Of a stretch of 64,000 nucleotides of DNA, positions 1-64,000 are shown in pieces. Each line of letters begins with the position of its first letter. Position 1 is the stretch's first letter. Source of the DNA: Opitutales bacterium (GTDB lineage: Bacteria > Verrucomicrobiota > Verrucomicrobiia > Opitutales > JABSRG01). The stretch is from assembly GCA_028280845.1 (NCBI GenBank), contig JANQKZ010000041.1, positions 8,549 through 72,548 of the forward strand, read 5' to 3'. Made by a program: the position numbers and the translations under genes. A model generated the notes under the pieces. The model did no database searches. It saw only the letters and a list, made by a program, of their open reading frames with translations, and had not been told where the DNA came from.

Positions 1-1008
1 GTAGAACCCATCACCCTCCAGCAATGGGAATCCGGGTCAGCCAAAGTCCCCCAGGGTCTGTTTTCCCACGCCGACCAAATCCACCAGTGGCAGACCTCGA
101 TCCCCGACCAGAGCAACAGCTACGGGTGGGCCGGTCGCATGGCCGACATCCTCCATTCCGCTAATTCGAACGAGAAGATTTCCATGAATCTGTCGCTCTC
201 CGGTAACAATGTCATGCAGAAGGGCAGGAATGTGGTGAGTTTCAGCATCGATCCCCAGGAAGGAGCTCTCGGCATTAATCAATACGGCGAAAGCAGTGAG
301 TTCGGGGCAATCCAGACATCGGCCATCAACAGCATGCTGGAACAGCAGTATGCCAACCTCTTCAAGCAGACCTTTGCCACCCAGGTCCGGAGCAGTATTG
401 ATGCGGGCATCGAATTACAGGCCGCCCTCACCAATGCCCCCCAGCTCACTACCTCGTTTTCCGTCAACCAGGTTTCCCAAAGCTTCAACACCATTGCTAA
501 AAGCATCGCAGTCGCGGGAAACCTGGGCATGACTCGCCAGACCTATTTCATTCTTTTCGGCGGCTGGGATCACCATGATGAGGTCATCAATGCGCAGGCG
601 GCTATGCTGCCCATCGTGAGCAAGGCCCTTGGTGAGTTTAATGCCGCCCTGAACGAGCTGGGGCTGCAGAACAGCGTGACCACCTTTACAGCCTCCGATT
701 TCGCACGCACCTTGACCTCCAACGGCAAAGGATCCGACCACGGCTGGGGCGGCAGCCACATGGTCATGGGCGGCGCTGTCAACGGAGGACAGTTCTTCGG
801 CAACTATCCCAGCCTCTACGCAGGCAACCCTCTCGATACCGGGCGCGGTCGGCTCATCCCCACCACCTCCACCGACGAATACTTCGCCGAACTCGCCCTC
901 TGGTTCGGAGTCCCCCCATCCGAGCTCAGTCACATCCTCCCCAACATCTCCCGCTTCTACGACCCCACCTCTACCACCCTCCCGCTAGGTTTCCTCAACC
1001 TAGGGTAG
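1..1008 (+). CDS. DUF1501 domain protein (alkaline-phosphatase/sulfatase-like fold), 5'-truncated by the window edge
   Basis: Frame 1 is open from base 1 (VEPITLQQWESGSAKVPQGLFSHADQIHQWQT...) and runs into the 139..1008 track ORF. It aligns residue for residue with the C-terminal two thirds of the 3278..4690 product (shared GWDHHDEVIN, SDH.WGGSHMVMGGAVNG, GRGRLIPTTSTDEYFAELALWFGVP). Confidence 0.85.
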   Translation, partial: VEPITLQQWESGSAKVPQGLFSHADQIHQWQTSIPDQSNSYGWAGRMADILHSANSNEKISMNLSLSGNNVMQKGRNVVSFSIDPQEGALGINQYGESSEFGAIQTSAINSMLEQQYANLFKQTFATQVRSSIDAGIELQAALTNAPQLTTSFSVNQVSQSFNTIAKSIAVAGNLGMTRQTYFILFGGWDHHDEVINAQAAMLPIVSKALGEFNAALNELGLQNSVTTFTASDFARTLTSNGKGSDHGWGGSHMVMGGAVNGGQFFGNYPSLYAGNPLDTGRGRLIPTTSTDEYFAELALWFGVPPSELSHILPNISRFYDPTSTTLPLGFLNLG

Positions 1009-1196
1009 CGGTCAGTTTTCTCATAAGAAGAAGACCATCACCCTCTCCCCTCTAATCTGCATCCCCCACCCCTGATTGATTTTCATATTTCATTTACAAC
1101 TTTTTGCTAAACTAATTGCCAGTTAATGGGTTAAATTAGGTAACCTTTTCTTTTACTTCCTCGTAGTCTCCTGCGAGAATTAAACTGAGTTTCCTA

Positions 1197-3263
1197 ATGC
1201 GCCCCCCTTTCAACGCATCCCTTCGACTGGGGCTCCTCACCCTGGTTACCGGGCTCATTCTATCCCCCGGACTCCGGGGCCAGACGCTCTTCCTCAACGG
1301 GGCCGAAGACCTCGGGAATGGCTGGCACTCCCTTCCCTGGTTTGGAACCGTCTATGTAGACGACGCCGTGTCCCCCTGGGTATACGATACTTATTTGGGT
1401 TGGCTCTATGTCGCCGACGGAGTAGCCGATGACTTCTGGATTTACTCCCCTCACACCCAATCCTGGTTTTATACCCACGCAAACCTCTACCCTTACGCAT
1501 ATGATGAGCGCAATGGGTGGATGTATTTCCAGCTCGGTGGGGCCAGCACCTGGTATTACCTCTACGACACCAAGGACTGGGTTATGCTCACAGTGCCGCC
1601 CCTCCCCGGGCCCTATGACAAAACCGTCGCCATCGCACGCTTTCTCGACCAGACCACGCTCGGGGTAAATGAACCCACTTTGGCCGCCGCCGCCAGCGGA
1701 AGCATCGAAGACTGGATGGAAACGCAGTTCAATCTACCCATCGTCGACCTCGAACCCAGGGCACGGCAGTTCGTTGAGGACTTCGGAGACGACATCGGCA
1801 CCGAGCAGCTCTTTCATGCCGCCCTGTGGAACAACATTATGAGTGGAGAAGATCTGCTGAGACAGCGAGTGGTCCTTGCCCTGAGCGAAATCATCGTCGT
1901 CTCCAATGTTCCCGGGACCCTGGCCCAACGACCTGCCGGAATGGCCAACTGGTATGATATGTTGCAGCGCCACGCGTTTGGTAACTTCCGGGATCTCCTC
2001 TACGATGTCACCACCCACCCCGTGATGGGGTTTTATCTCAGCCATGCGGGCAATCGAAAAGCCAATGAGGCACTCAATCTCTTTCCGGATGAAAACTACG
2101 CCCGAGAGGTCATGCAATTGTTCTCCATCGGCCTCTACGAATTAAACCTGGACGGTTCTCGGAAAGTCGATGCGGAGGGCAACGATATCCCGACCTATAC
2201 GAACAAGGAAATCACTGAGTTTGCCCGCGTCTTCACCGGCATGATTTACGATTGGCGACAAGTCCCCGACCTCGCAGATGTGGAATACTACGAGGGCCTG
2301 TTCGATAACCTGCGAGACTGGAATGTCTACATCATGACCTCTCCCATGGTCATGGTCGAAGAGGAACACGACACCGGCGAAAAAGAACTCCTCAATGGCA
2401 CCATTCTGCCCGCCGGGCAAAGCGGCCTCCAGGACCTTAGTGACGCTGTAGACAACCTGTTCAACCATCCCAACGTCGGCCCCTTCATCGGTCGCCTGCT
2501 GATCCAACGCCTGGTCAAATCCAACCCCTCCCCCGGATATATTTCCCGGGTCGCCGCCGCCTTCAACGACAACGGTTCCGGGGTCCGGGGAGATATGCGC
2601 GCGGTCTTGGAGGCCATTTATTACGATCACGAAGCCAGAAATCTGTATCACCTCAACGATCCCACGCAGGGAAAGATGAGGGAACCGTGGATGCGTTGGG
2701 TTAAATTGCTGCGAGCGTTCGATGCCCGGGATCATTACGGAATGTATATGCGCGGCGACGAGTGGATCACCAATACCTTTGACCAGCGGCCCTTTGCCTC
2801 TCCCAGTGTGTTCAATTTCTTCCTGCCTGATCACTCGCCTAATGGGGCCATCTCCGATCGCGGATTGGTCGCCCCTGAATTTCAAATCGTCAACTCCCAA
2901 ACCATCCCTGGTTTCATCAACACGATGGAATTCACCTTGTGGCAGGGGTGGTCCAACGACGAAGTCGATGAAAATCCGGTCGACGATGAAGGCAATCCCC
3001 TCAACCCGGCTCAAATCTACATGTGGCACAACCCCTGGAGGTTCAATGGCCCCGAGGGGCTTCTCGAAACTGCAGCGGATGCAGGCACCCTGGTGGACCG
3101 CCTGGACCTCCTCCTGACCAACGGCACCCTCAGCGAGGCGTCCCGGCAAATGATTGTGGATGCCATCGAACCCTATGGAATCTGGGATGAAGACTACGGC
3201 ATTCGTCTCTGGTTGGCTGTCTACTACCTCCTCCTTTCCCCCGAATTCACCATCTCCCGATAA
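1197..3263 (+). CDS. DUF1800 domain protein, secreted
   Basis: 688-aa ORF with a signal-like N-terminus (LRLGLLTLVTGLILSPGLRGQ). Motifs typical of DUF1800 as I recall it (HPVMGFYLSH, ENYAREVMQLFSIGL, EFARVFTGM, VFNFFLPD). It sits 15 nt upstream of a DUF1501 gene, which is the usual pairing. Confidence 0.8.
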   Translation: MRPPFNASLRLGLLTLVTGLILSPGLRGQTLFLNGAEDLGNGWHSLPWFGTVYVDDAVSPWVYDTYLGWLYVADGVADDFWIYSPHTQSWFYTHANLYPYAYDERNGWMYFQLGGASTWYYLYDTKDWVMLTVPPLPGPYDKTVAIARFLDQTTLGVNEPTLAAAASGSIEDWMETQFNLPIVDLEPRARQFVEDFGDDIGTEQLFHAALWNNIMSGEDLLRQRVVLALSEIIVVSNVPGTLAQRPAGMANWYDMLQRHAFGNFRDLLYDVTTHPVMGFYLSHAGNRKANEALNLFPDENYAREVMQLFSIGLYELNLDGSRKVDAEGNDIPTYTNKEITEFARVFTGMIYDWRQVPDLADVEYYEGLFDNLRDWNVYIMTSPMVMVEEEHDTGEKELLNGTILPAGQSGLQDLSDAVDNLFNHPNVGPFIGRLLIQRLVKSNPSPGYISRVAAAFNDNGSGVRGDMRAVLEAIYYDHEARNLYHLNDPTQGKMREPWMRWVKLLRAFDARDHYGMYMRGDEWITNTFDQRPFASPSVFNFFLPDHSPNGAISDRGLVAPEFQIVNSQTIPGFINTMEFTLWQGWSNDEVDENPVDDEGNPLNPAQIYMWHNPWRFNGPEGLLETAADAGTLVDRLDLLLTNGTLSEASRQMIVDAIEPYGIWDEDYGIRLWLAVYYLLLSPEFTISR

Positions 3264-3277
3264 GTCAGGACCCGCGC

Positions 3278-4690
3278 ATGAACCCCTTTGAAAAATCCCT
3301 TTCCCGCCGATCTTTTTTGGGCCAGGCCAGTTGCGCAGCCGTGGGGTCTGCTTCGCTCTTTTCCACCTTGTTCAACCTCCGCATGTCGAGCGCCCTCGCG
3401 CAGAGCATGCCCGTTGTCTCCCCTTTCGGCGACTACAAAGCCCTGGTTTGCCTCTTCTTTGCCGGGGGGGCTGATAGCAACAACATGCTCATCCCCTATG
3501 GCGAAACCGAATACAGCGAATACCAGACCATTCGTTCCGACCTGGCCTTGGGACGAGACACACTACTGCCGATCAACCTGCAAAACGGAGACGGGCGCCA
3601 ATTCGCCGTCCACCCCGGAATGCCCGAGGTGCAACAACTGTTCAACAATGGTCAGCTCGCCTTCATTAATAATGTGGGCACCCTGGTGGAACCGGTCACC
3701 CTCGACACCTGGGAGGCCGGCATGGCCCGCGTGCCGGAGGGCCTGTTCTCCCATTCCGATCAGATTCAGCAGTGGCAGACCTCCATCCCGGACCAGCGTA
3801 GCACAATCGGATGGGCAGGTCGCATGGCCGATATTATGCAGGCCGCGAATACCAATGATCTGATCTCTATGAATATTTCCCTGTCTGGCAATAACGTCAT
3901 GCAGTCGGGCAACCACGTGATCAGCTACAGCATCGACTCCGAAACCGGGGCCGCCGGAATTAACCATTATGGATCTGATGAGTGGTGGGGCACCGTTCGC
4001 ACTCCGGCCATCAACAGTCTGATCGACTATGAATACAAAAATATTTTCGAACAGGCCTACGCCAGCCAGGTGCGTCAAAGTATCGACGCCAGCGTTCAAT
4101 TTGGAGATGCCCTCTCCCAGGCTCCCACGCTCCAAACCACCTTTTCGGATAACGAAATTTCTCAGAGCTTCCGCACGATTGCGCAATCCATCTCCGTGGC
4201 CGGTCTGCTGGGGATGACTCGCCAAACCTACTTTGTCCTCTTCGGGGGATGGGATCATCATGATGAAGTCATCAACAACCAGGCCCGCATGCTGCCCGTG
4301 GTGAGTGCGGCCCTGGGGGAATTTAATGCCGCCATGGCCGAACTCGATATGCAAAACAGCGTGACGACCTTTACTGCTTCCGACTTTGCCCGCACGCTGA
4401 CCTCCAATGGCCGCGGGTCCGACCACGCCTGGGGAGGCAGCCATATGGTCATGGGAGGAGCTGTCAACGGAAGCAACTTCTATGGTCCCTACCCTAACCT
4501 CTATGCAGGAAATCCCCTCGACACTGGCCGGGGCCGCCTCATCCCCACCACCTCTACGGATGAATACTTCGCTGAGCTCGCCCTCTGGTTCGGCGTTCCC
4601 AATTCAGAGATCACCAATATCTTCCCAAATTTGAGCCGTTTCTACGACCCCAACTCGGCCCAACTCCCCCTCGGCTTTTTAAACGTTTAA
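3278..4690 (+). CDS. DUF1501 domain protein with twin-arginine (Tat) signal
   Basis: 470-aa ORF. N-terminal SRRSFLGQ twin-arginine motif followed by a hydrophobic stretch. ADSNNMLIP, GWDHHD and SDHAWGG motifs of the DUF1501/sulfatase-like family. Close paralog of the 1..1008 product. Confidence 0.85.
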   Translation: MNPFEKSLSRRSFLGQASCAAVGSASLFSTLFNLRMSSALAQSMPVVSPFGDYKALVCLFFAGGADSNNMLIPYGETEYSEYQTIRSDLALGRDTLLPINLQNGDGRQFAVHPGMPEVQQLFNNGQLAFINNVGTLVEPVTLDTWEAGMARVPEGLFSHSDQIQQWQTSIPDQRSTIGWAGRMADIMQAANTNDLISMNISLSGNNVMQSGNHVISYSIDSETGAAGINHYGSDEWWGTVRTPAINSLIDYEYKNIFEQAYASQVRQSIDASVQFGDALSQAPTLQTTFSDNEISQSFRTIAQSISVAGLLGMTRQTYFVLFGGWDHHDEVINNQARMLPVVSAALGEFNAAMAELDMQNSVTTFTASDFARTLTSNGRGSDHAWGGSHMVMGGAVNGSNFYGPYPNLYAGNPLDTGRGRLIPTTSTDEYFAELALWFGVPNSEITNIFPNLSRFYDPNSAQLPLGFLNV

Positions 4691-4828
4691 GCAATTAAAC
4701 GTAGGGTCCGGGGCCCAACCCTGGGTCGCAGCTGAAAAACTCCTCCTCGAAAGCAGGAGGCACCCCTGGCAACCGGATACCTCCATAAGAGTGGTTTGGT
4801 AGGAGCTGCCTCTGCAGTGGAAAGTAGC

Positions 4829-6025
4829 TCAAGACCGGAATATATCGTCCAGCACAAACTCGACTTGGCGATCCACCGGGGTTCCATCCTCCACCGCGGG
4901 TAAAAACTTTGCCTCGATGATCACCCGTTCGACGTCCGAGACCAATTCGTCCGGGCAGTTCAAAATCTGGACCTGGTCCACTTCCCCCATCGCGGTGACC
5001 AGAAGAGAGACTCGGATCGATCGGCTTTTTTCAGTCGTCAGGGAAGCCGGCACGACTTCGCGGGAGAGCAATTTAAACAGGGACGGATCCGTATCGGGCG
5101 GATCCAGCTCGGTAAACAGATCAGCATAAAGGAAATCATAAGCTTCCTCCTCGCTCAAATGGATCCGCTGCTCCGAATACTCCGTAGGAACCTCTCGATC
5201 CCCAGAAAAAAGGTGATACGACATCTCCAGAATTTGCGGCCCCTCCGGAAATCCTGTCATGGCAAAGTGAACCGGGTTGGTTTCCCCTGCCTGAATATTT
5301 CCAATTTCAGCAATTTGGATATTGAAGGCTTCCTCCTCCGGGTTGGCTCCATTTCCATCCAGATATTTTGCCCGAACAAACAGGTAACAATCCTCCAGGT
5401 CCTCTTCAGGCTGGAATTTCAAACTGATCAACAAGGTGTCGAAATGCTCCTCGTGGGACTTCTCACCAATCTCCTGCTCGATACCTCGAGCCATGCTCTG
5501 CATGTTGTTGAGCGAAGCCGAAGATGTACTTACAGCTGCAGTCGCTTGCGATACCGCCACCTGCTGATTGCGCTGGATCTCCGCATCTACATTCGACATC
5601 CCGGCAGGTCCCATGCCCCCTCCAGCTGAGAGGTTCGATAAAGACTGTAACGAATACTCGAGGGGCTGTGTAAAATTCATCTGTTGTTGGATCGCGTCCA
5701 TATAGCGCTCCATCAAACGTGCCACTTCGGTGGAATAGGGCCGCGTTTCAAAATCGAACAGGCTGGCAAACTGATCACTATGCCGAATGGATTTCCGGAA
5801 ATTGATCTTAGCCGGGCGCGGCGCCCCTTCTAACTGACCATCTTTGTAGTAAAGATGAAGACCGCTCTTGAATCCCACCATCGGATACTCCACCCCATCC
5901 ACCTCCACAAACAGATTCATCCCCATGAAGATCGAATCGCTGGTGGCCGTCGCCTCCTCAGCCACAGAGGATAGCGCCGGGAAAACGAAAACAGACAGCA
6001 GGAGCATAGAGGTTCTCATAAACAC
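4829..6025 (-). CDS. secreted hypothetical protein with a TonB-C-terminal-like domain
   Basis: 398-aa ORF with a signal-like N-terminus (MLLLSVFVFPALSSVAEE). The last ~70 aa (GEVDQVQILNCPDELVSDVERVIIEAKFLPAVEDGTPVDRQVEFVL) resemble the TonB C-terminal fold pattern. No proline-rich linker or N-terminal TM anchor typical of true TonB. Lies directly downstream of the TonB-dependent receptor. Confidence 0.45.
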   Translation of the reverse strand: MFMRTSMLLLSVFVFPALSSVAEEATATSDSIFMGMNLFVEVDGVEYPMVGFKSGLHLYYKDGQLEGAPRPAKINFRKSIRHSDQFASLFDFETRPYSTEVARLMERYMDAIQQQMNFTQPLEYSLQSLSNLSAGGGMGPAGMSNVDAEIQRNQQVAVSQATAAVSTSSASLNNMQSMARGIEQEIGEKSHEEHFDTLLISLKFQPEEDLEDCYLFVRAKYLDGNGANPEEEAFNIQIAEIGNIQAGETNPVHFAMTGFPEGPQILEMSYHLFSGDREVPTEYSEQRIHLSEEEAYDFLYADLFTELDPPDTDPSLFKLLSREVVPASLTTEKSRSIRVSLLVTAMGEVDQVQILNCPDELVSDVERVIIEAKFLPAVEDGTPVDRQVEFVLDDIFRS

Positions 6026-6138
6026 TTAAGGTTTAAACCGAAGTTGCATCGTTAAGTTAATAAGCGTTCCAAATTTTGGCAAGCCACTCCCCTCCAATTA
6101 AATTCCCTCCCGCTTTCACCATCCCCCTCCTCTATTGC

Positions 6139-6176
6139 CAAAAAAACAAAAAGGGGTGCATCCATGGATGCACCCC
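6139..6176 (-). terminator. intrinsic terminator downstream of the TonB-dependent receptor gene
   Basis: Perfect 24-nt palindrome GGGGTGCATCCATGGATGCACCCC (6153..6176). On the minus strand it is followed by TTTTTGTTTTTTTGG. It starts 38 nt after the receptor stop codon. Confidence 0.8.
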
Positions 6177-6213
6177 TGTAATGAGTCGGAAGTGAAGTCT
6201 GTCTTGGAGCCCT

Positions 6214-9200
6214 TTAGAACTTTAAGGTGTTCGTCACGGTCCAGGACATACCCTCTGTGATCCGGTACGCCGCATGGGTGCCATCCGGGTTAGCCGAAAT
6301 CGGCGTCAGCCCGGTATCTTTGCCCACGTTGCGCAGGTTCAACTGAATCCGCCAATCAAGATTATCGTTGATCCGGTAATCATAACCAAACCACAAATCG
6401 ACGAAGAGGTCATTCTCACCATACAAGGGTTTCTCTACCGAAAGACCAGACAGGTCATCCTTCAGGCCGTAACCCAGGATCTGGCGATCTTGGAAGCGGA
6501 TGGAGCCCCCGGAATTGAATCCGCGGAGGAAGCCTTCCGTGAAACGGTAGTTGGTAATGGCGGCAAAACGCCAGGGCCGCAGTTCCGGTGCCTGGAAGCC
6601 GACGGACTCTTGCTGGAATTGCACAGCCGAAATGATGTTATCTTCATAGTATTGACGGATCGTGCGGTCACCACCCCACCAGAGGCGGAGATCACCCGCA
6701 GGACCTTGCAGCTTGCTCCATTGGTAATCGATCCAGTCCAACATCGGCTGACCGAGATTTTCGCGGTAGGCATCAGTCTTGGAGGCATTGACCTGGATAT
6801 TCCAGTTCGGAGTAGGCTGGTAATTCATTTCGATTTCCCACCCTTCGGAGGTGTTATCGATGGTGCCGTTCGGGCGAATGCCATCGATTTGACCATCGTT
6901 CTGGGAGCTGAATCCGGTCGTATAGGTGCCCACCTGGAATCCACTGGCAGCGGCAGCATCGACGAGCGGCTGCACATCACCGGTGGACTGGTAAGTCTGG
7001 TATGCAGACTGGATCGCAGACACATCTGCAGGAATCTCATAATTCACGAAGAAGTCTGCATCCATTTGCGTGATCCAGGCATCCACGGCAGCACGTTGGG
7101 AAGCGGTGCTCGGGTGGTTTTCGTAGGTAGGCTCACCTGGGTCATAATCCGAGTTGCCCCATTCGTTATCATCCACCATAGCCCAGTTCCAGTGCCAGTC
7201 CTGATTGGGGTCCAGACCTTCGCTACCAAAGATATTCAGCAGGGAGTTGGCCGTTCCCCAGGCTTCCAACTGATACAGATAGTACTGGTTGGCACCCAGG
7301 ATAGATCCACCACCGGGAAGGTTACCGTTCTTGACCTCAGTCTTGTAGCGACCGACCTTCAGGGTGAGCTTGTTCTCGAATGCACTCAATACGACCCCAT
7401 AGTCCACACTCTCAGCCGATGGATTCGCGAGCGGGGAACCGTCGTAATTGAAGCGAGCTTCCACCTTGGTATTTTCACCCACGTTGTAGTAGGCGCTCAA
7501 TCCGGAGATAATCGGAACATTGCGGACCCAGTCGGAGGGAACGTGACCGACGATACCCCAGGAGATAGTTTCTCCCTTGTTTTCCAGAACCTTGGTGGTG
7601 ATCACGCCGGAACGGGAAGCAACGCCCGTGGCATCTTTGGCACCGGAACCCGTATAGGTTTCCAGCTCATCGCGACGCCAACCAAAGGTCGGCACGATCG
7701 TTCCGCCAAAGAAGTGACCTTGCCAGACCAAACCAACCGAATTGATCGTTTGCTCGGTTACCCCGTAATCCAGGATCAACTGATCCAGATCGCCGGCCTG
7801 CGCATTGAGCACCGTGAGGGTTCCATTCGTGCGACCGGTGTAATTGAAGGGATTATCCGCTTGGACGCCCGTGGGGTCTCCCAGCAGGTTGGTCCAGGGA
7901 GCACCCGGGTCCACATAGGTTGGATCCATCGGGTCGGTGGAGGGCAACCAGGTGGTCTGGAAGAAATCCGCCGTATAAGAACCCACCGGAGCGTAGATGG
8001 TATTGTTTGCTGACAGGTTCAAGCCACTGGCCGAACTCACTCCGAAGAGGGGTTCGCTCAGGTAGATAACCGGGGTGATTCCACGGGTGGATTCGCCGAG
8101 CAAAGTATTTTCACCGGAAACGGACAGGTTGTTGGCCCACTCGAAGCTGGTTTGGCTCGGCGCATAGTTGGTCACATTTTCATCCCGGGATTCCTTGGTG
8201 TAGAGCCCCGTGAAGACGTGGCGTCCCAGCATCTTGGTCAACCAGGAGTCATCGTCCATGAAATCCGAGAAGTTGAGCTCGCCAAAGGCGGTCACCCGGT
8301 GGGTTTCCCGGTCGCGCTCGAGGATGTTGTTGTTGGAGAAACTGCCCGCCATGAAAGCGGCTCCGGCATTCGGATTGGCATAGGGCTGACCCGGTGTGGG
8401 CGTAAACCCGTAGACACTATATGTGCTGGGGTCGATCAACTCGGCGGTCGGATCATTGGGATCCGGAACACGGGTATACTGAGACAGCTGGTTTTGCAGG
8501 TTCGCATTGATATCAATGGAGATATAGGGGCGATTCCACGTAGCGCCTTCACGCCACTGCTTGTAATACTGCTTATCCCAAACATATTCCAAACCTATGC
8601 GATTGTCGAAAAAGGTCTGGGAAAGCGAAATATTCACCGCATCCCAGTCTTGCTTTTCGCGCTTGTTGTTACCATCGACCAGGTTGTTGTAGAAGTCGAA
8701 GATGGAGGCGTCAGTTAAGGATTGGTCCTTATAATATCCACGAGTGGCCAGCGGGAAGCGGGAAGCCATCCCTTCCGTCGTGTCCATTCGATCGACTTGA
8801 ACCGCGTAGGCATTCATTCCTCCGGCCCTCAACAGGGACCCGAAGGGAATATCAATCGCATTATCGATTGATCCATCTGCCGCCAGGGCGCCGGGATACA
8901 CCCGCGGGGCCTGCCGGGAAACGAAATAGGGCTGCTCTTGTCCATTGACGAAGAAGAAGCCTACGCCGCCATTGTTCAGTGCGCCCGAATCGATAGCAGC
9001 CGTTCCCGGCTGGTAGAAGGGATTCAGAACTCCACTGTCGGAAAGCGGACCACGGTTGGGGTCGCCTCCACCGGTCTGGTTGTAGAGGAAGGTATCAAAG
9101 ATTCCCTGACCTAAACCGATACGGTCATTCACACCATCGCCGGCGGTATCTTCAAACCACAGGGTGATGCCATCTTCAGGAGGGAGCATCCGCGGGTTAT

Positions 9201-10044
9201 TCGCCGAAATCCCTGCAGTTTCAAAGCTGGCGCGTACGGTCAATCTACTGGCCCAGGACTCAGGAAGAACCTGGGGCTGAATCGTGGTGGTCCCAAATAG
9301 CCGCTTGTCATTGTTGAAGGCAGGCTCCTGGCGAAACTGGCGGTCGTTATACAGACCGGAGAACCGGACCGACCAAAGGTCTTCCATGATCACATAATTG
9401 TAATCCGCTACATATCGGTTCGAACCAAAGCGATCGTGTCCCCACTCAAGGGAGCCTTCGTTGCCACCCATGTGGGAAACCACGGTATTGGTGTTAATGA
9501 TTCCAGCCGGGCTCCCGACACCAAAAAGAATGGAGTTCGGACCCCGCTGAATTTCTACGCGGTCGACATTATAGGAATCCCAGGGAATGTCAGAGAGGAA
9601 GAAGTTGCGGGTATTGTCCGCAGCTTCCAGGCCACGCACCCGGGTATTGTTATTCGGCTGGAGAAGCGCACCACGGTCGCTCACGCCTTGGCTGTTGCCA
9701 AAACCACCATAGTTACCAAACAAACCACCCACTTCCGTGTTGGTGGTATAATTCAATAGGTCCAGGTTGCTTTGAGAATTCGTGTCCTGCAGGAATTGCT
9801 TCGTGGACACACTAAGCGGGGTGGAGAGGTCACGCAGGTCCGTCCGGATACGCGTGCCACCCAAAGTTGAAGTGGCGGTATATCCGTCGGTATCCGTGCC
9901 CTCCACAACAAAAGGACTGAGTTGCTCAATATCCTCTTGTTCGTCGAGGTCGTCCTCTTCCTGTGCGTTAACAGCCAGAAGAGGCACCCATATAAATCCC
10001 AGTAAAAGGAATTTATATAGCCTTTTTTGTCTAGTTTCGTTCAT
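6214..10044 (-). CDS. TonB-dependent outer-membrane receptor (unusually large, 1276 aa)
   Basis: Signal-like N-terminus and an acidic linker. Plug-domain motifs (LSPFVVEG, NTRVRGL, VDRVEIQRGPNSILFG.GSPAGIINT). Long beta-rich body ending in a terminal aromatic residue (TNTLKF). Confidence 0.85.
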   Translation of the reverse strand: MNETRQKRLYKFLLLGFIWVPLLAVNAQEEDDLDEQEDIEQLSPFVVEGTDTDGYTATSTLGGTRIRTDLRDLSTPLSVSTKQFLQDTNSQSNLDLLNYTTNTEVGGLFGNYGGFGNSQGVSDRGALLQPNNNTRVRGLEAADNTRNFFLSDIPWDSYNVDRVEIQRGPNSILFGVGSPAGIINTNTVVSHMGGNEGSLEWGHDRFGSNRYVADYNYVIMEDLWSVRFSGLYNDRQFRQEPAFNNDKRLFGTTTIQPQVLPESWASRLTVRASFETAGISANNPRMLPPEDGITLWFEDTAGDGVNDRIGLGQGIFDTFLYNQTGGGDPNRGPLSDSGVLNPFYQPGTAAIDSGALNNGGVGFFFVNGQEQPYFVSRQAPRVYPGALAADGSIDNAIDIPFGSLLRAGGMNAYAVQVDRMDTTEGMASRFPLATRGYYKDQSLTDASIFDFYNNLVDGNNKREKQDWDAVNISLSQTFFDNRIGLEYVWDKQYYKQWREGATWNRPYISIDINANLQNQLSQYTRVPDPNDPTAELIDPSTYSVYGFTPTPGQPYANPNAGAAFMAGSFSNNNILERDRETHRVTAFGELNFSDFMDDDSWLTKMLGRHVFTGLYTKESRDENVTNYAPSQTSFEWANNLSVSGENTLLGESTRGITPVIYLSEPLFGVSSASGLNLSANNTIYAPVGSYTADFFQTTWLPSTDPMDPTYVDPGAPWTNLLGDPTGVQADNPFNYTGRTNGTLTVLNAQAGDLDQLILDYGVTEQTINSVGLVWQGHFFGGTIVPTFGWRRDELETYTGSGAKDATGVASRSGVITTKVLENKGETISWGIVGHVPSDWVRNVPIISGLSAYYNVGENTKVEARFNYDGSPLANPSAESVDYGVVLSAFENKLTLKVGRYKTEVKNGNLPGGGSILGANQYYLYQLEAWGTANSLLNIFGSEGLDPNQDWHWNWAMVDDNEWGNSDYDPGEPTYENHPSTASQRAAVDAWITQMDADFFVNYEIPADVSAIQSAYQTYQSTGDVQPLVDAAAASGFQVGTYTTGFSSQNDGQIDGIRPNGTIDNTSEGWEIEMNYQPTPNWNIQVNASKTDAYRENLGQPMLDWIDYQWSKLQGPAGDLRLWWGGDRTIRQYYEDNIISAVQFQQESVGFQAPELRPWRFAAITNYRFTEGFLRGFNSGGSIRFQDRQILGYGLKDDLSGLSVEKPLYGENDLFVDLWFGYDYRINDNLDWRIQLNLRNVGKDTGLTPISANPDGTHAAYRITEGMSWTVTNTLKF

Positions 10045-10450
10045 AGGAGTTTCTTGATTGGGGTTCGATTCTTACTCACACCGGTTTGCAAACCAACCGG
10101 GTTAAAGGAACAAAGCGGTAGCTGTGGTAAAAGGGTCTAGCTTACCAAATTAAGTTGGGGGTTAGGGGTATTGGATTGGGGGATCACTTATGTAGAATTT
10201 CCGTGTGGAGGTTCCTACGCAGTGAGGTTGTTTAAACTGAATTAACTTTAATTAATTCGAGGCCCCAAAACCATGAGAATTTTCGTCAGTAACTTTTGAA
10301 AAGGACCTCCGGTTCCCTAACGGTTAAGCCCTGAAAAAAACATTTATCCATCATTAACTTACTATATATAAACAATTTATAAAATATTTATCCCAATCAG
10401 AATCCCCCCTCTGAAATTTTCGCTTTGTCAAACGATTCTGGCAGTCATGC

Positions 10451-11353
10451 TTAAATTTCACAACTTCCCTGGGATTCGGCATGGTGCTGCCGCATCCGCA
10501 GAACCGTCTCAACGAAGGGCTGCCGAGCATCGATATGAACGTTATGCCCGGCATCTTTGAGGGTAACGAGGCTCGAATGGGGAAAGTGGGTCTGGATCAA
10601 CTCGCGGTCTGTATCTTCGATAAAAGCCGATTTCCCACCCCGAATAAAAAGGCATGGGCCACGGAAATGATCCTCGGGCAACAGGGGATTGATCGTGATT
10701 TCATCATAATCCTGCAGCAGAACCTCGGCATTGACCTGCCATTTAAACGCATTCGTTTCAGCATCCCGAACAAGATTCGTGAGTAGGAATTTCCGCATAG
10801 CCCATTCTTCCTCAACCTTGACGAACTCCGCTTCCGCCGCCTCCCGGTTTTCCAGCTGCCTTAGATCGATTTGAACCATGGTCCGGAGGTAGTGCTCATA
10901 GTGGGGTTGGTAGTCTTTGGGGCTGATGTCGGCTATATACAGCTCCCCTACCCGATCCCAGTTGCGGCAGGCGGTGAGCATCGCCACCTTGCCGCCCATA
11001 CTATGCCCAAGGAGGGCTGCCTTATGGATCTGCTTCTGATTCATCCAAAGCAGGACATCTTCCATCATATCGTCAAAGGTATGAGTCAAGGTATGCGGGG
11101 ATTTGCCATGATTCCTCAAATCGAGCGCAAATACCTCAAAGGCCGTCGTCAGGTCCTTGGCCGCAATATTCCAGTTCCTGGAGGAGCCCAACAGACCGTG
11201 CAGGATAATAAGAGGCGGGTGTCCTTCTCCACCATAGTATCGGTAATTTAAATCGACTGCCACGTTCCCATTAAACTCGAAACCGGCCCTCAGAAAAGCG
11301 AATTCCCATTCTTTGCATCTTGATTCTTGAACCCCCTGAGCAGCTTCTTGCAT
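10451..11353 (-). CDS. alpha/beta-fold hydrolase (YbfF-like esterase)
   Basis: HGLLGS oxyanion region, nucleophile elbow GHSMGG, C-terminal GH.VH. The start was moved to the internal ATG at 11353 (MQEAAQG...), because the track ORF start at 11542 would overlap the divergent mutS gene. Confidence 0.75.
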   Translation of the reverse strand: MQEAAQGVQESRCKEWEFAFLRAGFEFNGNVAVDLNYRYYGGEGHPPLIILHGLLGSSRNWNIAAKDLTTAFEVFALDLRNHGKSPHTLTHTFDDMMEDVLLWMNQKQIHKAALLGHSMGGKVAMLTACRNWDRVGELYIADISPKDYQPHYEHYLRTMVQIDLRQLENREAAEAEFVKVEEEWAMRKFLLTNLVRDAETNAFKWQVNAEVLLQDYDEITINPLLPEDHFRGPCLFIRGGKSAFIEDTDRELIQTHFPHSSLVTLKDAGHNVHIDARQPFVETVLRMRQHHAESQGSCEI

Positions 11354-11507
11354 GCTCGTTCTAACCTTCACGGCCAAGGCAGCATCTACCAGCCCCAAAG
11401 CTTGTAAAAGCTGGCTTGCCAGCGATCCTCCACTCACAGAACCCAGCATCTCGAAGCATAGCGTAGACCCTGAGCGTAGTCGAAGGGGCAACGTCCAGAA
11501 ATTCCCC

Positions 11508-14081
11508 ATGCCCGCGGCAAAAAAGAAAAAGCTCACCCCCATGATGGAGCAATGGCATGTTCAACGTGCCAAACTGCCCGATGACACCCTGCTCTTTTTC
11601 CGCCTGGGAGACTTTTATGAGGTCTTTAATCAGGATGCAGAGGAAGGGTCACGTCTACTCGGGATTACCCTGACCCATCGGCATGGCATGCCCATGGCTG
11701 GCATCCCCTATCACGCAGCGGAGACTTACATCAATAAACTCCTCGCCGTAGGAAAAAAAGTGGCGATCTGCGACCAGGTCGAGGTCCCCCAAAGCGGAAA
11801 ACTGGTCAAGCGTGAACTGACACGCATCCTCACGCCCGGCACGATTGTGGAAAGCCACCAGATCCGGGATGACGAAAACCACTACCTCCTCGCCCTCCAT
11901 CTCACCCGGAGTGGAGTAGCCGCTGCCTGGTTGGATCTCTCGACCGGGCAGTTCGAGGCCGCTCACCAATCTTTCAATCAAGCCAGCCAGCTCCTCACCG
12001 TGTTTCATGGCCTGGACCCGAAAGAAGTTCTCATCCCCAAGGACTTTTGGAATGATCTGGAAAAAAAAGATGTGCCCAAACCCTTTGCCGATGGATTCTC
12101 CTTCTTCTCCGAAAACCGCCCCCTCACCACGCTGGACCGTTACCAATTTGATGATGAGTCCGGTTATACCCTGTTGCTGGAGACCCTCGGGGTTCTCAAT
12201 CTCGAAGGGTTCGGGTTGTCCAAATCCTTTAAGGCTCTGGGCGCTGCCGGAGCCGCGGTCCACTACGCCGCGGAAACCTTGTGTGCCCAACCCCGCAACC
12301 TGGCCAGAATCCGGGAGTTCCACCTCGACAACACCTTATTAGTCGACCCCTCCACTCAACGAAACCTGGAGCTGTTTAAAAGTGCCTCCGGTTCCCGCCA
12401 GGGGTCCCTCCTTCACGCCCTGAACCATACGGTAACGGCAGCAGGTTCCCGATTACTGGAGTCGTGGATGGCTGCCCCAAGCCTCGACCTCCCCGAAATC
12501 AAACGCCGGCAATCCTGTGTCCGCGGATTTGTCAAAGAGCCCTCTATCACCGGCGAACTCCGGAATCGGCTCCGCTCCGTCCGGGACATCATTCGCATCC
12601 TCAGCCGATTGCAGAACCGGATCCGCAATCCGCGAGAGTTGGGTGGTATTCGTGACACTCTGCAGCAGTTGCCTGCCATCGCCCTTACACTCCAGGAATT
12701 CCGATCCGAGACCGTAAAAGATCTCTCCAGCAGTATCGATAATTTTGATACCTTATCCGACCTCCTTTCAAGTGCCCTGGAAGATGACCTTCCCTCCAAC
12801 ATCCAGGATGGTGGAGCAATTCGCTCAGGATACGATAAAGACCTGGCCCACTTCCGCAACCTCACTTCGGATAGTAAAAACTGGCTGGCCAATCTCGAAG
12901 CCGAGGAACAGGAGCGCACCGGGATAAAGAATCTAAAAATCAAATTTAATGGGGCCTTCGGGTATTTTATCGAGGTGACCAAATCCAATCTTCACCTCGT
13001 CCCCGAAAATTACACCCGCCGCCAAACTATGGTGAATGCGGAACGATTTGTCACAGATGAGCTCAAGCAGAAAGAAAGAGAAATCCTTTCTGCCGAAGAA
13101 AAAGGGCTCGCCCGGGAAGAACTGCTCTTCCGTGAACTGATCCAGAAGATCCTCAGCTTTGCTGGGCCCCTCCGGCAAACCGCCGAGGCCCTTGCCGAAA
13201 TTGATTTATTCTCCGGTTGGGCTTCCCTGGCCCGGGATTGGGGCTATTGCGAGCCGTTAATCGATGAGGGCGGGGAAATTCACATCGAGCAGGGCCGCCA
13301 CCCCGTAGTTGAACAAATGCTAAAGGAAGACCGGCTGGGGCTGGCCGGGACCCATGCCTTCATCCCGAACGATACCCAGTTGCAAGCCAATGATGAACAG
13401 ATTGCGGTCATCACCGGACCTAACATGGCTGGTAAATCGACCTACATCCGTCAGGTTGCCCTGATCACTCTGATGGCCCACATGGGCTCCTGGGTCCCCG
13501 CACGCCAGTGCCGAATCGGATGGGTGGATCGCATCTTCTCCCGTGTCGGTGCCAGTGACGAGCTCGCCCGGGGCAACTCCACCTTCATGGTGGAAATGAA
13601 TGAAACCGCCAACATCCTCAACAACACCTCCGACCGCTCACTGATCATTCTCGATGAAATTGGTCGCGGCACCAGCACCTATGATGGACTCAGCATTGCA
13701 TGGTCGGTGGTCGAACACCTCCATGGTAAGGGAGATCGTGGTCCGCGCACTCTTTTTGCCACCCATTACCACGAGCTTACCCAGCTTTCCCGGATCCTCT
13801 CCAGAGTTCGGAATTACACAGTCGCAGTGAAAGAATGGAATGAGGAAATCATATTTGTTCGCCAGGTTGTCCCAGGGGCCGCGGACCGGTCATACGGCAT
13901 CCATGTAGCCCAGCTCGCCGGCCTGCCCGATTCGGTGATTCAGCGCGCCAAAACCATCCTTGCCAAATTGGAAGCCGATGACAGTTCACACAATTTACTC
14001 AGAAAGCGGATGAAACAGAGAGCCTCTCGCAGTGAAGGAGACCCCGGGGATGATTTTGACGATCAATTGGAGCTTTTTTGA
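11508..14081 (+). CDS. mutS: DNA mismatch repair protein MutS
   Basis: TPMMEQW..LLFFRLGDFYEVF N-terminus, Walker A GPNMAGKST, STFMVEM, DEIGRGTSTYDG, THYHEL. The start is set at ATG 11508 (MPAAKKKKLTPMMEQW), which gives a canonical MutS N-terminus. The track ORF start at 11352 is an upstream in-frame extension. Confidence 0.95.
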   Translation: MPAAKKKKLTPMMEQWHVQRAKLPDDTLLFFRLGDFYEVFNQDAEEGSRLLGITLTHRHGMPMAGIPYHAAETYINKLLAVGKKVAICDQVEVPQSGKLVKRELTRILTPGTIVESHQIRDDENHYLLALHLTRSGVAAAWLDLSTGQFEAAHQSFNQASQLLTVFHGLDPKEVLIPKDFWNDLEKKDVPKPFADGFSFFSENRPLTTLDRYQFDDESGYTLLLETLGVLNLEGFGLSKSFKALGAAGAAVHYAAETLCAQPRNLARIREFHLDNTLLVDPSTQRNLELFKSASGSRQGSLLHALNHTVTAAGSRLLESWMAAPSLDLPEIKRRQSCVRGFVKEPSITGELRNRLRSVRDIIRILSRLQNRIRNPRELGGIRDTLQQLPAIALTLQEFRSETVKDLSSSIDNFDTLSDLLSSALEDDLPSNIQDGGAIRSGYDKDLAHFRNLTSDSKNWLANLEAEEQERTGIKNLKIKFNGAFGYFIEVTKSNLHLVPENYTRRQTMVNAERFVTDELKQKEREILSAEEKGLAREELLFRELIQKILSFAGPLRQTAEALAEIDLFSGWASLARDWGYCEPLIDEGGEIHIEQGRHPVVEQMLKEDRLGLAGTHAFIPNDTQLQANDEQIAVITGPNMAGKSTYIRQVALITLMAHMGSWVPARQCRIGWVDRIFSRVGASDELARGNSTFMVEMNETANILNNTSDRSLIILDEIGRGTSTYDGLSIAWSVVEHLHGKGDRGPRTLFATHYHELTQLSRILSRVRNYTVAVKEWNEEIIFVRQVVPGAADRSYGIHVAQLAGLPDSVIQRAKTILAKLEADDSSHNLLRKRMKQRASRSEGDPGDDFDDQLELF

Positions 14082-15142
14082 GCGGATCGCCAGGATAACT
14101 TGGCCAGGAAGACTCCCCCCTGCTTCAACGATTGAAGCGGATGCCGGTGGTGGTTCATGAAAAAAGCGATATATGTATCTTCTCCGTCCTGAATCACCTC
14201 CGGGGCCAGGCAGGGCCACCAGTCTTCAGGATAATCGAAAAAGGGAAACAGATTGGCTACGAGGGGGGCTCCCTCAAATCGGAGCGGATCCCGGGAGGCG
14301 GCAACCTGGGTTTGCTCAAACTTGAAGTACCATCCCTCGTGGAAGACGACGAAAGGACTTTCTGCGTTCACAAAATCCACCCGTGAATGTACAATGTCCC
14401 TCGGTCGGTCCGGAGTCCCCATCCCCACGATATGCGGCTCGCTCCAGGGCCCCTTCAGCGATTGAGCTGTCCTGGCTACCACGTCAGTAAATTGTCGAGG
14501 TCCAAGCGCTTTTCTATCCCGGTCGATTGTGGTATAATAAACGATCCAGTTGCCGTCCACCGCCCGGTTGTCGAGCACCATTAAATCCCGCCCGGCTTCA
14601 CCGGTTTCAAACAACACGTAATTCCCCTGGTAGTCCTTGCCCTGCTCCCATTCGATTCCGTCCTCGCTGACCAGGAATTGGGCCGTATCGGCACTGTTAT
14701 GGAACATGTAAAAGGTTCCATCATCGTCGCGAACCACATGCGGGGCAAACAGCACGCCCTCGGTGTATCCAGCCTCGGGCGAGGAATCTGCCGTTGTCCA
14801 GAGAACGCCCTTCTCCTCCCATAGAGGCTGCGATAGGGATGGCGACTCCCATCGGAATAAAAAGTGAGCCGTCCCGGGAAAACTCGTATGCCGGACAGCT
14901 GATACTAACTGCCACATGCCATCCGAGCTCTGGTAGATGGTAAAATCGGATACCTGCTGGTGGTAACGGAGGGTTTGCTCGCCCGGCTCAGGTTTATGGT
15001 TCCATGGACCGGCATCGTAGTCCTCGTCTGCAATTTGCCACCATGCAGAACTTACGACCGGAATCATCTCAGGGGCTTTGGCCAAGAGGAGGACATGGGC
15101 CATACAAATCAAAACAGTACAAAACAGGGGAGTGTTGCTCAT
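14063..15142 (-). CDS. secreted beta-propeller protein, possibly a GH43/GH32-clan-like glycoside hydrolase
   Basis: 359-aa ORF with a signal-like N-terminus. Repeated blade-like segments (APHVVRDDDGTFYMFHN, GNWIVYYT, ESPFVVFHEGWYFKF). Family assignment is tentative. The 3' end overlaps the convergent mutS stop by 19 nt. Confidence 0.4.
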   Translation of the reverse strand: MSNTPLFCTVLICMAHVLLLAKAPEMIPVVSSAWWQIADEDYDAGPWNHKPEPGEQTLRYHQQVSDFTIYQSSDGMWQLVSAVRHTSFPGTAHFLFRWESPSLSQPLWEEKGVLWTTADSSPEAGYTEGVLFAPHVVRDDDGTFYMFHNSADTAQFLVSEDGIEWEQGKDYQGNYVLFETGEAGRDLMVLDNRAVDGNWIVYYTTIDRDRKALGPRQFTDVVARTAQSLKGPWSEPHIVGMGTPDRPRDIVHSRVDFVNAESPFVVFHEGWYFKFEQTQVAASRDPLRFEGAPLVANLFPFFDYPEDWWPCLAPEVIQDGEDTYIAFFMNHHRHPLQSLKQGGVFLAKLSWRSAQKSSN

Positions 15143-15153
15143 AAGCTGCTGAG

Positions 15154-15738
15154 TTATTGAGAGTGAATGCTTTCTTCGGATTTCATCATGGCAAGCAATT
15201 TATCAAACCGCTTTGCGCGTATGTCCGGCTTCGTAGCTGTCTGAAGCCGAAAGTAAATCGCATATTGGTTCACCTTGTCTAAAGTTCCATAAAACTCCTC
15301 TGCTTGAGGATCCTGCTTCAGCGCCGCTAGAAAATCCCGGTGTTGCCGGAAAGTGGACTGTCCGGCATAAGCCCGTTTCCACCTCCCGTCCCGTTTGGCG
15401 GCTCGGACCTCCACCATACCCCGCTCTCGCATGCGCCCAGCCTTTTGCAGGTCCTTCACTTTCTGAGTATTGATTTTAGACCACATGCTTTTTGGCCTCC
15501 TCGGAGTGAACCTTTGAATATAATACTGGGTATCCCAGGTCTTTGTCTGGCCATCAATCCATCCAAAACACAATCCGCACTCTACAATTTCCATGTAGGT
15601 GGGTGAACCGCCCCCGGCACCTTTTTTGGCTATCTTAATCCAAACGCCCTCGTGGGTATGACAATGACTGGCTAGCCAGGTCTCCAGATCGGTGACGCTG
15701 TCCACGTGTAACACGGGGAGATCAAGCTCCTTGGTCAT
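15154..15738 (-). CDS. YdeI/OmpD-associated family protein
   Basis: 194-aa ORF with the family pattern WL..H....GVW.K..KK, FGWIDG, RFTPRR..S.WS..N, and a C-terminal F..L....Q..Y.....AK....R..R segment. Confidence 0.75.
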   Translation of the reverse strand: MTKELDLPVLHVDSVTDLETWLASHCHTHEGVWIKIAKKGAGGGSPTYMEIVECGLCFGWIDGQTKTWDTQYYIQRFTPRRPKSMWSKINTQKVKDLQKAGRMRERGMVEVRAAKRDGRWKRAYAGQSTFRQHRDFLAALKQDPQAEEFYGTLDKVNQYAIYFRLQTATKPDIRAKRFDKLLAMMKSEESIHSQ

Positions 15739-15837
15739 GGCAGAATCTTGCTGACCGACAGCTCAACCGTCAAAACGATGCCCTCGTCCGTTGAGCCCGG
15801 CTCCCAGCAAGGTCAGGTTGAGACGCAAAAACGCCGG

Positions 15838-18282
15838 CTAAAGGTCCCGGAGCGCTTCCATTGGTGTGATGCGCGATGCCTTCAAAGCGGGAAGCAGTAC
15901 AGCCATTAGACCCGCGACCATGATAATAATAAACGGAATCAGATAGAGCATGGGATTCCACATGCTGGAAAACCCAAAGGCGCTTTGCAGGGCCTGGGTT
16001 ATCCCCATTCCCAGAAGCAGACCAAGCCCTAAGCCGATCAGGATTTGCAGCATGCCTTGCGAGAGCACGCGACTTAAAATGCTGCTTCCACTGGCTCCCA
16101 GTGCGATCCGTATACCAAATTCCCGGGTGCGTTGCTGGGTAGAAAAGGATATCACACCGTAGATCCCGATGGCGGCGAGCAAAAGCGCGACCACTCCCGT
16201 TACCGCAAAAATCTGGGTCATCGTATTCAGGCCCCGCTGGTTTTCCTCCATTTGGGCCTGAACTGTCTTCGGATTTCCAAAAACGATAGCGGGATTCACC
16301 TCCTGCACGATTTTGGATACCACGGGAATTAATGCCGCCGGGTCGGCCGTGGTCTTTAAAAAAACCGTTCGATTCCGCTCGGCAGTCTGGGAAGACGGCC
16401 GATAAATATGCGGGTAGCCATAGGGAAGATCCCCGTAGGCATCCGTATCGATATCCGGGATGACTCCGACAATTCGATTCCATGGCATGTCTGAGCGCCA
16501 GCTATCCCGTATCCGTTTTCCGATCGGGCTTTCACCTGGCCAGAACTGCTCAGCCATCGACTGATTAATCACAATGATCTCTTCCCGGTCCGGGTCATCC
16601 GGGTCGAGCAGCGTATCCGTTTTCAGGAATCCACGGCCTTGAATAATCGGGATCCCCAACGCCTCAAAGTAATCCGGGGATACCGTCTCATTCATCACAT
16701 TATCATACTCACTGGGATCCGCGTATTCCTTACCTTCAATGATCATTCGGCTCCGCCAGGGGTAGACCATGGCAAAAGCGGAGGTTGATCCCGAGGCCTC
16801 TACTCCGGGCAGGGCTTCCAGCCGTTCATCCAGTAACTCATAGAAGCCATTGACATCCTCCAATTCGGCAATCGTCTGCTCACTGATGGAGATGTATCCC
16901 TGCAAGACCTGTTTCGGCTCAAACGGCACCTTGATTTCACCGAGCTGTAAGGTCGTCTGAATCATAAAGAAGGCCCCAATGATGGCTCCGTACGACATGG
17001 CTATTTGCAGAACGATAAGGATCTTCGTAAAACGCTGCGATTTCCCACCCGAGCTACTCCTGCTCTCATCATTGAGCACACTTCGGATGTCGGGGCGTGA
17101 GGCCTGAAATGCCGGATAGAGACCGGAGATGATCGAGGCCATGAGAACCACCACGCTTACGACGAGAAATACATGGGGAGAAAACTCGAAAGTCATCCAG
17201 TATGGAATCTCAAGGGCATGGAGCTGATGAACGACCAGCTCCGTGGAATACCCCGCAAGCAGGAGGCCGAGCAGCCCTCCCAATACGGCAATGACCAGGC
17301 TCTCCGTGAGAATCTGGAAAACTAAACGCCCTCGGGAAGCTCCTACTGCACTACGTATGGCCAACTCTTTGGATCGGGACACCGACTTAGCCAAAAGCAA
17401 GTTGGCCACGTTCGCACAGGCGATAAACAAGACCAGGATAACCGACACCATCATACTCCACATAATGGCCTTTGCCCCTTCGACATATTGGTCCGTGAAC
17501 GTCCGCAATCGCATCCGTGTATACAAGGCGTTGGTTTCGGGATATTCGTTTGCTATGTTCTGGGCGATAGTAGCCAGTTGGGCCAGGGCCATACCCTCAC
17601 TCACCTCATCTTTCAGGTATCCATAAACCCATACTTGGGGGTCATCTCCCTTCTTTTGCGCTTTGGAATCCTCCGTGTAGGGAACCCATGCGTCGTGGAG
17701 CACCGGAAAATGGAAGCCTTTCGGCATAATCCCAATCAGGGTGTAGGCCTCATTATTGATCCATAAAGGTTGGCCGATCAGGCTTTCATCTCCCTCCAGG
17801 TGACGCTCCCAGTAATCATGCCCAATGAGGACCACGGGCTCGGCCCCCGGCTTGTCTTCCCCTTCGGTAAATCCGCGCCCCAATACCGGTTCAACTCCCA
17901 AGACCTCGGTCAGGTTTGCGGAGGAACGAACAAAACTGAGAGGGATCACGTTATCATCTTTTTTCCGCAGATTGCCCCCCGCGTAAGTAAAAAATCCCAA
18001 GTGGTTGAACACATCCTGCTCATCTCGAATGATCTCATAGTCCTGGATCCGGATAAACCGGTGCATGTTCTCATTGGGAATTTCCCAATCCAATACTTTC
18101 AGCTCCTCTCCAGGGCGGTAGCTGACCCCCTTTAACACCACCCCGTACAGAATGATATACATCGTGGTGACAAGGGCAATTCCCAGGGCAAGGGCCGCCA
18201 CAGACATGATGGAAAAGCCAGGGAAACGCTTCAGCAGCCGAAGCGTGTGTTTCAGATCAATCCAAATAGAGTTATGATTCAT
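15838..18282 (-). CDS. ADOP-type duplicated ABC transporter permease (MacB-like/FtsX x2)
   Basis: 814-aa ORF. Typical N-terminus (DLKHTLRLLKRFPGFSIMSVAALALGIALVT). Two periplasmic MacB-like cores, each followed by an FtsX 3-4 TM bundle. No adjacent ATPase gene in the window. Confidence 0.85.
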   Translation of the reverse strand: MNHNSIWIDLKHTLRLLKRFPGFSIMSVAALALGIALVTTMYIILYGVVLKGVSYRPGEELKVLDWEIPNENMHRFIRIQDYEIIRDEQDVFNHLGFFTYAGGNLRKKDDNVIPLSFVRSSANLTEVLGVEPVLGRGFTEGEDKPGAEPVVLIGHDYWERHLEGDESLIGQPLWINNEAYTLIGIMPKGFHFPVLHDAWVPYTEDSKAQKKGDDPQVWVYGYLKDEVSEGMALAQLATIAQNIANEYPETNALYTRMRLRTFTDQYVEGAKAIMWSMMVSVILVLFIACANVANLLLAKSVSRSKELAIRSAVGASRGRLVFQILTESLVIAVLGGLLGLLLAGYSTELVVHQLHALEIPYWMTFEFSPHVFLVVSVVVLMASIISGLYPAFQASRPDIRSVLNDESRSSSGGKSQRFTKILIVLQIAMSYGAIIGAFFMIQTTLQLGEIKVPFEPKQVLQGYISISEQTIAELEDVNGFYELLDERLEALPGVEASGSTSAFAMVYPWRSRMIIEGKEYADPSEYDNVMNETVSPDYFEALGIPIIQGRGFLKTDTLLDPDDPDREEIIVINQSMAEQFWPGESPIGKRIRDSWRSDMPWNRIVGVIPDIDTDAYGDLPYGYPHIYRPSSQTAERNRTVFLKTTADPAALIPVVSKIVQEVNPAIVFGNPKTVQAQMEENQRGLNTMTQIFAVTGVVALLLAAIGIYGVISFSTQQRTREFGIRIALGASGSSILSRVLSQGMLQILIGLGLGLLLGMGITQALQSAFGFSSMWNPMLYLIPFIIIMVAGLMAVLLPALKASRITPMEALRDL

Positions 18283-18446
18283 GGGAGTCAGGGAGGTTAG
18301 GTGTGGCCCCGGCCATGAATATTCCTCTCAACAGAGGTAAACTAAAGAAGCTGTAGGATTAGATTCAAACAAGCGTTTAAAATCAAGGGTTTTATGCAAA
18401 GCCATGCTTTTTCCTCTGGCAGTCGCCTATTCAAAACCACAAGGCA

Positions 18447-19136
18447 TTAAGTAACAGGGCGTTGCGCAAACAGGCACCATTGATCATTGAATCCATCGGT
18501 CAGTCCGCCCCGCTCGTCAAAAAGGACAAATTTTGCCATGATCTGCCGAATTTCGGGCTCTGGGTACACCGTCCTGAAGGCGCTCGCGGTCACCGCGTTA
18601 GGGGGAGAGCGAAACCAGCTCGAGAAGAAGCGGCCACCGGGTTTTAACACTCTGAAAATCTCATCCACATAGCGCTGGGCGACAGATAGCGTCTCCAGAT
18701 GGGAGAAGAGGGACATACAGAGGACGGCATCAACCGTTTGAGATTTAACAGGAAGTCGCAAAGCTGCGGGGTCCAGTTTCCCCTTGGGATTATACTGTTC
18801 GTTTTTCCAGTCCACCCACTTAAATGAAAAGCGTTTGTCTTTACCCAACGCAGCCTTGGAAAACTGAATGGACGCCTGGATGGGATCCAGGCCTATGTAC
18901 TTCCCGATTGGATACGCCTGCAATCCAAGCCCCATCCGCGCATTCCCGGAGCCGATATCGAGGACAAAATTCCCCTCCTGGATGACCCCCTTTTGCAGGA
19001 GTTCGTGGGTCTCATTGTAGGTCTGCTCGTAGGCATTCCGAATCGCTTCGTCATCTTTGAAGTGATGGCCAAAATCCAGCTCACGGTGGACGGCCTGCCA
19101 GGATTCGAGTGAAATGTAATCAGGTGATACCTCCAT
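18447..19136 (-). CDS. class I SAM-dependent methyltransferase
   Basis: 229-aa ORF with SAM-binding motif I (VLDIGSGNARMG) and a post-I acidic residue (GLDP). Confidence 0.7.
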   Translation of the reverse strand: MEVSPDYISLESWQAVHRELDFGHHFKDDEAIRNAYEQTYNETHELLQKGVIQEGNFVLDIGSGNARMGLGLQAYPIGKYIGLDPIQASIQFSKAALGKDKRFSFKWVDWKNEQYNPKGKLDPAALRLPVKSQTVDAVLCMSLFSHLETLSVAQRYVDEIFRVLKPGGRFFSSWFRSPPNAVTASAFRTVYPEPEIRQIMAKFVLFDERGGLTDGFNDQWCLFAQRPVT

Positions 19137-19214
19137 TATCCAATAGCACGATGTTGCGTGTTCTCATCCTTTCGTGGATCCGGGGGCTGCGTCAACCGAA
19201 GCTTTGGCATAACT

Positions 19215-19301
19215 TGGTCCCCGGGGTGGGACTTGAACCCACACGCCCTTGCGGGCAAAAGATTTTAAGTCTTCAGCGTCTGCCAATTCCGCCACCCGGG
19301 G
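19215..19301 (-). tRNA. tRNA-Leu (anticodon UAA), class II with long variable arm, CCA encoded
   Basis: The minus strand reads CCCCGGG-TG-GCGGAATTGGCAGACGC..CTTAAAA..GCCCGCAAGGGC..GTGGGTTCAAGTCCCAC-CCCGGGG-A-CCA. It has a 7-bp acceptor stem, U8, A14, G18G19, a T-loop TTCAAGT, a variable-arm hairpin, A73 and anticodon TAA. Extra complementarity (GT..AC) makes the exact 5' end uncertain by 2 nt. Confidence 0.9.
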
Positions 19302-19407
19302 ACTCAAATTTAAAGACGAAAACGTGGGCTCCTTTCACCATCGTGGCAAGTAATTTGTTCAATCCTGGCAAGGGCCAAGCCCCATCTGGACGGATCAACC
19401 TTAGCAC

Positions 19408-20496
19408 CTACTTCATATCCTTAACCGAATCCCCAATCATCAATCGAGGTTCAACCATAACATTCAGGGAGGGATGAAAACCTGGATTGTCGAGGCGCCA
19501 CAGAAGCTGATCTACCGCACGCTGGCCCATAAGCTCAGCCCCTATATTGACGGAAGTCAGAGAGAGGCCCAGCGGCTCGATTAATTTGCGCTCGTAATTG
19601 CACGAGACGATGCTGATGTCCTCCCCGACCCGGATACCGCGTCGTTCCAGAATTTTGTAGGTTTGAGCCACGACATAGTCGCTCCCGATAAACCAACCGG
19701 TGGGTCGAACATCCTCCGGGGTCGTTTCCCATTCAGCCACGAAGGGCTCCAGATCTTTCACCAGGTCAATGTTGGGTCGGGGCAACTGGATTTTCCAGCT
19801 GGAGGAAACGCCTTCGTAGACTGCGACGTTCAGACCGTATTTGGAAGATTCAGCCAGGAAATGAGTCTTTAATCGCTCCTGCACCGTGCTACCCGGACGT
19901 ATATTGAAAAACCCGATGCGCTGGTGACCCAGCGCCGAAAAATGTCGTAGCACCAAATTACACGTCTGGGCAGGATCATATGTAATAATATCTCCCTGCC
20001 AGCCAGGAGGCTTCGCGAAAAGCCAGACGGAAGGATAACGATGGATACTGTCAATGAATGAATTCTCGCTGGCCTTCGGCAGGTCTCCCCCAAATGGCCC
20101 CCGGAGAATGAGCCCATCCACTCCTCCTTCATTTATGAACGCAGGAACGTGGTCCAGCTCGGGAACATTGGCCATTTGCATACTCCGACCGAACCGGGCC
20201 AGTTGATGCTCAATGCCCTTAAAAGCCTCAGAGGTGACCGGTTGGTCCACAAAAACCTGATCCAACCCAAAAATGACCACACCTACGCTACCTTTCCGCT
20301 CCGGGTCTCCCAGATCATCGTGCTGGCTCGCACGGCGCTTTCGCAACCGCACGTAATTGAGGCGCTTGGCGGCTTCCAATACCCTTAACCGCGCTTCCTG
20401 ATTTACGCTGGGATGATTATTTAAAACTCGGGAAGCCGTGCCTAATGCCACACCGGCCTCCTTAGCCACATCGGTAATCGTAACCTTTGGATCCAT
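19408..20496 (-). CDS. LacI family transcriptional regulator
   Basis: N-terminal HTH (VTITDVAKEAGVALGTASRVLNNHPSVNQEARLRVLEAAKRLNY) followed by a periplasmic-binding-protein-like sugar-binding fold. Confidence 0.9.
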   Translation of the reverse strand: MDPKVTITDVAKEAGVALGTASRVLNNHPSVNQEARLRVLEAAKRLNYVRLRKRRASQHDDLGDPERKGSVGVVIFGLDQVFVDQPVTSEAFKGIEHQLARFGRSMQMANVPELDHVPAFINEGGVDGLILRGPFGGDLPKASENSFIDSIHRYPSVWLFAKPPGWQGDIITYDPAQTCNLVLRHFSALGHQRIGFFNIRPGSTVQERLKTHFLAESSKYGLNVAVYEGVSSSWKIQLPRPNIDLVKDLEPFVAEWETTPEDVRPTGWFIGSDYVVAQTYKILERRGIRVGEDISIVSCNYERKLIEPLGLSLTSVNIGAELMGQRAVDQLLWRLDNPGFHPSLNVMVEPRLMIGDSVKDMK

Positions 20497-20702
20497 TGAC
20501 TGTACTTTAAGGAATTATTACCGAACACCGTCTCTTAGTTGATGAATTTTCCTCACCCATGCAATGGCTTATTTCGTCAATTTTGCACATTTTCACCTGC
20601 CTGGCTCAAGCTGAGCAGGAGTCTCACCTGAAGCGTTATTCAGGGAAATTGTCGCGTTGGTTATCAGCGCAATTCCGTGCCAGGGAATCGCTGAATACCC
20701 CC

Positions 20703-21356
20703 TCACCCGGGGATCTCGCTGACCTCTTCCTCGTAAATGATATCCATTAACTCGTGAGGTTCATTGGCCAGGTACGTCGGATTGAAACACTTCAAAGCCT
20801 CGGCGTTATTATACCCCCAGGTGCAGGCAACGACCGGAACATTCGCCCGGTTTGATGCCTTTACATCTCGAGTCTCATCGCCGATGTAAAGGGTTTCGTG
20901 AGGGAGCAAAGAGAAGGTCTTCAGAATCGCTCGCAGGTGTTTATGCTTCCCCGTGAGCTTGCGCACCGAGCTGACAAACTCGAAGACATCCAAGCCATGG
21001 GCTTGCAGAAAGATATCTACGTTTTCAGCCGTATTGGAGGTAAGGATCCCCATACGCCAACCGTCATCTTTCAGGCGGAACAGGGTTTGATCCATCCCCG
21101 GAATGACCTGAACATTTTTGATGTTCGCCCGCAGCATGCGCTTCCCCTTGGACAAGATACGGGGCACCTTTCGCTTCGGTATCTCTAAAAAGCGGATGAA
21201 CTCAGCCAATGTCATCCCCTTGGCTTTCTCCAGGTCCTCCTTTTTCAAGGAATGGAATTTGTAATATGCTGCCAACTCATTCAACACTTTGCGGCCCTCT
21301 TCCAGGGTGTCCGCAATGGTGCCATCGAAGTCAAAAATGAGAAGTTTACGAGCCAT
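20703..21356 (-). CDS. HAD-superfamily hydrolase (phosphoglycolate-phosphatase-like)
   Basis: Motif I FDFDGTIADT, motif II TSN, motif IV GDETRD. The start is set at ATG 21356 (MARKLLIFDFDG), which places motif I at the usual distance from the N-terminus. The track ORF start at 21416 is an extension. Confidence 0.8.
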   Translation of the reverse strand: MARKLLIFDFDGTIADTLEEGRKVLNELAAYYKFHSLKKEDLEKAKGMTLAEFIRFLEIPKRKVPRILSKGKRMLRANIKNVQVIPGMDQTLFRLKDDGWRMGILTSNTAENVDIFLQAHGLDVFEFVSSVRKLTGKHKHLRAILKTFSLLPHETLYIGDETRDVKASNRANVPVVACTWGYNNAEALKCFNPTYLANEPHELMDIIYEEEVSEIPG

Positions 21357-21421
21357 AGGGATAAAAGAATCGTGCGACCTTATCGCGAAAGCCTCAGCTA
21401 GGCAAATAGAATGCACCCGGC

Positions 21422-21964
21422 CTATTCTGCCTCGGAAAACTCAATCAGGGAATGCACCTGGCATCCGGGCTCCATTTTCAATCTTGCACTGCCTCCCAAT
21501 TCAGGAAGATCAATCACCGCTGAGAGGATGATATCGTCGACTCCCAGACGTCGAAAGAGTCGGCAGGCCGCCTGCAAGGTTCCCCCCGTAGCAATCAGAT
21601 CATCGATGAGCAGTAAACACCCCGGGGACTTTACTGTGTCCTGATGCACCTCGATCGTGGCTTCTCCATACTCTAAGGTATAGGACTCTTCGATCGTTTT
21701 ATAGGGAAGTTTTCCTTTTTTTCGAACGAGGGCAAGGGGCAAGCCGGTGACATAGGCCACCGCTCCACCTAAGATAAAACCACGGGCATCCACTCCGGCG
21801 ATAAGGGTACAGTCATGGTTTCGGGCCTGATCTACCATATGGTCAATGATGGTTTTGAAGCAGGCTGGAGTTTCAAAAAGCGGGGTTACATCGCGGAAAT
21901 TGACCCCGGATTCAGGCCAATCGCGAACGGTTCTAACGTGAGATTTCAGTTCAGATAAATGCAT
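21422..21964 (-). CDS. apt: adenine phosphoribosyltransferase
   Basis: 180-aa ORF with FRDVTPL, a GVDARGFILG flexible loop and the PRPP motif LLIDDLIATGGT. Confidence 0.9.
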   Translation of the reverse strand: MHLSELKSHVRTVRDWPESGVNFRDVTPLFETPACFKTIIDHMVDQARNHDCTLIAGVDARGFILGGAVAYVTGLPLALVRKKGKLPYKTIEESYTLEYGEATIEVHQDTVKSPGCLLLIDDLIATGGTLQAACRLFRRLGVDDIILSAVIDLPELGGSARLKMEPGCQVHSLIEFSEAE

Positions 21965-22069
21965 AGGAGGAGAGAAAACGCTTCCTCATTGAAACGTTAG
22001 CCGCCAAGCTCGCGATGAAAAAGTGAAATGTCCTTTGTCAAATCCATCATTTTCTTTCAGGTTAACTAA

Positions 22070-22846
22070 GTGTCCGCATCCATTCTTATTGTAAAAACCG
22101 GCACGGCCCTCCCGGCTATGCTCGACCAAATGGGGGACTTCCACCACTGGTTCCAAACGGCACTTGAATCGTTTCCCCGCCCGCTGGACTACGAGATGGT
22201 GGAAGCCTTCAATTATGAGCCCCTGCCAAACCCAGAAGAGGTGGACGGGATTATCATCACCGGATCTCCCGTTATGTTGACCGACCACGAACCCTGGATG
22301 GAACACCTTGCCCAATGGACCCGCGAGGCCGTCGCCGCCGAGATCCCACTCCTTGGGGTATGCTTCGGGCACCAGGTGTTGGGCTATGCCATGGGTGGAA
22401 GAGTCACGGATAATCCAAACGGTCGTGAGGTGGGAACAGTAACCGTCCATTTTCTCCCCGAAGCCAGCGCGGATCCCCTCTTCTCAGCCCTGCCCGTCAG
22501 GTTTGACGTCCAGGCCACGCATGTGCAGTCCGTCGTCACCCTCCCCCCCAAAGCGACCCGCATCGGCTACAATGGCATGGATGATCATCATGCTTTTGCC
22601 GTGGGCAAGGTGGCCTGGGGGGTGCAATTCCACCCGGAGTTTACCGCGGACAGCCTGAAGTATTACATTCGCGAACGCGCCCGGATTTTGGAGGAAGAAG
22701 GTTTCGATCCCATTCAATTGGAGGAGGATACCGTCGACACCCCACACGGGAGGGTCCTTCTGGAACGATTTGCAACCATCGTCTATCAGCGGACACTGTC
22801 CGGCAGCGCAAATACGGATGTTTCCCTCTCAACTCAGCGGTCCTGA
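22070..22846 (+). CDS. type 1 (class I) glutamine amidotransferase
   Basis: Nucleophile elbow GVCFGHQ and the His/Glu pair in VQFHPEF. GTG start as in the track. Confidence 0.75.
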   Translation: MSASILIVKTGTALPAMLDQMGDFHHWFQTALESFPRPLDYEMVEAFNYEPLPNPEEVDGIIITGSPVMLTDHEPWMEHLAQWTREAVAAEIPLLGVCFGHQVLGYAMGGRVTDNPNGREVGTVTVHFLPEASADPLFSALPVRFDVQATHVQSVVTLPPKATRIGYNGMDDHHAFAVGKVAWGVQFHPEFTADSLKYYIRERARILEEEGFDPIQLEEDTVDTPHGRVLLERFATIVYQRTLSGSANTDVSLSTQRS

Positions 22847-22977
22847 ACGAAGCATCGTCAGTCGTAGGGCCCCCCACTTGCAGGGTGGCCGAGTTGCAAG
22901 CAACAGGCCCGACCTCAAGAAGCGGTTTTATTTCTGAATCCAACTTCGCTGATAACGCACGAGTTTGGCAGAACACG

Positions 22978-23691
22978 CTAACTGCCCGGGTAATATAGCC
23001 GGTGGAGACGTTCAGGCCTCACCCCGCAGTAGAAACTGGTAACAATAAAGACGTTGAGGAGCTGCTGACGCACCGGTCCCCGCTTGATAAATCGACGGGC
23101 GGAAGTGACCACCGGATCCTTTATCTTTTTCCAACTCCCCAAACGGCGCATCCGACTCTGAAACTCCACATCCTCGCAGATCGGATAATCACGATATCCA
23201 CCAACCGAATCGAATAAACACTTCCTGAGAAAAAACGCCTGATCTCCATAGGTGGCCAGGGGAAGATTCCAACCACTCATCCACCCATAAAGCCTCAGGA
23301 TCGGTGAGGTGGGTTCAAACCTCAGTTGAAAGGATCCGGCGACATTCGACCGGTCCTCGAGACCCTGTTCGATATGGTGAAATGCTGCTTTAGGGAGACG
23401 GGTATCCGCGTGAAGAAATATCAGATATTCGCCCATGGCCTCCCGGGCTCCTACATTCATTTGAACCGCACGCCCGGGTTTGGATTGCAGCCACTTTGCT
23501 TTCGGAAACCGCAAGACCCGGCTTCGGGTCAGGTCCTCGCTCCCACCATCCACCACGATGATCTCTAGATCCGCTCCCAACTGGTCTAAGGCCTCCAGGC
23601 AATCAGTAATATGGTCCTCCTCATTTAAAGTAGGGATGATCACGCTGAATTGAGGGCTCGCCTGATCCCTGTTGGATCGTGGGGCTATCAT
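22978..23691 (-). CDS. family 2 glycosyltransferase
   Basis: FSVIIPTLNEE, VVDGGSED and HADT motifs of GT-A/GT2 enzymes. The 237-aa size fits the small TIGR04283-like GT2 group (from memory). Confidence 0.75.
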   Translation of the reverse strand: MIAPRSNRDQASPQFSVIIPTLNEEDHITDCLEALDQLGADLEIIVVDGGSEDLTRSRVLRFPKAKWLQSKPGRAVQMNVGAREAMGEYLIFLHADTRLPKAAFHHIEQGLEDRSNVAGSFQLRFEPTSPILRLYGWMSGWNLPLATYGDQAFFLRKCLFDSVGGYRDYPICEDVEFQSRMRRLGSWKKIKDPVVTSARRFIKRGPVRQQLLNVFIVTSFYCGVRPERLHRLYYPGS

Positions 23692-24320
23692 GTGGTCGGC
23701 ACCTTGGTTTGCATGTGGTTTCGCAGCGATATCAACACCTCAGGTAAATTCTTTTTCAAAACGCGCCGAACCAGCCACTGAGGAACAAAAAAGCCGGGAT
23801 CGAGATATACGGAATAGACAATAAAGGTCCCTTTGGAAGCGGCATCCGGAACAAGTAGCCAACGTCCCTCCATCGCTTTTAAATCCCCCGATATCCGGCT
23901 GAATCGCATCGAGTGATAAGGCTCGTACCAGGTCCTGAAAATGTACTCGGCATCCGGAAAAATGACACTGTAATCCACCTTATGCCGGCGGGTATCTAGA
24001 TCTTCTCCGGTTTCCAAAACCTCACATTCCTCAAGTCCCGGAACAAAATATAGGGCCTCCTCGCAACTCACCATGACCTCCCATATGGATCTGGCTTCAT
24101 TCGGTAGCCAAATCGAAGCCCAGATATTACCCTGGTGCTCCCCCGCTAGCGATTCCGTCGTGACAAACACCTCCCCCGCTCGCAGAGATTCCAACTCAGG
24201 TTTTAATAGCGGGGGTAATGCCGCTTCTCCCCAAACCGGGTGACTCCAGAGAATCCATAAGAGAAGCAGAGCTGGTTTTCTTTTCATTTCCACGGAATTT
24301 TTGACGAAATCAGTTATCAT
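23688..24320 (-). CDS. secreted SRPBCC/START-like fold protein (tentative)
   Basis: 210-aa ORF with a signal-like N-terminus (PALLLLWILWSHPVWGEA). Size and beta-rich pattern suggest a cyclase/dehydrase-like fold. Its stop overlaps the GT2 start by 4 nt (23688..23691). Confidence 0.35.
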   Translation of the reverse strand: MITDFVKNSVEMKRKPALLLLWILWSHPVWGEAALPPLLKPELESLRAGEVFVTTESLAGEHQGNIWASIWLPNEARSIWEVMVSCEEALYFVPGLEECEVLETGEDLDTRRHKVDYSVIFPDAEYIFRTWYEPYHSMRFSRISGDLKAMEGRWLLVPDAASKGTFIVYSVYLDPGFFVPQWLVRRVLKKNLPEVLISLRNHMQTKVPTT

Positions 24321-24366
24321 AAGGGATACCAGCCTATTATTTTTATTCCCGTATAATGCTAACTAA

Positions 24367-24981
24367 GTGAGATCAGTCTTTAAACGCTTTCTTTACTCCG
24401 CGTGGCTGTGGGACGCCGATAGGAAGGTGAACAAACTCTCCCCTCACCTGGATCCCGGTTGGTCTTGCCTCGAAATCGGGATGGGGCCCGGATCCCTGTC
24501 AGAGAAATTACAAGCTCAGCCAGTCCGCGTAACCGGGCTGGATTTAGATGACAAGCGGTGGTTTCCTCAGCGGGTTTCCGCCCCAGTTATTGGGGATGGA
24601 GCCAGGCTCCCCTACCACGATCAGTGCTTTGATCTCAGTCTCCTCTTCACTGTGCTGCACCATTGCCCGGATCCGCTGCAGGTCCTGGCCGAAGCATACC
24701 GGGTATCCGCTTATGTCGCCATTATAGAAGATATCCTGCCTCAATCTCCACTGCTCCAGAGGGCTCTCTACGCCGCTGACAGCTTAGCCAACTGGCAATT
24801 CAAGGGACACCCGCATTCCAATCGGAATCACGAGTCCTGGGAGGCAGCTTTCCACGCGACTGGACTCCGGATCCTCCACACCGAAGCCTGGTGGCTGGGC
24901 CCTTTCCAACAACGCTTTTACTTTCTAGGAAAGTATGGTGTCAATCCGGGCGATCAGGTCCTCAATGGAGGCGTCTTTTGA
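24367..24981 (+). CDS. class I SAM-dependent methyltransferase
   Basis: Motif I CLEIGMGPGSLS and a post-I acidic residue (GLDLD). GTG start. The 3' end overlaps the convergent response-regulator gene. Confidence 0.6.
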   Translation: MRSVFKRFLYSAWLWDADRKVNKLSPHLDPGWSCLEIGMGPGSLSEKLQAQPVRVTGLDLDDKRWFPQRVSAPVIGDGARLPYHDQCFDLSLLFTVLHHCPDPLQVLAEAYRVSAYVAIIEDILPQSPLLQRALYAADSLANWQFKGHPHSNRNHESWEAAFHATGLRILHTEAWWLGPFQQRFYFLGKYGVNPGDQVLNGGVF

Positions 24982-25302
24982 AATCATCATCTTTCCCCCC
25001 ACGATACCGCCACGCTCATTCACCAAATCTTTGGTGAGGAAGGAAGTAATAAAAAGAAACGGTACCTCCTTTTGCTGATCGAGGGATTGAATGGCGTTAA
25101 AAACATCTCCGCCATCCATATCCGGCATATCGATATCGCAAAGAATCAAATCGGGTTTAAAACTGGCCGCCAGTATCTCGGCATCCCGGCCATCATTTGT
25201 CGTTCGTACCTCAAACCGACCCAACTCACCCAATTTGATTTCGAGAAAGTCTGTGACTGTCGTGTCATCGTCAACGACGAGAATTTTAGTAGGATTCGAC
25301 AT
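24925..25302 (-). CDS. single-domain response regulator (CheY-like receiver)
   Basis: 125 aa. ILVVDDD acidic pocket, phospho-acceptor context LILCDIDMPDMDG, conserved T and K positions. Confidence 0.85.
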   Translation of the reverse strand: MSNPTKILVVDDDTTVTDFLEIKLGELGRFEVRTTNDGRDAEILAASFKPDLILCDIDMPDMDGGDVFNAIQSLDQQKEVPFLFITSFLTKDLVNERGGIVGGKMMISKDASIEDLIARIDTILS

Positions 25303-25316
25303 GTGTAGTAATTAAA

Positions 25317-27197
25317 TCAAGAATTCGGCTCAATAAAGGTGACCTGGGACCCTTTAATGATGCGGTTCAATTGCTGTAGTCCACTAAAAAGCGTGGTTTC
25401 TGCAATCAAATTTGCTCCTTTTTCCAGGCGTCCTGCGATTTCCCCCGCCTGGTAATAACCATACATTTTTAAGCTCCCTTTGAGGCGGTGGGTCAATTCT
25501 CTGACACGCTCCCGGTCTCCCTCTTTGAGGGCCATTTCGATTTCTGTGATTGTCTTTAGCCAGGTTTCCCGGGTTCGCGGAAGGATCTCTTCCAGATCTT
25601 TGGTCACTGCGATAGGGTCCGGAGAAGGAGAAAGCAGCCCACCGGTTAGCAGTCGATTTACCCGATTTAGAAAATCCTTCCCTTTTATCGGCTTAGAAAG
25701 GATGGCATCATAACCGGATTCCAGACTCTGTTGAATGACATCATCGTCTACCGAGGCGGATAATCCCAAAATATAGGCGGGCTCTTTATCCGGTCGGTGA
25801 CTCCGTTCCCACGCCCGCATTTTCTCTGCAGCCTCGTGCCCATTGCTCAGTGGCATGTTTATATCCATCACTACCAGGGGCCAGTCTGCTTCCTGAAACC
25901 GCTCAAAGGCACTGATCCCGTTATTGGCGTGACCCACTTGCTTCACAAAATTGGGCAAGTGTTTACTTAGATAAAGTCGGGTACCCTCGTCGTCATCTAC
26001 CAATAAAACCGAGTCGAATTCGACCTCCTCTCCATTAGCAGGGTCGCCCTCACTTAGGTTCCGAACACCGAGGGAAGCATTCAAATGGAGCTTGCTCAGC
26101 CGTTCAGCGATCGGGAGAACCACTAAAACCGTGGTGAAATCAGGTTCGCCTGTGTCCAGATGGATATCCCCTCCCTGAGTTTTTGCCATCAGGAGCGCCG
26201 AATAAGTCCCCAAACCTGTGCCGTGCTGTTTTCCCACGGTTGAATATTTTTCAAAGAAACGCTCCCGGATGATACCGGGAACCTCCCCCTCATTTCTTAA
26301 GCTCACCTGGATTTGGCTACCCACTCTTACCTCAATGAGGACAAGTCCGCCGGGAGGTGAGGCTTCAATCGCATTTTTCAATAAATTCGAAAACAGGCTG
26401 TAGCAGAGAAATTCGTCGCCCAGGGCCAGGCAATTCACCTCTCCATTCTGACATCCCTCACATGCTTTAATCTCCAACTGAATGCCTAAGGGGTTTGCCA
26501 GAGCCTGGTATTCCTTCATCAGGCGAATGAGGAGCTCGTTGAGATCTACCGGCTTGGGGTTAAAGCGATAACTCCCCCGCTCCATTTTCATTAAGTCAAA
26601 CGAAGCATTGACCATGTCCAGCATACGAAAACTGCTGTCGAGCAGGATTTGGGCATACTCGAGGTGCTCTCCCTCCAGTCCAGCCTTCTGATGAAGGATC
26701 TCCGCAAAACCGATAATGGTAGTTAGCGGCCCTTTCAAATCATGGCGCATGATACGATCTACATCCTCCTGTAACTGAGCCGCCTTAACCAATTGCTGGT
26801 TCTGCTCCTTCAACTGCCGTTGCACGGACCTCAATTCCAGGTGGGTGTGAATTCGGGCAAGCACCTCCTCCGCCTGGAAGGGCTTGGAAATATAATCCAC
26901 CGCACCGGCCTCAAACCCCCTTACCTTGTCCTGAACCCGATCCAGGGCACTCAGAAAAAGGATGGGGACTTCTTGAGTTTCACTGTGCGACTTTAATGCC
27001 CGGCAAACTCCATAGCCATCCAACCCTGGCATCATGATATCCAGCAGAATAAGATCGGGGACCTGCTTGCGGGCGGCGCGCACTGCAATTTCACCACTCA
27101 ATGCCGGACGGACCGTAAAGCCCTCCCCCTTCAACAAATCCCGCAATACGGTAATGTTCTCCGGCTTATCATCGACTACAAGTATGTTCGCTCCCAT
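25317..27197 (-). CDS. hybrid phosphorelay protein: receiver - histidine kinase - receiver - HPt
   Basis: N-terminal REC (ILVVDDKPEN...LILLDIMMPGLDG). Coiled-coil linker. H-box MRHDLKGPL. HATPase motifs (NLLKNAIEAS, GTGLGTYSA). Second REC (LLVDDDEG..VVMDINMP). C-terminal HPt (THRLKGSLKMYG). Confidence 0.85.
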   Translation of the reverse strand: MGANILVVDDKPENITVLRDLLKGEGFTVRPALSGEIAVRAARKQVPDLILLDIMMPGLDGYGVCRALKSHSETQEVPILFLSALDRVQDKVRGFEAGAVDYISKPFQAEEVLARIHTHLELRSVQRQLKEQNQQLVKAAQLQEDVDRIMRHDLKGPLTTIIGFAEILHQKAGLEGEHLEYAQILLDSSFRMLDMVNASFDLMKMERGSYRFNPKPVDLNELLIRLMKEYQALANPLGIQLEIKACEGCQNGEVNCLALGDEFLCYSLFSNLLKNAIEASPPGGLVLIEVRVGSQIQVSLRNEGEVPGIIRERFFEKYSTVGKQHGTGLGTYSALLMAKTQGGDIHLDTGEPDFTTVLVVLPIAERLSKLHLNASLGVRNLSEGDPANGEEVEFDSVLLVDDDEGTRLYLSKHLPNFVKQVGHANNGISAFERFQEADWPLVVMDINMPLSNGHEAAEKMRAWERSHRPDKEPAYILGLSASVDDDVIQQSLESGYDAILSKPIKGKDFLNRVNRLLTGGLLSPSPDPIAVTKDLEEILPRTRETWLKTITEIEMALKEGDRERVRELTHRLKGSLKMYGYYQAGEIAGRLEKGANLIAETTLFSGLQQLNRIIKGSQVTFIEPNS

Positions 27198-27215
27198 CGC
27201 TAAATCAATTGTCGG

Positions 27216-29378
27216 TCATTCGGTTTCAGCTTGTTCAATCAATGCAGGCAATAAATCTATGCGATAGCCTTCCAGCAAATCCGCCAGGTAACTCATAAAT
27301 TCCTCTGAAAGATCAATTTCCGTAGTTTCCATCCAACTTAAAACCGCGTCCATATCCGCCGCTTCGCTCGCCTGAAACAGGGCTTTTAGCCGTTCCTGCG
27401 GTAAGGATCGTAATTCCGTCACAAAACCCTCCTGCCCATATACCGGTTCTCCCAAATCTGCCGACTCGTCGGCAGGTGCCTCCGCTTCCCGGGCAAAAAC
27501 GACATCCAGATTGCGTTCCAGGGCCTCGAATATCTCAATTTCTTTAAAGGGCTTGGCGACAAAGTCATCACACCCCGCCGCATAGACCCCTTCTCGCTTT
27601 GCCATAAGGTTACTCGCCGTAATGGCTACGATACGGACGCGAATCTGTTGCGCTTCGGCCAGTTTCCGAATCTGCCGAGTGGCCTCATAGCCATCCATCA
27701 CGGGCATTCGCATATCCATCCAAATCAAGTCCGGTTGCTCCCTCTCCCAAACCTGGATAGCTTCCTTCCCGTTTTCAGCTTCGGTCACCTCAAAATCAAA
27801 ATCGCGCAGGAGCTGGGTTAACACATGGCGATTGGTTGCAACGTCATCCACCACCAATAGCTTGTATCTCTTTTTTCTCGAGGCTACCCCAACCACACGT
27901 GACCGCTTCCGGTTGGTTTCGCTGGCGGTTCCTTTCGCCACCTGCATGGCAATTTCGATGAAGAACGTCGACCCCTTGCCCACCTTCGTTCCCACATCGA
28001 TCTGGCCCCCTAACAAGAGCACCAACCGCTCACTCAGGGCCAGACCCAGGCCGGTTCCCTCCCGGGCCGCCTTTCCCGATGTGGTTTGAGTAAAAGTGCT
28101 GAATAAATCCCCAATTTCTTCGTCGGCAATACCAGGTCCTGTGTCTTCCACCTCAAAGAGAATCACAACGGTCTCACCGACCTTGGGCTCCCCTCCCTTT
28201 GTATCGGATTTGAGTCGGGCGCGAAGGGTAACGTGCCCCCGTTCCGTGAACTTGATGGCGTTCCCCAGTAAATTAATCAGGATTTGCCGAACTTTCAGGC
28301 CATCGGTAAAAACAAAGTGCGGTAGCGTATTCTCGACCTCTAATCTTAATTCCAATCCCCGCTTCGCTGCCCTCAGCGAAAACATCTCCCGAAGATCGGT
28401 CAACATCTGACGAAGGTCAAAAACACTCGATTCGACCGACAAACGCCCAGCTTCAATTTTCGACATGTCCAGGATTTGATTGATCAGGTCGAGCAAATGT
28501 TCGCCGCTTCGATTGATCGCTCCCAGGTGATCGCGATCTACCTCAGACAGCGTTTTGCTCCGCGTCATCAGCTGGGAAAACCCTAAAATCGCATTTAGGG
28601 GCGTTCGCAGTTCATGGCTCATATTCGCCAGGAACTCGGTCTTCGCCTGACCCATTGCTTCCGCTCGCCGACGAGCTACTTCCATCTGCTTTGCCCGGTC
28701 AGCTAACAGTGCCGCGTTCTCCACCGTTTCCCAATACAGATTATAGCCTTGGGTTCCAAACACCCTCAAATAAAGGATTAAAATAAGGAACAGAATGCCC
28801 ATCGTGATGGAGGTCGAGTCCTGCAAGAGGATCAGGGCCGTCGCCACCGGGATAATGGAAGTCAGGGTAAAAGACCGGTAGAGATAAACATGAGTCTGCA
28901 ACGTACTGCGCGCCGCGGCGGCGAAAGTGCCGGTAGTGGTGGAAAAGAGAAAGGTCGCCCAGGATAATTCTGTGAGATATATCGCAAACGACCCCCCCAC
29001 CGAAAAGCTTACCGCCAGGCCGAGGATAGTGAGCCGAGTCGCCCGATACCACCGCTCAGGATCTGGAAAAAACAACTTATCGAATCGCACCGCCAGGTAG
29101 GTGCGCACGGTTCCAAAAGCTATCAGCAAAAGGGTGACGACAATGGAAAGCGCCGGAAGATCTCGAAATAAACCTGAACTCCAACAAGCGGGCACCCAAA
29201 CGATCAGATAGGTGAAATTACCCTGCATCCCATTTTTCGCCAGGTCTCGGCAGGCCGTCGGATGAAGATATCGTTCCGACAATGGAATTTTGTATTCCGA
29301 TGGATCAAAAGATGAGCGCTGGGCGCCATCTTTTTCGAGGTTTAGCTCCGAGACATTGTAAACCATTAGACCAGCCAA
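27216..29378 (-). CDS. membrane hybrid sensor histidine kinase (multi-TM sensor - HisKA - HATPase - receiver)
   Basis: About 6 hydrophobic segments in the first 230 aa. H-box MSHELRTPLNAILGF. N/G boxes (NLLGNAIKFT, DTGPGI, GTGLGLAL). REC (LLVVDDVATN...IWMDMRMPVMDG). The ~100-aa C-terminal tail has no recognisable HPt histidine motif. Confidence 0.85.
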   Translation of the reverse strand: MAGLMVYNVSELNLEKDGAQRSSFDPSEYKIPLSERYLHPTACRDLAKNGMQGNFTYLIVWVPACWSSGLFRDLPALSIVVTLLLIAFGTVRTYLAVRFDKLFFPDPERWYRATRLTILGLAVSFSVGGSFAIYLTELSWATFLFSTTTGTFAAAARSTLQTHVYLYRSFTLTSIIPVATALILLQDSTSITMGILFLILILYLRVFGTQGYNLYWETVENAALLADRAKQMEVARRRAEAMGQAKTEFLANMSHELRTPLNAILGFSQLMTRSKTLSEVDRDHLGAINRSGEHLLDLINQILDMSKIEAGRLSVESSVFDLRQMLTDLREMFSLRAAKRGLELRLEVENTLPHFVFTDGLKVRQILINLLGNAIKFTERGHVTLRARLKSDTKGGEPKVGETVVILFEVEDTGPGIADEEIGDLFSTFTQTTSGKAAREGTGLGLALSERLVLLLGGQIDVGTKVGKGSTFFIEIAMQVAKGTASETNRKRSRVVGVASRKKRYKLLVVDDVATNRHVLTQLLRDFDFEVTEAENGKEAIQVWEREQPDLIWMDMRMPVMDGYEATRQIRKLAEAQQIRVRIVAITASNLMAKREGVYAAGCDDFVAKPFKEIEIFEALERNLDVVFAREAEAPADESADLGEPVYGQEGFVTELRSLPQERLKALFQASEAADMDAVLSWMETTEIDLSEEFMSYLADLLEGYRIDLLPALIEQAETE

Positions 29379-29506
29379 TAAAAGGATTCAGCCGGAAAAA
29401 GAAAGGAATAAAACACGGGGCTCTCGCCCCTGTCAGGCGAGAGGACTGTCAGGGCCGGACGGGTTGAAGGGCCCAATCAGGCTCAAATATTGAAACCGGG
29501 CTGGAA

Positions 29507-30466
29507 TCAGGCCTTCCGGGGCATGTGTACCACCGTGATCAGGTCCTCCTCCGGCACCAATTCCGGGTCGTTCTCGTAAATTTCAAACGGGCTCGGCTGC
29601 TTCGATTTGCTAAACAGCTTGGCTCTCTGGTGCATCATACCCGCTGACCAGGCATTCCCCAGGTGTCGGTAAGGCCCCTGGTGTCGTATGGAATAAACGG
29701 GTACATCGGGCAGGGTTTCTCCAATAAAACCAGAAGGCAGATCGCTCGGGATCGAGTCGACCGCAAAACCCGAAATATAGGTGCAAGTCCCTTTGCCGAT
29801 ATCCCACTTCGGATAAAAGGACACCGCAGGGCCCGCCCGTGGGATCCCGTGCTCCTTCATCCAATTGTCCACCGCTTTGAGATCGCTAGACATCGATTCT
29901 CCGATCTCCGCCATAGAGGCGGTCGTCCGGATTCCCACGTAAGAAAACCCTTTCACCTCACCCTTCCCCACAAACTTGAGATGCGTCCCCCGGTCTCCGG
30001 TCTCAACCAGGTCTTTTAACTGGTTCAGCCCCCGATCATAGTCCATACCCACCCAATTCGCCATCATCTTGGCCATGAAGAACATAAACCAGGGAAGATT
30101 ACCGACCATGGTCCACCGCACCTTCACTCCACCTTCAACCTCCGTGAGCTCAAAGGCGGTGGTATTTTCCGTCTCGAATGGTTTGAAAAACAGTAACTTC
30201 ATATCCAACCGGTGTGGAGCAGCTTCCCCCACAATTTCGATCCGGCCACTACCGATGATCTCCCCATCCCAGTCATAACTCCTTCCGTCTTCCGCATAGG
30301 TGAGCTTGCAATCCGGTTCCGCAATAACCCAGGGCGACCAATTCACCCACTGGGTTAAATCTCTCAAGGTGCCATAGACTTGCTCGGGAGATGCTTTTAT
30401 TTCAATTGACCGATCAACAGGAAACTGGGGCATAAGGGGGGACCTTTCCATTAGAACATTCACCAT
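29507..30466 (-). CDS. SRPBCC domain + GyrI-like small-molecule-binding domain protein
   Basis: The N-terminal half has the polyketide-cyclase/SRPBCC pattern (IEIKASPEQVYGTLRDLTQWVNWSPW). The C-terminal half has the GyrI-like pattern (RHQGPYRHLGNAWS....FEIYENDPELVPEEDLITVVHMP). Confidence 0.65.
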   Translation of the reverse strand: MVNVLMERSPLMPQFPVDRSIEIKASPEQVYGTLRDLTQWVNWSPWVIAEPDCKLTYAEDGRSYDWDGEIIGSGRIEIVGEAAPHRLDMKLLFFKPFETENTTAFELTEVEGGVKVRWTMVGNLPWFMFFMAKMMANWVGMDYDRGLNQLKDLVETGDRGTHLKFVGKGEVKGFSYVGIRTTASMAEIGESMSSDLKAVDNWMKEHGIPRAGPAVSFYPKWDIGKGTCTYISGFAVDSIPSDLPSGFIGETLPDVPVYSIRHQGPYRHLGNAWSAGMMHQRAKLFSKSKQPSPFEIYENDPELVPEEDLITVVHMPRKA

Positions 30467-30655
30467 ATATTCAGAACGCTCGAGGGGTTAAACGAGAGCG
30501 GGAATCTACCATTCCCCAGGCCCAAATACCAGATTTTCCTCACAAAGATGTTAATCTGAACTTGGTGAGGAAGCCCCGCCACCGAAATCCGGATCCATAG
30601 CTCGCAACCCAGACCCGGCACCCTGCCACCCCAGCGTTCATTCCTCGCTCAGCTC

Positions 30656-31684
30656 TTACACGGTGCCGACCACTGGCCAGTGAAACCAGATCACCAATCG
30701 ATCCCCCTGCAATTGAGAACCGATGTATCCCTGGTCTTCCGCCACGAGTAAATCCGGCAACCCATAAGCATGGGCAACGGCCTCTCCGACAAAGCTTAGA
30801 TCCGCTTCCGTAAACGGGGCCCCTTCCGGCTCATATTCATGTTCGAACAGGCTCAACCCGCTTTCGCGGAATCCACGGACCTTGGATTGGTCATCCCGCG
30901 ACAGGTTCATGGCAAACACCCAGCGAAGGGACTGTCCGTCATCCAGCTTGGCCACGGTAACCCCCAATTGACCATCCACGGCATGTTCAACCGCAAAATT
31001 GGTCAGCTGGTAGAAGACCCGGTCGATCTCTGCAAACTCGATACAGCGTTCAGCCACAACTCCATCGTAAAGATTATTGAAATTGACATGTACGGCATCC
31101 CCAAAGGCACGGTAGGTGGATGACTCCCATTTTTCCAGGAGGAGATCCATCGAATGGTGAATCACGGCCTCATCCCTTGCCCTCCGTTCCACATCAATAT
31201 CCTGAACGAAACTTCGAATGGACTTCAGGTGATCGCGGATCAGGTAAAACAGATTCTGGACATATTCGGGCTCAAGCCCTCCGGATCTGATCAACATCAT
31301 ATAATACGCAATCGAGGTGAAAGCCCCCGAGGATAACCGCCGCAAGATGCGCACCTTCTGCCCATCCCGTTCGTCCTCAGCCTCCCGAATCAGATCCTGG
31401 AGTTGTTCCGATAAGTGGAGCACCTGATTCTGCCGGACAAAATGGACCAACTTCCAGGTGCGCTCCCCTCGCTCTTCCTCGCTTAAGTCAGACCACCCGT
31501 TGAGGAGACTGAACAACTCCAGGTGCAATTCGTAATGGCTCGTCAACACCGCCTGCTCATCATCGCTAAAGTCCGAAACCGAGACGGTGAACGAACCGCC
31601 ACGGTATCGTTCATCACGAAAATTGTTGAGGGTGGAGGGAGCCAGATTGCTTACTTCTGAAGGGTCAAGCAGGAGGGGAGACAT
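30656..31684 (-). CDS. hypothetical cytoplasmic protein, possible degenerate GHKL/HATPase-like C-terminus
   Basis: 342-aa ORF with no signal peptide. The C-terminal third loosely follows histidine-kinase ATPase spacing (FYQLTNFAVEHA .. LRWVFAMNLS .. FVGEAVAHAYGL .. RLVIWFHWPV) but lacks the DxGxG box. It lies 56 nt downstream of the transglutaminase gene on the same strand. Confidence 0.3.
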   Translation of the reverse strand: MSPLLLDPSEVSNLAPSTLNNFRDERYRGGSFTVSVSDFSDDEQAVLTSHYELHLELFSLLNGWSDLSEEERGERTWKLVHFVRQNQVLHLSEQLQDLIREAEDERDGQKVRILRRLSSGAFTSIAYYMMLIRSGGLEPEYVQNLFYLIRDHLKSIRSFVQDIDVERRARDEAVIHHSMDLLLEKWESSTYRAFGDAVHVNFNNLYDGVVAERCIEFAEIDRVFYQLTNFAVEHAVDGQLGVTVAKLDDGQSLRWVFAMNLSRDDQSKVRGFRESGLSLFEHEYEPEGAPFTEADLSFVGEAVAHAYGLPDLLVAEDQGYIGSQLQGDRLVIWFHWPVVGTV

Positions 31685-31740
31685 GGGTGTATTATAGGAT
31701 AACCTTATTTTGGACGAAGAGGATATTTAGCGTTCTTCTC

Positions 31741-32616
31741 CTAAGTGGAGATCTCTACAGAATCAAGTTCCAGTTTTCGTTCCACGTGGACGACCACATC
31801 CATGGTCCGATTCGGGCTCCCCCGGTATGTGCCCTGAATTGGCCTGACATCATTGTAGTCCCTTCCGATACCGACTTTTACATACCGCTCGTCCACCAGC
31901 CGATTGTGGGTCGGATCCAGGCCCACCCAGCCAAAGCCGGGAACAAAAGTTTCCACCCAGGCATGCGACGCCCCCGCCGCCTCATTGTGTTCCGATTCCG
32001 GGGCCCAGAAATAGCCACTCACATAGCGGGCCGGGATATGAATCGCTCGCAGCAGCCCGATCATGATGTGGGCGTAGTCCTGACAGACCCCACGACGCAG
32101 GGCAAAAGCCTGCACCATGGGGGTGAACACCGTGGTCGCGTCCTTATCATACTTGAGCTCCTGGTAAACCCACTCCATGACGCCGAGCACACAGTCCCAC
32201 AAATCATCTCGGGTTTCTGATACATCAATCGCAACCCGCCATACCTCCGGCGAAACATCGATCGATGCGCTGTTGACCAGAAACTCATAATAATCGTCGT
32301 AGGCGGCCTCCTCTGGCAAACGTTTCCAGGAGAGCCCCACGGGGCCCTCCGGCAATGGATCAATTTTGAAAGTGCGGACCTCCGAAATCGCCCGAATCGA
32401 CAATTCCCGGTGCTCGTGGCTCACTTCAAATACGTTTACCGCGTTCTGGTAGAAATCACGGTATTCCGAATAAGCGACCCAGGGATCAATATAGAGTTGA
32501 AAGGAATCGCAGATCTGCCGCACATCCCCCACTGGCCGCATGCGGACTTCATTCACGCTATCAATGGCGTCCGTCTCGTAGGAATAATGAGTGGTATGGG
32601 TGACTCGAAGCTTCAT
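31741..32616 (-). CDS. transglutaminase-family protein (Bact_transglu_N + transglutaminase core)
   Basis: N-terminal HTT.Y.Y pattern. Cys-His-Asp core context (GVCQDYAHIMIGLLRAIHIPARYVSGY ... HAWVE ... DPTH). Confidence 0.85.
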   Translation of the reverse strand: MKLRVTHTTHYSYETDAIDSVNEVRMRPVGDVRQICDSFQLYIDPWVAYSEYRDFYQNAVNVFEVSHEHRELSIRAISEVRTFKIDPLPEGPVGLSWKRLPEEAAYDDYYEFLVNSASIDVSPEVWRVAIDVSETRDDLWDCVLGVMEWVYQELKYDKDATTVFTPMVQAFALRRGVCQDYAHIMIGLLRAIHIPARYVSGYFWAPESEHNEAAGASHAWVETFVPGFGWVGLDPTHNRLVDERYVKVGIGRDYNDVRPIQGTYRGSPNRTMDVVVHVERKLELDSVEIST

Positions 32617-32840
32617 CGGTCCGGCTTGGCACGTTGTCGGAATTGAAGACGCAAATGAATATGAAACATGGGCTCCCCCGATACACGGGGAACGTCATCC
32701 CCTACTAAGGGATACATCAGGCAGGACCGGACTGCCGGAGCAGCCAGTATTGGGTCGATTGAGCGTATCGATTTCAGAATGCATTTAGATGAACGGTTCC
32801 TTACAGCTTCCGCAACATGGAAGCTCCCGATTTATTGCTG

Positions 32841-33836
32841 CTATTGTTGTTGCTGGATTTCGGAGTTAAGGTCAATCGTCGGCAAAAACATGTATTCCTG
32901 AAAGATAGACGTTGAAATGGCATCCAGCCTCACGGTCGCCTCTACCAGGAATTCATGGAGCCCCTGGTTAATGATGTCATCAATTGTGCTATAGGACAGG
33001 TCGGACAACATCTTACCGCTCACCTTCTCCGCCTCGTTGGAGTACTGTCCTTCATGGGTCCCCGTCAGCCGGCGCAGATAGTGGTCGAGGGACTGCAGGC
33101 AATAGCGCAGGGACCGGGGGAAGGTCTCCTTCAGCAGCAGGAGTTCGGCGACCTTCGGTGAGTTGACTTCTGCCAGGTAAAGCCGGTGATAGGCTTCCAA
33201 CGCATTGCACGCTTTTAAAATGGATACCCATTGTGCGGTGTCGACCGCGCCCCCTACGTCGATCGGTCCCTGCGGCAGGAGCACGTGATACTTCAGGTCC
33301 AGGGTTCGGACGGTACCCAGCGCACGCTCCAGAAAACGTCCAAGTTGCATAAACTGGTAGCCATCTTCCTGGGGAAAGGTGGCATCCATCAGCCCCTGGA
33401 ATTGGACTGACGCATCCTGTATGTAGCTCAGCAGCTCGCTCAGCTCCTCATCCTCGTTGTCCTTTTTACTCAAGCCCTTCAACTCGTGGTAGGCCAGGTT
33501 GATGACCTCCCACAAGCCTGACGAAAGCTGGTCGCGCACCATATGGGCATTGGCCCGGCCGTTGGCGATACAACTGAAAATCGAGTGCTGGTTCCCGCGA
33601 TTGAAAGTGAGGTAATGCAGGACGTCCTCCGTCTTCGGGTCAGGATAGTGCGCTTCAAATTCATCGATCTCCCCGGAAACCCGCAGCAGGGGCTCCCATT
33701 GGCGCAAGTCACTTTCCATCCGGGTTTCGGTGTCGAGGGAACTTTGAAAATACTCACGCAGCAGGCGCGCGTTGTTGTCTGCCCGCTCAATATAGCGGCT
33801 TAACCAGAAGAGGGAGTCGGCAACTCTCGATAACAT
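32841..33836 (-). CDS. alpha-E domain protein (DUF403)
   Basis: Canonical N-terminus MLSRVADSLFWLSRYIERADNNARLL. All-helical 331-aa protein located between the ATP-grasp and transglutaminase genes. Confidence 0.85.
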   Translation of the reverse strand: MLSRVADSLFWLSRYIERADNNARLLREYFQSSLDTETRMESDLRQWEPLLRVSGEIDEFEAHYPDPKTEDVLHYLTFNRGNQHSIFSCIANGRANAHMVRDQLSSGLWEVINLAYHELKGLSKKDNEDEELSELLSYIQDASVQFQGLMDATFPQEDGYQFMQLGRFLERALGTVRTLDLKYHVLLPQGPIDVGGAVDTAQWVSILKACNALEAYHRLYLAEVNSPKVAELLLLKETFPRSLRYCLQSLDHYLRRLTGTHEGQYSNEAEKVSGKMLSDLSYSTIDDIINQGLHEFLVEATVRLDAISTSIFQEYMFLPTIDLNSEIQQQQ

Positions 33837-33846
33837 AAGGCGTGTT

Positions 33847-35280
33847 TTATTTTTTAAGAACCCATGTGTCCTTCACCCCGCCCCCCTGGGATGAATTCAC
33901 CACAATCGACCCCTTGCGCATAGCCACGCGGGTCAACCCACCGGGAACAATAGTGATGGACTCCCCGCTCAAGACATAGGGGCGCAGGTCGATATGTCGT
34001 CCTTCAAAAGCATCTTCCGCATAGGACGGGTGCCGGGACAGCGATATCATCGGCTGGGCGATGAAATTTCTCGGGTTAGCTTTGATCTTCTCCCGGTAAT
34101 TTTCAATTTCCTCGGCGCTGGCTTTTGGCCCGACCAGCATCCCGTAGCCGCCGGCCTCGTTGGCGGCCTTCACCACCAGGGATGGCAGATTGTCCATAAT
34201 GTATTGGTAGTCGTCCGACACCGAAGCCAAATAGGTGTCAACATTTCGGATCACAGGGTCCTGGTCGAGGTAATACCGGATCATGGCCGGCACATAATAA
34301 TAAACCACCTTGTCGTCGGCCACCCCCGTGCCAATGCTGTTCGCCAGGCTGACGTTGCCCGCGCGGTAGGCATTCACGAGACCCGGCACCCCCAGCACGG
34401 AATCCTTCCGGAAGACACTCGGATCAATAAAGTCGTCATCGATTCGCCGGTAGAGCACGTCCACCTTCTGGAGCCCCTGGGTGGTCCGCATGAAGACCTT
34501 GAAATCTCTCACCACCAGATCACGACCCTCCACGATTTCCACCCCCATGCTCCTGGCCAGGAAACAATGCTCAAAATAAGCACTGTTGTAGGAGCCCGGA
34601 GTCAGCACGGCCACGGTGGGTTGATCCATGCCATGCGGGGCCACATACTTGAGCATCTTCAACAACTCCTGGGGATAGGTGTCAACCGACCGCACATTGG
34701 CATTCTGTATCAGGCGGGGAAACGCCCGTTTCATCGCCAGGCGGTTCTCAATCATGTAGGATACCCCCGATGGGCAACGCCCATTATCCTCCAGGACAAA
34801 ATACTCTCCCCGGTCATCGCGGATCAGGTCCACCCCGCAAATATGCATGTAGATGTTCCGAGGCACATCAAAGTTCATAAACTCCCGCCGAAAGTGCTTC
34901 GCCGAAAAGACCACCGAGGCCGGGATCACCTTGTCCCGGATAATGTTCTGCTCATGATAGATGTCGTGCAGGAATAAATTCAGCGCCTGTATCCGTTGCT
35001 CCAAGCCCCGGCAGAGGTGAGCCCACTCATCCGCCGGAATGATTCGGGGCATCAGGTCGAAGGGCATGATGCGTTCCGTCCCTTCCTCATCGTCATAGAC
35101 CGTGAAAGTGATGCCCTTGCTCAGAAACAGACTGTCCAGCGCCTTTCGCTTGGTCTCAAACTCCTGCTTACCCAAGGCCAGGAAACGGTCCAGTACCAGC
35201 TGGTAATGCGGCCTCACCAACCCGTCACTTTGGAACATTTCATCGAAAAACCCATCGGTCTTATAGGAATTGGTAAACAT
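33847..35280 (-). CDS. circularly permuted type-2 ATP-grasp protein (DUF404/DUF407)
   Basis: 477-aa ORF with the family patterns I recall ([45 protein letters not shown]...E.GGYGM). It is the first gene of the conserved trio. Confidence 0.85.
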
Positions 35281-35398
35281 TGCTGTGTATACACAAGCAT
35301 TTCATGTGCCGTTTACTTTCGCAATCGTAACCGGAACCCCAGAGATTGCCTTGTCAAAAAGACTGCAAACGATTCAACTGGCATTTTGAGGAAAAACC

Positions 35399-37123
35399 GT
35401 GAAGCCCATCGCCCTACTACTCTCCGCTTTTACTTTTTCCAGCATGTTGCCTGCCCAGAGCCTGCAGGAAATCGCCGACTCCCGGGAGCTCCAGCAGATC
35501 CTTAACCAGCAGGCCCCCACCAATGTCCTCAAGGCCCTGGAGTTGTTTGAAAACGATCAGGACAATGGGGTGGCCCTCGAAGTGACCCGGGACACCCTCA
35601 ATCTGGCCCAGCTTTATGTGGTCCTCGATCTGTTCAAATCGGCTCAGGAAGAGAACTATCTCCTCAGGCAGGAGAACATTGACCGCCTCGTCCTCGGCTC
35701 CATGTTTGCCACCTCCCAGAGCGACAGCACCTATCAGCGAAATGGGATCAGTTTTAATAAGCTCCGCCTCGTGGTCGATGCCGGTGCCCCCGTCGCGGAT
35801 ATTCGCGAATATTTTAACAATCCCATGGGATCCATGGTTACCGGCGGCCGGGAGCCCACCTCCGACTCCGACCAGAATGGGCCCATTGAGGAGCTGGAAG
35901 GCATGTTGGTCGAGGGCATGGGAGCCTTCGGTCAGCCCCGCGGCCTCATCTACACCATTGAGCGACCCTTCGGCGCCACCATAGAGGATCGCCTCGTAGG
36001 CACCACCGGACTGGAAACGCCATTCAACCAATACAACTTCCACTACAGCATCTCTGAGGTCCAGGGGGGCGAAATCGAATTCTTCGACCCCCGGACTGGG
36101 GAATTCGCCCTCGCCACCGACCTGGGCTTTTACGGTGAAGTGAAGGTCAATTACCAGGTAAAGTTATTTAACAAGACCTCCTCCACCGGCACCTTAACAA
36201 TCAAAGTAGAGCCTCCCTTGAAAGCGGTCGTGGATAGCTATGACCTCCGGGCGGGCCGACCGGTCGACATCCTCTACGTCGTTGATAACTCGTCCGGAAC
36301 GGAAAAATTCCAATCCCAGGTGGCGGAGAGCTTCACCAACTTCATTTCCGAATTTGGAGCATTTAACCAGAAGATACGGGTGGCCGCCATCGCGACCAGC
36401 TCCACCAATGCGTGGACCGGCGAACTCCTCACCTTGCCGGGTGGCGAAAACATGTTGATCTCTTCCGATCCCGACTTCGCCGAAAAGGTCAAGACCCTCG
36501 TACAACCCGGGGCCGAGCAGGAGCGCCGCCAGTCCGCCATCCTGCCCACCAATAACTTTTTCGCCTCCGAGCAGAGGAAAGAATTTCTCCGCGATGACGC
36601 CTTTTTCTCCATCATCATCATTAGCGAAAAGGATGACGACTACCTCAAAACCGGGGACGATGAGACCATCATGGCCATCTACCGGAACACCATGCGGGTC
36701 ATCAAGGACCCCGGCGATCTTCGCGTCGACGCGGTCGTCAAATACGGTTCCAAAACCTGGCTGGGGCCCTCCAGGCAGGGAGAAGTCTATGCCCACCTGG
36801 CCCGCGAATTTGGCGGGCGAAATATCAACATCACGGAGGACTTCACCGGCGAATTGATCGAAATCGGAAAGGAGATTTCACGCCGGGCCCAACAGGCCTT
36901 TCCCCTCTCCCAGCGCCCCTACAGCACCACCGCCACCGGGATTCAGGTCTCCATCGATGAAAACCTGATTCAACGTGACCCCAACAATGGATGGACCTAC
37001 GACCCCGACAACAACCGGATCCTCCTCCACGGCGCCGCCCTGGAAGATTCCTTCGGCAAACAAGTCACCATCTTCTATTCGCAAATCGACGAAGACCAGG
37101 TCCTTGCCGCCCAACAGTCCTAG
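35399..37123 (+). CDS. secreted protein with a VWA-like domain (tentative)
   Basis: 574-aa ORF with a signal peptide (LLLSAFTFSSMLPAQS). Central Rossmann-like stretch DILYVVDNSSGT ... FFSIIIISEKDD resembles a von Willebrand A fold with an imperfect MIDAS. Divergent from the ATP-grasp operon. Confidence 0.4.
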   Translation: MKPIALLLSAFTFSSMLPAQSLQEIADSRELQQILNQQAPTNVLKALELFENDQDNGVALEVTRDTLNLAQLYVVLDLFKSAQEENYLLRQENIDRLVLGSMFATSQSDSTYQRNGISFNKLRLVVDAGAPVADIREYFNNPMGSMVTGGREPTSDSDQNGPIEELEGMLVEGMGAFGQPRGLIYTIERPFGATIEDRLVGTTGLETPFNQYNFHYSISEVQGGEIEFFDPRTGEFALATDLGFYGEVKVNYQVKLFNKTSSTGTLTIKVEPPLKAVVDSYDLRAGRPVDILYVVDNSSGTEKFQSQVAESFTNFISEFGAFNQKIRVAAIATSSTNAWTGELLTLPGGENMLISSDPDFAEKVKTLVQPGAEQERRQSAILPTNNFFASEQRKEFLRDDAFFSIIIISEKDDDYLKTGDDETIMAIYRNTMRVIKDPGDLRVDAVVKYGSKTWLGPSRQGEVYAHLAREFGGRNINITEDFTGELIEIGKEISRRAQQAFPLSQRPYSTTATGIQVSIDENLIQRDPNNGWTYDPDNNRILLHGAALEDSFGKQVTIFYSQIDEDQVLAAQQS

Positions 37124-37157
37124 GCCTTCACCCATAGGGACGCTTTTAAAGCCAGTC

Positions 37158-37183
37158 ATTGCGAGGGCAAAGCCCGAAGCAAT
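37158..37183. repeat. imperfect hairpin between convergent genes (REP-like / possible bidirectional terminator)
   Basis: ATTGC-GA-GGGC-AAA-GCCC-GAA-GCAAT. Outer 5-bp and inner 4-bp stems with a small internal loop. No flanking T-run. I recall the ATTGCGAG...CGAAGCAAT shape from dispersed palindromic elements in other genomes. Confidence 0.35.
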
Positions 37184-37202
37184 CCCCCCAACCAGCGACC
37201 TC

Positions 37203-37370
37203 CTTCCTTCAACTTTCAACCTGCAACCAATCCCCACCAACCATCAAAAACGAAATCACTGCTCAGCCAATTCATCCTCAAGCGCCTGAATCCGTTTCTC
37301 CTGCTCAATAATATATAAGGTCAGCTCCTCAATCTTCTGCAGCAGCACTGCCTGACTCTCCCCGAGCGTC
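37203..37370. repeat. left copy of the island-bracketing direct repeat
   Basis: CTTCCTTCAACTTTCAACCTGCAACCAATCCCCACCAACCATCAAAAACGAAATCACTGCTCAGCC... matches 55221..55390. About nine of ten positions match over the first ~110 bp by hand alignment, and the match is weaker afterwards. It covers the 3' flank plus the last ~38 codons of the 37256..38194 gene. Confidence 0.8.
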
Positions 37371-38194
37371 ACCCCTTCAGCTTCCACTTCTTCAGCCGAG
37401 GGCACATCCGGCAAATGCCCATTCACCTCGATAAACTCCTCCACCTCATGGAGCGGCTTCAGCTCATACCCCGCCTCAAATACAAAATCCGACCAGCCCG
37501 TCTCCACAATCACTTCCTCCGCTCGGATTACCCCCTTCACGTCGAGCTGATAATCCGGGGTCTGTGTATTGATGCCGACATACCCGGTAGAGTCCATGAT
37601 GCGCATTCGCTCCGTTCCAGACGAACCCGAACTTCCGGTTTTGAAGTAGAGGCCGGTTTGGCCGGTTATGGCAAAAAAGCCATTTGCTGTCGTTCCATTT
37701 CCCACAAACCCGTCCATATTATTTACAAATGAATTTCCCGAGCTATCCGTCCTCATGTGGAGTCCACTTCCCGATGTATTGTGAAGAAGAATATTCTGCC
37801 CCAACACATCCAGTTCCATAGTGGGGTTTGCGTGACCGACTGCCAGTTTACCACTCGCCTTCAAGACCAGAAGAGGATGGTTCAATCCAGGATTTGGTAG
37901 AATGCTAAAGTCAACAGCTCTGTCCATAGCTCGAATACTTAAAGACCCATTGGCCAAAGACGATGCCCCGCCTGGATTTGCTGAAATAATAAATTCGAAG
38001 TGATTATTTTGGTTCCCACTCGAAGTTCGCTCTAGGGAAAAAATATTATCATGGGTCCCTGTCTTTATATGCAGGAGATCCTCCGGACTCGTCGTCCCTA
38101 TCCCCACATTCCCACTACTCGGGAACGTATTCGCTCCATTCAGGGCTACCGTGACTGCCCCAATCCATAACACAAACAGAATCGTTTTTCTCAT
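37256..38194 (-). CDS. secreted fibre-like protein, family member Pa (conserved C-terminal module)
   Basis: 312 aa with a signal-like N-terminus. Three G-x-V-G-I-x-T-x-x-P-x-x-x-L-x-V motifs. C-terminal module IRAEEVIVETGWSDFVFEAGYELKPLHEVEEFIEVNGHLPDVPSAEEVEAEGVTLGESQAVLLQKIEELTLYIIEQEKRIQALEDELAEQ, shared with the 49187..54873 array. Confidence 0.8.
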   Translation of the reverse strand: MRKTILFVLWIGAVTVALNGANTFPSSGNVGIGTTSPEDLLHIKTGTHDNIFSLERTSSGNQNNHFEFIISANPGGASSLANGSLSIRAMDRAVDFSILPNPGLNHPLLVLKASGKLAVGHANPTMELDVLGQNILLHNTSGSGLHMRTDSSGNSFVNNMDGFVGNGTTANGFFAITGQTGLYFKTGSSGSSGTERMRIMDSTGYVGINTQTPDYQLDVKGVIRAEEVIVETGWSDFVFEAGYELKPLHEVEEFIEVNGHLPDVPSAEEVEAEGVTLGESQAVLLQKIEELTLYIIEQEKRIQALEDELAEQ

Positions 38195-38589
38195 GTTTAC
38201 GCTCCTCCTTCGTGAGCTCCAGGCTTGTTATTTTTTTATTTTCCAAAATGACCGAATTCACTTCGGACAGGAATATTCAGCATATAAAACGGGTAGCCAA
38301 TGAACAACCAAAATCACGACCCTAGATCTGTTTTTCCGGGGGCTCACAGCAACTGAGAAAGACCGCAGTCGACGAGGCCAGAAGGGCATCGAGAGCTGAA
38401 CCGGGACCATGCTTCGAGGCGGGCTTGGCCTTGCGGTACTAGCGGTGATTTCAACCAAAAGCCGAATCCATGCAAACCCATGCAAAAGCGGTGCTGTTGA
38501 CCAAGGCATGAACGCTTCATCGGCCTGCTTACAGACCTTAGCCGAGGACCGACCCAACAAGGGAGTTGGTCACTGAGAAGCGAAGTAAC

Positions 38590-38955
38590 CTACCTGTCTC
38601 CCAGCTTCGCCTCCAATTCCTGAATTCGCTTTTCTTGTGCAATTAAGTGTAAGGTTAGCTCTTCTATCTTTTGGAGAAGTATAGCTTGGGTTTCCCCGAC
38701 GGTCACACCATCCGCCTCCACTTCTTCGGCCGAAGGCACATCCGGCAAATGGCCATTCTCCTGAATAAAGGTTTCCTCCGCTTCCAAAGGCAACAGATCG
38801 TAATCACGATCAAAGACAAAATCGGACCACCCCGATTCAACCACAATTTCGTCGGCCCGGATAGATCCATCCACCGACAGTTTATAAGCGGGATCGGGGG
38901 CAGTCGTCCCAATGCCAACGACCCCATCATCGGTTAGGGGGGCAAAAGGGGTCAA
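38590..38955 (-). pseudogene. N-terminally truncated member of the fibre-like family (C-terminal module only)
   Basis: The 121-codon ORF begins at a TTG that lies inside the left inverted repeat of the transposase element. The product is essentially only GVVGIGTTAPDPAYKLSVDGSIRADEIVVESGWSDFVFDRDYDLLPLE...LLQKIEELTLHLIAQEKRIQELE. There is no signal peptide or body. Confidence 0.7.
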
Positions 38956-39964
38956 ACGTAGATTTTAAATACCTCCTTACGGGTTCCACTTTTTTATGAG
39001 GTTGGTCACTCGGGAAGGGTGGCCCATATTCAGCCGATCAGCAATCCAGGGATTATTTGCTGTGGTTTTTGACCTCAGGATAAAAGCGATTCTGGATTTC
39101 CATTCCGCCCCTTTGGGTGAGTGAGCAAGGTCATTTTCGGTTTTTCTCAGAAGCTTCAATTCATCCACCACCAAGTTCTCCCATTTTGACTCATTCAACA
39201 CTTTTAGATCTACTCCTTCCCATTCCACATCTGGATTTTCCCTGGTTATTTTCTTTTGAAGAGCCTGCTTTTCATCGTTCGAGCCAATAAACCAACCCTG
39301 GACATATTGGCTGGCCTGCTTTTTCAACTCAGAAGACTCCATCTTCTCATAACCCTTCAAATGGTTCGCATACCGGCGCACTCCGGCCCGAGTGTCAGGA
39401 AACCCCAGCTGTGACAGGAAACCTCCACGGCATAATCCTCTTCGGATTGATTCCTTAAAAAACTTCGGATAACTCGATAGAGGATACTCTCTCAATTCGT
39501 TAACAGAGACCAATCCGGCCCGAACGGGGTTGAGGTGGATGTAATCCACTAATCCGGACAAACTCCCGTCCTCTCCAACAATAAGCGACTTATACCTCCC
39601 CTGGAAGACATGCCCCCGCTCATTCCTCAATCGGTTAAAACGGGTGGCAAAGGTACTTTGCAACCACCGCATTCCCGCCACCAGATTCGGTTCTGGAGTC
39701 TCCACCGCCAGATGGTAGTGATTACTCATAATGACGTAGGCATGCATCTGCCATCCACACCGCTCTACCGCCTCAAACAAGGCCTTCTCGAAGGATTGTC
39801 CCGTCTGTTCCTTCAGAAACAATTCCTTGCGGTAATTCCCACGACTGATCACGTGGTACACCGCCCCAGGATATTCGATGCGCTGTTTCCTTGGCACATC
39901 AAACACTCCAGGTCAGTCATATTTGAAGGTCAATATTTAAATTATACGTTTGACCCCTTATTCC
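38941..39964. mobile_element. about 1-kb element: Y1 (IS200/RAYT-like) transposase gene flanked by terminal inverted repeats
   Basis: Left AAGGGGTCAAACGTAGATTTTAAATA (38946..38971) matches the reverse complement of 39934..39959 (AAGGGGTCAAACGTATAATTTAAATA), 24 of 26 by hand. The match is loosely extendable to 38941 and 39964. Both repeats abut or overlap the ends of truncated flanking genes. Confidence 0.7.
38977..39906 (-). CDS. IS200-like/REP-associated tyrosine (Y1, HUH) transposase with a DnaA-C-like HTH tail
   Basis: 309 aa. YHVISRGN, HUH motif SNHYHLAV, GHVFQGRYKS, and the tyrosine-helix context VDYIHLNPVRAGLV. The C-terminal ~50 aa (KSRIAFILRSKTTANNPWIADRLNMGHPSRVTNLIKKW) resemble DnaA domain IV. 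Confidence 0.8.
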   Translation of the reverse strand: MFDVPRKQRIEYPGAVYHVISRGNYRKELFLKEQTGQSFEKALFEAVERCGWQMHAYVIMSNHYHLAVETPEPNLVAGMRWLQSTFATRFNRLRNERGHVFQGRYKSLIVGEDGSLSGLVDYIHLNPVRAGLVSVNELREYPLSSYPKFFKESIRRGLCRGGFLSQLGFPDTRAGVRRYANHLKGYEKMESSELKKQASQYVQGWFIGSNDEKQALQKKITRENPDVEWEGVDLKVLNESKWENLVVDELKLLRKTENDLAHSPKGAEWKSRIAFILRSKTTANNPWIADRLNMGHPSRVTNLIKKWNP

Positions 39965-40374
39965 TCTCTAAATAATCCCATAAATTGATTGGATCATTCC
40001 CCACGAATTGATAGAGGTTTATTCCGCCAGCTTCTCCCAATGGATCCCGGTTGAGGAACCGTCCAAATTCTGGAGCGTAGAAACGATACCCGAAGTAATG
40101 CAGCCCGGACTCGCGGTCCACCATCTTCGTGCTGAAGCGGATGGGGTCATGGGCGGCCAAGGTGCTACTTTCCGATTCCCGGATCAGCTCCCCGTAGGGA
40201 CCGTATTAATAAACAGCCTCGACGGTGAAGACGCCCAGGCTCTCCTTGAGCAGGCTGGTCACATTGCCATTTCCATCGTAGGTCGGATAGTACCGCCCCT
40301 GCCCGGCAATTTGCCGCCAACACCGCCTGCGGTCTGGTAGCCTCCATTCAGGTCCAGGCCCCAGCCGAATTTAC
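39942..40374 (-). pseudogene. decayed orphan Rhs core-end fragment (no toxin tip)
   Basis: DNA is homologous to 42598..43019 of the main rhs gene. It carries an in-frame TAA where the main gene has GAA (VY*YGPYGEL vs VYEYGPYGEL) and a 13-bp deletion (GGCAATTTGCCGCC vs GGCAATTTCCATCCAGAGCATGCCGCC). The reading frame ends 8 codons after WDYL, inside the transposase-element repeat. Confidence 0.85.
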
Positions 40375-40455
40375 CCTGTCAATTATCAAGATATGATCCT
40401 TCAATCGCCCCTGTGAGTAATGTTAATCATTCTACGTTTGCACCTTTTCAAATAT

Positions 40456-40995
40456 TCAGATCAATTTCAAATACTGGAGCCGACCGTCCTCAAAAATACC
40501 TTTGTAACCCATAGTCTCCACATCTCTCATCTCGGAAGTCCGTGCAAAATAGTCTTGGATGATTGTTCTTTTTCTTCGTTCAGTAGTAAAAACGATGTAG
40601 GGCTCAATTGCATTTTGAAAGTCGCAACCCATCCTAAGACAACAATCTTCCGCTATCGAAAGACTAACCAAAACATCTCTCCAATCTAAAATGTCACGGT
40701 CAACACAAAGCGCCCATAAATTATCATTGAGAAAGCGAGTGTTGTTACTTTCAACAGCATATACTGCCATTCTCAATGAAAAGATAGCCAAATTGTAGGC
40801 GTCACCACTTGTAAGTTTACCGAAAACATCAATAACCTCAGTAAGATTTAAATTAAATCCGTTTGGAAATAATTCAGAAAATCTCAACTCTCCATCGATC
40901 GGAAATTTCACTTCACCGCCAAGAGGATAATCAAAATCTGGGGGGCAGTTTTCCAGAAATGCATAAACTTTTTGTTTAACAAACTCTGATTTCAT
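40456..40995 (-). CDS. hypothetical cytoplasmic protein, candidate (orphan) immunity protein
   Basis: 179-aa ORF in a visibly AT-rich stretch between the rhs-proximal small gene and the orphan Rhs fragment. No signal peptide and no family recognised. Confidence 0.4.
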   Translation of the reverse strand: MKSEFVKQKVYAFLENCPPDFDYPLGGEVKFPIDGELRFSELFPNGFNLNLTEVIDVFGKLTSGDAYNLAIFSLRMAVYAVESNNTRFLNDNLWALCVDRDILDWRDVLVSLSIAEDCCLRMGCDFQNAIEPYIVFTTERRKRTIIQDYFARTSEMRDVETMGYKGIFEDGRLQYLKLI

Positions 40996-41160
40996 ATCAA
41001 CTCACGGCGCAATCAAAACTCCTCCACGAGAAATCACTCTCTGTTTCCCTCTAAGGTATTGTCCCATTTCTGTACCAACGCGCCCATTAACTGGCGATTA
41101 GAACAGTCAAGGAACCGTTGCCTAAAGGTTTCGGCCCTGATGGATGACCTCTAAAATTGC

Positions 41161-41529
41161 CTACAATACGAAGACAAGCGGCAATTTAAGTTTATGCGCT
41201 CTCTCGCAAAGAGCACTCAGAGAATTTATAAAATCAACCACATCTGAGTCGAGATCCAGAGAAGCAAATTCTGATCTAATTACTTTCCCTGCCTTATTCA
41301 GGTTTCTGCCTACTTCCTCTTGTTCATATTCGTCAACAAGAGCTCCGCATATCTGGTTAAAACGCCTGAAGACTCCAGCATCCCAAATTCGGTAAAACAA
41401 ATCATCGTCGTCTAATTTAATACGCTCAACATCTAGTCCTTGTATAACATCGTCATCTCGTATCCTCTTTAGGGCGCCCTCACTTAGAGGGAGTACGATA
41501 CTTCTTCTATATAGCTCTGACGTAAACAT
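41161..41529 (-). CDS. small acidic protein, candidate cognate immunity protein of the Rhs toxin
   Basis: An ATG at 41529 (MFTSELYRR...) lies 7 nt after the rhs stop codon (41537..39). 122 aa, acidic, no signal peptide, AT-rich. The track ORF start at 41586 would overlap rhs by 50 nt. Confidence 0.55.
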   Translation of the reverse strand: MFTSELYRRSIVLPLSEGALKRIRDDDVIQGLDVERIKLDDDDLFYRIWDAGVFRRFNQICGALVDEYEQEEVGRNLNKAGKVIRSEFASLDLDSDVVDFINSLSALCERAHKLKLPLVFVL

Positions 41530-41536
41530 AAATCTG

Positions 41537-44500
41537 TTAATATATAATAAAGTGCGACAACTCTTGTCGACTATTAGGTATGACATTACCCATCATATCC
41601 AGATATTTACCATTCTTTCCTCCGATTTTATTCGGTTGAAAGATTCTGAAGTACCCACCATCCAAGTCCTCGACGATCTGTCGACCTGTTTTAGCATTCT
41701 CATATATTCGCTTATTTGACTTTGTTACCCAAGTGGTTATTTCACCACCATCTCCAAGATGACGTGTAATTGCTTTGGTAATATCAGCCTTCATCCAATT
41801 ATGCCCCCACTTCAGTCTTCTGGCTAGCCCAGGGGCGATCTCGCCTGCCGCCTTAGCGCCTCCTTTTTTAGCTGTAAAAATCACGCCAAGCTTGGCTGTC
41901 CCTATTGCTCCAAGTTTTCCTGCCCCCTTTACTACAGCTGTCGCGGCAGCTTTCACCAAAAAGACATCGGTGACCGCAATAGCGGAATTTACTATTCCCC
42001 AGCCCCATCTTCCATTTTGGAAATCGTTAACGGCGGCACGACCCGAGCCCCAGACAGGAATTAAGCCTTCCCAGAAACCTGGCGCACCTACACCTTTTTC
42101 AATAGCTGCAAAATTGTCCTCTACCAAGTCATCCCAATAGCCGGACCTAAAGTCTTTGGCTACCTGGCTATACATGTCTGCCTCGTGGGACATTTCATCG
42201 ATAAGGTAATCATCGGCTACATTTCCACCCCACGCAAATTGATCACTCCTAAAGCCATCCACGGTGTAAGAGTTCTGCCAGGGAGCAAAATTATTTACGT
42301 AAAGGTGTCCAGTACTAGGGGTGATCCATTCAATTACCTCAAATGTATCTAAAGTTTGTATCCCGGAAGTACTGCCCTTATTACTGCTCGAGGTTCCCAC
42401 ATTGGCGTAAACCACGAACGGATCCAAGGTTTGGATGGGCCCCTCACTTTGCTCAAAAATCTGATAATGTTTTCCGTACTCGCCCCGCATTAAGTCCTCA
42501 ACTGTGATCTCACTTTGAGGTAGGGTACTGTCACCAGAATAGTAATTTTGACTGGATAACCCAGGGCCCATATCCAGCATCAAGGTTTGAAGGGTAAGGC
42601 CCAGGTAATCCCAGTTATTTATCGGATCATTCCCGGCAAACCGGTAAAGATTCGAGCCACCGGCTTCTCCCAGTGGATCCCGGTTAAGGAACCGTCCAAA
42701 TTCAGGAGCGTAGAAGCGATACCCGAAGTAATGTAGCCCAGACTCGCGGTCCACCATCTTGGTGCTGAAGCGAATCGGATCATGGGCGGCCAAGGTGCTA
42801 CTTTCCGATTCCCGGATCAGCTCCCCGTAGGGACCGTATTCATAAACGGCCTCGACGGTGAAGACCCCTAGGCTCTCCTTCAACAGGCTGGTCACATTGC
42901 CATTGCCATCGTAGGTCGGATAGTACCGTCCCTGCCCGGCAATTTCCATCCAGAGCATGCCGCCGACACCGCCCGCGGTCTGGTAGCCCCCGTTCAGGTC
43001 CAGGCCCCAGCCGAATTTACGGACGATGGAGGAGCCATTGGTCTCCATGACGAGGTTCCACCCTTCGTAGACGTATTTGCGGGTCTTCGCGGGAGCTCCG
43101 GTGAAAGTGTTGGAGGCGTTCCAAACCTGCTTTCCTACCCGACGGCCCATGTAGTCGTAGGTGAACTGGATGGACACTCCATTGTTCACCGTAGCACTCC
43201 ACATCCGATAGATACGGTTCTCTCCATCATAAATGAAATTCCAGAGACTATCTTGAGTAGGATTCCCATTATCATCGAAATTCACCAACTCCGTATCATT
43301 TCTGCTAGCGGCATTTCGGTTTTCTGAAATAAGGAGATCAGCCCCACCTGCCCCTGCCCCAGCGAGCCCTGCATATAAGGTAATCGCATTATTGGCAGCA
43401 CTGGTGCTGCTGGTCTCATATCTATGGTAGAAATGTCCGCCATTCATTGTGGCGGCATCCTTTGTGCTTCCTGCCGTTTCCCCTACAAATACCTGGATTG
43501 GGCGGGATGGTGCACTGGTGGACTCGTCGTAGTTTACAAAGCCTTCTGTATGGATACTCGTATCGGGAAAACGGGTCGTAATTTCATTTGCCTGATTTAA
43601 TGCAGGACCGATGGTGGTATGGCTGGTATCCCTTGAATAGGATATTCTATTTCCTGCGTTGTCATACCCATATGTAAATGTCCTTCCCGGGACCGTGACT
43701 TTGCCCCCTGTATTTAAATCGCCGCTGTAGTAGGTAATGAACTGTTCCAATTCATTGCGATCCGTGTAACTGAAGGTTTTCAGCAGGCCGTCCTCCGGGT
43801 AATTGGCGTAGGACTGGCCCGTCATGAGCTCCTTGGACCGACGGCCCAGGAGATCATGTACATACTCTGATTTATGAAACGGACTCGCGCTGGCCGTCCC
43901 CAGGTGGGCGGAAATGGATTTGAGGAGGTTCCGGTAGTTGTCGTAGTTGTGGACCCGGTCTATATCATGGGGGCCGTCGATTTTTCGCACCAGCCCGTTG
44001 GGCCGCATGTTGTAGGTGAAGGTATAGCCATCGATGACCGCCCGGTCCAGCGTCCCATTATCCGCTCGGTAGTAAAAATAATTACTCAGCTCCGTATCCC
44101 CGCCCTTCTGTACATAATATCCCTGGTATCGGTAAGAGGAATCGTATTGGTGACGGATGGTTACTGAGTCTCCCGTATAATAGCTTCCCAGGGTTTCCGT
44201 GATGAGCTGCCCGTGCGTCAGGTCATAGTAGTGCGTTCGGGATCCGATTGCATCCACGACGCTGGATATGTTTCCCAGGCGGTTGTAATTGTAGTTGATA
44301 TTGGTCGTCGTCGGGTCGGCAGCCCCTCCCGATTGGAAATACTGTATTTCGTTCATCGACCCATCCTTCGAATAATAGGAATAGGTCGTATAATTCCCCT
44401 CCGGGTGGGTCCGTCGGATGAGCTGGTTCTGCGCATTGTAGAGGTAGGCGGTTGTTTTGCTTTTTCCGTCGACCTTGCTGTTAAGTAACCCCGAAGGCAC

Positions 44501-47500
44501 ATCATAATTCCAGCTTACCGTTTGAATATTGGACTCCGATCCGGGCCAACTGGAAGATGACCAAACGGAAGAAGTGCCACCAAAGGTGTGCATCTTTAAT
44601 AACTCTCCAAACACACTATATTCGTAACGGACAGGATTGGGCACATCTCCCCATATTTTTTCCAGTTCCCCTCCGTAGGTGTAATCAAAATAGGTCCGTT
44701 TGGATAAGGCGTTCTGGGTATAATCGATCAAACCGGTATTGGCATAAAAATACTTCTCCAGGCTGATCTCGGTCCCCGAATCATCCCTGGTCTTTACCTC
44801 GGTAAGTCGGGCCTTGGTCGAGTCATATATGTATTTCGTCCAGACACTGCGGTTATCCAACCCCTCGGCGGCGTTCACAGATCCGTCGTTATCAGTTTGA
44901 TCCGCCTCCGTCAACCTCCCCAAGCCATCGTAGCCGTAGACCGTAAAGGCGCCTGTCGATAGGGCCGACCTCCATAATAATCCGTTAATCAGGGTTCCGC
45001 TATCCTTTGCACTGTTGGCGTATTCCGTGAGCTCGGTTGTCAGGGTCAGTGGTTTATTGGCCCCATTACTGGTCGAGGTCACCTTAGAGGTCTGTTCCAA
45101 TACGCCGTTCAGGCCTTTGTATTTAGTCTCAAAAACAACGCCCCCGGAATAGGTAAGACGGGTCTCCCGGCTGCTGGTAATCAGCTTGCTCGTGGAATTA
45201 TTTTCCCGGTGATAGGTGCGGTATTTCGTGATCGCCCACCAGTCCGAGCTCACCTCCTCAAAGAAGGTGGCGTCTCTCTCCAATATCCGGTCCTGGTTCA
45301 GGGTGAGCGCATTATTCCCATCCAGGTCGAGATAGGACTGCTTCAACGCTCCAATCTCATAATAAGTAAAGCGGGTATCATTTTGCCCCGGAGTGGATAT
45401 CTTCAGGAGCTGTCCGGCTCCGACCTGGTTGTCTCCAATATATTCGTAGGTCGTGGTGATATCCCCGCTGGAATTCGTGTGGTTCGGTGTGACCTCCTTC
45501 GTAACCCGGCCCAGCCAGTCACGCGTGGTTTCAATTTTTCGAGTGGTGCTGCCACCAATGAATTGAGTAGCCACCTCACCCAAACTGGTTACAGAATAAT
45601 CGAATTCCTGGTCCACAATGGGATTCCAGTGAGGATCCGCAGCCGGGGCTCCAATCGAAGACCTACCGCCAATCTGATAATCTATTCGGCCATCATTGTA
45701 AAATTTGGTTACGAAGAAATTCGCCAGGGGGGTGTAGGAAGCTCCATTATCAAGAAGGTACTCGGTCCGCAGTTGGCCCCGGTAGCCATCCACCACGTCC
45801 CAACTGTAGGCAATACCCGTCCCATCCGGTTTCGTTTCCTCACGAAGGCGACCGCCCAGGTCGTATTCCCAGGATTCGGTTATCGACTCTCCGGATCCGC
45901 TGACCACTTTGTCGGTGGCATGCCCCATGGCATCGTAGGTCAGGGTCGTGACAATGTCGTTATGAGAGTAGCCGGATATCCCGCTGAACCCTTTCTTGGT
46001 TATGGTTCCAGGACGGCCCAGGTTGTCGTACGATGCATATTCGGTTCTTACTCCGGTTTCATCCACGGCATAATCCAGGAGTCCGTTTACATAGCCGAGC
46101 TCTACGGATTGCCCCTTCGAGTTGGTGGCCGTGGCGAGACGGTTTCCATTCTCGTAGGTAAAGGTGCTGGAAGATACTTCGGCAAAATTGGAATCGGTAA
46201 GGGTTCCGGATCCTGTTCCCCGATACACATAAGTGGCCCGTGCCACAATATTGCCTGCAACATCCCTTTCAACCCGCTCCATAGTGGATTGCTTGGGGAT
46301 TAAGTAAATATCCTCAACGTCACGGTCCGGATAGCCTCCGGTCGGGTCGAATCGGGTCATCTGGATTGCGCCGGAGACAGAGTTGCTGACCCCATTAAAG
46401 GAATACTCCACCCAATTACTTCCACTTTGCTCATGATAAAACGACTTCCGGGTATTGTCCGGGTAGGTAATCGAGATCAAGAGCCCCTCGAAATCGTTTC
46501 TGGGGGTCTGGATCGGCTCATAGGATTTAATGATCGTTTCCAGGTAGTCATTGGCTCCCGAGCTGTAATACTCCCGCTTGGTCGTAGTCAGGATTTGCTT
46601 GGAATTGAATGAACCTACGCCGTTATAAGAAAAGGTCTTTTTACTCAGGGTGGTAGACCCCACTTTGGTTAAAATTTGTGTAGGATACTCACGATAATAT
46701 GCAGGCCCCACACCGGATATCTGGTTGTCCCCCACATAGTAGAATGAAGTCACTTTGCTGGAAGCACTGGCTTGCGAGGGATGTGTTTGGGTCGATTTCC
46801 AGGGCTCATAGGTCGTTTTCACCAAGCCGAAGGAAAAGATATCGTTATCGTATTCGAATTTCTTCCAACCCCCTTCCGGTTTCAGGTAGGACTCCAGGCG
46901 GCGGTAGGATTCCTTATTGCTTGAATTCGTGTAGTAATAGTAAAGCCCGGTATACCGCACCCCGTCGGGGTCAGGCCTGGACACCCGCATTTCCTCTTCA
47001 CCTCCGATAACATCATATTCCTTCTCTTCCTTGAAATGAGTCGTCGTTCCATCGGTAATCTCAATCACATCCAGGTGGGTCCCGACCACCCCACTCCCAT
47101 TTCTGGTCCGGGTCTCCACGTAGTCCCAATTATAGGAAGCCCCATTGTAAGCGCCCCGCTTCAGTGTCCAAACCGGCCCCGTCGCGTTATAGGTCACATG
47201 GTAGGTTTGCCCATACCCGCCTTTTGACTTTCTGATCTGGAACTGGTTGTTAGCCGGTTTCTCAATCAGATACTCATAATAATAATCATTCAGGTCGGCA
47301 GCATGGATGGTAAACAGGCCGCTTCCCGACCAACTCGAATTTTCCAGGTCAGCCCTGTTATAAAATCGGATTTTATAACCATCCAGTGCAGGAGAAGCAT
47401 ACTCATCTCTAATATCCACCAAAAGGGATGGGGTCACAATTTGGCGCAGAACGCCTGAATTATGGTGCACATAAACGCCCACCACCGGCGAATTGGAGTA

Positions 47501-48091
47501 CTTCAATAAGCTGGGCGAGTAGATGCTCGCACTGAGGTTTTCCTCATGGATGGACAATTCACCAACCGGTTTTCCATTCGGCAAATACCCAAGCCCCACA
47601 CTCCAGTGAACACTGCTTAGAGCGAAACCGAGATCACTCCCTGCACCCCCACCATAATTGTCTTTGGGTAAAACGACCACAACCACTTCCTCATTGACTG
47701 GAATACTCCCCGCGGTCCCCGTAGCCTCCGCAGTCAGGACGGATGCGCCATCCAGATAGATTTGATACCCGGGAGGCGCATAGAGAAATACTGTGTTTCC
47801 GGTACAAAACTCAGATGAGAGCGTCATCACATATTCTTTCCCGAGTTCGATGTCCGTAATCTCCTCACTGGAGTATTCTGGAGCGCCGTTGACCCCATAC
47901 ACCGTGGGTCCCGCCGTTCCGAGATTGGCCGAAAACTCGGCGATGTCGTTTTGCCCATCCCCGGCATCATTTCCCATCGTGACATATAGCCCGATTGGAA
48001 CCGAAATCGGATTCTCAATGGACGCGCCCAGCAGCCCCGTTACTCCAACCACCAGAAAGGTGGAAATGATTCGTCCCCATGAATAGGTCAT
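41537..48091 (-). CDS. Rhs/YD-repeat polymorphic toxin with an N-terminal Sec-type signal and a 352-aa variable C-terminal tip
   Basis: 2184 aa. Signal-like N-terminus (IISTFLVVGVTGLLGAS). Dozens of YD repeats (YDAMGH, YDLGGRL, YDNLGR, YDGLGRL...). Core end PIRFSTKMVDRESGLHYFGYRFYAPEFGRFLNRDPLGEAGGSNLYRFAGNDPINNWDYLGL, then an unrelated lower-GC tail. Confidence 0.95.
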   Translation of the reverse strand: MTYSWGRIISTFLVVGVTGLLGASIENPISVPIGLYVTMGNDAGDGQNDIAEFSANLGTAGPTVYGVNGAPEYSSEEITDIELGKEYVMTLSSEFCTGNTVFLYAPPGYQIYLDGASVLTAEATGTAGSIPVNEEVVVVVLPKDNYGGGAGSDLGFALSSVHWSVGLGYLPNGKPVGELSIHEENLSASIYSPSLLKYSNSPVVGVYVHHNSGVLRQIVTPSLLVDIRDEYASPALDGYKIRFYNRADLENSSWSGSGLFTIHAADLNDYYYEYLIEKPANNQFQIRKSKGGYGQTYHVTYNATGPVWTLKRGAYNGASYNWDYVETRTRNGSGVVGTHLDVIEITDGTTTHFKEEKEYDVIGGEEEMRVSRPDPDGVRYTGLYYYYTNSSNKESYRRLESYLKPEGGWKKFEYDNDIFSFGLVKTTYEPWKSTQTHPSQASASSKVTSFYYVGDNQISGVGPAYYREYPTQILTKVGSTTLSKKTFSYNGVGSFNSKQILTTTKREYYSSGANDYLETIIKSYEPIQTPRNDFEGLLISITYPDNTRKSFYHEQSGSNWVEYSFNGVSNSVSGAIQMTRFDPTGGYPDRDVEDIYLIPKQSTMERVERDVAGNIVARATYVYRGTGSGTLTDSNFAEVSSSTFTYENGNRLATATNSKGQSVELGYVNGLLDYAVDETGVRTEYASYDNLGRPGTITKKGFSGISGYSHNDIVTTLTYDAMGHATDKVVSGSGESITESWEYDLGGRLREETKPDGTGIAYSWDVVDGYRGQLRTEYLLDNGASYTPLANFFVTKFYNDGRIDYQIGGRSSIGAPAADPHWNPIVDQEFDYSVTSLGEVATQFIGGSTTRKIETTRDWLGRVTKEVTPNHTNSSGDITTTYEYIGDNQVGAGQLLKISTPGQNDTRFTYYEIGALKQSYLDLDGNNALTLNQDRILERDATFFEEVSSDWWAITKYRTYHRENNSTSKLITSSRETRLTYSGGVVFETKYKGLNGVLEQTSKVTSTSNGANKPLTLTTELTEYANSAKDSGTLINGLLWRSALSTGAFTVYGYDGLGRLTEADQTDNDGSVNAAEGLDNRSVWTKYIYDSTKARLTEVKTRDDSGTEISLEKYFYANTGLIDYTQNALSKRTYFDYTYGGELEKIWGDVPNPVRYEYSVFGELLKMHTFGGTSSVWSSSSWPGSESNIQTVSWNYDVPSGLLNSKVDGKSKTTAYLYNAQNQLIRRTHPEGNYTTYSYYSKDGSMNEIQYFQSGGAADPTTTNINYNYNRLGNISSVVDAIGSRTHYYDLTHGQLITETLGSYYTGDSVTIRHQYDSSYRYQGYYVQKGGDTELSNYFYYRADNGTLDRAVIDGYTFTYNMRPNGLVRKIDGPHDIDRVHNYDNYRNLLKSISAHLGTASASPFHKSEYVHDLLGRRSKELMTGQSYANYPEDGLLKTFSYTDRNELEQFITYYSGDLNTGGKVTVPGRTFTYGYDNAGNRISYSRDTSHTTIGPALNQANEITTRFPDTSIHTEGFVNYDESTSAPSRPIQVFVGETAGSTKDAATMNGGHFYHRYETSSTSAANNAITLYAGLAGAGAGGADLLISENRNAASRNDTELVNFDDNGNPTQDSLWNFIYDGENRIYRMWSATVNNGVSIQFTYDYMGRRVGKQVWNASNTFTGAPAKTRKYVYEGWNLVMETNGSSIVRKFGWGLDLNGGYQTAGGVGGMLWMEIAGQGRYYPTYDGNGNVTSLLKESLGVFTVEAVYEYGPYGELIRESESSTLAAHDPIRFSTKMVDRESGLHYFGYRFYAPEFGRFLNRDPLGEAGGSNLYRFAGNDPINNWDYLGLTLQTLMLDMGPGLSSQNYYSGDSTLPQSEITVEDLMRGEYGKHYQIFEQSEGPIQTLDPFVVYANVGTSSSNKGSTSGIQTLDTFEVIEWITPSTGHLYVNNFAPWQNSYTVDGFRSDQFAWGGNVADDYLIDEMSHEADMYSQVAKDFRSGYWDDLVEDNFAAIEKGVGAPGFWEGLIPVWGSGRAAVNDFQNGRWGWGIVNSAIAVTDVFLVKAAATAVVKGAGKLGAIGTAKLGVIFTAKKGGAKAAGEIAPGLARRLKWGHNWMKADITKAITRHLGDGGEITTWVTKSNKRIYENAKTGRQIVEDLDGGYFRIFQPNKIGGKNGKYLDMMGNVIPNSRQELSHFIIY

Positions 48092-48107
48092 TTTAAATTC
48101 CTCCAGT

Positions 48108-48626
48108 TTACTCGTTTACCAGATGAGCGTGGTTTCGTTTTAAGTTTTCAATGGCCTTCAGGGCCCCCGGATGTTCCGGAACCGCCTGTAAGGCCCGCCG
48201 ATAGGCTTTCACCGCATTTTCCGGTTCAAATAAGATATGGGTATAGAGGTAACCCCCATCACAGTAGAGCGCGGCAAGCTCTTCCGGCGAAAGATCCCGG
48301 GCCTCGGAAATGGTTTGCTTTAAATCAGCTTCTAAGCGTTCACCCAGCGTCTTTGATAGTTCAAACTGGTTGTGCTCCCAGAGCTGACGAGCCACCTGAA
48401 TAGAGTAGGAGTACCGGGCGTAGACCCCCTTCCCCTTCTCCGCTTGAAACGCTTCTATGGCTTTCAATCGCTGGTTCGCCTGACCATATTTTTTCTCCTT
48501 TATAAGGGAAATGACTTCCTGCTTTACCTCTCGAAAGCGGGTCGTGTCGGAAATACTCTCGGACTCCTGCGCAGTGAGGGAGCCGCAAGTGAATAAGATA
48601 CAAAGGGAATAGAGCAGATACTTCAT
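48108..48626 (-). CDS. secreted TPR-like helical-repeat protein
   Basis: Start reset to ATG 48626 (MKYLLYSLCILFTCGSLTAQE signal peptide), 1 nt after the upstream stop. The C-terminal half has TPR-like A..Y..AL...P patterns. Ends 16 nt upstream of the rhs start. Confidence 0.5.
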   Translation of the reverse strand: MKYLLYSLCILFTCGSLTAQESESISDTTRFREVKQEVISLIKEKKYGQANQRLKAIEAFQAEKGKGVYARYSYSIQVARQLWEHNQFELSKTLGERLEADLKQTISEARDLSPEELAALYCDGGYLYTHILFEPENAVKAYRRALQAVPEHPGALKAIENLKRNHAHLVNE

Positions 48627-48627
48627 T

Positions 48628-49161
48628 TTAATTTCCGGGGCTGGTAATTTCAAAAGTGATGGGGGTGCCTGAACCTGGGGTAGAGGTCGTTCCTGCAGTG
48701 GGATCAAAATAGATATCAAATTCGTCCTTATTGGATATCCCGTCACTATCCAGATCTGAGGCCGCATCAGCCGACGAGGAGGGATTCAGCCCGTAGTGGG
48801 TTTCCCAGGCATCAAACATGCCGTCGCCATCAGAATCCTGGGTGGCTTCCGTATCAGAAAACCCATCCATATCCGCATCCACTGCGGCCCAGAATAAACT
48901 TCCCGTCTTTGCGTGAAAGCCAGGCTTGAGGACCACCCGATTCCGCGCCCAGAAGATGGAGTCTCCTCCGCTTTCAATGGAAACCCGAGTTTGGGTTGGA
49001 TTGTTTGTATCCTCTACGGTTTGAAGGATATCGTCAGAGACGTAATCCTCCACTTCACCATTGGACACCGTGGTATCCTGGATGATGGTGGTAGCTCCGA
49101 TGCAGAGCAGGGCACCCATGGCTATCCCAAGGGCTAGATGCAGTTTACCTGGTTGTTTCAT
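48628..49161 (-). CDS. secreted protein with thrombospondin-type-3-like calcium-binding repeats
   Basis: 177 aa with a signal/anchor segment (LALGIAMGALLCIGA). Asp-rich repeats DADMDGFSDTE, DSDGDGMFDAWE.HYGLNP, DLDSDGISNKDE. A VVLKPGFHAKTGSLFWA motif that I recall from surface proteins linked to RHS loci (from memory, unverified). Confidence 0.55.
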   Translation of the reverse strand: MKQPGKLHLALGIAMGALLCIGATTIIQDTTVSNGEVEDYVSDDILQTVEDTNNPTQTRVSIESGGDSIFWARNRVVLKPGFHAKTGSLFWAAVDADMDGFSDTEATQDSDGDGMFDAWETHYGLNPSSSADAASDLDSDGISNKDEFDIYFDPTAGTTSTPGSGTPITFEITSPGN

Positions 49162-49186
49162 GGTTATTTAAGATTCGGAAAGGGTG

Positions 49187-50149
49187 CTATGGAGTGAGCG
49201 TGTTCAACCGGGCCTCCAGCTCGGCATTGTGGTGTTTCAGTTCGGAAATTTCCTCCTGCTGTTGAATGAGGTAGAGCGTCAGTTCTTCCACCTTCTGCAG
49301 CAGCATCGCCTGGGTTTCCCCAACCGATGCTCCTTTGGCTTGAACCTCCTCAGCGTCCTTCACCCCTGGGAGTCGCTTTTCCTTTTCGATGTGCTCCGCC
49401 ACCTCCTCCAGGGGCATGAGCTCATAGTCCTCCTCAAAGACAAAGTCCGCCCAGTTGGATTCGACTATTATCTCTTTGGCGCGGGCTGTGCCATTGATGT
49501 CTAAATCATAAGAGGGGGTGTAGGTCCCTAAGCCTACCTTGCCGTCACCCTTAATGACCAAAGAATAATCGTGGGCTCCTTCATAATCCGTTATAAAACT
49601 AAATGCCCTATGGGCCGAATTGCCCTGTTCGGCCCGAAAGACAAAATTACCATTATTAGCTTCATCCTGAATCGAACGGAAAATTACATTGTTGTCATCC
49701 ACACCAATCTCCAGGGATTGATTGGAATCTCCCAAACGGGTGATATAAAAATTTTTTGTCGCTGTGTAGGAGTTGAAGTAAGCACTCCCCTCAACATGGA
49801 GTTTACCATTTGGAGAGTAGCTCCCTATCCCGACATCTCCATTCGGCATCAGAATCAGGCCGTTCACCCAGATCCCAGCAGAATCATCCCTACGGATAAA
49901 TTTCAATTGCCCATTGTTGTGGTGCTCAGCAATCCAATAGTCGGAAGGGTCAATAGAATCCGAGCTATTGAACCATTCAAGACGAGTATAAGAGGAATCA
50001 TGAATCCGAATATCTCCTCGGACATCTAAGGTTTCCCCAGGGCTGGTAGTCCCAATGCCAACATTTCCCGATGATGGGAAGGTGTTTTGCCCCCAGGCGA
50101 GAGACAAAGAAGAAAGGGCGCCTAGAAATAAATAGCATGTTTTGATCAT
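49187..50149 (-). CDS. secreted fibre-like protein, family member P6
   Basis: 320 aa with a signal peptide. N-terminal NTFPSSGNVGIGTTSP is identical to Pa. Conserved C-terminal module (ARAKEIIVESNWADFVFEEDYELMPLEEVAEHIEKEKRLPGVKDAEEVQAKGASVGETQAMLLQKVEELTLY) plus a coiled-coil tail. Confidence 0.8.
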   Translation of the reverse strand: MIKTCYLFLGALSSLSLAWGQNTFPSSGNVGIGTTSPGETLDVRGDIRIHDSSYTRLEWFNSSDSIDPSDYWIAEHHNNGQLKFIRRDDSAGIWVNGLILMPNGDVGIGSYSPNGKLHVEGSAYFNSYTATKNFYITRLGDSNQSLEIGVDDNNVIFRSIQDEANNGNFVFRAEQGNSAHRAFSFITDYEGAHDYSLVIKGDGKVGLGTYTPSYDLDINGTARAKEIIVESNWADFVFEEDYELMPLEEVAEHIEKEKRLPGVKDAEEVQAKGASVGETQAMLLQKVEELTLYLIQQQEEISELKHHNAELEARLNTLTP

Positions 50150-50997
50150 GGGTTGCTCCTCAAACTTCGATTCTCTTCACGGAGTGATTTTACCTCTTCG
50201 TTCAATTCAATGACATACAGTGTCAGCTCCTCCACCTTTTGCAGCAGCATCGCCTGGGTCTCCCCGACCGATGCTCCTTCGGCTTGGATCTCCTCAGCCG
50301 ACCTCACGCCAGGGAGGCGTTTTTCCCTCTCGATGTGCTCCGCCACCTCCTCCAGGGGCATCAGCTCATAATCCTCCTCAAAGACAAAGTCCGCCCAGTT
50401 GGACTCCACAATGATTTCCTTGGCCCGAGCAGTGCCATTTACATCCAACTTATGTATGGGAGAATTCGTCCCTATCCCAATTAAACCATCTCGTTGAACT
50501 GTCATTATGGTTAAGCTGTCATAACCCCCAGTAGATTTAGCGGCTTGGACGCGTATTTCCTCTTCAACTTCATGGTACTCAAAGCGCATCCCCTTCTCAT
50601 TCCATTCAGAGACAAGGGCCAGGTTGGGCCTTGTATTTTTTAACACGAGGTCAACCGAGGGGTTTGGAATTCCGATTCCTAACTTCTCCTTCAGATAAAG
50701 ATTTCCAGAGGAAAATAATTGGAAATATACAGTGCCCGAATGATAAAATCGCATCGACCCCTGGTAACTATCCAAACCCCAATCAACATACGGTGAGGGC
50801 GAAGAGAAATGAATTTCACCACCTTCGTAGACTGTGTTTTGGGATCTTAGCACTATCCTGCCATCCGTGGTATAAAAGGAATTGCTTACATCCAGTGCCC
50901 CAGTGACATCTACGTCCACAAAGGTATTGCCCCAGGACAAGCAGACGCCAAGCGGGCTGCTTAAGAATAACAGAACAAGGTATACTTTATTGGTCAT
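50146..50997 (-). CDS. secreted fibre-like protein, family member P5
   Basis: 283 aa with a signal peptide and a divergent body. The C-terminal module is identical to P4 over ~70 aa. ATGA overlap with P6. Confidence 0.8.
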   Translation of the reverse strand: MTNKVYLVLLFLSSPLGVCLSWGNTFVDVDVTGALDVSNSFYTTDGRIVLRSQNTVYEGGEIHFSSPSPYVDWGLDSYQGSMRFYHSGTVYFQLFSSGNLYLKEKLGIGIPNPSVDLVLKNTRPNLALVSEWNEKGMRFEYHEVEEEIRVQAAKSTGGYDSLTIMTVQRDGLIGIGTNSPIHKLDVNGTARAKEIIVESNWADFVFEEDYELMPLEEVAEHIEREKRLPGVRSAEEIQAEGASVGETQAMLLQKVEELTLYVIELNEEVKSLREENRSLRSNP

Positions 50998-51895
50998 GAT
51001 TCTCTAAACGACTGAGCCGTTTCTCCAGCTGTTGAATTTGTCGGTCCTTTTCGATTAAATGGAGTGTCAACTCCTCCACCTTTTGCAGCAGCATCGCCTG
51101 GGTCTCCCCTACCGATGCTCCTTCGGCTTGGATCTCCTCAGCAGACCTCACGCCAGGCAGGCGTTTCTCCCTTTCGATGTGCTCCGCCACCTCCTCCAAG
51201 GGCATGAGCTCATAGTCCTCCTCAAAGACAAAGTCCGCCCAGTTGGACTCCACGATGATTTCCTTGGCCCGGGCGGTACCATCCACGTCTAGCTCGTAGG
51301 CAGGGGCATGGGTCCCGACTCCTACCTTCCCGTCCTTCTTAACGACAAATCGTGGGTAGTGCCAGGTGGGATCTGTCAATACACTGAAATCCGCAGCATG
51401 CCCAGCCGCACGAAGCGTTAATGACCGATTATTTAATGTCTGAACCCCTGAGGGGCTGGAAGTAATCAAAAGCTCGAAGCGGTTGGCTTGCGAGCCCTCC
51501 AAGCGCTCGATGGAAAACAAGTCATTGTAATTAGGAGAGGCTATATGTAGGCGATCCTGGGGAACCGTAATTCCAACCCCCAAATACCCCAGCCGGCGTA
51601 AAACTATCCTGGTTTGATCCGACCCCGGGGTTTCCGACTCAAAAAACAAATCACCACTTTGGTTTTCATTCATCCAAATCCACCAATCATTACCACTTGC
51701 GTTATTCCTAAAACGCAGTCCAGGAGGATTCACGCCTGTGCCCTGCCCAATTAAATTAAAAGCATCATATATATTGTTTGGAATATCCAGTTCCCCATAA
51801 AGGCTATCTGACGCTGCATACGAGGATTTGAAAAACCCGATTAGAGAAAACAAAAGAATAACATGCTTAATTTTCACGACTAGCCTCCAACTCAT
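50987..51895 (-). CDS. secreted fibre-like protein, family member P4
   Basis: 302 aa with a signal peptide. The body is homologous to the Pa central block (FSIERLEGSQANRFELLITSSP..SLTLRAAGHAADFSVL). Conserved C-terminal module. Overlaps P5 by 11 nt. Confidence 0.8.
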   Translation of the reverse strand: MSWRLVVKIKHVILLFSLIGFFKSSYAASDSLYGELDIPNNIYDAFNLIGQGTGVNPPGLRFRNNASGNDWWIWMNENQSGDLFFESETPGSDQTRIVLRRLGYLGVGITVPQDRLHIASPNYNDLFSIERLEGSQANRFELLITSSPSGVQTLNNRSLTLRAAGHAADFSVLTDPTWHYPRFVVKKDGKVGVGTHAPAYELDVDGTARAKEIIVESNWADFVFEEDYELMPLEEVAEHIEREKRLPGVRSAEEIQAEGASVGETQAMLLQKVEELTLHLIEKDRQIQQLEKRLSRLENHDQ

Positions 51896-52943
51896 TGATT
51901 CGTCCCACTAGGGCCTCGTTCTTTTTATTGAGCTCAACAACGTAAAGGGTCAGCTCTTCCACCTTCTGCAAAAGCATCGCCTGGGTCTCTCCTACCGAAG
52001 CGCCTTCGGCCTGAATCTCCGTGGCAGACCTTACCCCGGGCAATCGTTTTTCCGTTAGGATGAAATCCTCAACCTCCTCCAGGGGCATGAGCTCATAGTT
52101 CTCCTCGAAGACAAAGTCCGCCCAGTTGGACTCTACAATGATTTCTTTCGCGCGAACAACTCCGTCGACTTCCAACTTGTTCTGCGGCGTATCCAAGCCG
52201 ATCCCCACATTGCCGTTGGCTGCTATGGTCATGCGGCCGATGTCACCGGTGATGAAGTGAATAGGAGCTGACCCGCCATTGCCGAGAACCATTCGATCGG
52301 CAGGACGCCCAGCCCAGCTCCTGAGTAGAACCGTTTTACTTAGAGGATAACCGGAGAGGTTGCCGGGCGTATTTTCGGTATAGAGATTAAGATTAAACCC
52401 GGTATCTAAGGTAGCTAAAGATAAGGCGGAGGCAACAGATGGCCCGGAAGAGTTATTGGTTACCCTTATAGTAGTCTCACCATCCTGGTCCCTCCTTAAA
52501 TCAAGTTCCTGGCCTGGAGAGGTTGTTCCTATTCCCACATTTCCAGTTCCTGCATCAATCGCCATCCGGGTAACAGAATCAGGCATGAAATAGATGTCCG
52601 CTTCAGAGCCGAAACTCCGAAGAATCAGGTCACTGCTGTTATTCGAAGTGTTATATGCGGTGTAAATCGTAGCCCATGCTGCTCCGCCATGGCGAAAATC
52701 TATGATGCTTCGTGAGTCGTTGCCAGTGCCCGAATCCAAATTGATCCGGAGTCCCGTTGTACTGTAATTAGTAAAATAAAAGGAACCATAGGTGGTATGG
52801 AGGTCAAAGTAGCCACCAGTCACCGTCGAGGTGTTAATCCCGATTTCATTGTTCGAGTGCACGACATTACCGGTGGTGGTCCACTGCCCCCAAGTGAGGC
52901 ACCAGGGAATAACGAAGCCAATAATCCAGGGTAGCGGTTTCAT
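51867..52943 (-). CDS. secreted fibre-like protein, family member P3
   Basis: 358 aa with a signal peptide. The body is homologous to P1 (RPADRMVLGNGGSAPIHFITGD). Conserved C-terminal module. Confidence 0.8.
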   Translation of the reverse strand: MKPLPWIIGFVIPWCLTWGQWTTTGNVVHSNNEIGINTSTVTGGYFDLHTTYGSFYFTNYSTTGLRINLDSGTGNDSRSIIDFRHGGAAWATIYTAYNTSNNSSDLILRSFGSEADIYFMPDSVTRMAIDAGTGNVGIGTTSPGQELDLRRDQDGETTIRVTNNSSGPSVASALSLATLDTGFNLNLYTENTPGNLSGYPLSKTVLLRSWAGRPADRMVLGNGGSAPIHFITGDIGRMTIAANGNVGIGLDTPQNKLEVDGVVRAKEIIVESNWADFVFEENYELMPLEEVEDFILTEKRLPGVRSATEIQAEGASVGETQAMLLQKVEELTLYVVELNKKNEALVGRINELEASREN

Positions 52944-52944
52944 C

Positions 52945-53847
52945 CTATTGTTCCTTCAGGGCGGTTAGCTCATGTTTCAGCGACTCGATCTCCTTTTGCT
53001 GCTGGAGGGTATACAAAGTCAGTTCCTCTATTTTCTGTAAGAGGAGCGCCTGCGTTTCCCCGAGGGAGGCCCCCGTATTTTGGACCTCCTCGGTCGAAGG
53101 CACGCCCGGCAACCGCCGATTGGTTTCTATATAAGCTCCGACTTCACCCAACGGCATGAGCTCGTAGTTCTCCTCAAAGACGAAATCCGCCCAACCCGTT
53201 TCCACAATGACCTCCTCGGCCCGGATCTTTCCGCCGACGTTTAAGAATTCGTCGAATGAACTCGTTCCGATTCCCACCTTACCGTAAAACTTCGTTTCTC
53301 CATTTGGGTAGATCTGAGACCTAATAAAAGGCAGCGAATTGGAATTTTGGTCACTGGTTGCTAACTTGATTCCGTTAACATCTTGAAGGATAAAGGAGGA
53401 AGAGATCCAACCCGCTATATCTGCATCAATGAGCGGCCAGGTATTATCATTCCGGCGATAGGTATTCCAAGACCACGTCGTCCCATACGAACCCTGGTCT
53501 CCAATGAAAGACCGACTGGGAAGGGCCAATTTATCATTACCTCCCCAGAAATCAGATATTACAGGAGCAGCCCCCAAAATGACTGAACCATCAGTAAATT
53601 TCGCAATACCCTCGATCACGACCCCTCCCTCGAAATCTCCATCAAAATTAACATAGAGCTGGTCACTCCCGTAATGCACTAATGCACGTTGAAGCGGTTT
53701 TGACCCTACACTACGGCCATCATTTGTTCCTAAATATAGGTCAGCGCCCTCAACCTCCAACGAGTCTGTTATGATATGAACTCCAAACAGTCCTGGGCCA
53801 TTTATGGAAAACAAAACTCCTGCTAAAACGACTATGCCAACCCTCAT
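52945..53847 (-). CDS. secreted fibre-like protein, family member P2
   Basis: 300 aa with a hydrophobic N-terminus and a unique body (LYLGTNDGRSVGSKPLQRALVHYGSDQLYVNFDGDFEGGV). Conserved C-terminal module (IRAEEVIVETGWADFVFEENYELMPL...LLQKIEELTLY). Confidence 0.8.
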   Translation of the reverse strand: MRVGIVVLAGVLFSINGPGLFGVHIITDSLEVEGADLYLGTNDGRSVGSKPLQRALVHYGSDQLYVNFDGDFEGGVVIEGIAKFTDGSVILGAAPVISDFWGGNDKLALPSRSFIGDQGSYGTTWSWNTYRRNDNTWPLIDADIAGWISSSFILQDVNGIKLATSDQNSNSLPFIRSQIYPNGETKFYGKVGIGTSSFDEFLNVGGKIRAEEVIVETGWADFVFEENYELMPLGEVGAYIETNRRLPGVPSTEEVQNTGASLGETQALLLQKIEELTLYTLQQQKEIESLKHELTALKEQ

Positions 53848-53856
53848 GCGAATTCC

Positions 53857-54873
53857 CTATTCTTTCAGTTTATCCAGTTCTCCCCTTAATTGGGTTATTT
53901 GCGATTGCTGTTCCTTTATAACCGAATCCTGCTCAATGAGGTAGAGGGTCAGTTCCTCAATTTTCTGAAGTAGAAGCCTCTGAGTCTCCCCGAGAGACAC
54001 CCCCTCCTCGAGCACCTCCGCCTCGCTGGGAATTCCCGGCAGGTGACCCTCCTGAGCAATGTGGGCTTTGACCTCCTGCAGCGACGGGAGCTCATAGGCG
54101 TCATCAAAGACAAAGTCCGCCCAGCCGGTTTCGACAATGATCTCTTCCGCCCGGACCCGACCGTTGACCTCGAGCTTATTGGCCGGGTTTGATGTGCCGA
54201 TCCCTACGTTGCCGTCACCGGCAATGGTCACTTGATGGCTGTCACCGGTGATGAAATGAATGGGAGCGTTTGATCCCGTGCCAATTACCATTCTGTCTGC
54301 CGGAGAGCCCGAATGGGTTCGGAGAAAAACAGAGTTTGCTTTGGGGAAGGCTGCAAAATCTCCGGAAGCGCCTGAACCCCATGATATGATATCAAAGCCG
54401 GCGGTACTGTTGGAAAGTAACATTAAAGAGGCTTGGGCAGACGCACCGCTACTGTCGTTCCGTATAGCCGCACGTACCATTCCATCTCTATTTTCTCGAA
54501 GCTCGAAAGAATAGGCCGGAGTCATCGTGCCAATGGCAATTTTCCCCTTAAAGTAGTTGACCTGATTTATGCCCGTCATGAAGACATGCCCGGCGTATAG
54601 GCGGGAATTCCCTCCGCCCTTGTAGGTGCCATCCGATACAAAACTCCATGTCCCCGGGGCTCCTCCCGCGGCGCCGTCATGGTGCCAGATGTGGTCTATG
54701 TTGTCGGAACCAGTGTTATTGGAGATGAGCGCGTAGTTGTTAAATAAAAGATCCTCGGTGATCGAAAATTGCCCGTATGCGGATCCCACACATACCAGCC
54801 AAACCAGCGCAAGACCTGCCTTTAAACAGTGTTGCCCCGTTAGCCGTGAAAAATGACTCCTATCCATTTTCAT
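53857..54873 (-). CDS. secreted fibre-like protein, family member P1 (first gene of the array)
   Basis: 338 aa with a signal-like segment (LALVWLVCVGSAYGQ). The body is homologous to P3. Conserved C-terminal module plus the longest coiled-coil tail. Confidence 0.8.
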   Translation of the reverse strand: MKMDRSHFSRLTGQHCLKAGLALVWLVCVGSAYGQFSITEDLLFNNYALISNNTGSDNIDHIWHHDGAAGGAPGTWSFVSDGTYKGGGNSRLYAGHVFMTGINQVNYFKGKIAIGTMTPAYSFELRENRDGMVRAAIRNDSSGASAQASLMLLSNSTAGFDIISWGSGASGDFAAFPKANSVFLRTHSGSPADRMVIGTGSNAPIHFITGDSHQVTIAGDGNVGIGTSNPANKLEVNGRVRAEEIIVETGWADFVFDDAYELPSLQEVKAHIAQEGHLPGIPSEAEVLEEGVSLGETQRLLLQKIEELTLYLIEQDSVIKEQQSQITQLRGELDKLKE

Positions 54874-54929
54874 AAATCTACTGTTGAAACTAAAAATGCA
54901 GTATCAGGCCCAGAGTTAAAGAAAAAATA

Positions 54930-54945
54930 ATTCACAATCGTGAAT
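54930..54945. promoter_or_regulatory. candidate operator palindrome upstream of the paralog array
   Basis: ATTCAC-AATC-GTGAAT, 57-72 nt upstream of the P1 start in an AT-rich region. Three further TTCAC direct copies lie at 54996, 55003 and 55022, around an A10 run. Confidence 0.3.
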
Positions 54946-55220
54946 GAAATTAGATGAACTAATGAAAATCCTCTTATCCATGAAAGACTTAGAGGTTCAC
55001 GTTTCACAAAAAAAAAATCATTTCACTAATAGGCCTCATAAGTTTCATACCTAGGCGGGCCGAATACCGAAGGAGTTGGAAATGAACCTATTCCGCTTGA
55101 AATCGAAGGATCCCATACTCGCAACCGTCTGTTTTCCTTTTAGGCTCTTCCCTATGTCTTCTGGCAGTTAGGAGAGGCAATAAAATGTTACCAAAGGACG
55201 ACCACTTCCCCTTCAACCTG

Positions 55221-55390
55221 CTTCCTTCAACTTTCAACCTTCAACCAATCCCCACCAACCATCGAAAAAGAAATCACCGCTCAGCCCATTGCTCCTCCAG
55301 CGCCTGAATCCGCTTCTCCTGCTCAATGATGTGCTGGATCAGCCCCTCGATCTTCCGCAGCAACACCGCCTGGCTTTCACCAGGGGACAT
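55221..55390. repeat. right copy of the island-bracketing direct repeat
   Basis: CTTCCTTCAACTTTCAACCTTCAACCAATCCCCACCAACCATCGAAAAAGAAATCACCGCTCAGCC... is homologous to 37203..37370 in the same orientation. Confidence 0.8.
55274..55390 (-). pseudogene. 38-codon remnant of a fibre-like family gene (extreme C-terminus only)
   Basis: The minus-strand translation MSPGESQAVLLRKIEGLIQHIIEQEKRIQALEEQWAER* matches the end of Pa (GESQAVLLQKIEELTLYIIEQEKRIQALEDELAEQ*). The same 3' flank follows. Confidence 0.7.
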
Positions 55391-55630
55391 CCTGGTATCT
55401 GGCCCCATGGCTCGGTGGCTTCCCGGATCCCTTGCATCGTAGCAGAGCCTGAGGGATTGACGGGGAGTTAGTCCTTTACCGCGTTTGGATATGCAATATC
55501 AGGGCATGGTTTTCATCATTTTTTACCGGATTGGGTGGATTTCGCTTTGCCAAATGGGGGTTTTTTCCGCACGGTCTAGGGTGAATTAACCACTGATAGC
55601 ACCTCTTTCCTGCCCCTCTACTAGCACACC

Positions 55631-56242
55631 ATGGGCGACCTATCTCCAGAAACCACGGCCATTCTTCAAGCAATTCAGGCTGAGTTGCGCAAGGAAGGAA
55701 AACCTTCCGAGGAAGAAGAAAAGACCACCCTCAATACCGTTTCCAAAATGATTGTGAATGTCCTCAAAGCCGAGGCGCTCACCATTTACAAGATCTGTCG
55801 CAAAGAGAATATCTTTCACTTCATTTATTACTCGCCGACCCTCACCCGGACCCCCTTCCCCAATTCTTCCCTGGTTGCGGTTCTGCAGGAAAAGTTGCTG
55901 GGCTACCGCCTACCCGAAGGGATGGGAATCGTGGGGCAAGTGATCGAAACGGGCCAACCCGATGTGTTCAAAAAGGCTCCGGAGGACAAACGGATGCTCG
56001 ATCTATCGGAATACACCGGCTTTTCCGTTCACAGCATGATGACCTTTCCCATCACTGCCAGGGAAACGCTGGGAGCCATTCAGATTTTGAATAAGAAGAC
56101 CACGCACGCCTTTGTGGAAACCGATGTAGTTTTCATGAACCGGCTCATGGAACCCCTTTCTTTTTACCTGTCCAAGGCCTGGGTTGACGATTTCGTTTTG
56201 ACAGAGGAAGAGAGAAAGATGCTATACTGTGAACACGCCTGA
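55631..56242 (+). CDS. GAF domain protein
   Basis: 203-aa ORF. GAF-like pattern (GIVGQVIETGQPDVF ... FSVHSMMTFPI ... LGAIQILNK). No output domain. Confidence 0.65.
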   Translation: MGDLSPETTAILQAIQAELRKEGKPSEEEEKTTLNTVSKMIVNVLKAEALTIYKICRKENIFHFIYYSPTLTRTPFPNSSLVAVLQEKLLGYRLPEGMGIVGQVIETGQPDVFKKAPEDKRMLDLSEYTGFSVHSMMTFPITARETLGAIQILNKKTTHAFVETDVVFMNRLMEPLSFYLSKAWVDDFVLTEEERKMLYCEHA

Positions 56243-56325
56243 ACCGTCGGGCCCTCTTTTCGCATAAGCCCTGGTTACCCCACTCAGGATCTCTTACCCC
56301 AACACAATTCAGCTCTCCCTACCCC

Positions 56326-58182
56326 ATGAGTAGTGACACCCTCCCTCTTCACGAGGAACGTGAATCCGTTGTCATTCGCTTCGCCGGTGATTCCGGTGAC
56401 GGCATGCAGCTGGTCGGCGAACGCTTTGGTGACGTCTCCGTCCTTTCCGGTCATGATATCAGTACCTACCCGGACTATCCGGCAGAGATTCGAGCACCCC
56501 AGGGAAGCCTGATGGGTGTATCCGGATTCCAGATACACTTCGGCCACCAGAAACATGTCTATACCCCGGGTGACAGCGTGGACGCCCTTGTGGCGATGAA
56601 TCCGGCCGCGCTCAAAGTCAGCCTTCCCTTGCTTCAGAAAAAGGGCCTCCTGGTGGTGAACCAGGACACCTTCTCCAAGTCCAACCTGAAGAAAGCCGAC
56701 TATGCAGAAAACCCGCTCGAGGATCACGACCTCCAGGGCCAGTACAATATTTTACCCACGGCAATTTCGCAGCTGACCAAAGAAGCGCTTAAGGACAGCC
56801 CCCTCACCGACCGGGAAAAGGACCGCTGCAAAAATATTTTCGCCCTGGGGCTGATGTACTTCCTCTTCGATCGATCGCTTACTCCTACCATTGACTGGCT
56901 AGAGAAAAAGTTTGGCAAAAAGCCGGAGATCCTGGAAGCCAACCGCACCGTCCTGGAAGCCGGTTTCCACTATGGAGAGACCCTTGAACTCATGGCCTCC
57001 CGGGTCAAAGTAAAGAAAGCCGAAATGGCGCCGGGCCGTTACCGCAAAATCACCGGGAATCAGGGACTGGCTCTCGGTTTTATCCTTGGGTCAAAGAAAT
57101 CGGACCGCTCCCTGCTGTATGCGGGCTACCCCATTACCCCGGCCTCGACTCTGCTGGAGGAGATGTCTCGGCATATGGCCCTGGGCGTGAAGACCTTCCA
57201 GGGTGAAGATGAGATTGCCAGCATCGGCGCAGCAATCGGGGCCAGCTTTGCGGGAAACCTGGGCATTACCGGAACCAGTGGTCCCGGGCTCTGCTTAAAG
57301 GCAGAGTTTGCCGGACTCGCCGTCATGACGGAATTGCCCCTGGTCATCGTCAATGTTCAGCGAGGCGGGCCCAGCACGGGCTTGCCCACTAAGGTGGAAC
57401 AAGCCGACTTACTGCAGGCGCTCTATGGGCGGAATGGGGAATCGCCCATGCCCGTCATCTCTGCGTCCTCCCCGTCCGATTGCTTTGAGGTAGGATTTGA
57501 GGCGGTGCGGATTGCCTTGGAATACAACACACCGGTCACGCTCCTGTCCGATGGCTACATTGCGAATGGAGCCGAACCCTGGCTGGTCCCATCAGCCAGC
57601 ACGCTTCCCGATATACAATGCCAGGCAGAGGGACAGGGAACCAATGGGGAATACCTCCCCTTCGCCCGGGACCCGGAAACCCATATCCGCAAACTCGCTT
57701 ACCCGGGCACCGCCGGAAAAGAACACCGGATCGGCGGCTTGGAAAAAGATGAAACCAGCAAAGTAACCAGCAACCCGGACAACCACGAGGCCATGGTCCA
57801 CGCTCGAGCCAAGAAAGTGGCAGGGATCGCGGCCTCTATTCCCCCTACGCCGATTTTTGGACATCCCACCGGTGATGTCCTCGTGCTGAGCTGGGGCAGC
57901 GTGGCTGGCGCGGCTCACAGCGCTATCGAATATCTTCACCGGGAAGGCATCGAATCCGCAAGCCACGCCAATATCCGTTACTTAAACCCACTCCCCCCGG
58001 ATCTTGGAGATATCATGAAGAACTTTAAACAAGTCCTCATTCCGGAGCTCAATATGGGGCAGTTCCATATGCTAATCCGGGCAACATATCTCGTTCCCGC
58101 CGTTCCCCTGAACAAGGTCCGGGGTCAACCCTTTGCCGTCACCGAAATCGTAGCTAAAATTCAGGAACTTTTACACACATGA
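56326..58182 (+). CDS. korA: 2-oxoacid (2-oxoglutarate):ferredoxin oxidoreductase, alpha subunit (fused gamma-alpha type)
   Basis: 618 aa. N-terminal gamma-like IRFAGDSGDGMQL..YPDYPAEIRAP followed by the alpha pyrimidine-binding domain (GYPITPAS, GTSGPG, RGGPSTGLPTK). Confidence 0.85.
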   Translation: MSSDTLPLHEERESVVIRFAGDSGDGMQLVGERFGDVSVLSGHDISTYPDYPAEIRAPQGSLMGVSGFQIHFGHQKHVYTPGDSVDALVAMNPAALKVSLPLLQKKGLLVVNQDTFSKSNLKKADYAENPLEDHDLQGQYNILPTAISQLTKEALKDSPLTDREKDRCKNIFALGLMYFLFDRSLTPTIDWLEKKFGKKPEILEANRTVLEAGFHYGETLELMASRVKVKKAEMAPGRYRKITGNQGLALGFILGSKKSDRSLLYAGYPITPASTLLEEMSRHMALGVKTFQGEDEIASIGAAIGASFAGNLGITGTSGPGLCLKAEFAGLAVMTELPLVIVNVQRGGPSTGLPTKVEQADLLQALYGRNGESPMPVISASSPSDCFEVGFEAVRIALEYNTPVTLLSDGYIANGAEPWLVPSASTLPDIQCQAEGQGTNGEYLPFARDPETHIRKLAYPGTAGKEHRIGGLEKDETSKVTSNPDNHEAMVHARAKKVAGIAASIPPTPIFGHPTGDVLVLSWGSVAGAAHSAIEYLHREGIESASHANIRYLNPLPPDLGDIMKNFKQVLIPELNMGQFHMLIRATYLVPAVPLNKVRGQPFAVTEIVAKIQELLHT

Positions 58183-59207
58183 GCACGCCCGCAACCGAAA
58201 CGAAATTAACGAAACGCGATTTCGCCGCAGAAACCGCCCGCTGGTGCCCTGGATGTGGAGACTACGCCGTGTTGTCGACCATGCAAAAGGTCTTTGCCAC
58301 CCTCGGTATACCGCGAGAAAAAATTGTGGTCGTCAGCGGTATCGGCTGCTCAAGCCGCTTTCCCTATTACATGAACACCTTCGGGTTTCACACCATTCAT
58401 GGCCGGGCTCCCACCGTGGCCACCGGCATCAAACTGGCCAACCCGGACCTGTCCGTATGGGTGATCACAGGGGATGGGGACGGCCTGTCTATCGGAGGTA
58501 ACCACCTCTTGCACACCATGCGGCGTAACCTTGATATCAATGTGGTGTTATTCAACAACCACGTTTACGCCCTGACCAAGGGCCAATTCAGCCCAACATC
58601 CCAAACCGGCCGCGTGACGAAAACCTCCCCGGAAGGTTCCATCGACCACCCCATTGAACCCGTCATCTTCGCACTGGGTGCCGAAGCTACGTTTGTCGGT
58701 CGAACGGCCGACACGATGGCCCAACACATGGAGCGCATTCTTCTCGAGGCGGCCCGACATAAAGGGACCTCTTTTGTGGAAATCCTCCAGCACTGCGTCA
58801 TCTTTGATCACCATGGCTGGGAACACCTCACCGGTCGGGACGTCCGCGATGACAACCTCGTCCAGCTGGAGGCGGGGCAACCCATTATATTTGGCAAGGA
58901 TCATACTAAAGGAATCCGCTCCAGGGGAGATGCCCTGGAAGTGATCCCCCTGGACACAGGAGAGTACTCGGAAGCGGACTGTGTGGTCCATGATCCCGGC
59001 ACCATGAACTACCTCTACTCGCGAATGATCGCCCGGATGAATCACCCGGAGTTTCCCGTTCCGCTAGGAGTCATCCGCGCGAAAAAGGACCGCGAAACCT
59101 ACGAAACCTCTTTACAAACCAAGATCGACGCCGTCCGGAAAAAACGGGGAGCAACTTCAGACCTGGATGCCCTGATCCAGGGTCCGGACTCCTGGGTTGT
59201 AGAGTAA
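58179..59207 (+). CDS. korB: 2-oxoacid:ferredoxin oxidoreductase, beta (TPP-binding) subunit
   Basis: WCPGCGDY, SGIGCS and the TPP motif GDGD..SIGGNH..N..YALTKGQ. The start overlaps the korA stop (ATGA). Confidence 0.9.
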   Translation: MSTPATETKLTKRDFAAETARWCPGCGDYAVLSTMQKVFATLGIPREKIVVVSGIGCSSRFPYYMNTFGFHTIHGRAPTVATGIKLANPDLSVWVITGDGDGLSIGGNHLLHTMRRNLDINVVLFNNHVYALTKGQFSPTSQTGRVTKTSPEGSIDHPIEPVIFALGAEATFVGRTADTMAQHMERILLEAARHKGTSFVEILQHCVIFDHHGWEHLTGRDVRDDNLVQLEAGQPIIFGKDHTKGIRSRGDALEVIPLDTGEYSEADCVVHDPGTMNYLYSRMIARMNHPEFPVPLGVIRAKKDRETYETSLQTKIDAVRKKRGATSDLDALIQGPDSWVVE

Positions 59208-59220
59208 GGAGTTCACCTCA

Positions 59221-59239
59221 GGAAACCCGCAGGGTTTCC
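59221..59239 (+). terminator. terminator-like hairpin after korB
   Basis: GGAAACCC-GCA-GGGTTTCC, a perfect 8-bp stem 14 nt after the korB stop. The downstream tract (ACCTGTTTCAC) is only weakly T-rich. Confidence 0.4.
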
Positions 59240-59359
59240 ACCTGTTTCACCGGGGCCAGTGTAAACGACATGATTCCCGCAGATAAAGGTTTTGATCTCT
59301 ATCTGCATTTCCCTAGGCTGTGGAAGTTTCTACTATCCTAGAATCTCTCAGGTCTAACG

Positions 59360-62300
59360 ATGATACTCATTAAGCGACCCCTCTCACTCTTCTTGCGGTT
59401 ATTGCTAACTCTAGCACTTTGCGGAATCCCTGGGTTGTCTGCCCAGACCAATGATTCCAATCCAGCCATTCGGCAAACCCGCCCGATCACGCCCACCCGG
59501 CCGGTGCTTTCCCTGCAATCTGAATTGGTCGGAGCCTACCGAAAAATCAGGGAGCTGAACCGGGAGATCGACCAACTGAACGGCGAAGTCGACCAACAGC
59601 AAGAGGAAATCCGCCAGCTTTCCGATGCCCTGAATGACCGGGGCAACCAGATTTCCCGCCTTGAAAGTGATTTGAATTCCGGAGCCTCGGCCCGGTCGCA
59701 ACTGGAAGGTCAATTGGCTTCGGTTAACCAGCAACTGGAAACGGAATCCGCTACCCTGACTGCGCAGATCGACCAACTCGAGTCTGAGTTATCGGCCCGA
59801 CAAGCGGAACTTGACCAGGCGGTTTTCGCCACGGGAATATTACGGGCGGAGGTCGACGAACAAAACCGGACCATCATTTCCCTGCGAAACGAGATCCTGG
59901 AAAAAGACGAATCCCTGGCCAGCTCTCAATCGGACTTGCGGATCCAGCTCTCACAAAGCGAGCAACTGGTGCAGGAACAAGCTTCGAGCATTCGCGATTT
60001 AGAGGCCAGGGTCCGTCTGCTCGAGTCCAACCTGGCTAATCGGGATGAGGAAGTGACCAGCTTGACGGCGCAGTTGGAAGCCGACGATTCCGATGAAGCC
60101 CTAAGCGCTGCCCAGGCTGCTTTGGTCGCCCAGACCGCGACCCACCGGGATGAAGTGGATGCATTGAATGCGCAACTATCCATTTTGGAAGCCGAACTTT
60201 CGAGCGCCCGGGCCACTGCCCGATCAGCCGGAGACGCTGAAGCCCTGTCAGATCGAATACAATCTCTTGAGGCAGCCAATCGCTCGCTGGAGGATCAGCT
60301 TGCCCAATCCCAATCAGATCTGGGCAACGCCAATACATCCCTTTCCCAACAAGCAGATCGAGTGGAAGCCCTCGAGATGCGGGTGCAAGAACTGCAAGCC
60401 TCCAGCACCGACTTAGCCGGAGTCGATACCCTTCAAACCCAGGTGGAACAACTGACCCGCCAGCTGGAAAGCGCCCGGTCCAATAACGAGGATCTGGAAA
60501 GCCGGCTCCTCATTCTGTCCGCCAGTTTAAATGAGAGCCGCCAGGAGAACCAATCCCTGGAGGCTCAGCTTTCAGCCGCCGCCCAATACGGAAACCCGGA
60601 ATTGGAGTCCAGGATTACTCAACTCACCGAGGAATTAAATCAGGCACAATTTCAGAATGCCAACCTTCAGGATCTCCTCGAAGAACGCCGTGAGCTCGCC
60701 ATTCAGGAAGCCCGACGAATCAATGAGCTCGACTCCGAACTCCTTGCCCTGAGAGAGATCGAGCGCAATAAGAACGCTGAGATTGCAACCATCCGGGCGG
60801 CCGAGGCAGAGAACCGAGAGGCCTTTGAAAACCAGGTATCCCGACTGCAGACACAGTTAGATGAAGCCAATGCACAAGTAGCGGCGTCTGCGGATGCCCG
60901 AAACACCACGGCCTTCCAAGCCTCTAAAATTCGGGATTTGCAGGACGAGTTAGTCACCATGCAGGAGGAGCTGAATGCCCGGGACGAACAGTTAATTCGC
61001 CTCCAGGAACGCTTAACCGACCTTTCCCAGAACTCAGACTCGGCCACAACCAACCTGCAAAATGAGATGTCGGCCATGCGGGCTCAATGGGAAGCGGAAC
61101 GGGGTGTTCTCGAATCGAATTTATCCACTTCGGACCTGCTCATACTTCGACTTCGAGAGGATATCAGTACCCGGGATCGACAGATCGAAGCCCTTTCCGA
61201 AGAGCGTATGCTGCAGGCTGAACAAATTGCCGAACTCACGACCCAAAGCGAAACCACGAATAGCGAACTCCAGGCCGAGCTGAGCGCCCTTCGACAGGGT
61301 CTCACGGATCGGGATACGACCATATCCAACCTGGAAACACAGCTGGCCACAGCCAACAATCAGCTCGTCTCTGCCCGGTCGGATGGCGAGCACGAAACCG
61401 CCCGCCTGTTAACTGAAATCGCCATGCTGCAAAAACTCCGGGAAGAGCAGGCCACAACCATCTCCGGGCTGGAAGAGGAGAACTCAAATTTCCAGGAAAC
61501 CATGACCAATGGAGTAGCCCTCCTCAATGAGCGGGATGAGCGAATCGCCAGCCTGGAGGCGGAGTTGGTTGAAACCTACGCTCGCCTGGATGCACTTTCA
61601 GAGAATGAATCCAATGAATCCGCTGCCCTGGCAGCTGAGCTGGCGGCCTTGCAGACATTACAGCAAACCAGGGATACTCAGCGGGAATCCCTGGAGGGCG
61701 AACTGGAAACGGCCAACAGTTCCCTCCAATCCCTGACCTCCCAATTGGAAGCCGCCAACCGGCAAATAGCGGACCTGGAGAGCAATGGAGATAGTGAAGT
61801 GGCTCGGCTCACCGCCGAACTCGCCGCCATCACCGCGCTTCAGGGCGGAAAGAACACGCGCATTGCTGAACTGGAATCCGAACTCCAATCGTCAAACGCA
61901 ACCCTTGAGTCCGTGCGGTCCGCCTCTGGTTCCCAACAGAGCGAACTCAACTCCCTGCAAACCCGTTACGCCCAACTCGAGACTGAAAATGCCCAACTCG
62001 AGGCAGAGTTCTCCGCCTTCCGGACCGACACTGAAGCGCGCCTCGCATCCGCTCAGGAACAGCTGGCTGGAGGTCGCGAATTACAGGACACCCTCAGCGC
62101 ACGAGATCAGGACGTCGCCCGCCTCCAGGCCGATATCCTTTCAAGGGATAACCAGATTGAAAGCCTGCAAAGCCAACTCGAACAGCTGGAGGGAGCGTTA
62201 AGCGAAACGGCCGGGATCGCGGACGAACTGGAAGACCTGGAGACCCAACTGGCCTCGATGAACTCCGAACTGAATCAGCGGGATAATACTATATCCAATC

Positions 62301-63118
62301 TCCAGTCCAGCCTGGAGGACCGGGACATGACCCTGGCTGCTAACGTGGCTGCCCACGAACAGGCGATAAATAAGAACGAGGAAGACCTGGACGCCCTTCG
62401 CGCTCAACTCACCAGTGCCCGCGAAACTACACAAGCCCAGATCACCACCGCCTTGGAAAAGGCAAGCCAGGAGCATCAGAATACATTGCGGCAGGCTGCT
62501 ACCCGGTTGACCATCCTCCAGCGCGAGTTAGATGAGCGGGACGAATTCCAGGAACAGATGCGGCGCCAGAATGCCGTTTTAATTCGCCGTAAGGAAGAAG
62601 ACCTCGCTGAGCTGAATACCCGATTTCAAAGGAACGTCACCGAAATGGCCGCACTCCAGACTCAATTTGAAACCTTGAAGACGACGTGGGAACGAGATCG
62701 ACGTACCTTAAATGGGCTTGAATCCAGGACTCGAGCACAACTGGCAGCCCTGACCAAAGAAAAGGAAGCCCTCGAGCTACAGGTCAGAGAATTGAGCAAC
62801 AACCTGCTGGAAACCGAAGAAGCTCGCGAGCAGGTCAGCAATCAGGTAGCCCGACTCGAAAAAAACCAATCTTCCGGACAGGATCAGATAAACGAGACGA
62901 TCACTTCCCTCCGCAGACAGCTCGCTGATCGGGAAGAAGCCCTCGCCAAGCTACAAAATGACCTGGAAGAACTCAGCGCCAACTACCTCAATGAATCGGA
63001 CGACTATGATAATCGCCTCTCGCAGAAAGATAGGGAAATCGCCCGCCTCAACAGTGAAAAACAAGCCCTGGAGCAACGCATCGCCGACTTGGAAAACCAA
63101 TTGAGGGCCTCCGGGTAA
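59360..63118 (+). CDS. giant secreted coiled-coil protein (1252 aa)
   Basis: Signal peptide (LRLLLTLALCGIPGLSAQ). Nearly uninterrupted Q/E/L/A/S-rich heptad sequence with internally repeated units (..ESAALAAELAALQTLQQTRDT..LEGELETANSSLQSL.. / ..SEVARLTAELAAITALQGGKNT..LESELQSSNATLESV..). No nucleotide-binding motifs. Confidence 0.7.
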   Translation: MILIKRPLSLFLRLLLTLALCGIPGLSAQTNDSNPAIRQTRPITPTRPVLSLQSELVGAYRKIRELNREIDQLNGEVDQQQEEIRQLSDALNDRGNQISRLESDLNSGASARSQLEGQLASVNQQLETESATLTAQIDQLESELSARQAELDQAVFATGILRAEVDEQNRTIISLRNEILEKDESLASSQSDLRIQLSQSEQLVQEQASSIRDLEARVRLLESNLANRDEEVTSLTAQLEADDSDEALSAAQAALVAQTATHRDEVDALNAQLSILEAELSSARATARSAGDAEALSDRIQSLEAANRSLEDQLAQSQSDLGNANTSLSQQADRVEALEMRVQELQASSTDLAGVDTLQTQVEQLTRQLESARSNNEDLESRLLILSASLNESRQENQSLEAQLSAAAQYGNPELESRITQLTEELNQAQFQNANLQDLLEERRELAIQEARRINELDSELLALREIERNKNAEIATIRAAEAENREAFENQVSRLQTQLDEANAQVAASADARNTTAFQASKIRDLQDELVTMQEELNARDEQLIRLQERLTDLSQNSDSATTNLQNEMSAMRAQWEAERGVLESNLSTSDLLILRLREDISTRDRQIEALSEERMLQAEQIAELTTQSETTNSELQAELSALRQGLTDRDTTISNLETQLATANNQLVSARSDGEHETARLLTEIAMLQKLREEQATTISGLEEENSNFQETMTNGVALLNERDERIASLEAELVETYARLDALSENESNESAALAAELAALQTLQQTRDTQRESLEGELETANSSLQSLTSQLEAANRQIADLESNGDSEVARLTAELAAITALQGGKNTRIAELESELQSSNATLESVRSASGSQQSELNSLQTRYAQLETENAQLEAEFSAFRTDTEARLASAQEQLAGGRELQDTLSARDQDVARLQADILSRDNQIESLQSQLEQLEGALSETAGIADELEDLETQLASMNSELNQRDNTISNLQSSLEDRDMTLAANVAAHEQAINKNEEDLDALRAQLTSARETTQAQITTALEKASQEHQNTLRQAATRLTILQRELDERDEFQEQMRRQNAVLIRRKEEDLAELNTRFQRNVTEMAALQTQFETLKTTWERDRRTLNGLESRTRAQLAALTKEKEALELQVRELSNNLLETEEAREQVSNQVARLEKNQSSGQDQINETITSLRRQLADREEALAKLQNDLEELSANYLNESDDYDNRLSQKDREIARLNSEKQALEQRIADLENQLRASG

Positions 63119-63167
63119 TCCTCGCTTCAACATTGCGCAAACGCCATTCTCAGCCTTCAGTTGTCGC

Positions 63168-64000
63168 ATGCCCATTCCCACCCCCGAGGAGATTCTTTCC
63201 CAGATACATGCTATCACCGAGGAGATCGCAGACCTCCGGCATGAAATTCACGCCTACCCGGAATTGGGATTCGAAGAGGTCGAAACGTCCCGGAAGGTGC
63301 TCGAACAGCTCTCCACCTTGGAGGGATTTGAAATTCGTGAGGGAATCGCAAAAACGGGAATTGTCGCCACGCTCGGCGCCGATAAATCGGGGGCATGTAT
63401 CGGCCTGCGGGCAGATATGGATTGTCTCCCTATTGAAGACACCACTGGAACCCCCTGGTTCTCCAAACGGCCGGGGCTGAGTCACGCCTGCGGACATGAT
63501 GGACACACCGCTGCCCTTGTCGGGGCCGCCAAAATACTATCGCGATACCAGGACCAACTCCCCGGACCGGTGAAGTTTATTTTTCAACCGGCCGAGGAAC
63601 GCCTGGGAGGAGGTCACCACATGGTAGAGGAGGGTGCGCTGAAAAATCCGGACGTGGCTGCTATTTTTGGCCTTCACGGTTGGCCCTACCTCCCCTTCGG
63701 AACCGTCGGTCACCGGCGAGGCCCGCTCATGGCCTCTTCGGATTCCTTCAGAATAACAATTAAAGGCATAGGGTCGCATGGGGCCTACCCCCATTTGAGC
63801 ATAGACCCCATCGTGGTGGCCACTCAAGTGATCCAAGCCCTGCAGACCCTCGTATCGAGAAGAACCGATCCCTTGGATAGCGCAGTCGTAACGGTAGGTC
63901 AGATCCAAAGTAGTGGCACCTACAATATCATTGCAGAGGAATGCCTGCTGCTCGGCACAATTCGTGCCCTGACCGCTGAGACCCGGGCCTTTCTACACAA
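63168..64000 (+). CDS. M20-family amidohydrolase (N-acyl-amino-acid/hippurate hydrolase-like), 3'-truncated by the window edge
   Basis: Not in the ORF track, because it has no stop codon before the window end. My translation from ATG 63168 reads MPIPTPEEILSQIHAITEEIADLRHEIHAYPELGFEEVETS...GLRADMDCLPI...HACGHDGHTAAL...FIFQPAEE...GLHGWP..., which is the classic M20D pattern. Confidence 0.85.
   Translation, partial: MPIPTPEEILSQIHAITEEIADLRHEIHAYPELGFEEVETSRKVLEQLSTLEGFEIREGIAKTGIVATLGADKSGACIGLRADMDCLPIEDTTGTPWFSKRPGLSHACGHDGHTAALVGAAKILSRYQDQLPGPVKFIFQPAEERLGGGHHMVEEGALKNPDVAAIFGLHGWPYLPFGTVGHRRGPLMASSDSFRITIKGIGSHGAYPHLSIDPIVVATQVIQALQTLVSRRTDPLDSAVVTVGQIQSSGTYNIIAEECLLLGTIRALTAETRAFLH

What the first reader, a model, noticed from the sequence alone, without database searches (positions are those of the whole stretch)
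37203..55390. About 18-kb island bracketed by direct repeats made of a fibre-gene 3' end plus its downstream flank
Seen:
- 37203..37370 and 55221..55390 are co-oriented homologs. Roughly nine of ten positions match over the first ~110 bp, including the non-coding flank CTTCCTTCAACTTTCAACCT.CAACCAATCCCCACCAACCATC.
- The left copy ends an intact gene (Pa). The right copy is a 38-codon stump with nothing upstream of it.
- Everything between the repeats is accessory-looking: the paralog family, rhs, immunity genes, a transposase, pseudogenes and AT-rich patches. The outside flanks are ordinary genes (ATP-grasp trio and VWA-like gene on the left, GAF and korAB on the right).

Inference: the repeats mark the borders of an insertion or duplication-deletion history. 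They could mediate excision or loss of the whole island by homologous recombination.
Basis: partly seen in the sequence, partly recalled or inferred. Interest (0 to 1): 0.6.

Follow-up and report, generated by a model that had tools for sequence, protein, structure and literature searches.

The report
Fibre-gene relic bracketing an Rhs toxin cluster
The two repeats are real, but the right-hand one is a decayed leftover of one more copy of a surface-fibre gene family that surrounds an Rhs toxin gene cluster, so this is ordinary gene-family turnover and shows none of the tested signs of a purpose-built insertion or excision site.

Summary
Observation confirmed. 37198-37374 and 55216-55392 are co-oriented repeats: 177 nt, 83% identical, 18,018 bp apart. 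Each is the last ~38 codons of a minus-strand fibre gene plus 58 nt of 3' flank. The left copy ends intact Pa; the right is a 5'-truncated stump.

Interpretation partly supported. The bracketed DNA is compositionally distinct (GC3 0.52 versus 0.63, p=2e-6). No integrase, tRNA or known RNA family was found at either border. The repeats are old paralogues, with about half of synonymous sites differing. Their longest perfect match is 22 nt, so excision by homologous recombination should be very rare.

The interior is a recurrent cluster: fibre-gene array, 177-aa "coathanger" protein, TPR-like protein, Rhs toxin. I found it in five other loci (six contigs). Opitutaceae TAV1 also has co-oriented fibre genes on both sides of its Rhs gene. 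Another array has truncated stumps at its upstream end.

One oddity remains. The flank plus the last ~18 codons are 87-93% identical, while the adjacent 62 nt are 69% identical. This suggests a later gene-conversion patch or a constrained element.

The empty-site test was impossible, because no close relative exists in any collection searched. Low interest.

The parts
37198..37255 (-). Left copy of the repeat, non-coding part: 58-nt 3' flank of Pa. It is G/T-rich on the coding strand, with GGTTG and GTTGAA repeats.
   Evidence: 54 of 58 positions match 55216-55273. The 43-nt core occurs twice in the window against 0 expected. As RNA it is no more structured than shuffled sequence.
37256..37374 (-). 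Left copy of the repeat, coding part: the last ~38 codons and stop codon of Pa.
37256..38194 (-). Pa: intact 312-aa secreted fibre-like protein. It has a signal peptide, a GxVGIGT beta-helix region and the family's conserved ~105-aa C-terminal domain.
   Evidence: ORF. The family profile matches the Bdellovibrio fibre Bd2133 at E=1.3e-16, and Foldseek gives the same top hits. More than 4,176 homologues exist, the best non-self at 42% identity.
38590..38955 (-). Pfrag: a 5'-truncated family member holding only the C-terminal domain, of the Pa type. It abuts the transposase-like unit.
   Evidence: Its C-terminal domain is 63% identical to Pa's. Its 3' flank is unrelated to the repeat flank.
38934..39971 (-). 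REP-associated tyrosine transposase-like gene (38977-39906) flanked by 38-nt imperfect inverted repeats.
   Evidence: Pfam Y1_Tnp at 49.1 bits against a cut-off of 23. NCBIfam REP_Tyr_transpos at 75.3 bits against a cut-off of 80. Inverted repeat I1 and its motif copies.
39973..40387 (-). Orphan rhs core-end fragment. It carries a frameshift and an in-frame stop, and it ends at the core/tip boundary where the transposase inverted repeat begins.
   Evidence: 87% identical to 42606-43020. Translation.
40456..41586 (-). Two small low-GC ORFs (40456-40995 and 41161-41586), inferred to be Rhs immunity genes.
   Evidence: GC3 of 0.34 and 0.36. No family hits. The immunity role is inferred from position only.
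41537..48091 (-). rhs: a 2,184-aa RHS-repeat protein with an N-terminal signal or transmembrane segment.
   Evidence: Pfam RHS_repeat at E=1.5e-16. An orthologue N-terminus in L029 is 57% identical over 737 aa.
48108..49161 (-). Two cluster-specific genes: a 177-aa '3-coathanger'/thrombospondin-3-like protein (48628-49161) and a TPR-like protein. The TPR-like ORF is 48108-48767, with a likely true start near 48626.
   Evidence: NCBIfam GCX_COOH at 32.8 bits against a cut-off of 26. The 177-aa protein is 65% identical to the L029 copy. Matches in L029, L031 and L032.
49187..54873 (-). Tandem array of six fibre-family paralogues, P6 to P1.
   Evidence: (D1).
55216..55273 (-). Right copy of the repeat, non-coding part. 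It lies 343 nt upstream of the P1 start codon.
55274..55392 (-). Right copy of the repeat, coding part: a 5'-truncated stump of a ninth, Pa-type family member. Residues that are invariant in the family are broken here.

Best explanation
The right-hand repeat is a pseudogene relic. It is the last ~38 codons and the 3' untranslated flank of a ninth, Pa-type member of a co-oriented family of secreted trimeric-fibre-like proteins. This family surrounds a recurrent gene cluster: fibre-gene array, 177-aa coathanger protein, TPR-like protein, then a Sec-signal Rhs toxin with its putative immunity and orphan pieces.

The family evolves by tandem duplication, deletion and concerted evolution of its conserved 3' end. 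Pa and the ancestor of the stump were old paralogues. The stump lost its 5' part by deletion. A stretch of about 120 nt, made of the last ~18 codons and the flank, was exchanged between the two copies more recently, most simply by ectopic gene conversion.

The repeats sit at the edges of the low-GC block because family members are the outermost genes of the cluster. They are not integration sites. With 83% identity and at most 22 nt of perfect match, they would support deletion of the 18 kb only very rarely.

Shown: the repeat, the truncation, the family relationship, the mosaic divergence, the compositional shift, the recurrence of the cluster, and flanking family members elsewhere. Inferred: the order of events, gene conversion, and the inefficiency of recombination.
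For: - The stump is Pa-type. It is 68% identical in amino acids to Pa residues 275-312 and is the only extra family remnant in the window. It is closest to Pa and then to Pfrag.
- The copies diverged long ago, mostly under protein constraint: pS 0.53, dS about 0.9, dN/dS 0.13.
- The stump shows decay. It reads LLRKIEGLIQH where all eight other copies have LLQK[IV]EELTL[YH].
- Divergence is mosaic. 37313-37374 is 69% identical, while the last codons plus the flank are 87-93% identical (Fisher p=0.003). In the outer zone Pa, Pfrag and the stump are about equally distant (0.63-0.73). In the next 10 codons Pa and the stump are 93% identical, against about 70% for either with Pfrag.
- Concerted evolution of 3' ends is visible. 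N-terminal domains pair with L029 genes (P1~g4, P4~g5, P5~g6, P6~g1, Pa~g7). C-terminal domains are most alike between neighbours within one genome: P3-P6 are 65-78% identical (D1).
- The cluster recurs in L029/L030, L028, L031, L032 and L037.
- TAV1 has one fibre gene upstream and three downstream of its Rhs gene, all co-oriented.
- L028 has two truncated stumps at the upstream end of its array.
- There is no integrase, tRNA or Rfam hit.
- The longest identical run is 22 nt.
Against: - A 58-nt non-coding flank that is about seven times better conserved than synonymous sites (4 of 58 against about 12 of 23; p=2e-5) could reflect function and not gene conversion.
- The repeats coincide with the compositional borders to within 1 kb, as an insertion model predicts.
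- The two outermost of nine family copies are each other's closest relatives. Simple tandem duplication does not predict this.
- No close relative is available to show the ancestral arrangement.
- The rest of the source genome could not be searched for further copies of the flank.
Confidence: 0.6

Rival explanations
1. The 18 kb is a discrete inserted island. The repeats are its borders, made either by Campbell-type integration of a circle carrying Pa's 3' end and flank into a resident homologous site, or by a site-specific event at the 43-nt core. The repeats can still mediate excision.
For: - Direct repeats sit exactly at the edges of a low-GC, low-GC3 block.
- A near-identical core of 22 and 20 nt lies next to more diverged sequence, which is reminiscent of an att core.
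- The cluster sits in different neighbourhoods in other genomes. In L038 it lies among integrase and transposase genes.
Against: - No integrase or recombinase lies in or next to the island. The only candidate is a Y1 REP-associated transposase-like gene, which has its own 38-nt inverted repeats.
- No tRNA lies at either border.
- The intact gene body is inside the bracket and the stump is upstream, which is the reverse of integration into a gene's 3' end.
- Repeats made by one event should diverge evenly. Instead identity runs from 69% to 93% along the repeat.
- About half of synonymous sites differ.
- 83% identity with a 22-nt maximum perfect run is a poor substrate for homologous recombination.
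- Fibre genes are low in GC relative to host flanks in other genomes too.
Confidence: 0.15
2. The flank, perhaps together with the last ~18 codons, is a functional cis element kept by selection in both places. It could be a protein-binding site, a Rho-loading or 3'-UTR element, or a recombination anchor used when fibre-gene cassettes are exchanged. On this model the repeat reflects constraint, not history.
For: - The flank is 93% identical while synonymous sites are 47% identical (p=2e-5).
- It is built of short GGTTG and GTTGAA repeats.
- It is strongly strand-biased and unstructured: C-rich and G-poor on the plus strand.
- Stumps also lie upstream of an array in L028.
Against: - The two copies sit in unlike contexts. 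One lies between convergent genes downstream of Pa. The other lies in a divergent promoter region upstream of P1 and GAF.
- There is no Rfam hit and no terminator or promoter consensus.
- The motif is absent from 697 kb of fetched related loci and from the metagenome and viral collections.
- Pfrag, the third Pa-type copy, has an unrelated flank.
Confidence: 0.15
3. The repeat is a chance similarity or an assembly artefact.
For: The source appears to be a draft assembly. Independent Logan contigs break inside the island at other repeats.
Against: Shuffles give 0 matches and blastn gives E=9e-20 for the flank alone. Both repeat copies, with their outside and inside flanks, are reproduced at 100% identity in separate Logan contigs.
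Confidence: 0.02

Closest known systems
Rhs loci with C-terminal displacement and orphan modules (Jackson et al. 2009, PMC2935791; Koskiniemi et al. 2014, PMC3967940)
   Same: - A large RHS-repeat gene followed by small low-GC ORFs, and a downstream orphan copy of the core end. The orphan is 87% identical to the main gene and ends at the core/tip boundary.
- Direct repeats are created by gene pieces left behind after recombination.
- TAV1 shows the same pattern with an intact orphan tip.
   Different: The repeat in question is not an rhs piece. It is the 3' end of a neighbouring fibre gene, and the relic lies upstream of the cluster, not downstream of the toxin gene. The Rhs protein has a Sec-type N-terminus, and no T6SS genes were seen in the locus.
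Integrative genomic islands bounded by direct repeats from the 3' end of a target gene (att-type borders)
   Same: Co-oriented repeats made of a gene's 3' end and its flank lie at the edges of a compositionally deviant accessory block, with a near-identical short core.
   Different: - There is no integrase and no tRNA.
- The orientation is reversed: the stump is upstream and the intact gene body is inside.
- The repeats are 17% diverged, and unevenly so.
- The empty site is untested.
Bdellovibrio mosaic adhesive trimer (MAT) fibres and S74-type tailspike fibres (Caulton et al. 2024, PMC10769870)
   Same: The beta-helix region is homologous. The family profile matches Bd2133 at E=1.3e-16, and also matches Bd1334, Bd3182 and Bd2439. 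Foldseek's top hits are the same. Both have a signal peptide and occur as a multi-member family with mosaic domains.
   Different: - The proteins here are about 300 aa, not about 1,000.
- The variable part is N-terminal and the conserved part is C-terminal.
- The conserved C-terminal domain lacks the S74 SDxxxK motif. It reads W[SA]DFVFE and gives no Pfam S74 hit.
- The genes are arranged in tandem arrays next to an Rhs gene.
Multigene families under birth-and-death plus concerted evolution, such as tandem adhesin or surface-protein arrays
   Same: - Tandem co-oriented paralogues.
- Truncated relics.
- A conserved module homogenised within a genome while variable modules stay orthologous between genomes.
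   Different: Nothing essential differs. This is the category into which I place the repeat.

Membership tests
Integrase-mediated genomic island with att-type direct repeats | Direct repeats at both borders | tested here: met
   177 nt, 83% identical, co-oriented.
Integrase-mediated genomic island with att-type direct repeats | A tyrosine or serine recombinase gene inside, near a border | tested here: not met
   Pfam and NCBIfam scans, together with the Logan annotations, show none. The only candidate is a Y1 REP-associated transposase-like gene.
Integrase-mediated genomic island with att-type direct repeats | The target is a tRNA or gene 3' end, with the intact gene outside the island and the displaced stump at the far, downstream border | tested here: not met
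   No tRNA lies at the borders; the only one is at 19215-19301. Pa's body lies inside the bracket and the stump is upstream of it.
Integrase-mediated genomic island with att-type direct repeats | An empty site with one repeat copy in related genomes | not testable with these tools
   The closest relatives are 53-60% identical in flanking proteins and share no synteny. The motif is absent from the collections.
Integrase-mediated genomic island with att-type direct repeats | Composition deviating from the backbone | tested here: met
   GC 0.494 against 0.534 and 0.554. GC3 0.52 against 0.63, p=2e-6. The same bias is seen for fibre genes in other hosts.
Rhs polymorphic toxin locus with C-terminal displacement | A large protein with RHS/YD repeats | tested here: met
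   Pfam RHS_repeat at E=1.5e-16, 60.8 bits against a cut-off of 22.
Rhs polymorphic toxin locus with C-terminal displacement | An orphan copy of the core end downstream of the main gene | tested here: met
   39973-40387 is 87% identical to 42606-43020. It is frameshifted and ends at ...DPINLWD.
Rhs polymorphic toxin locus with C-terminal displacement | A cognate immunity gene directly after the toxin tip | not tested
   A 141-aa ORF overlaps the rhs stop codon and has GC3 of 0.36. It has no family hit. The role is inferred from position only.
MAT / S74-type trimeric fibre proteins | A triple beta-helix fibre region homologous to solved MAT fibres | tested here: met
   The profile matches Bd2133 at E=1.3e-16 over Pa residues 20-224. 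Foldseek gives E=3e-8. The model's mean pLDDT is 72.9.
MAT / S74-type trimeric fibre proteins | A C-terminal S74 chaperone-protease with the SDxxxK motif (S74 subgroup) | tested here: not met
   No Pfam S74 hit. The sequences read W[SA]DFVFE at that position. The motif definition comes from PMC10769870.
MAT / S74-type trimeric fibre proteins | A conserved ~130-aa beta-rich domain directly after the signal peptide | not tested
   This feature is defined in PMC10769870. No comparison was made.
REP-associated tyrosine transposase (RAYT) | A match to the family model above its cut-off, with flanking REP-type inverted repeats | tested here: inconclusive
   NCBIfam gives 75.3 bits against a cut-off of 80. 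Pfam Y1_Tnp passes. 38-nt inverted repeats flank the gene. Only 3 motif copies lie in the window.
Multigene family with concerted evolution and relics | The conserved module is more alike within a genome than between orthologues, and truncated copies are present | tested here: met
   C-terminal against N-terminal identities; the stump and Pfrag; the L028 stumps.

The most novel reading that the evidence does not exclude
The ~120-nt block, made of the last ~18 codons and the 58-nt flank, is kept nearly identical on purpose. On this reading it is a recombination anchor that lets whole fibre-gene cassettes be moved or swapped around a fibre-array/Rhs cluster. This would be a 3'-end counterpart of Rhs tip displacement. 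The truncated stumps upstream of arrays, here and in L028, would be its footprints. The wider cluster (paralogous trimeric fibres, coathanger protein, TPR-like protein, Sec-signal Rhs) would then be an undescribed toxin system that recognises its targets through fibres, with a built-in way to vary its receptor-binding repertoire.
Probability: 0.1. Interest if true: 0.6.

Novelty: new member of a known kind. Interest (0 to 1): 0.27.

Why it matters
Taken alone, the repeat pair is a routine by-product of gene-family turnover and matters little. It should not be read as an att site or as proof of a mobile island.

Two by-products may be worth more. First, a fibre-gene array, a coathanger protein, a TPR-like protein and an Rhs toxin travel together in five other loci (six contigs): L029/L030, L028, L031, L032 and TAV1. 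TAV1 is a named Opitutaceae (Verrucomicrobia) genome. The low GC of L028 and the Bacteroidota names among Pa's homologues suggest that the cluster spans more than one phylum. I found no description of this association in the searchable literature. Second, the family shows clear concerted evolution of its C-terminal module while its N-terminal modules stay orthologous. This could inform how such bacteria diversify surface fibres that may target their toxins.

Tried and rejected
- **Synteny and empty-site test.**
  - A genome-contig scan with KorA gave 18 loci, the best 44-59% identical, from other phyla.
  - Homologues of the 574-aa left-flank gene were 55-60% identical. Their contigs share neither flank. 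The convergent neighbour in L021 is a PEP-CTERM protein, not a family member.
  - Pa's best non-self homologue is 42% identical. The best Rhs homologue is 30% identical.
  - No close relative exists in any collection I could search.
- **Dispersed-element test.** The 22-nt core is absent from metagenome contigs and viral contigs. The core and the 43-mer, allowing mismatches, are absent from 697 kb of fetched loci. The rest of the source genome could not be searched.
- **Structured RNA or terminator in the flank.** There is no Rfam hit and no terminator or promoter consensus. Folding z-scores run from -0.35 to +2.0. Rejected.
- **Further family relics** next to the stump, between Pa and Pfrag, or upstream of P1. 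tblastn and blastn found none.
- **tRNA-linked island.** The only tRNA is at 19.2 kb. Rejected.
- **Source organism.** The cluster look-up gave no names. The taxon remains inferred as probably Verrucomicrobiota, from the TAV1 Rhs hit and PEP-CTERM neighbours in relatives.
- **Literature on a fibre-array/Rhs link.** Nothing specific was found.
- **Campbell-type integration through the repeat.** I considered this and set it aside. It predicts even divergence along the repeat and needs far better homology than 83% with a 22-nt perfect run.

Full report
**1.

The repeat finder reports 37198-37374 and 55216-55392 as a two-copy direct repeat of 177 nt, 83% identical, with 18,018 bp start-to-start spacing (alignment). 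Over 37203-37370, 140 of 168 match.

The 43-nt flank motif occurs exactly twice in the window, with none in 100 shuffles. The 58-nt flank alone scores E=9e-20.

Everything relevant is on the minus strand. The left copy is the last ~38 codons, the stop codon and 58 nt of 3' flank of an intact 312-aa ORF, Pa, at 37256-38194. The right copy reads ...SPGESQAVLLRKIEGLIQHIIEQEKRIQALEEQWAER*. Nothing related precedes it. A tblastn search with all family members finds no other remnant in the window.

Two Logan contigs, assembled independently from SRR20820735, reproduce window 25399-40176 and 51224-64000 at 100% identity. Both outer junctions are therefore not assembly artefacts.

**2. What the repeated gene is**

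Pa belongs to a family of secreted proteins of about 300 aa. Each has a signal peptide, GxVGIGT-type repeats and a strongly conserved C-terminal domain of about 105 aa (...W[SA]DFVFE...HLPG.PSA.EV...GE.Q..LLQK[IV]EELTLY...).

The window holds nine copies, all co-oriented:
- Pa.
- Pfrag (38590-38955), which holds the C-terminal domain only.
- Six tandem genes, P6 to P1 (49187-54873).
- The stump.

A profile of the family matches the solved beta-helix fibres of Bdellovibrio: Bd2133 at E=1.3e-16, and also Bd1334, Bd3182 and Bd2439. Foldseek on an AlphaFold model (mean pLDDT 72.9) gives the same top hits. "Fibre gene" is therefore a fair label.

The family is not the S74 type described for those fibres. 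The SDxxxK motif (PMC10769870) is replaced by W[SA]DFVFE, and Pfam S74 does not hit. The family is very large, with more than 4,176 hits, many of the named ones from Bacteroidota. Pa's best non-self hit is only 42% identical.

**3. What lies between the repeats**

Read along the minus strand, the order is:
- the stump and its flank;
- 343 nt of AT-rich spacer;
- P1 to P6;
- a 177-aa protein with a "3-coathanger stack" domain and thrombospondin-3-like repeats;
- a TPR-like protein;
- a 2,184-aa RHS-repeat protein with a Sec-type N-terminus;
- two small ORFs with GC3 of 0.34-0.36, inferred to be immunity genes;
- a frameshifted orphan copy of the rhs core end, 87% identical to the main gene and ending at the core/tip boundary;
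- a REP-associated tyrosine-transposase-like gene with 38-nt inverted repeats;
- Pfrag;
- Pa and its flank.

The orphan piece is the classic footprint of Rhs C-terminal displacement (PMC2935791, found).

**4. The interior is a recurrent gene cluster**

L029/L030 carry seven tandem fibre genes. These are followed by a 177-aa protein 65% identical to the window's, then a TPR-like protein, then an Rhs N-terminus 57% identical over 737 aa.

L028 has nine to ten fibre genes followed by BACON and DUF6443 proteins; I take the DUF6443 protein to be Rhs-type from my own knowledge. L031 and L032 have one or two fibre genes followed by a coathanger homologue.

Opitutaceae bacterium TAV1 (L037) has one fibre gene upstream of its Rhs gene. 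Downstream, beyond an orphan rhs cassette, it has three more, all co-oriented. L028 has two 5'-truncated family stumps at the upstream end of its array. This is the same position as the stump here.

Co-oriented fibre-gene ends on both sides of the toxin gene, and relics at the upstream end of the array, are therefore part of how such loci look.

**5. How the family evolves**

N-terminal variable domains pair up between the window and L029: P1~g4 at 65%, P4~g5 at 57%, P5~g6 at 44%, P6~g1 at 58% and Pa~g7 at 36%. C-terminal domains are instead most alike between neighbours within one genome. P3 to P6 are 65-78% identical, and L029 g4/g5 and g6/g7 are each 70% identical (DNA level, D1). This is concerted evolution of the 3' module.

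In L029 the Pa-like gene is the last gene of the array, directly before the 177-aa gene. In the window that position is held by P6, and Pa lies 11 kb further on. The locus has therefore been rearranged.

**6. History of the two repeat copies**

Over the 35 shared codons there are 21 differences: about 12 synonymous and 9 non-synonymous. This gives pS 0.53, dS about 0.9 and dN/dS 0.13. The copies therefore diverged long ago, and mostly while both still encoded protein. They were not created by one recent insertion.

The stump has since decayed. It reads LLRKIEGLIQH where the eight other copies keep LLQK[IV]EELTL[YH].

Divergence along the repeat is uneven:

| Segment | Identity |
|---|---|
| Outer 62 nt (37313-37374) | 69% |
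| Last ~18 codons | about 87% |
| 58-nt non-coding flank | 93% |

These figures come, and the zones differ with Fisher p=0.003. The flank is far better conserved than synonymous sites (p=2e-5).

In the outer zone Pa, Pfrag and the stump are about equally distant (0.63-0.73). Pa is there closer to P5 (0.80) than to the stump. In the next ten codons Pa and the stump are 93% identical, against about 70% for either with Pfrag.

The simplest reading is that old paralogues later exchanged a patch of about 120 nt ending in the flank. This fits the gene conversion seen elsewhere in the family. The alternative is that the flank is under constraint.

I could not support the constraint alternative. There is no Rfam hit and no terminator or promoter consensus. 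The flank has no more RNA structure than shuffled sequence. The motif is absent from the metagenome and viral collections and from 697 kb of related loci. The third Pa-type copy, Pfrag, has an unrelated flank. The two copies also sit in unlike contexts: one between convergent genes, the other in a divergent intergenic region.

**7. Is it an island with borders?**

Compositionally, yes. GC is 0.494 inside against 0.534 and 0.554 outside. Tetranucleotide distance to the backbone rises from 0.15-0.20 to 0.22-0.33 between about 37 kb and about 56 kb. GC3 is 0.52 for 14 inside genes against 0.63 for 30 outside genes (p=2e-6). The step on the left is sharp, 0.75 to 0.53, and the step on the right is softer.

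Three things weaken the island reading:
- Fibre genes are also lower in GC than host flanks in TAV1 (0.51 against 0.60-0.66) and in L032 (0.52 against 0.58). The bias may belong to the gene class, or to repeated transfer of it, and not to one insertion here.
- No integrase, recombinase or tRNA lies at or near the borders.
- The geometry is opposite to integration into a gene's 3' end. The intact gene body is inside the bracket and the stump lies upstream.

Excision by homologous recombination is possible in principle. However, 83% identity and a longest perfect run of 22 nt make it very inefficient. This rests on my own knowledge of how RecA-dependent recombination depends on length and identity, and was not tested here.

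**8. What could not be done**

The decisive synteny test failed for lack of relatives. KorA homologues in species-representative genomes are at most 59% identical. Homologues of the 574-aa flank gene are 55-60% identical, with no shared neighbours. The source genome is represented only by its own NCBI contig and the Logan contigs. The rest of the genome could not be searched for more copies of the flank.

**9. Verdict**

There is no evidence for an insertion site or for repeat-mediated mobility, and several features argue against both.

The repeat is best filed as a pseudogene relic in a multigene family under birth-and-death and concerted evolution, around an Rhs polymorphic-toxin cluster. 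It is of low interest in itself.

Two side results are more interesting. The fibre-array, coathanger, TPR-like and Rhs genes recur together, and I found no description of this in the searchable literature. The ~120-nt block of high identity also remains unexplained.

Noticed in passing
window 41537-54873; L029 1-10111; L028 882-15809; L032 6781-10438; L031 3334-5346; L037 7180-24763: A recurrent cluster in five other loci (six contigs). Its order is a tandem array of fibre-like paralogues, a 177-aa coathanger/thrombospondin-3-like protein, a TPR-like protein, and a Sec-signal Rhs protein. No description was found in the searchable literature.
   Followed up: partly
window 49187-54873 compared with L029 1-6715: Concerted evolution in the fibre family. 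N-terminal domains are orthologous between the two genomes. C-terminal domains are homogenised between neighbours within each genome. The Pa-like gene is the last array gene in L029 but is displaced beyond rhs in the window.
   Followed up: yes
window 38934-39971 and 40431-40447; L037 17096-20529: A REP-associated tyrosine-transposase-like gene is flanked by 38-nt inverted repeats. A third copy of its motif lies on the other side of the orphan rhs fragment. The 12-mer AAGGGGTCAAAC also occurs in the 88-nt repeat that accompanies the orphan rhs cassette region in Opitutaceae TAV1.
   Followed up: partly
window 37157-37184: A nested hairpin, CATTGCGAGGGCAAAGCCCGAAGCAATC, lies between the convergent 574-aa gene and Pa, just outside the left repeat. 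It looks like a bidirectional terminator. It occurs once in the window.
   Followed up: no
L028 142-885: Two 5'-truncated fibre-family stumps lie directly upstream of a nine- to ten-gene array in an unrelated low-GC genome (GCA_004196275.1). The second begins at almost the same point in the conserved domain as the window's stump.
   Followed up: partly
window 48108-48767: The 219-aa ORF overlaps the 177-aa gene by 140 nt. Comparison with L029 suggests that the real start is the internal Met near 48626, giving a protein of about 173 aa with a signal peptide.
   Followed up: partly
window 59360-63118: A 1,252-aa coiled-coil protein with only sub-threshold coiled-coil Pfam hits. The region has very high AT skew (up to 0.32) and is a tetranucleotide outlier comparable to the island.
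   Followed up: no
L038/L039 1-26732: A related Rhs cluster (30% identical Rhs protein, with a MAM-domain gene and a TPR-like gene upstream) sits among phage-integrase, Transposase_mut, rve_3 and DNA-methylase genes. In that genome the cluster lies in a mobile-element context.
   Followed up: no
L037 and L032: Fibre genes are lower in GC than their host flanks in other genomes too: TAV1 0.51 against 0.60-0.66, and L032 0.52 against 0.58. Low GC therefore seems to be a trait of the gene class.
   Followed up: partly
window 320-619 and 4005-4304: A 300-nt direct repeat at 68% identity joins two plus-strand genes (139-1008 and 3278-4690). They are probably paralogues.
   Followed up: no

Follow-up and report, generated by a model that had tools for sequence, protein, structure and literature searches.

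A probable TIRtron with its TIRYT transposase gene in an Opitutales genome

A transposase gene that lies between long inverted repeats and two truncated neighbours raises the question which kind of unit it represents. The locus is located in a stretch of 64 kb from an Opitutales bacterium, which as a whole is called the window here, and was initially annotated as a RAYT-like Y1 transposase gene within a unit that is either REPtron-like or atypical. From this description the RAYT-like gene and its flanking repeat remain, the latter being conserved across the Opitutales and dispersed, while the REPtron does not. The best explanation, in which we place considerable confidence, is that positions 38934-39971 of the window (~1.04 kb) represent a TIRtron, i.e., a TIRYT gene bracketed by terminal inverted repeats. 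TIRYT stands for the TIR-associated tyrosine transposase described by Di Nocera, De Gregorio & Rocco (2013, BMC Genomics 14:522; PMC3733652). The unit is assigned to this class rather than to the REPtrons because its repeat arms are non-palindromic and unfolded, and because GTAG is not conserved in them.

The transposase and its two domains

The TIRYT gene codes for a RAYT-like Y1 HUH tyrosine transposase (Pfam Y1_Tnp, E = 7.6e-13) and is located on the minus strand at 38977..39897. The mechanical open reading frame starts at 39906, from which a length of 309 aa had been read. Since the homologues begin with MPRKQRIEY, the GTG at 39897 is the likely start and the length is corrected to 306 aa, which is also the length of the identical database protein P0001. 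The Y1 HUH/Tyr nuclease comprises residues ~1-150 and is followed by a helical linker and a C-terminal DnaA-domain-IV-like helix-turn-helix.

The HUH (HYH) and Y-helix motifs named in the initial annotation are borne out by an alignment of 26 homologues, out of more than 7,400 found in the database search. H63-Y64-H65 and D-Y122-IHLNPV are invariant in all of them, as are S144-S145 after the Tyr helix, and 61 columns of the alignment, those of HUH and Tyr among them, do not vary, at a mean column identity of 72%. By fold matching, the closest solved relative of the nuclease domain is E. coli TnpA-REP (PDB 4er8, E = 8.6e-8), with whose HUH and Tyr motifs those of the window protein align; the matches to the TnpA proteins of ISDra2, IS608 and IS200 are weaker (~2e-4). 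REP_Tyr_transpos (NF047646) is the best NCBIfam family with 75.3 bits, under its cut-off of 80, and transpos_IS200 (NF033573) reaches 23.9 bits, under a cut-off of 55. Neither a second copy of the gene (tblastn, within the 64-kb window) nor a tnpB was found. Matches in the plasmid database PLSDB are only distant (<45% identity, none covering 80%) and mostly concern the N-terminal domain.

A DnaA-domain-IV-like tail had also been proposed, and this is supported by the modelled fold and not by Pfam, a PDB sequence profile or hhalign. In a model of residues 216-309 (pLDDT 83), the tail has its nearest structural counterpart in DnaA domain IV: the eight best PDB fold matches are all DnaA DNA-binding domains, with TM scores of 0.58-0.60, an rmsd of 2.1-2.2 A over 68-70 columns and probabilities of 0.92-0.98 for 3pvp and 1j1v, at weak E-values (0.5-1.9). 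Pfam Bac_DnaA_C has no match in the whole protein, its C-terminal 94 or its C-terminal 174 residues, and a search of the PDB with a profile built from the C-terminal alignment returned no matches. An hhalign comparison with the E. coli DnaA domain IV sequence was not significant, with the helix-turn-helix in the expected register. The similarity to DnaA is thus one of fold only, as the sequence profiles are negative.

Between the start codon and the gene-proximal repeat lies a short leader (39898..39933, minus strand), in which a -35-like TTGACC at 39933-39928 adjoins the repeat. A similar hexamer occurs at the matching position in eight of twelve distinct full-length loci, the other four reading TTGACT, TTGCCA, TTGAGT and ATTACA. 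We take TTGACC as a putative promoter element; a promoter consensus scan picked another, weak site.

The inverted repeats and their dispersed relatives

An inverted repeat with 24 of 26 matching positions had been reported, and reading the sequence directly confirms it for 38946-38971 (AAGGGGTCAAACGTAGATTTTAAATA) and the reverse complement of 39934-39959. A repeat search extends the pair to 38934-38971 and 39934-39971, that is, to 38 nt with 84% identity, followed in the 2.1-kb region by a runner-up of 23 nt and 74%. Within the 64 kb, the 15-mer AAGGGGTCAAACGTA is matched perfectly only twice, once in each arm. A chance repeat was rejected since the runner-up is weaker, the perfect 15-mer is confined to both arms, and the core of the repeat also flanks related genes elsewhere.

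The arm on the gene's 3' side (38934..38971), whose core is conserved in relatives, consists of an outer TTAGGGGGGC box at 38934-38943 and an A-run plus core, AAAAGGGGTCAAACG, at 38944-38958. The arm on the 5' side (39934..39971) reads TTAGAGAGGAATAAGGGGTCAAACGTATAATTTAAATA in reverse complement. Single arms fold no better than shuffled sequences (z = +0.9 for 38934..38971 and z = -0.9 for 39934..39971), and a search of both arms for subterminal hairpins found none. GTAG is present in the left arm and is not conserved in the family: CGTAGA alternates with CGCAAA, and about half of the copies carry CGCAAAAT. Known RNA families are absent from 38000-41000.

Apart from the two arms, the repeat search of the 64-kb window yielded only one degenerate third arm, ATTCTACGTTTGCACCTTTT, at 40429..40448 between a 179-aa ORF and the Rhs fragment described below. 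It has the same orientation as the arm at 39934-39971 and agrees with it at 15 of 19 positions, a result to be read against ~2 three-mismatch matches expected by chance per 64 kb. Its ATTCTACGTTTG stretch agrees at every base with the consensus of the repeats in other genomes, and this solo arm may be what is left of an older copy.

Twelve distinct full-length relatives from Opitutales genomes were compared. In most of them the 11-nt core GGGGTCAAACG is found on either side of the gene, ~45-60 bp before the start codon and 0-10 bp past the stop; one is without the core at its 3' end and two have GGGGGCA variants. The core sits inside a repeat of 26-38 bp, and a YTRGGG-type box is found 9-15 nt outside the core at most full-length ends. 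Such conserved ends, which coincide with the repeats of the window, occur in C. parva, P. vermicola, Lentimonas and MAGs beside unrelated neighbours, and gene neighbours vary among all five loci checked. An Rhs neighbourhood is common to the window and the P. vermicola locus, but a tblastn comparison of the window Rhs protein with that locus gave no match, so the two are not homologous DNA. Full-length copies are multicopy in some genomes, and tandem or nearby duplicates occur. In one MAG two full copies lie 3 kb apart, with proteins 83% identical and both repeats on each, and a scaffold of 1,015 bp from Thalassobacterium sedimentorum is one (collapsed) element from repeat to repeat.

Searching related genomes for further copies showed the repeat to be dispersed. 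In related Verrucomicrobia, gene-less inverted pairs of the repeat, 55-290 bp long, are scattered over each genome in many copies. Neither of the two outcomes that the initial annotation had named as counter-evidence was thus observed: the repeat does occur elsewhere, and other copies have their conserved ends at these repeats. When species-representative genomes were scanned, at least 118 repeat stretches were obtained, and ~115 of those listed belong to the Verrucomicrobiota, mostly Opitutales. Counting fetched loci only, two genomes have at least 29 cores each and no full gene, and a third has at least 31 cores to one gene. The spacing of the arms falls into two classes, ~50-300 bp and ~1,000 bp. 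Among the gene-less pairs there are perfect hairpins of 55-60 bp, which fold at -32 to -34 kcal/mol (z = -13 to -14), and miniatures of 90-140 bp and ~243 bp. Some miniatures are internal-deletion derivatives that keep the 3' end of the gene with its last 30-40 codons (codons 266-306). In an alignment of a 136-bp miniature family, the copies agree over a further 11-13 nt on either side of the core and then diverge, and no target-site duplication is visible at the aligned ends. Outside the repeat, a G-run (35% of ends versus 12.6% background) and TAG[GA]G (5.4% versus 1.1%) are enriched but not universal, so we claim no target rule.

The truncated neighbours and the weighing of explanations

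On the 3' side of the gene, 38590..38933 (minus strand) holds the remnant of a fibre-like paralogue, of which tblastn finds only the C-terminal module of ~110 aa. Residues 204-312 of the 312-aa gene at 37256..38194 match 38925->38593 with 66% identity, and DNA homology runs over 38862->38619. On the other side, 39972..40374 (minus strand) is an orphan 3'-end fragment of an Rhs core. It is a pseudogene, marked by a 13-bp deletion and a broken frame, and at the nucleotide level it is 87% identical to the part of the main Rhs gene (41537..48091) that codes for residues 1692-1830. It ends at the WDYL motif, behind which the full gene has the toxin tip, and the junction reads WDYL-ERNKGSNV-stop versus WDYL-GLTLQ in the full gene.

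The fibre ORF indeed starts within the left arm (TTG at 38955-38953, minus strand), and the Rhs stop lies in the right repeat, where the TAA belongs to ORF 39942..40160 (minus strand); the seven codons assigned to the repeat together with this stop fit only within the 38-bp arm, and the 26-bp arm holds five and the stop. That the repeats supply start and stop to the neighbours, as had been suggested, is a trivial by-product of mechanical ORF calling across insertion junctions. Both flanking 'genes' are remnants, and nothing suggests expression of either; for annotation, this means that their start and stop codons are junction artefacts. The homology of both remnants ends within ~10-20 nt of the repeats. 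This geometry, with homology ending beside the arms, fits an element-associated deletion that would have removed the toxin tip together with the immunity gene and cut off the fibre gene's 5' part, which is plausible. An empty site was sought with the exact 179-aa ORF and 312-aa fibre proteins; these occur in only one other assembly (SRR20820735), with the same arrangement, and no element-free allele was found.

One can ask whether the gene is mobile at all. It might be an immobile host gene with operator or terminator sites as repeats, which happens to lie among genetic debris downstream of the Rhs gene, beside neighbours that decayed independently. The single copy in 64 kb, the strong constraint on the protein (72% mean column identity), the -35-like box adjoining the repeat and the lack of an empty site, with one other assembly in the same arrangement, would all suit such a gene. 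We nevertheless consider this quite improbable, given that neighbours differ at all loci checked, that gene-less repeat pairs and internal-deletion derivatives exist, that collapsed 1-kb scaffolds and tandem or nearby duplicates occur, and that both remnants end within ~10-20 nt of the repeats. An ordinary IS200/IS605 insertion sequence, inserting 3' of a fixed tetranucleotide and carrying subterminal hairpins, has the least to recommend it and is extremely improbable. With IS608 and ISDra2 and their 'peel and paste' transposition the element shares the Pfam Y1_Tnp match, the HUH/Tyr core and fold, the lack of target-site duplication and ends that extend beyond the recognised structure. Its end structure contradicts this assignment, with long terminal inverted repeats and no subterminal hairpin at either end; there is no tnpB, transpos_IS200 stays below its cut-off (23.9 versus 55 bits), and TnpA-REP is the much better structural match (8.6e-8 versus ~2e-4).

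The REPtron, a domesticated single-copy RAYT flanked by REPs or REPINs, i.e., GTAG-tagged palindromes that are recognised as hairpins, shares several features with our locus (Nunvar 2010; Bertels & Rainey 2011, PMC3116915; Ton-Hoang 2012, PMC3333891; Messing 2012, PMC3479197). The nuclease fold is closest to TnpA-REP (4er8), REP_Tyr_transpos is the best family, the gene lies between inverted repeat copies, the left arm has a GTAG, and hairpin-forming inverted doublets resembling REPINs, like the repeat cores in general, far outnumber the gene. However, single arms are neither palindromic nor folding, GTAG is replaced in about half of the copies by CGCAAAAT, and the score remains below the NCBIfam equivalog cut-off (75.3 versus 80). 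The window protein has twice the length of a RAYT and an added helix-turn-helix as an extra DNA-binding domain. As to the single copy and vertical inheritance typical of RAYTs, the picture is mixed: several genomes have one gene among many repeat loci, but one MAG has two copies 3 kb apart and T. sedimentorum has a collapsed 1-kb scaffold. Full-length TIRYT copies can be multicopy. The literature also sets TIRtrons apart from REPtrons (PMC3733652), and we regard a REPtron as unlikely.

The TIRtron reading accounts for a RAYT-like HUH/Tyr gene within long terminal inverted repeats that are unlike GTAG REPs and lie at similar distances from the coding sequence as in known TIRtrons, and the element is a new member of this already described class. 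In TIRtrons, the majority of members, not all, carry the repeat motif GGGGWSAS, and the repeats form moderately abundant families in some genomes, often as dimers (PMC3733652). The window core GGGGTCAA matches this motif at 7 of 8 positions, its last base being A instead of C or G. A dispersed repeat family is found in related genomes, and the source window has one degenerate extra arm in its 64 kb. Opitutales hosts and the conservation of the 11-nt core across them do not appear in the TIRtron paper (PMC3733652), and, in contrast to it, internal-deletion derivatives with gene remnants are documented here in Opitutales.

TIRYTs were filed as TnpAY1 subclass 2.1, present in ~15% of the strains surveyed, by Quentin, Siguier, Chandler & Fichant (2018, BMC Genomics 19:475; PMC6006769). 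With this subclass (2.1.2) the window protein shares a long TnpA-REP-like sequence, a conserved Ser motif that follows the Tyr helix (S144-S145 here), a repeat unlike the DnaA box and a C-terminal helix-turn-helix, described as Bac_DnaA_C, HTH_23 or HTH_28-like in PMC6006769 and here seen by fold only, with Pfam Bac_DnaA_C undetected. The putative placement in the subclass rests on this architecture and the published link to TIRYT (PMC6006769). In the 2018 survey, neither REP-like sequences nor dispersed repeats turned up in the vicinity of subclass 2.1 genes (PMC6006769), whereas the flanking repeat of the Opitutales elements is clearly dispersed genome-wide. The gene-less miniatures, which keep both terminal inverted repeats and in some cases arose by internal deletion, resemble DDE-derived MITEs, but their presumed transposase is a HUH tyrosine enzyme and no target duplication was seen.

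Possible mechanism and meaning for the family

Single-strand cleavage via a 5'-phosphotyrosine is known from the TnpA proteins of IS608 and ISDra2 and from E. coli TnpA-REP. To our knowledge, no TIRYT or member of subclass 2.1 has been tested biochemically, and binding, cleavage sites and mobility of the TIRYT are all inferred here. The repeats would act in cis as the ends of the element. The helix-turn-helix would recognise the core either in duplex DNA or in the hairpin stem of paired arms, and the HUH/Tyr domain would cut and rejoin one strand ~11-15 nt outside the core via a 5'-phosphotyrosine intermediate. The TIRYT would mobilise gene-less repeat pairs in trans and occasionally itself. 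The -35-like TTGACC that adjoins the gene-proximal repeat suggests autoregulation. The junction in the window would most likely go back to an insertion after which adjoining DNA was deleted, or else to two copies that recombined with each other.

Two ideas may be joined here, namely recognition of the core on duplex DNA or a hairpin stem by a DnaA-like helix-turn-helix and a REPIN-like repeat population in the Verrucomicrobiota. We put this combination forward tentatively and hold it to be somewhat doubtful. The helix-turn-helix would read GGGGTCAAACG and the nuclease would cut ~11-15 nt outside of it, with hairpin shape and guide bases unused. The repeat pairs of the Opitutales would be long-lived, largely vertically inherited replicators.

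TIRYTs are a large class, and the Opitutales family lends itself to clean natural tests, as it offers a conserved 11-nt core in different genera, pairs that form perfect hairpins, miniatures derived by internal deletion and full copies with defined ends. This family could be used to test whether a DnaA-like helix-turn-helix directs the HUH nuclease to the ends. If true, this mode of recognition would set TIRYTs apart from every characterised Y1 enzyme, and the dispersed repeat pairs would represent the first reported REPIN-like population for subclass 2.1.

The transposase gene and its repeat arms

The inverted repeat reported around the transposase gene by the initial annotation was borne out: AAGGGGTCAAACGTAGATTTTAAATA at window positions 38946-38971 differs from the reverse complement of 39934-39959 in just two places (24 of 26 identical), and a repeat search lengthens the pair outward to 38934-38971 / 39934-39971 (38 nt, 84%). 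The runner-up inverted repeat in the 2.1-kb region reaches only 23 nt at 74%. Outside the core, i.e., the short conserved part of each arm, both window ends carry TTAG(G/A)G(G/A)GG. Most ends of full-length relatives (loci with a complete transposase gene) have a YTRGGG-type box 9-15 nt outside the core, which supports the extended 38-bp arms and an element span of approximately 38934-39971. Folding of single arms yielded no fold. The 15-mer AAGGGGTCAAACGTA matches perfectly twice in the 64 kb, at the two arms, and once more with three mismatches at 40433-40447. A degenerate solo arm is located at 40429-40448, between a 179-aa ORF and the orphan Rhs fragment, which is consequently flanked by two arms of equal orientation (39934-39971 and 40429-40448). 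The solo arm hints at a trace of an earlier copy nearby.

The ORF 38977..39906 (-) between the arms matches Pfam Y1_Tnp (E = 7.6e-13). Of the 309-aa HUH/Tyr protein originally annotated, the motifs stand while the length probably does not: as homologues begin with MPRKQRIEY, the GTG at 39897 is the likely true start, giving 306 aa, and the identical database protein is 306 aa long. In an alignment of 26 homologues (mean column identity 72%), H63, H65 and Y122 (DYIHLNPV) never vary, and neither do many residues within the last 60 positions. A PDB profile search returned E. coli TnpA-REP (4er8) as sole match, with both catalytic motifs aligned. The AlphaFold model (pLDDT 79.7) likewise matches 4er8 best (E = 8.6e-8, TMt 0.71), followed by the ISDra2, IS200 and IS608 transposases. 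The family comprises more than 7,400 matches of approximately 304 aa, and those listed with a source name come from Opitutales or other Verrucomicrobiota (57-70% identity).

The supposed DnaA-domain-IV-like character of the tail is supported by the predicted fold, not by the sequence. Pfam and PDB sequence profiles recognised no domain in the tail, and hhalign gave no significant match to domain IV of E. coli DnaA. When the last 94 residues were modelled separately (pLDDT 83), the eight best PDB matches were all DnaA DNA-binding domains, with TM 0.58-0.60 and rmsd 2.1-2.2 A for M. tuberculosis 3pvp and E. coli 1j1v. The modelled fold, with weak E-values, supports a DnaA-domain-IV-like tail.

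Conserved ends and class assignment

Twelve distinct full-length relatives from Coraliomargarita parva, Puniceicoccus vermicola, Lentimonas, Thalassobacterium and several MAGs were inspected. In most of them the same core occurs in inverted orientation at both ends, approximately 45-60 bp ahead of the start codon and 0-10 bp past the stop. The Lentimonas locus and two 3' ends show GGGGGCA variants, and one relative (L056) has a 3' end without recognisable arm. Next to the gene-proximal arm, 8 of the 12 loci have a -35-like TTGACC. The five loci with called genes have unrelated neighbours (ribonucleotide reductase, Rhs, sulfatase, beta-lactamase, scramblase, TraX). Judged by sequence comparison, the repeats are the conserved ends of the element. 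In P. vermicola (L002, 1-3940), a related element is found just downstream of a small ORF and an Rhs/YD-shell gene, like in the window, with no detectable homology between the two Rhs loci; this placement suggests either repeated settling downstream of Rhs or insertions being tolerated there.

The unit had been described as REPtron-like or atypical. A RAYT-like, repeat-flanked unit it is, but it does not fit a REPtron: palindromic GTAG REPs are lacking, and the top NCBIfam family, the equivalog REP_Tyr_transpos, scores 75.3 bits, slightly below its cut-off of 80. Nor does it fit an IS200/IS605 element, with no subterminal hairpins and an IS200 model score of 23.9 bits against a cut-off of 55, far below that of REP_Tyr_transpos. 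RAYT-like genes with long terminal inverted repeats were named TIRtrons, and their proteins TIRYT, by Di Nocera et al. 2013 (PMC3733652), who found the motif GGGGWSAS common to the repeats, some of which make up families of moderate abundance, frequently in dimer form. Quentin et al. 2018 (PMC6006769) placed most TIRYTs in TnpAY1 subclass 2.1, with a Bac_DnaA_C-like or other helix-turn-helix tail, a conserved serine motif and a repeat unlike a DnaA box. A full-text literature search found the terms in no other paper. The window unit fits this class, and TIRtron/TIRYT is the correct label.

Junctions and neighbouring genes

The start and stop codons of the neighbours do lie inside the arms as annotated (TTG of 38590..38955 (-), TAA of 39942..40160 (-)), yet their being "supplied" by the repeats is incidental. 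The Rhs piece (40374->39973) shares 87% identity with the main Rhs gene 41537..48091. It has lost 13 bp, its frame is broken, and it ends at WDYL, the point at which a toxin tip would follow. The fibre piece, from 38925 downward, corresponds to residues 204-312 of a 312-aa paralogue. Homology of both pieces stops approximately 10-20 nt or less from the arms. Joining two unrelated truncated genes is beyond a simple Y1 insertion. The most economical history would be an adjacent deletion or a recombination between two copies. These genes occur in just one other assembly, with the arrangement unchanged.

The fibre-like gene 37256..38194 has at least seven paralogues in a tandem array at 49187-55390 (-), all with the C-terminal module (about 110 aa) in common and with variable N-terminal parts; Pfam and NCBIfam gave no assignment for this family, just a sub-threshold Pesticin match. 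The small ORFs of 141 aa and 179 aa at 40456-41586 (-), the former overlapping the Rhs stop, have no Pfam or NCBIfam family; they presumably serve the Rhs locus as immunity or orphan-immunity genes. A CP_ATPgrasp / Alpha-E / transglutaminase trio (31741-35280 (-); Pfam labels taken from the matching Logan contig) is located upstream of the fibre gene.

Copies with and without a gene

Further copies of repeat and transposase were found in other genomes: besides the full-length relatives, a scan of species-representative genomes with the pattern AAGGGGTCAAACGYANAWTNTAA, for which we estimate about one chance match from its information content, gave at least 118 stretches. Approximately 115 of those listed fall in Verrucomicrobiota, mostly Opitutales. 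Three among the matches listed lie outside, in a Luminiphilus MAG (L034, three direct copies), a Rothia MAG (L124) and a Chlorobiales MAG (L012, a 1-kb contig), and are likely mis-binned contigs or chance.

The full-length element can occur in several copies per genome. In MAG GCA_038744685.1 (L131, 1691-7692), a 6-kb stretch contains three Y1_Tnp genes: a pair of family members 3 kb apart, with both arms each and 83% identical proteins, and a third gene (331 aa) whose ends differ. A repeat pair without gene is located at 9033-9127 of the same locus. In C. parva (L001, 3727-3935), a tandem partial copy, consisting of an arm and the first ~50 codons, adjoins the left arm of the full element and is a nested insertion or aborted duplication. 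Scaffold_103 of the Thalassobacterium sedimentorum isolate (L122, 1,015 bp) comprises exactly one element, repeat to repeat, the signature of an assembler-collapsed repeat, so that the full-length element is probably multicopy there.

The arms are mostly arranged as "+ then -" pairs, which range from perfect hairpins of 55-60 bp (-32 to -34 kcal/mol, z about -13) over gene-less miniature elements of 90-140 bp and others of about 243 bp, some with gene remnants, to full units of about 1,000 bp with the gene present. Some 243-bp copies retain codons 266-306 and are thus internal-deletion derivatives. In four genomes, repeat cores and full genes number at least 29:0, 29:0, 31:1 and 20:0, lower bounds counted in the fetched loci. 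In an alignment of a 136-bp family (seven copies from three genomes, plus one divergent relative), the copies have 11-13 nt past the core in common on either side, then diverge, and show no flanking direct repeat. In two related genomes, the same flank (TGGTGAAGGATATCATTGCCTGAA) adjoins pairs of 60 bp (L013, 1244-1303) and 96 bp (L110, 5114-5209), one orthologous site with different element forms.

By analogy to IS608/ISDra2 and TnpA-REP (general knowledge, summarised in PMC6006769), we infer a mechanism in which the HUH/Tyr domain would act on single-stranded DNA, nicking the element ends and joining them again, the core would be read sequence-specifically by the added helix-turn-helix, on duplex or on the paired-arm stem, and gene-less repeat pairs may be mobilised in trans. 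Whereas no REP-like sequences were reported near subclass 2.1 genes (PMC6006769), the repeats of the window family are dispersed in Opitutales. This family offers clear comparative evidence tying subclass-2.1-type genes to dispersed hairpin repeats.

Follow-up and report, generated by a model that had tools for sequence, protein, structure and literature searches.

Six tandem paralogs (P1-P6) in a 64,000-nt stretch of DNA (the window), a single metagenome-derived contig from an uncultured Verrucomicrobium, share a module of approximately 75 codons near their C-termini that is alike in P3-P6. Taken as a whole, the data are most probably explained by non-reciprocal copying of this module between the tandem paralogs, with the gene bodies and tails keeping their own history. 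Besides a sharp discontinuity in sequence identity, three observations support the concerted evolution between direct repeats that a first-pass annotation of the sequence had proposed: an excess of shared synonymous codons, a module tree that conflicts with the relationships of the bodies and tails to those of a syntenic array, and the internal patch structure of P4. As an example of concerted evolution the array is clear-cut, though its mechanism would be ordinary.

The six array genes lie on the minus strand. P1 (53857..54873, 338 aa by ORF call; module 53938-54165) is the first, followed by P2 (52945..53847, 300 aa; module 53011-53232), P3 (51867..52943, 358 aa; module 51939-52166), P4 (50987..51895, 302 aa; module 51056-51283), P5 (50146..50997, 283 aa; module 50212-50439) and P6 (49187..50149, 320 aa; module 49268-49495). 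A repeat search recovered the family as six 300-nt copies on the same strand, spaced by 944, 844, 883, 1069 and 930 nt. The genes are predicted to encode secreted, trimer-type beta-helical fibers with a variable body, the conserved module and a variable coiled-coil tail; P1, for example, reads as signal peptide, variable fiber body, module and coiled-coil tail. By eye, the signal peptide is typical in all six genes except P2, and less clear in P4. Since a divergent tail of approximately 21-26 codons lies 3' of the module, the similar tract is internal, and not the 3' module originally described.

Downstream of the array on the same strand are genes for a 177-aa secreted protein (48628..49161), a secreted protein of approximately 175 aa (48108..48635) and a 2184-aa Rhs/YD-repeat protein (41537..48091; Pfam RHS_repeat), the last in the run that starts at P1. 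The Rhs/YD-repeat gene has also been labeled an Rhs toxin gene. A Pfam search gave no match for either of the smaller proteins; the 177-aa protein was labeled, by reading of the sequence alone, as Asp-rich with calcium-binding-like repeats. Gaps between genes range from -29 to +25 nt from P1 to the Rhs gene, and from -29 to +9 nt between the array genes, and this tightly packed run is probably one operon. Two further family members bring the module copies in the window to eight, rather than the six first counted. P7 (38590..38955, minus strand; module 38644-38871) is reduced by truncation to its last GIGT motif, module and tail, while P8 (37256..38194, minus strand, 312 aa; module 37310-37537) is complete and lies downstream of the Rhs region. 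The two have the WSDFVF module subtype in common and group together in the module tree (76-87% bootstrap). The sole transposase-like gene seen encodes a REP-associated tyrosine transposase (38977-39906).

A two-breakpoint scan of P4 (51065-51271) against P5 (50221-50427) delimited a tract of 207 nt with 10 mismatches (95.2% identity), with identity falling to approximately 47% on either side. Between the two encoded proteins there is no difference over 73 aa, from GTARAKE through EELTL. Both values agree with the first-pass annotation, which had counted about ten mismatches in approximately 205 nt at matching coordinates and approximately 70 identical residues. Its description of the P3-P6 modules as near-identical holds for P4 and P5 (93.5% over 216 nt), but P6 (85.6% and 86.6% to P4 and P5) and P3 (80.6, 80.1 and 78.2% to P4, P5 and P6) have clearly diverged over the same length. 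The P3 module, which is 81-88% identical to those of P4-P6 at the amino-acid level and carries 25 private substitutions, would be the oldest member of the homogenized group. P1 and P2 are outside this group, with 61-66% nucleotide identity in every pair that includes either of them (61-65% for P1 against the other array copies). The bodies are unrelated or distant, as had been noted: within-genome BLASTP scores do not exceed 50 bits, with the exception of a 127-aa segment common to P1 (110-236) and P3 (134-259, the C-terminal half of its body) at 45% identity. Tract boundaries are approximately the same among P3-P6 pairs, except that the P4-P6 tract extends further upstream, to codon -36. Family-wide protein conservation ends at the same points as the tracts, so that from the boundaries by themselves a conversion limit cannot be told apart from a limit of constraint.

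A search for strain-level relatives found none, and the sole relative compared was a distant metagenome contig (L001) with a syntenic array of genes X1-X7. Its layout is that of the window, with the array followed by counterparts of the 177-aa, 175-aa and Rhs proteins (64, 33 and 57% aa identity, the last over 737 aa). The order P4-P5-P6 matches X5-X6-X7. P6 and X7 are each the last gene of their array, and their modules have the same type of start, NGTARAKE..ESNWADFVF in P6. At the level of bodies, residues 9-118 of P4 (the N-terminal half of the body) match X5 (57%, E=9e-40), P5 matches X6 (33% over 215 aa, E=7e-35) and P1 matches X4 (42% over 220 aa, E=1e-47), and the orthology of P6 and X7 is weak (24%). 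No counterpart of P2 or P3 was found in L001, and the P2 body had no detected relative in either the window array or L001. Of 20 residues in the P4 tail, 12 agree with the tails of X5 and X4, compared with at most 7 for every other gene of the window or L001.

The modules give a different picture. The P4 module is 99% identical to that of P5 at the amino-acid level, compared with 67% to that of X5, and the P3-P6 modules are 81-99% identical among themselves, compared with 58-69% to the L001 modules. In a neighbor-joining tree of the modules, P3-P6 formed a clade with 100% bootstrap support and P4+P5 with 99%, while the positional pairs P4+X5, P5+X6, P6+X7 and P1+X4 each received 0%. As its body and tail are X5-like and its module P5-like, P4 reads as an X5-like body half, a P5-like module and an X5/X4-like tail, which points to an internal conversion patch.

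The same data could be explained if P3-P6 were young tandem duplicates into which bodies and tails had later been swapped by cassette recombination or horizontal transfer. Consistent with this, bodies are mosaic (the P1/P3 half described above; P6 104-218 resembles X1 39-152, and X1 137-250 resembles X6), X2 and X4 show the reverse pattern, with bodies 81% and modules 70% identical, and the array has six copies in the window and at least seven in L001. However, the replacements of the P4 body and of its tail would both have to match the positional counterpart X5, gene order would still have to match X5-X6-X7 after these replacements, and one patch inside each gene is a much simpler account. 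We consider this explanation unlikely. Mosaic bodies and unequal copy number do make plausible the earlier suggestion that the array diversifies its bodies, but they provide no causal tie to module exchange. Exchange inside the module homogenizes rather than diversifies, and the distinct tails favor patch conversion over crossovers.

Synonymous sites bear on whether the modules were kept alike by purifying selection on a constrained domain, together with codon bias, and without any exchange of DNA. The P4-P5 module has a dS of 0.33 and a dN of 0.006 (NG86), whereas in the flanks (18 codons upstream, 22 downstream) dS is saturated and dN is 0.37-0.73. Between P4/P5 and P6 the module dS is 0.74-0.83. 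Where P4 and P5 have the same residue, 55 of 68 codons are identical (0.81; within-genome baseline 0.45, binomial p=1e-9), and for P4/P5 compared with P6 the fraction is 0.65-0.67 (p=1e-3 and 3e-4); the family-wide baseline between loci is 0.38 +/- 0.10. In favor of selection, the module is strongly conserved across phyla, 31 of its 76 columns are invariant in the eight window copies, and the tract boundaries are also domain boundaries. Some nucleotide-level bias is likewise indicated by a raised module GC3 (0.66-0.74), seen in P8 and in each of the six array copies, P1 and P2 among them. However, P1 and P2, which are under the same constraint and have the same codon usage, give same-codon fractions of only 0.32-0.49 with any other copy (mostly 0.41-0.49), the X5 and X6 modules are 71% identical in amino acids compared with 99% for P4 and P5, and selection does not account for the conflict of the module tree with bodies and tails. 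Selection alone thus appears insufficient for the likeness of P4-P6, for which it is largely refuted by these comparisons, and as an explanation of the array it is very improbable. For P3 the synonymous signal is marginal (dS approximately 1.0-1.2; same-codon p=0.03-0.08), and its membership of the homogenized group would derive from the tree and from amino-acid sites, the latter of which may have been shaped by selection as well. Similar pairs occur in other genomes: 15 within-locus gene pairs, from Flavivirga, Tenacibaculum, Ulvibacterium, Zunongwangia, Leeuwenhoekiella, a Verrucomicrobiota MAG and others, have a same-codon fraction of at least 0.75 with bodies less than 30% identical.

Lineage-specific co-evolution, in which all modules of a genome were selected to fit one partner, such as an assembly factor or the Rhs protein of the same operon, and converged at the protein level with no transfer of DNA, has in its favor that support for the P3-P6 clade is higher from first and second codon positions (96%) than from third positions (33%), and that one large secreted protein is consistently found downstream of module genes. 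However, it leaves the synonymous-codon excess in P4-P6 unexplained, and P1, P2, P7 and P8 share the genome with P3-P6, and P1 and P2 share the gene run as well, yet were not homogenized; we regard it as having very little chance of being correct. Joining or collapse of fragments at the repeat by a metagenome assembler is barely credible: a Logan assembly of SRR20820735, 100% identical to the window over 62943-51224, does break inside the P4 module, within a 48-nt run common to P4 and P6, showing that the repeat breaks assemblies, and joins across modules depend on the original assembler, but site differences of 5-20% show that the copies are not collapsed, the body and tail of P4 are both X5-like, the gene order agrees with L001, two ENA data sets gave identical assemblies of L001 over 6564 nt, and runs of 32-48 nt are spanned by reads of normal length.

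For module copying between paralogs, the sequence comparisons suggest the following course. The module would be the only stretch in which the paralogs retain sufficient nucleotide identity for homologous pairing; as pairing-grade identity is confined to it, short patches would copy module over module. Such short, non-reciprocal transfers, as gene conversion patches of approximately 210-235 bp, would have overwritten the modules several times, possibly through RecA-type pairing followed by repair. Patches would stop upstream at the ..LDVNG junction that follows the last GxVGIGT motif, and downstream at ..EELTL, where the tail starts; because a patch stops where homology stops, bodies and tails would retain separate and older histories. 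Purifying selection would keep the modules alike, and so keep conversion possible, while P1 and P2, at approximately 63-65% identity, would have fallen below the recombination threshold and now evolve independently. Site patterns suggest an order, in which P3 would have been homogenized with a P6-type module first, P6 with the P4/P5 lineage next, and P4 with P5 last. The exchange had initially been thought recent. However, the youngest pair differs by approximately 5%, exact runs do not exceed 48 nt (runs of 48 nt and 32 nt are common to P6 and P4/P5) and most informative module sites are tree-like (8 of 11 fit one tree), so the events would not be recent and appear to be old and few rather than ongoing.

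The array proteins are beta-helical fibers like the mosaic adhesive trimeric (MAT) fibers of Bdellovibrio bacteriovorus (Caulton et al. 2024, PMC10769870; PDB 8OND, 8OML, 8ONC). The family profile matched the beta-helices of the Bdellovibrio fibers Bd2133 (8OND, E=1.2e-21) and Bd1334 (8OML, E=1.2e-12), and the bodies were matched by PHROG tail-fiber families. AlphaFold models built from P5 had pLDDT values of 81.7 (full protein) and 89.8 (module fragment), and a Foldseek search with the P5 model returned the same Bdellovibrio structures (8OND, E=8e-7) and T4 gp34. Whole-module Foldseek matches were repeatedly to S74/ICA proteins (7DC3, TM 0.43; ranks 4, 5, 7, 9, 15, 26, 32 and 38 in BFVD), at structural E-values that are not significant, and the family profile touches MyRF at the beta-helix junction. 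Pfam PF13884 did not match the six array proteins at E<=1, nor 123 sequences (seven window module fragments and 116 homologs) at E<=0.01. The SDxxxK Ser-Lys motif, as defined for S74 in PMC10769870, is absent from the window copies, in which the equivalent stretch is G-T-[AI]-R-A-[KE]-E. At the junction with the beta-helix the sequence is (N/D)G(T/x)(A/I)RA(K/E)E(I/V)(I/V)VE, with no conserved Ser; in place of the Lys, P1, P2 and P8 have Glu and P7 has Asp. The module appears to resemble the S74 chaperone domain only weakly, with the catalytic motif absent. This weak structural similarity (Foldseek E=0.015-3) and the position of the module in the protein suggest that it may be a retained, non-cleaving C-terminal folding and trimerization domain at the position of the S74 intramolecular chaperone of phage tailspikes and MAT fibers.

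The module matched no Pfam or NCBIfam model, and is present in 34,540 protein clusters; it defines a very large, undescribed family. Rhs-type proteins are encoded downstream of module genes in 28 fetched loci. Most copies are cellular, have a signal peptide and are arrayed. The module was found in none of 50,697 GenBank phage records, and in 26 IMG/VR loci, one of which (L133) is clearly phage-like in its surroundings, with a tail protein and an amidase preceding the module gene.

Two known diversification systems were rejected. Silent-cassette antigenic variation of the pilE/pilS, vls or MgPa type, with a single expression site and truncated donor cassettes that have no promoter, does not fit six complete ORFs, the sole truncated copy, P7, being outside the array. 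Shufflons or invertible tail-fiber segments of the Gin, Cin or Min type do not fit module copies that are all direct; no inverted repeats of at least 30 nt were found in 46000-56000, and no recombinase-sized ORF inside the tightly packed array. Phage receptor-binding proteins combine a conserved anchor with swapped specificity modules, as in the mosaic tail fibers of T-even and lambdoid phages and in tailspike anchor domains. The array is similar in that a conserved module serves as a recombination linker beside divergent receptor-type domains, but phages exchange between genomes and the array between tandem neighbors.

With MAT fibers the array proteins have in common the signal peptide, a trimer-type beta-helix with a GxxGIGT capping motif, many paralogs per genome, and chimeric evolution in which parts are traded between paralogs. 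In the S74 subgroup of MAT fibers the chaperone domain directly follows the beta-helix, and the array module is in the same position. However, MAT fibers are 600-1100+ aa with a conserved N-terminal domain of approximately 130 aa and a variable C-terminal tip, whereas array proteins are 280-360 aa with a variable N-terminal part and a conserved module near the C-terminus, do not have the S74 motif, and are encoded by tandem, Rhs-linked genes. No common N-terminal domain of the MAT type was evident, as the N-terminal parts of P1-P6 have no significant mutual similarity; the solved MAT structures are C-terminal only. The module is predicted to come after a triple beta-helix and to finish with a long helix that may form a trimeric coiled coil, which would resemble the S74/ICA domains of endosialidases, phage tailspikes and MyRF, but it differs from them in its missing PF13884 match and SDxxxK motif.

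Gene conversion between loci is known in bacteria from tufA/tufB, rRNA operons, and babA/babB and the Hop genes of Helicobacter pylori, the last with conserved end segments. Such bacterial gene conversion was reportedly reviewed by Santoyo and Romero in 2005. The array resembles these cases in that paralogs within a genome are closer than orthologs between genomes, homogenization is limited to the segment that retains homology and includes synonymous sites, and exchange is non-reciprocal and patchy. It differs in that the patch is an internal module of approximately 210 bp between a near-unalignable body and a divergent tail, that the genes are tightly packed in tandem, probably in one operon, and that the events appear old. 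As a mechanism, gene conversion is known; the very large protein family that carries the module is undescribed.

The six tandem fibre-like genes P1-P6 lie on the minus strand at 49187-54873, with intergenic gaps of -29 to +9 nt: P1 at 53857-54873 (module at 53938-54165), P2 at 52945-53847 (53011-53232), P3 at 51867-52943 (51939-52166), P4 at 50987-51895 (51056-51283), P5 at 50146-50997 (50212-50439) and P6 at 49187-50149 (49268-49495). A 177-aa gene, a gene of ~175 aa and an Rhs/YD-repeat gene (41537-48091, 2184 aa), which ends the gene run, follow P6 with gaps of +25, -8 and +16 nt. This tight packing suggests that the run from P1 to Rhs is one operon. The P1-P6 proteins share a four-part layout: a hydrophobic N-terminal stretch, then a variable body with one to three GxVGIGTxxP motifs, a conserved module of ~75-76 residues extending from RA(K/E)E..W(A/S)DFVF to LLQK(I/V)EELTL, and a divergent coiled-coil tail of ~21-26 residues. 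The N-terminal stretch, judged by eye and not by a predictor, resembles a signal peptide in all but P2, less clearly so in P4. The first-pass annotation had described the module as the 3' end of these genes; since the divergent tail comes after it, the similar tract is internal.

A repeat search grouped six direct copies of 300 nt, lying 844-1069 nt from one another, into a single family. The count of six module copies proved too low for the window, in which a module HMM found two more: a remnant, P7 (38590-38955; module at 38644-38871), and a complete gene, P8 (37256-38194; module at 37310-37537). P7 keeps only the last GIGT motif, module and tail, and directly next to it lies a gene for a REP-associated tyrosine transposase (38977-39906; NCBIfam E=4.5e-21, at 75.3 bits just under the model cut-off of 80 bits). 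This suggests that the P7 gene was cut by insertion or rearrangement. ORFs of 77-106 aa whose translations resemble one another (..LLQQHRLG..) lie antisense to modules, on the plus strand at 49184-49504, 50239-50484 and 51059-51292; they arise from the repetition of the module and are not genes in their own right. MutS (11352-14081) places the organism in the Verrucomicrobiota, order Opitutales; its identity to Coraliomargarita MutS is 64-65%, and its nearest uncultured relatives, in JGI data, are at 84% and 72%.

Similarity between the array genes is concentrated in the module. The best two-breakpoint tract between P4 (51065-51271) and P5 (50221-50427) spans 207 nt with 10 mismatches, as had been estimated by hand, and is 95.2% identical versus 47% outside it; the ~70 identical residues reported for the two proteins were counted as 73. 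On a fixed 216-nt block, nucleotide identity was 93.5% for P4-P5, 86.6% for P5-P6, 85.6% for P4-P6 and 80.6, 80.1 and 78.2% for P3 versus P4, P5 and P6, respectively, and 61-66% for any pair with P1 or P2. The description of the P3-P6 modules as near-identical thus holds for P4 and P5, the only pair to merit the word. The bodies were confirmed as unrelated or distant, with within-genome BLASTP scores of at most 50 bits, except for a half common to P1 and P3.

A homologous protein, P0002, with 41% identity to P5 along its entire length, led to a related ENA metagenome contig, L001, whose sequence recurs in a second data set (L002, identical over 6564 nt). In L001, seven tandem genes (X1-X7) are followed by 177-aa, 175-aa and Rhs genes with 64, 33 and 57% aa identity to their window counterparts. 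Bodies have counterparts in the same order in both sequences: P4 matches X5 (57% over 113 aa, E=9e-40), P5 matches X6 (33% over 215 aa, E=7e-35), P1 matches X4 (42% over 220 aa, E=1e-47) and P6 weakly matches X7. The P3-P6 modules are 81-99% identical in amino acids among themselves versus 58-69% to any X module, and those of X5 and X6 are 71% identical. Modules that had evolved along with their bodies should pair across the two sequences as the bodies do, and they do not: in neighbour-joining trees of the modules, P3-P6 grouped with 100% bootstrap support and P4+P5 with 99%, and each of the pairings P4+X5, P5+X6, P6+X7 and P1+X4 received 0%. Support for P3-P6 was 96% on first and second codon positions only and 33% in the noisy third-position-only tree. 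The X6 and X7 modules group at 99%, which indicates that the same process acted in L001 too. Scans of genome and metagenome contigs returned no close relative, the best match to the P5 module being 63-68% identical in amino acids.

The P4 tail shares 12 of 20 residues with the tails of X5 and X4, and at most 7 of 20 with that of every other gene in the window or L001. P4 therefore combines an X5-type body, a P5-type module and an X5-type tail, and its module is an internal, non-reciprocal patch, not a crossover product. Unequal crossing-over as the main process would fuse bodies to foreign tails, and was rejected since the P4 tail, the sole tail on which it could be tested, still matches X5, the positional counterpart of the P4 body. 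For P4-P6 there is good support for concerted evolution by homology-limited gene conversion, the exchange between repeats proposed in the first-pass annotation; for P3 it is probable. The array is an unusually clean case, in which an internal patch of ~210 bp has been homogenised and the flanking body and tail still match the counterparts in another genome; phylogenies built on the module will mislead for these genes.

Selection on the protein could by itself keep modules similar, so we compared synonymous sites, the comparison named at the outset as able to separate purifying selection from conversion. Nei-Gojobori estimates for the P4-P5 module were dS 0.33 and dN 0.006; in the 18 codons upstream and 22 downstream dS was saturated and dN was 0.37-0.73, so that module dS lies below that of the flanks. 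Module values were dS 0.74-0.83 and dN about 0.04 between P4 or P5 and P6, dS 1.0-1.2 and dN 0.08-0.13 between P3 and P4, P5 or P6, and saturated dS with dN 0.23-0.36 for P1 or P2 versus the rest. The fraction of identical amino acids encoded by the same codon, which is independent of any substitution model, was 55/68 (0.81) for P4-P5, 0.65-0.67 with P6 and 0.55-0.58 with P3. For P1 or P2 versus any other copy it was 0.32-0.49, mostly 0.41-0.49; these two genes have genome, codon usage and protein constraint in common with P3-P6. Binomial p-values against p0=0.45 were 1e-9 for P4-P5, 3e-4 to 1e-3 for P6 and 0.03-0.08 for P3, and the between-locus baseline across 223 modules from 125 loci was 0.38 +/- 0.10, with a 99th percentile of 0.63. 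Together, the same-codon and dS results make DNA-level homogenisation clear for the P4, P5 and P6 modules and only marginal for P3. Selection alone was rejected on this synonymous-site excess and on the conflict between trees. Module GC3 is 0.66-0.74 in P1-P6 and P8, and 0.50 in the P7 remnant; bodies have 0.43-0.55, and the MutS, Rhs and 2-oxoacid oxidoreductase genes of the window 0.58-0.66. The raised module GC3 could reflect GC-biased gene conversion or codon selection. A weaker version of the same contrast is seen in L001 (modules up to 0.68, bodies 0.32-0.44).

The array could also have been distorted in assembly. A Logan assembly (SRR20820735_8116) is 100% identical to the window from 62943 to 51224, and ends within a 48-nt exact run common to P4 (51200-51247) and P6 (49412-49459). 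The repeat therefore fragments k-mer assemblies, and joins across the P4-P6 modules rest on one assembler and on agreement with L001; exact repeats of 32-48 nt break short-read assemblies of these genes. Assembly collapse was rejected since the copies differ at 5-20% of sites. A shufflon or other invertible segments (the repeat search reported no inverted repeats of 30 nt or more in 46000-56000, and no recombinase-sized ORF lies inside the array) and silent-cassette antigenic variation (all genes are complete and closely packed) were dismissed.

Site patterns bear on the age of exchange. Among P3-P6, the split of P4 and P5 from P3 and P6 is backed by 8 of 11 informative sites, and private changes number 25 in P3, 11 in P6, 4 in P4 and 3 in P5. 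This pattern points to a small number of old, successive events more than to shuffling that still goes on, and a recent exchange, as first proposed, is not supported. The longest exact runs are 39 nt for P4-P5, 48 nt for P4-P6 and 32 nt for P5-P6. Lengths of 32-48 nt are near the minimum for efficient RecA-type pairing, so that exchange is still conceivable. P1 and P2, at about 63-65% identity and with exact runs of at most 21 nt, appear to have escaped homogenisation. The array is thus a natural example of homology-limited conversion shaping modular surface proteins, from which paralogues escape at about 65% identity.

No Pfam or NCBIfam model matches the module, and literature searches on the family, on DUF6443 and on S74/Rhs/tail-fibre combinations yielded no description of it. 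A profile of the eight window modules matched 34,540 clusters (50% identity) among 1.84 billion representatives, with E<=1e-10 for 31,288 of these clusters; named sources were mostly Bacteroidota, with some Verrucomicrobiota, Ignavibacteria and others. Some matches carry two or three module copies in one predicted protein (e.g. P0241, 1975 aa). None of 50,697 GenBank phage records contained the module by tblastn; it is present in 26 IMG/VR loci, which are predicted viral contigs. In one of these (L133, 53,831 nt), genes for a tail protein of 1326 aa and an amidase directly precede that of a 221-aa module protein (7695-8360).

The bodies match PHROG tail-fibre families, and the family profile matches beta-helix domains of the Bdellovibrio mosaic adhesive trimeric (MAT) fibres (8OND, E=1e-21; 8OML, E=1e-12). 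An AF2 model of P5 (pLDDT 81.7) resembles these structures as well as T4 gp34. In the S74 subgroup of MAT fibres, the beta-helix leads directly into a chaperone domain that is autoproteolytic and has an SDxxxK motif (PMC10769870), and it is the position of this domain that the module occupies here. The module model (pLDDT 89.8) shows two short helices and ends in a helix of 38 residues. Its whole-module structural matches are mostly S74/ICA (intramolecular chaperone auto-processing) proteins with non-significant scores (MyRF ICA 7DC3, TM 0.43, E=3; eight BFVD entries, TM 0.23-0.45, E=0.04-0.4). The SDxxxK motif is absent from the module, and phmmer against the PDB returned nothing meaningful for it. 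Given the S74-like position, the weak matches and the missing motif, we describe the module as a putative folding domain and not as an S74 member; it may work like a non-cleaving C-terminal domain that is retained and serves folding and trimerisation.

A large secreted protein is encoded downstream on the same strand in 67 of ~99 loci with enough downstream sequence (two thirds), starting 30-300 nt from the module end in about half of these neighbour genes. In 28 loci, among them the window, L001 and all arrays of 5-14 copies, this neighbour is of the DUF6443/Rhs type. In 22 it is an S8 subtilase carrying a T9SS sorting domain, and the other 17 have a T9SS-tailed protein of ~720 aa that is unannotated. 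Example loci are L005 (3073-6651), L040 (10421-12496) and L050 (2738-4903), beside the window run at 41537-54873. This suggests a functional partnership between module genes and the downstream secreted protein, and motivates a more novel reading, which we consider doubtful, in which the fibres serve the downstream effector as alternative partners for targeting or assembly and meet it through the shared module. The array would on this reading provide the targeting in an undescribed and very widespread kind of effector delivery, with the module docking the fibres to the downstream protein or co-assembling them with it. Short secreted trimeric fibres would then carry interchangeable receptor-binding bodies on one common module, and the partner would be the Rhs toxin here and a DUF6443/Rhs protein, T9SS subtilase or other T9SS cargo in Bacteroidota. 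Selection would favour conversion rather than merely tolerate it, since all the alternative fibres have to keep fitting a single partner, and the large arrays (5-14 copies, all beside Rhs-type genes) would be libraries of target specificities. That P1 and P2 are not homogenised though they lie in the same gene run counts against a strict form of this effector-partner reading.

Tandem module arrays are common, with 14 copies in Zunongwangia pacifica, 13 in Leeuwenhoekiella aestuarii, 7 in Belliella filtrata and 6 in Marinifilum breve. The same-codon fraction reached at least 0.75 in 20 of 254 within-locus gene pairs, with bodies less than 30% identical in 15 of the 20; in a Flavivirga pair, modules are 99% identical in nucleotides and bodies 38% identical. 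X2 and X4 have the reverse pattern, with bodies 81% identical and modules only 70%. Bodies are mosaics of pieces of roughly 115-125 aa: P1 110-236 matches P3 134-259 at 45% (approximately 54166-54544 and 52167-52544 in the window), P6 104-218 matches X1 39-152 at 57%, and X1 137-250 matches X6 102-216 at 68%. On an NCBI contig of 131,333 nt, P3-P6-type modules occur on quite different bodies (P0005, P0006, P0007 and P0011). The P0006 module is about 91% identical to that of P5 in amino acids, counted by eye. This contig would be a second locus of the same genome, in which case ectopic homogenisation by conversion is implied, or else part of a sister genome. A role of module exchange in diversifying the bodies, part of the original proposal, is supported only indirectly. 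The mosaic bodies and the occurrence of both patterns mean that body, module and tail histories are separable across the family, as would be produced by recombination at conserved linkers of the kind known from phage tail fibres. The mechanism is of a known kind; what makes the array of interest is how clear an example it offers, together with the large, undescribed, effector-linked fibre family that it brings to light.
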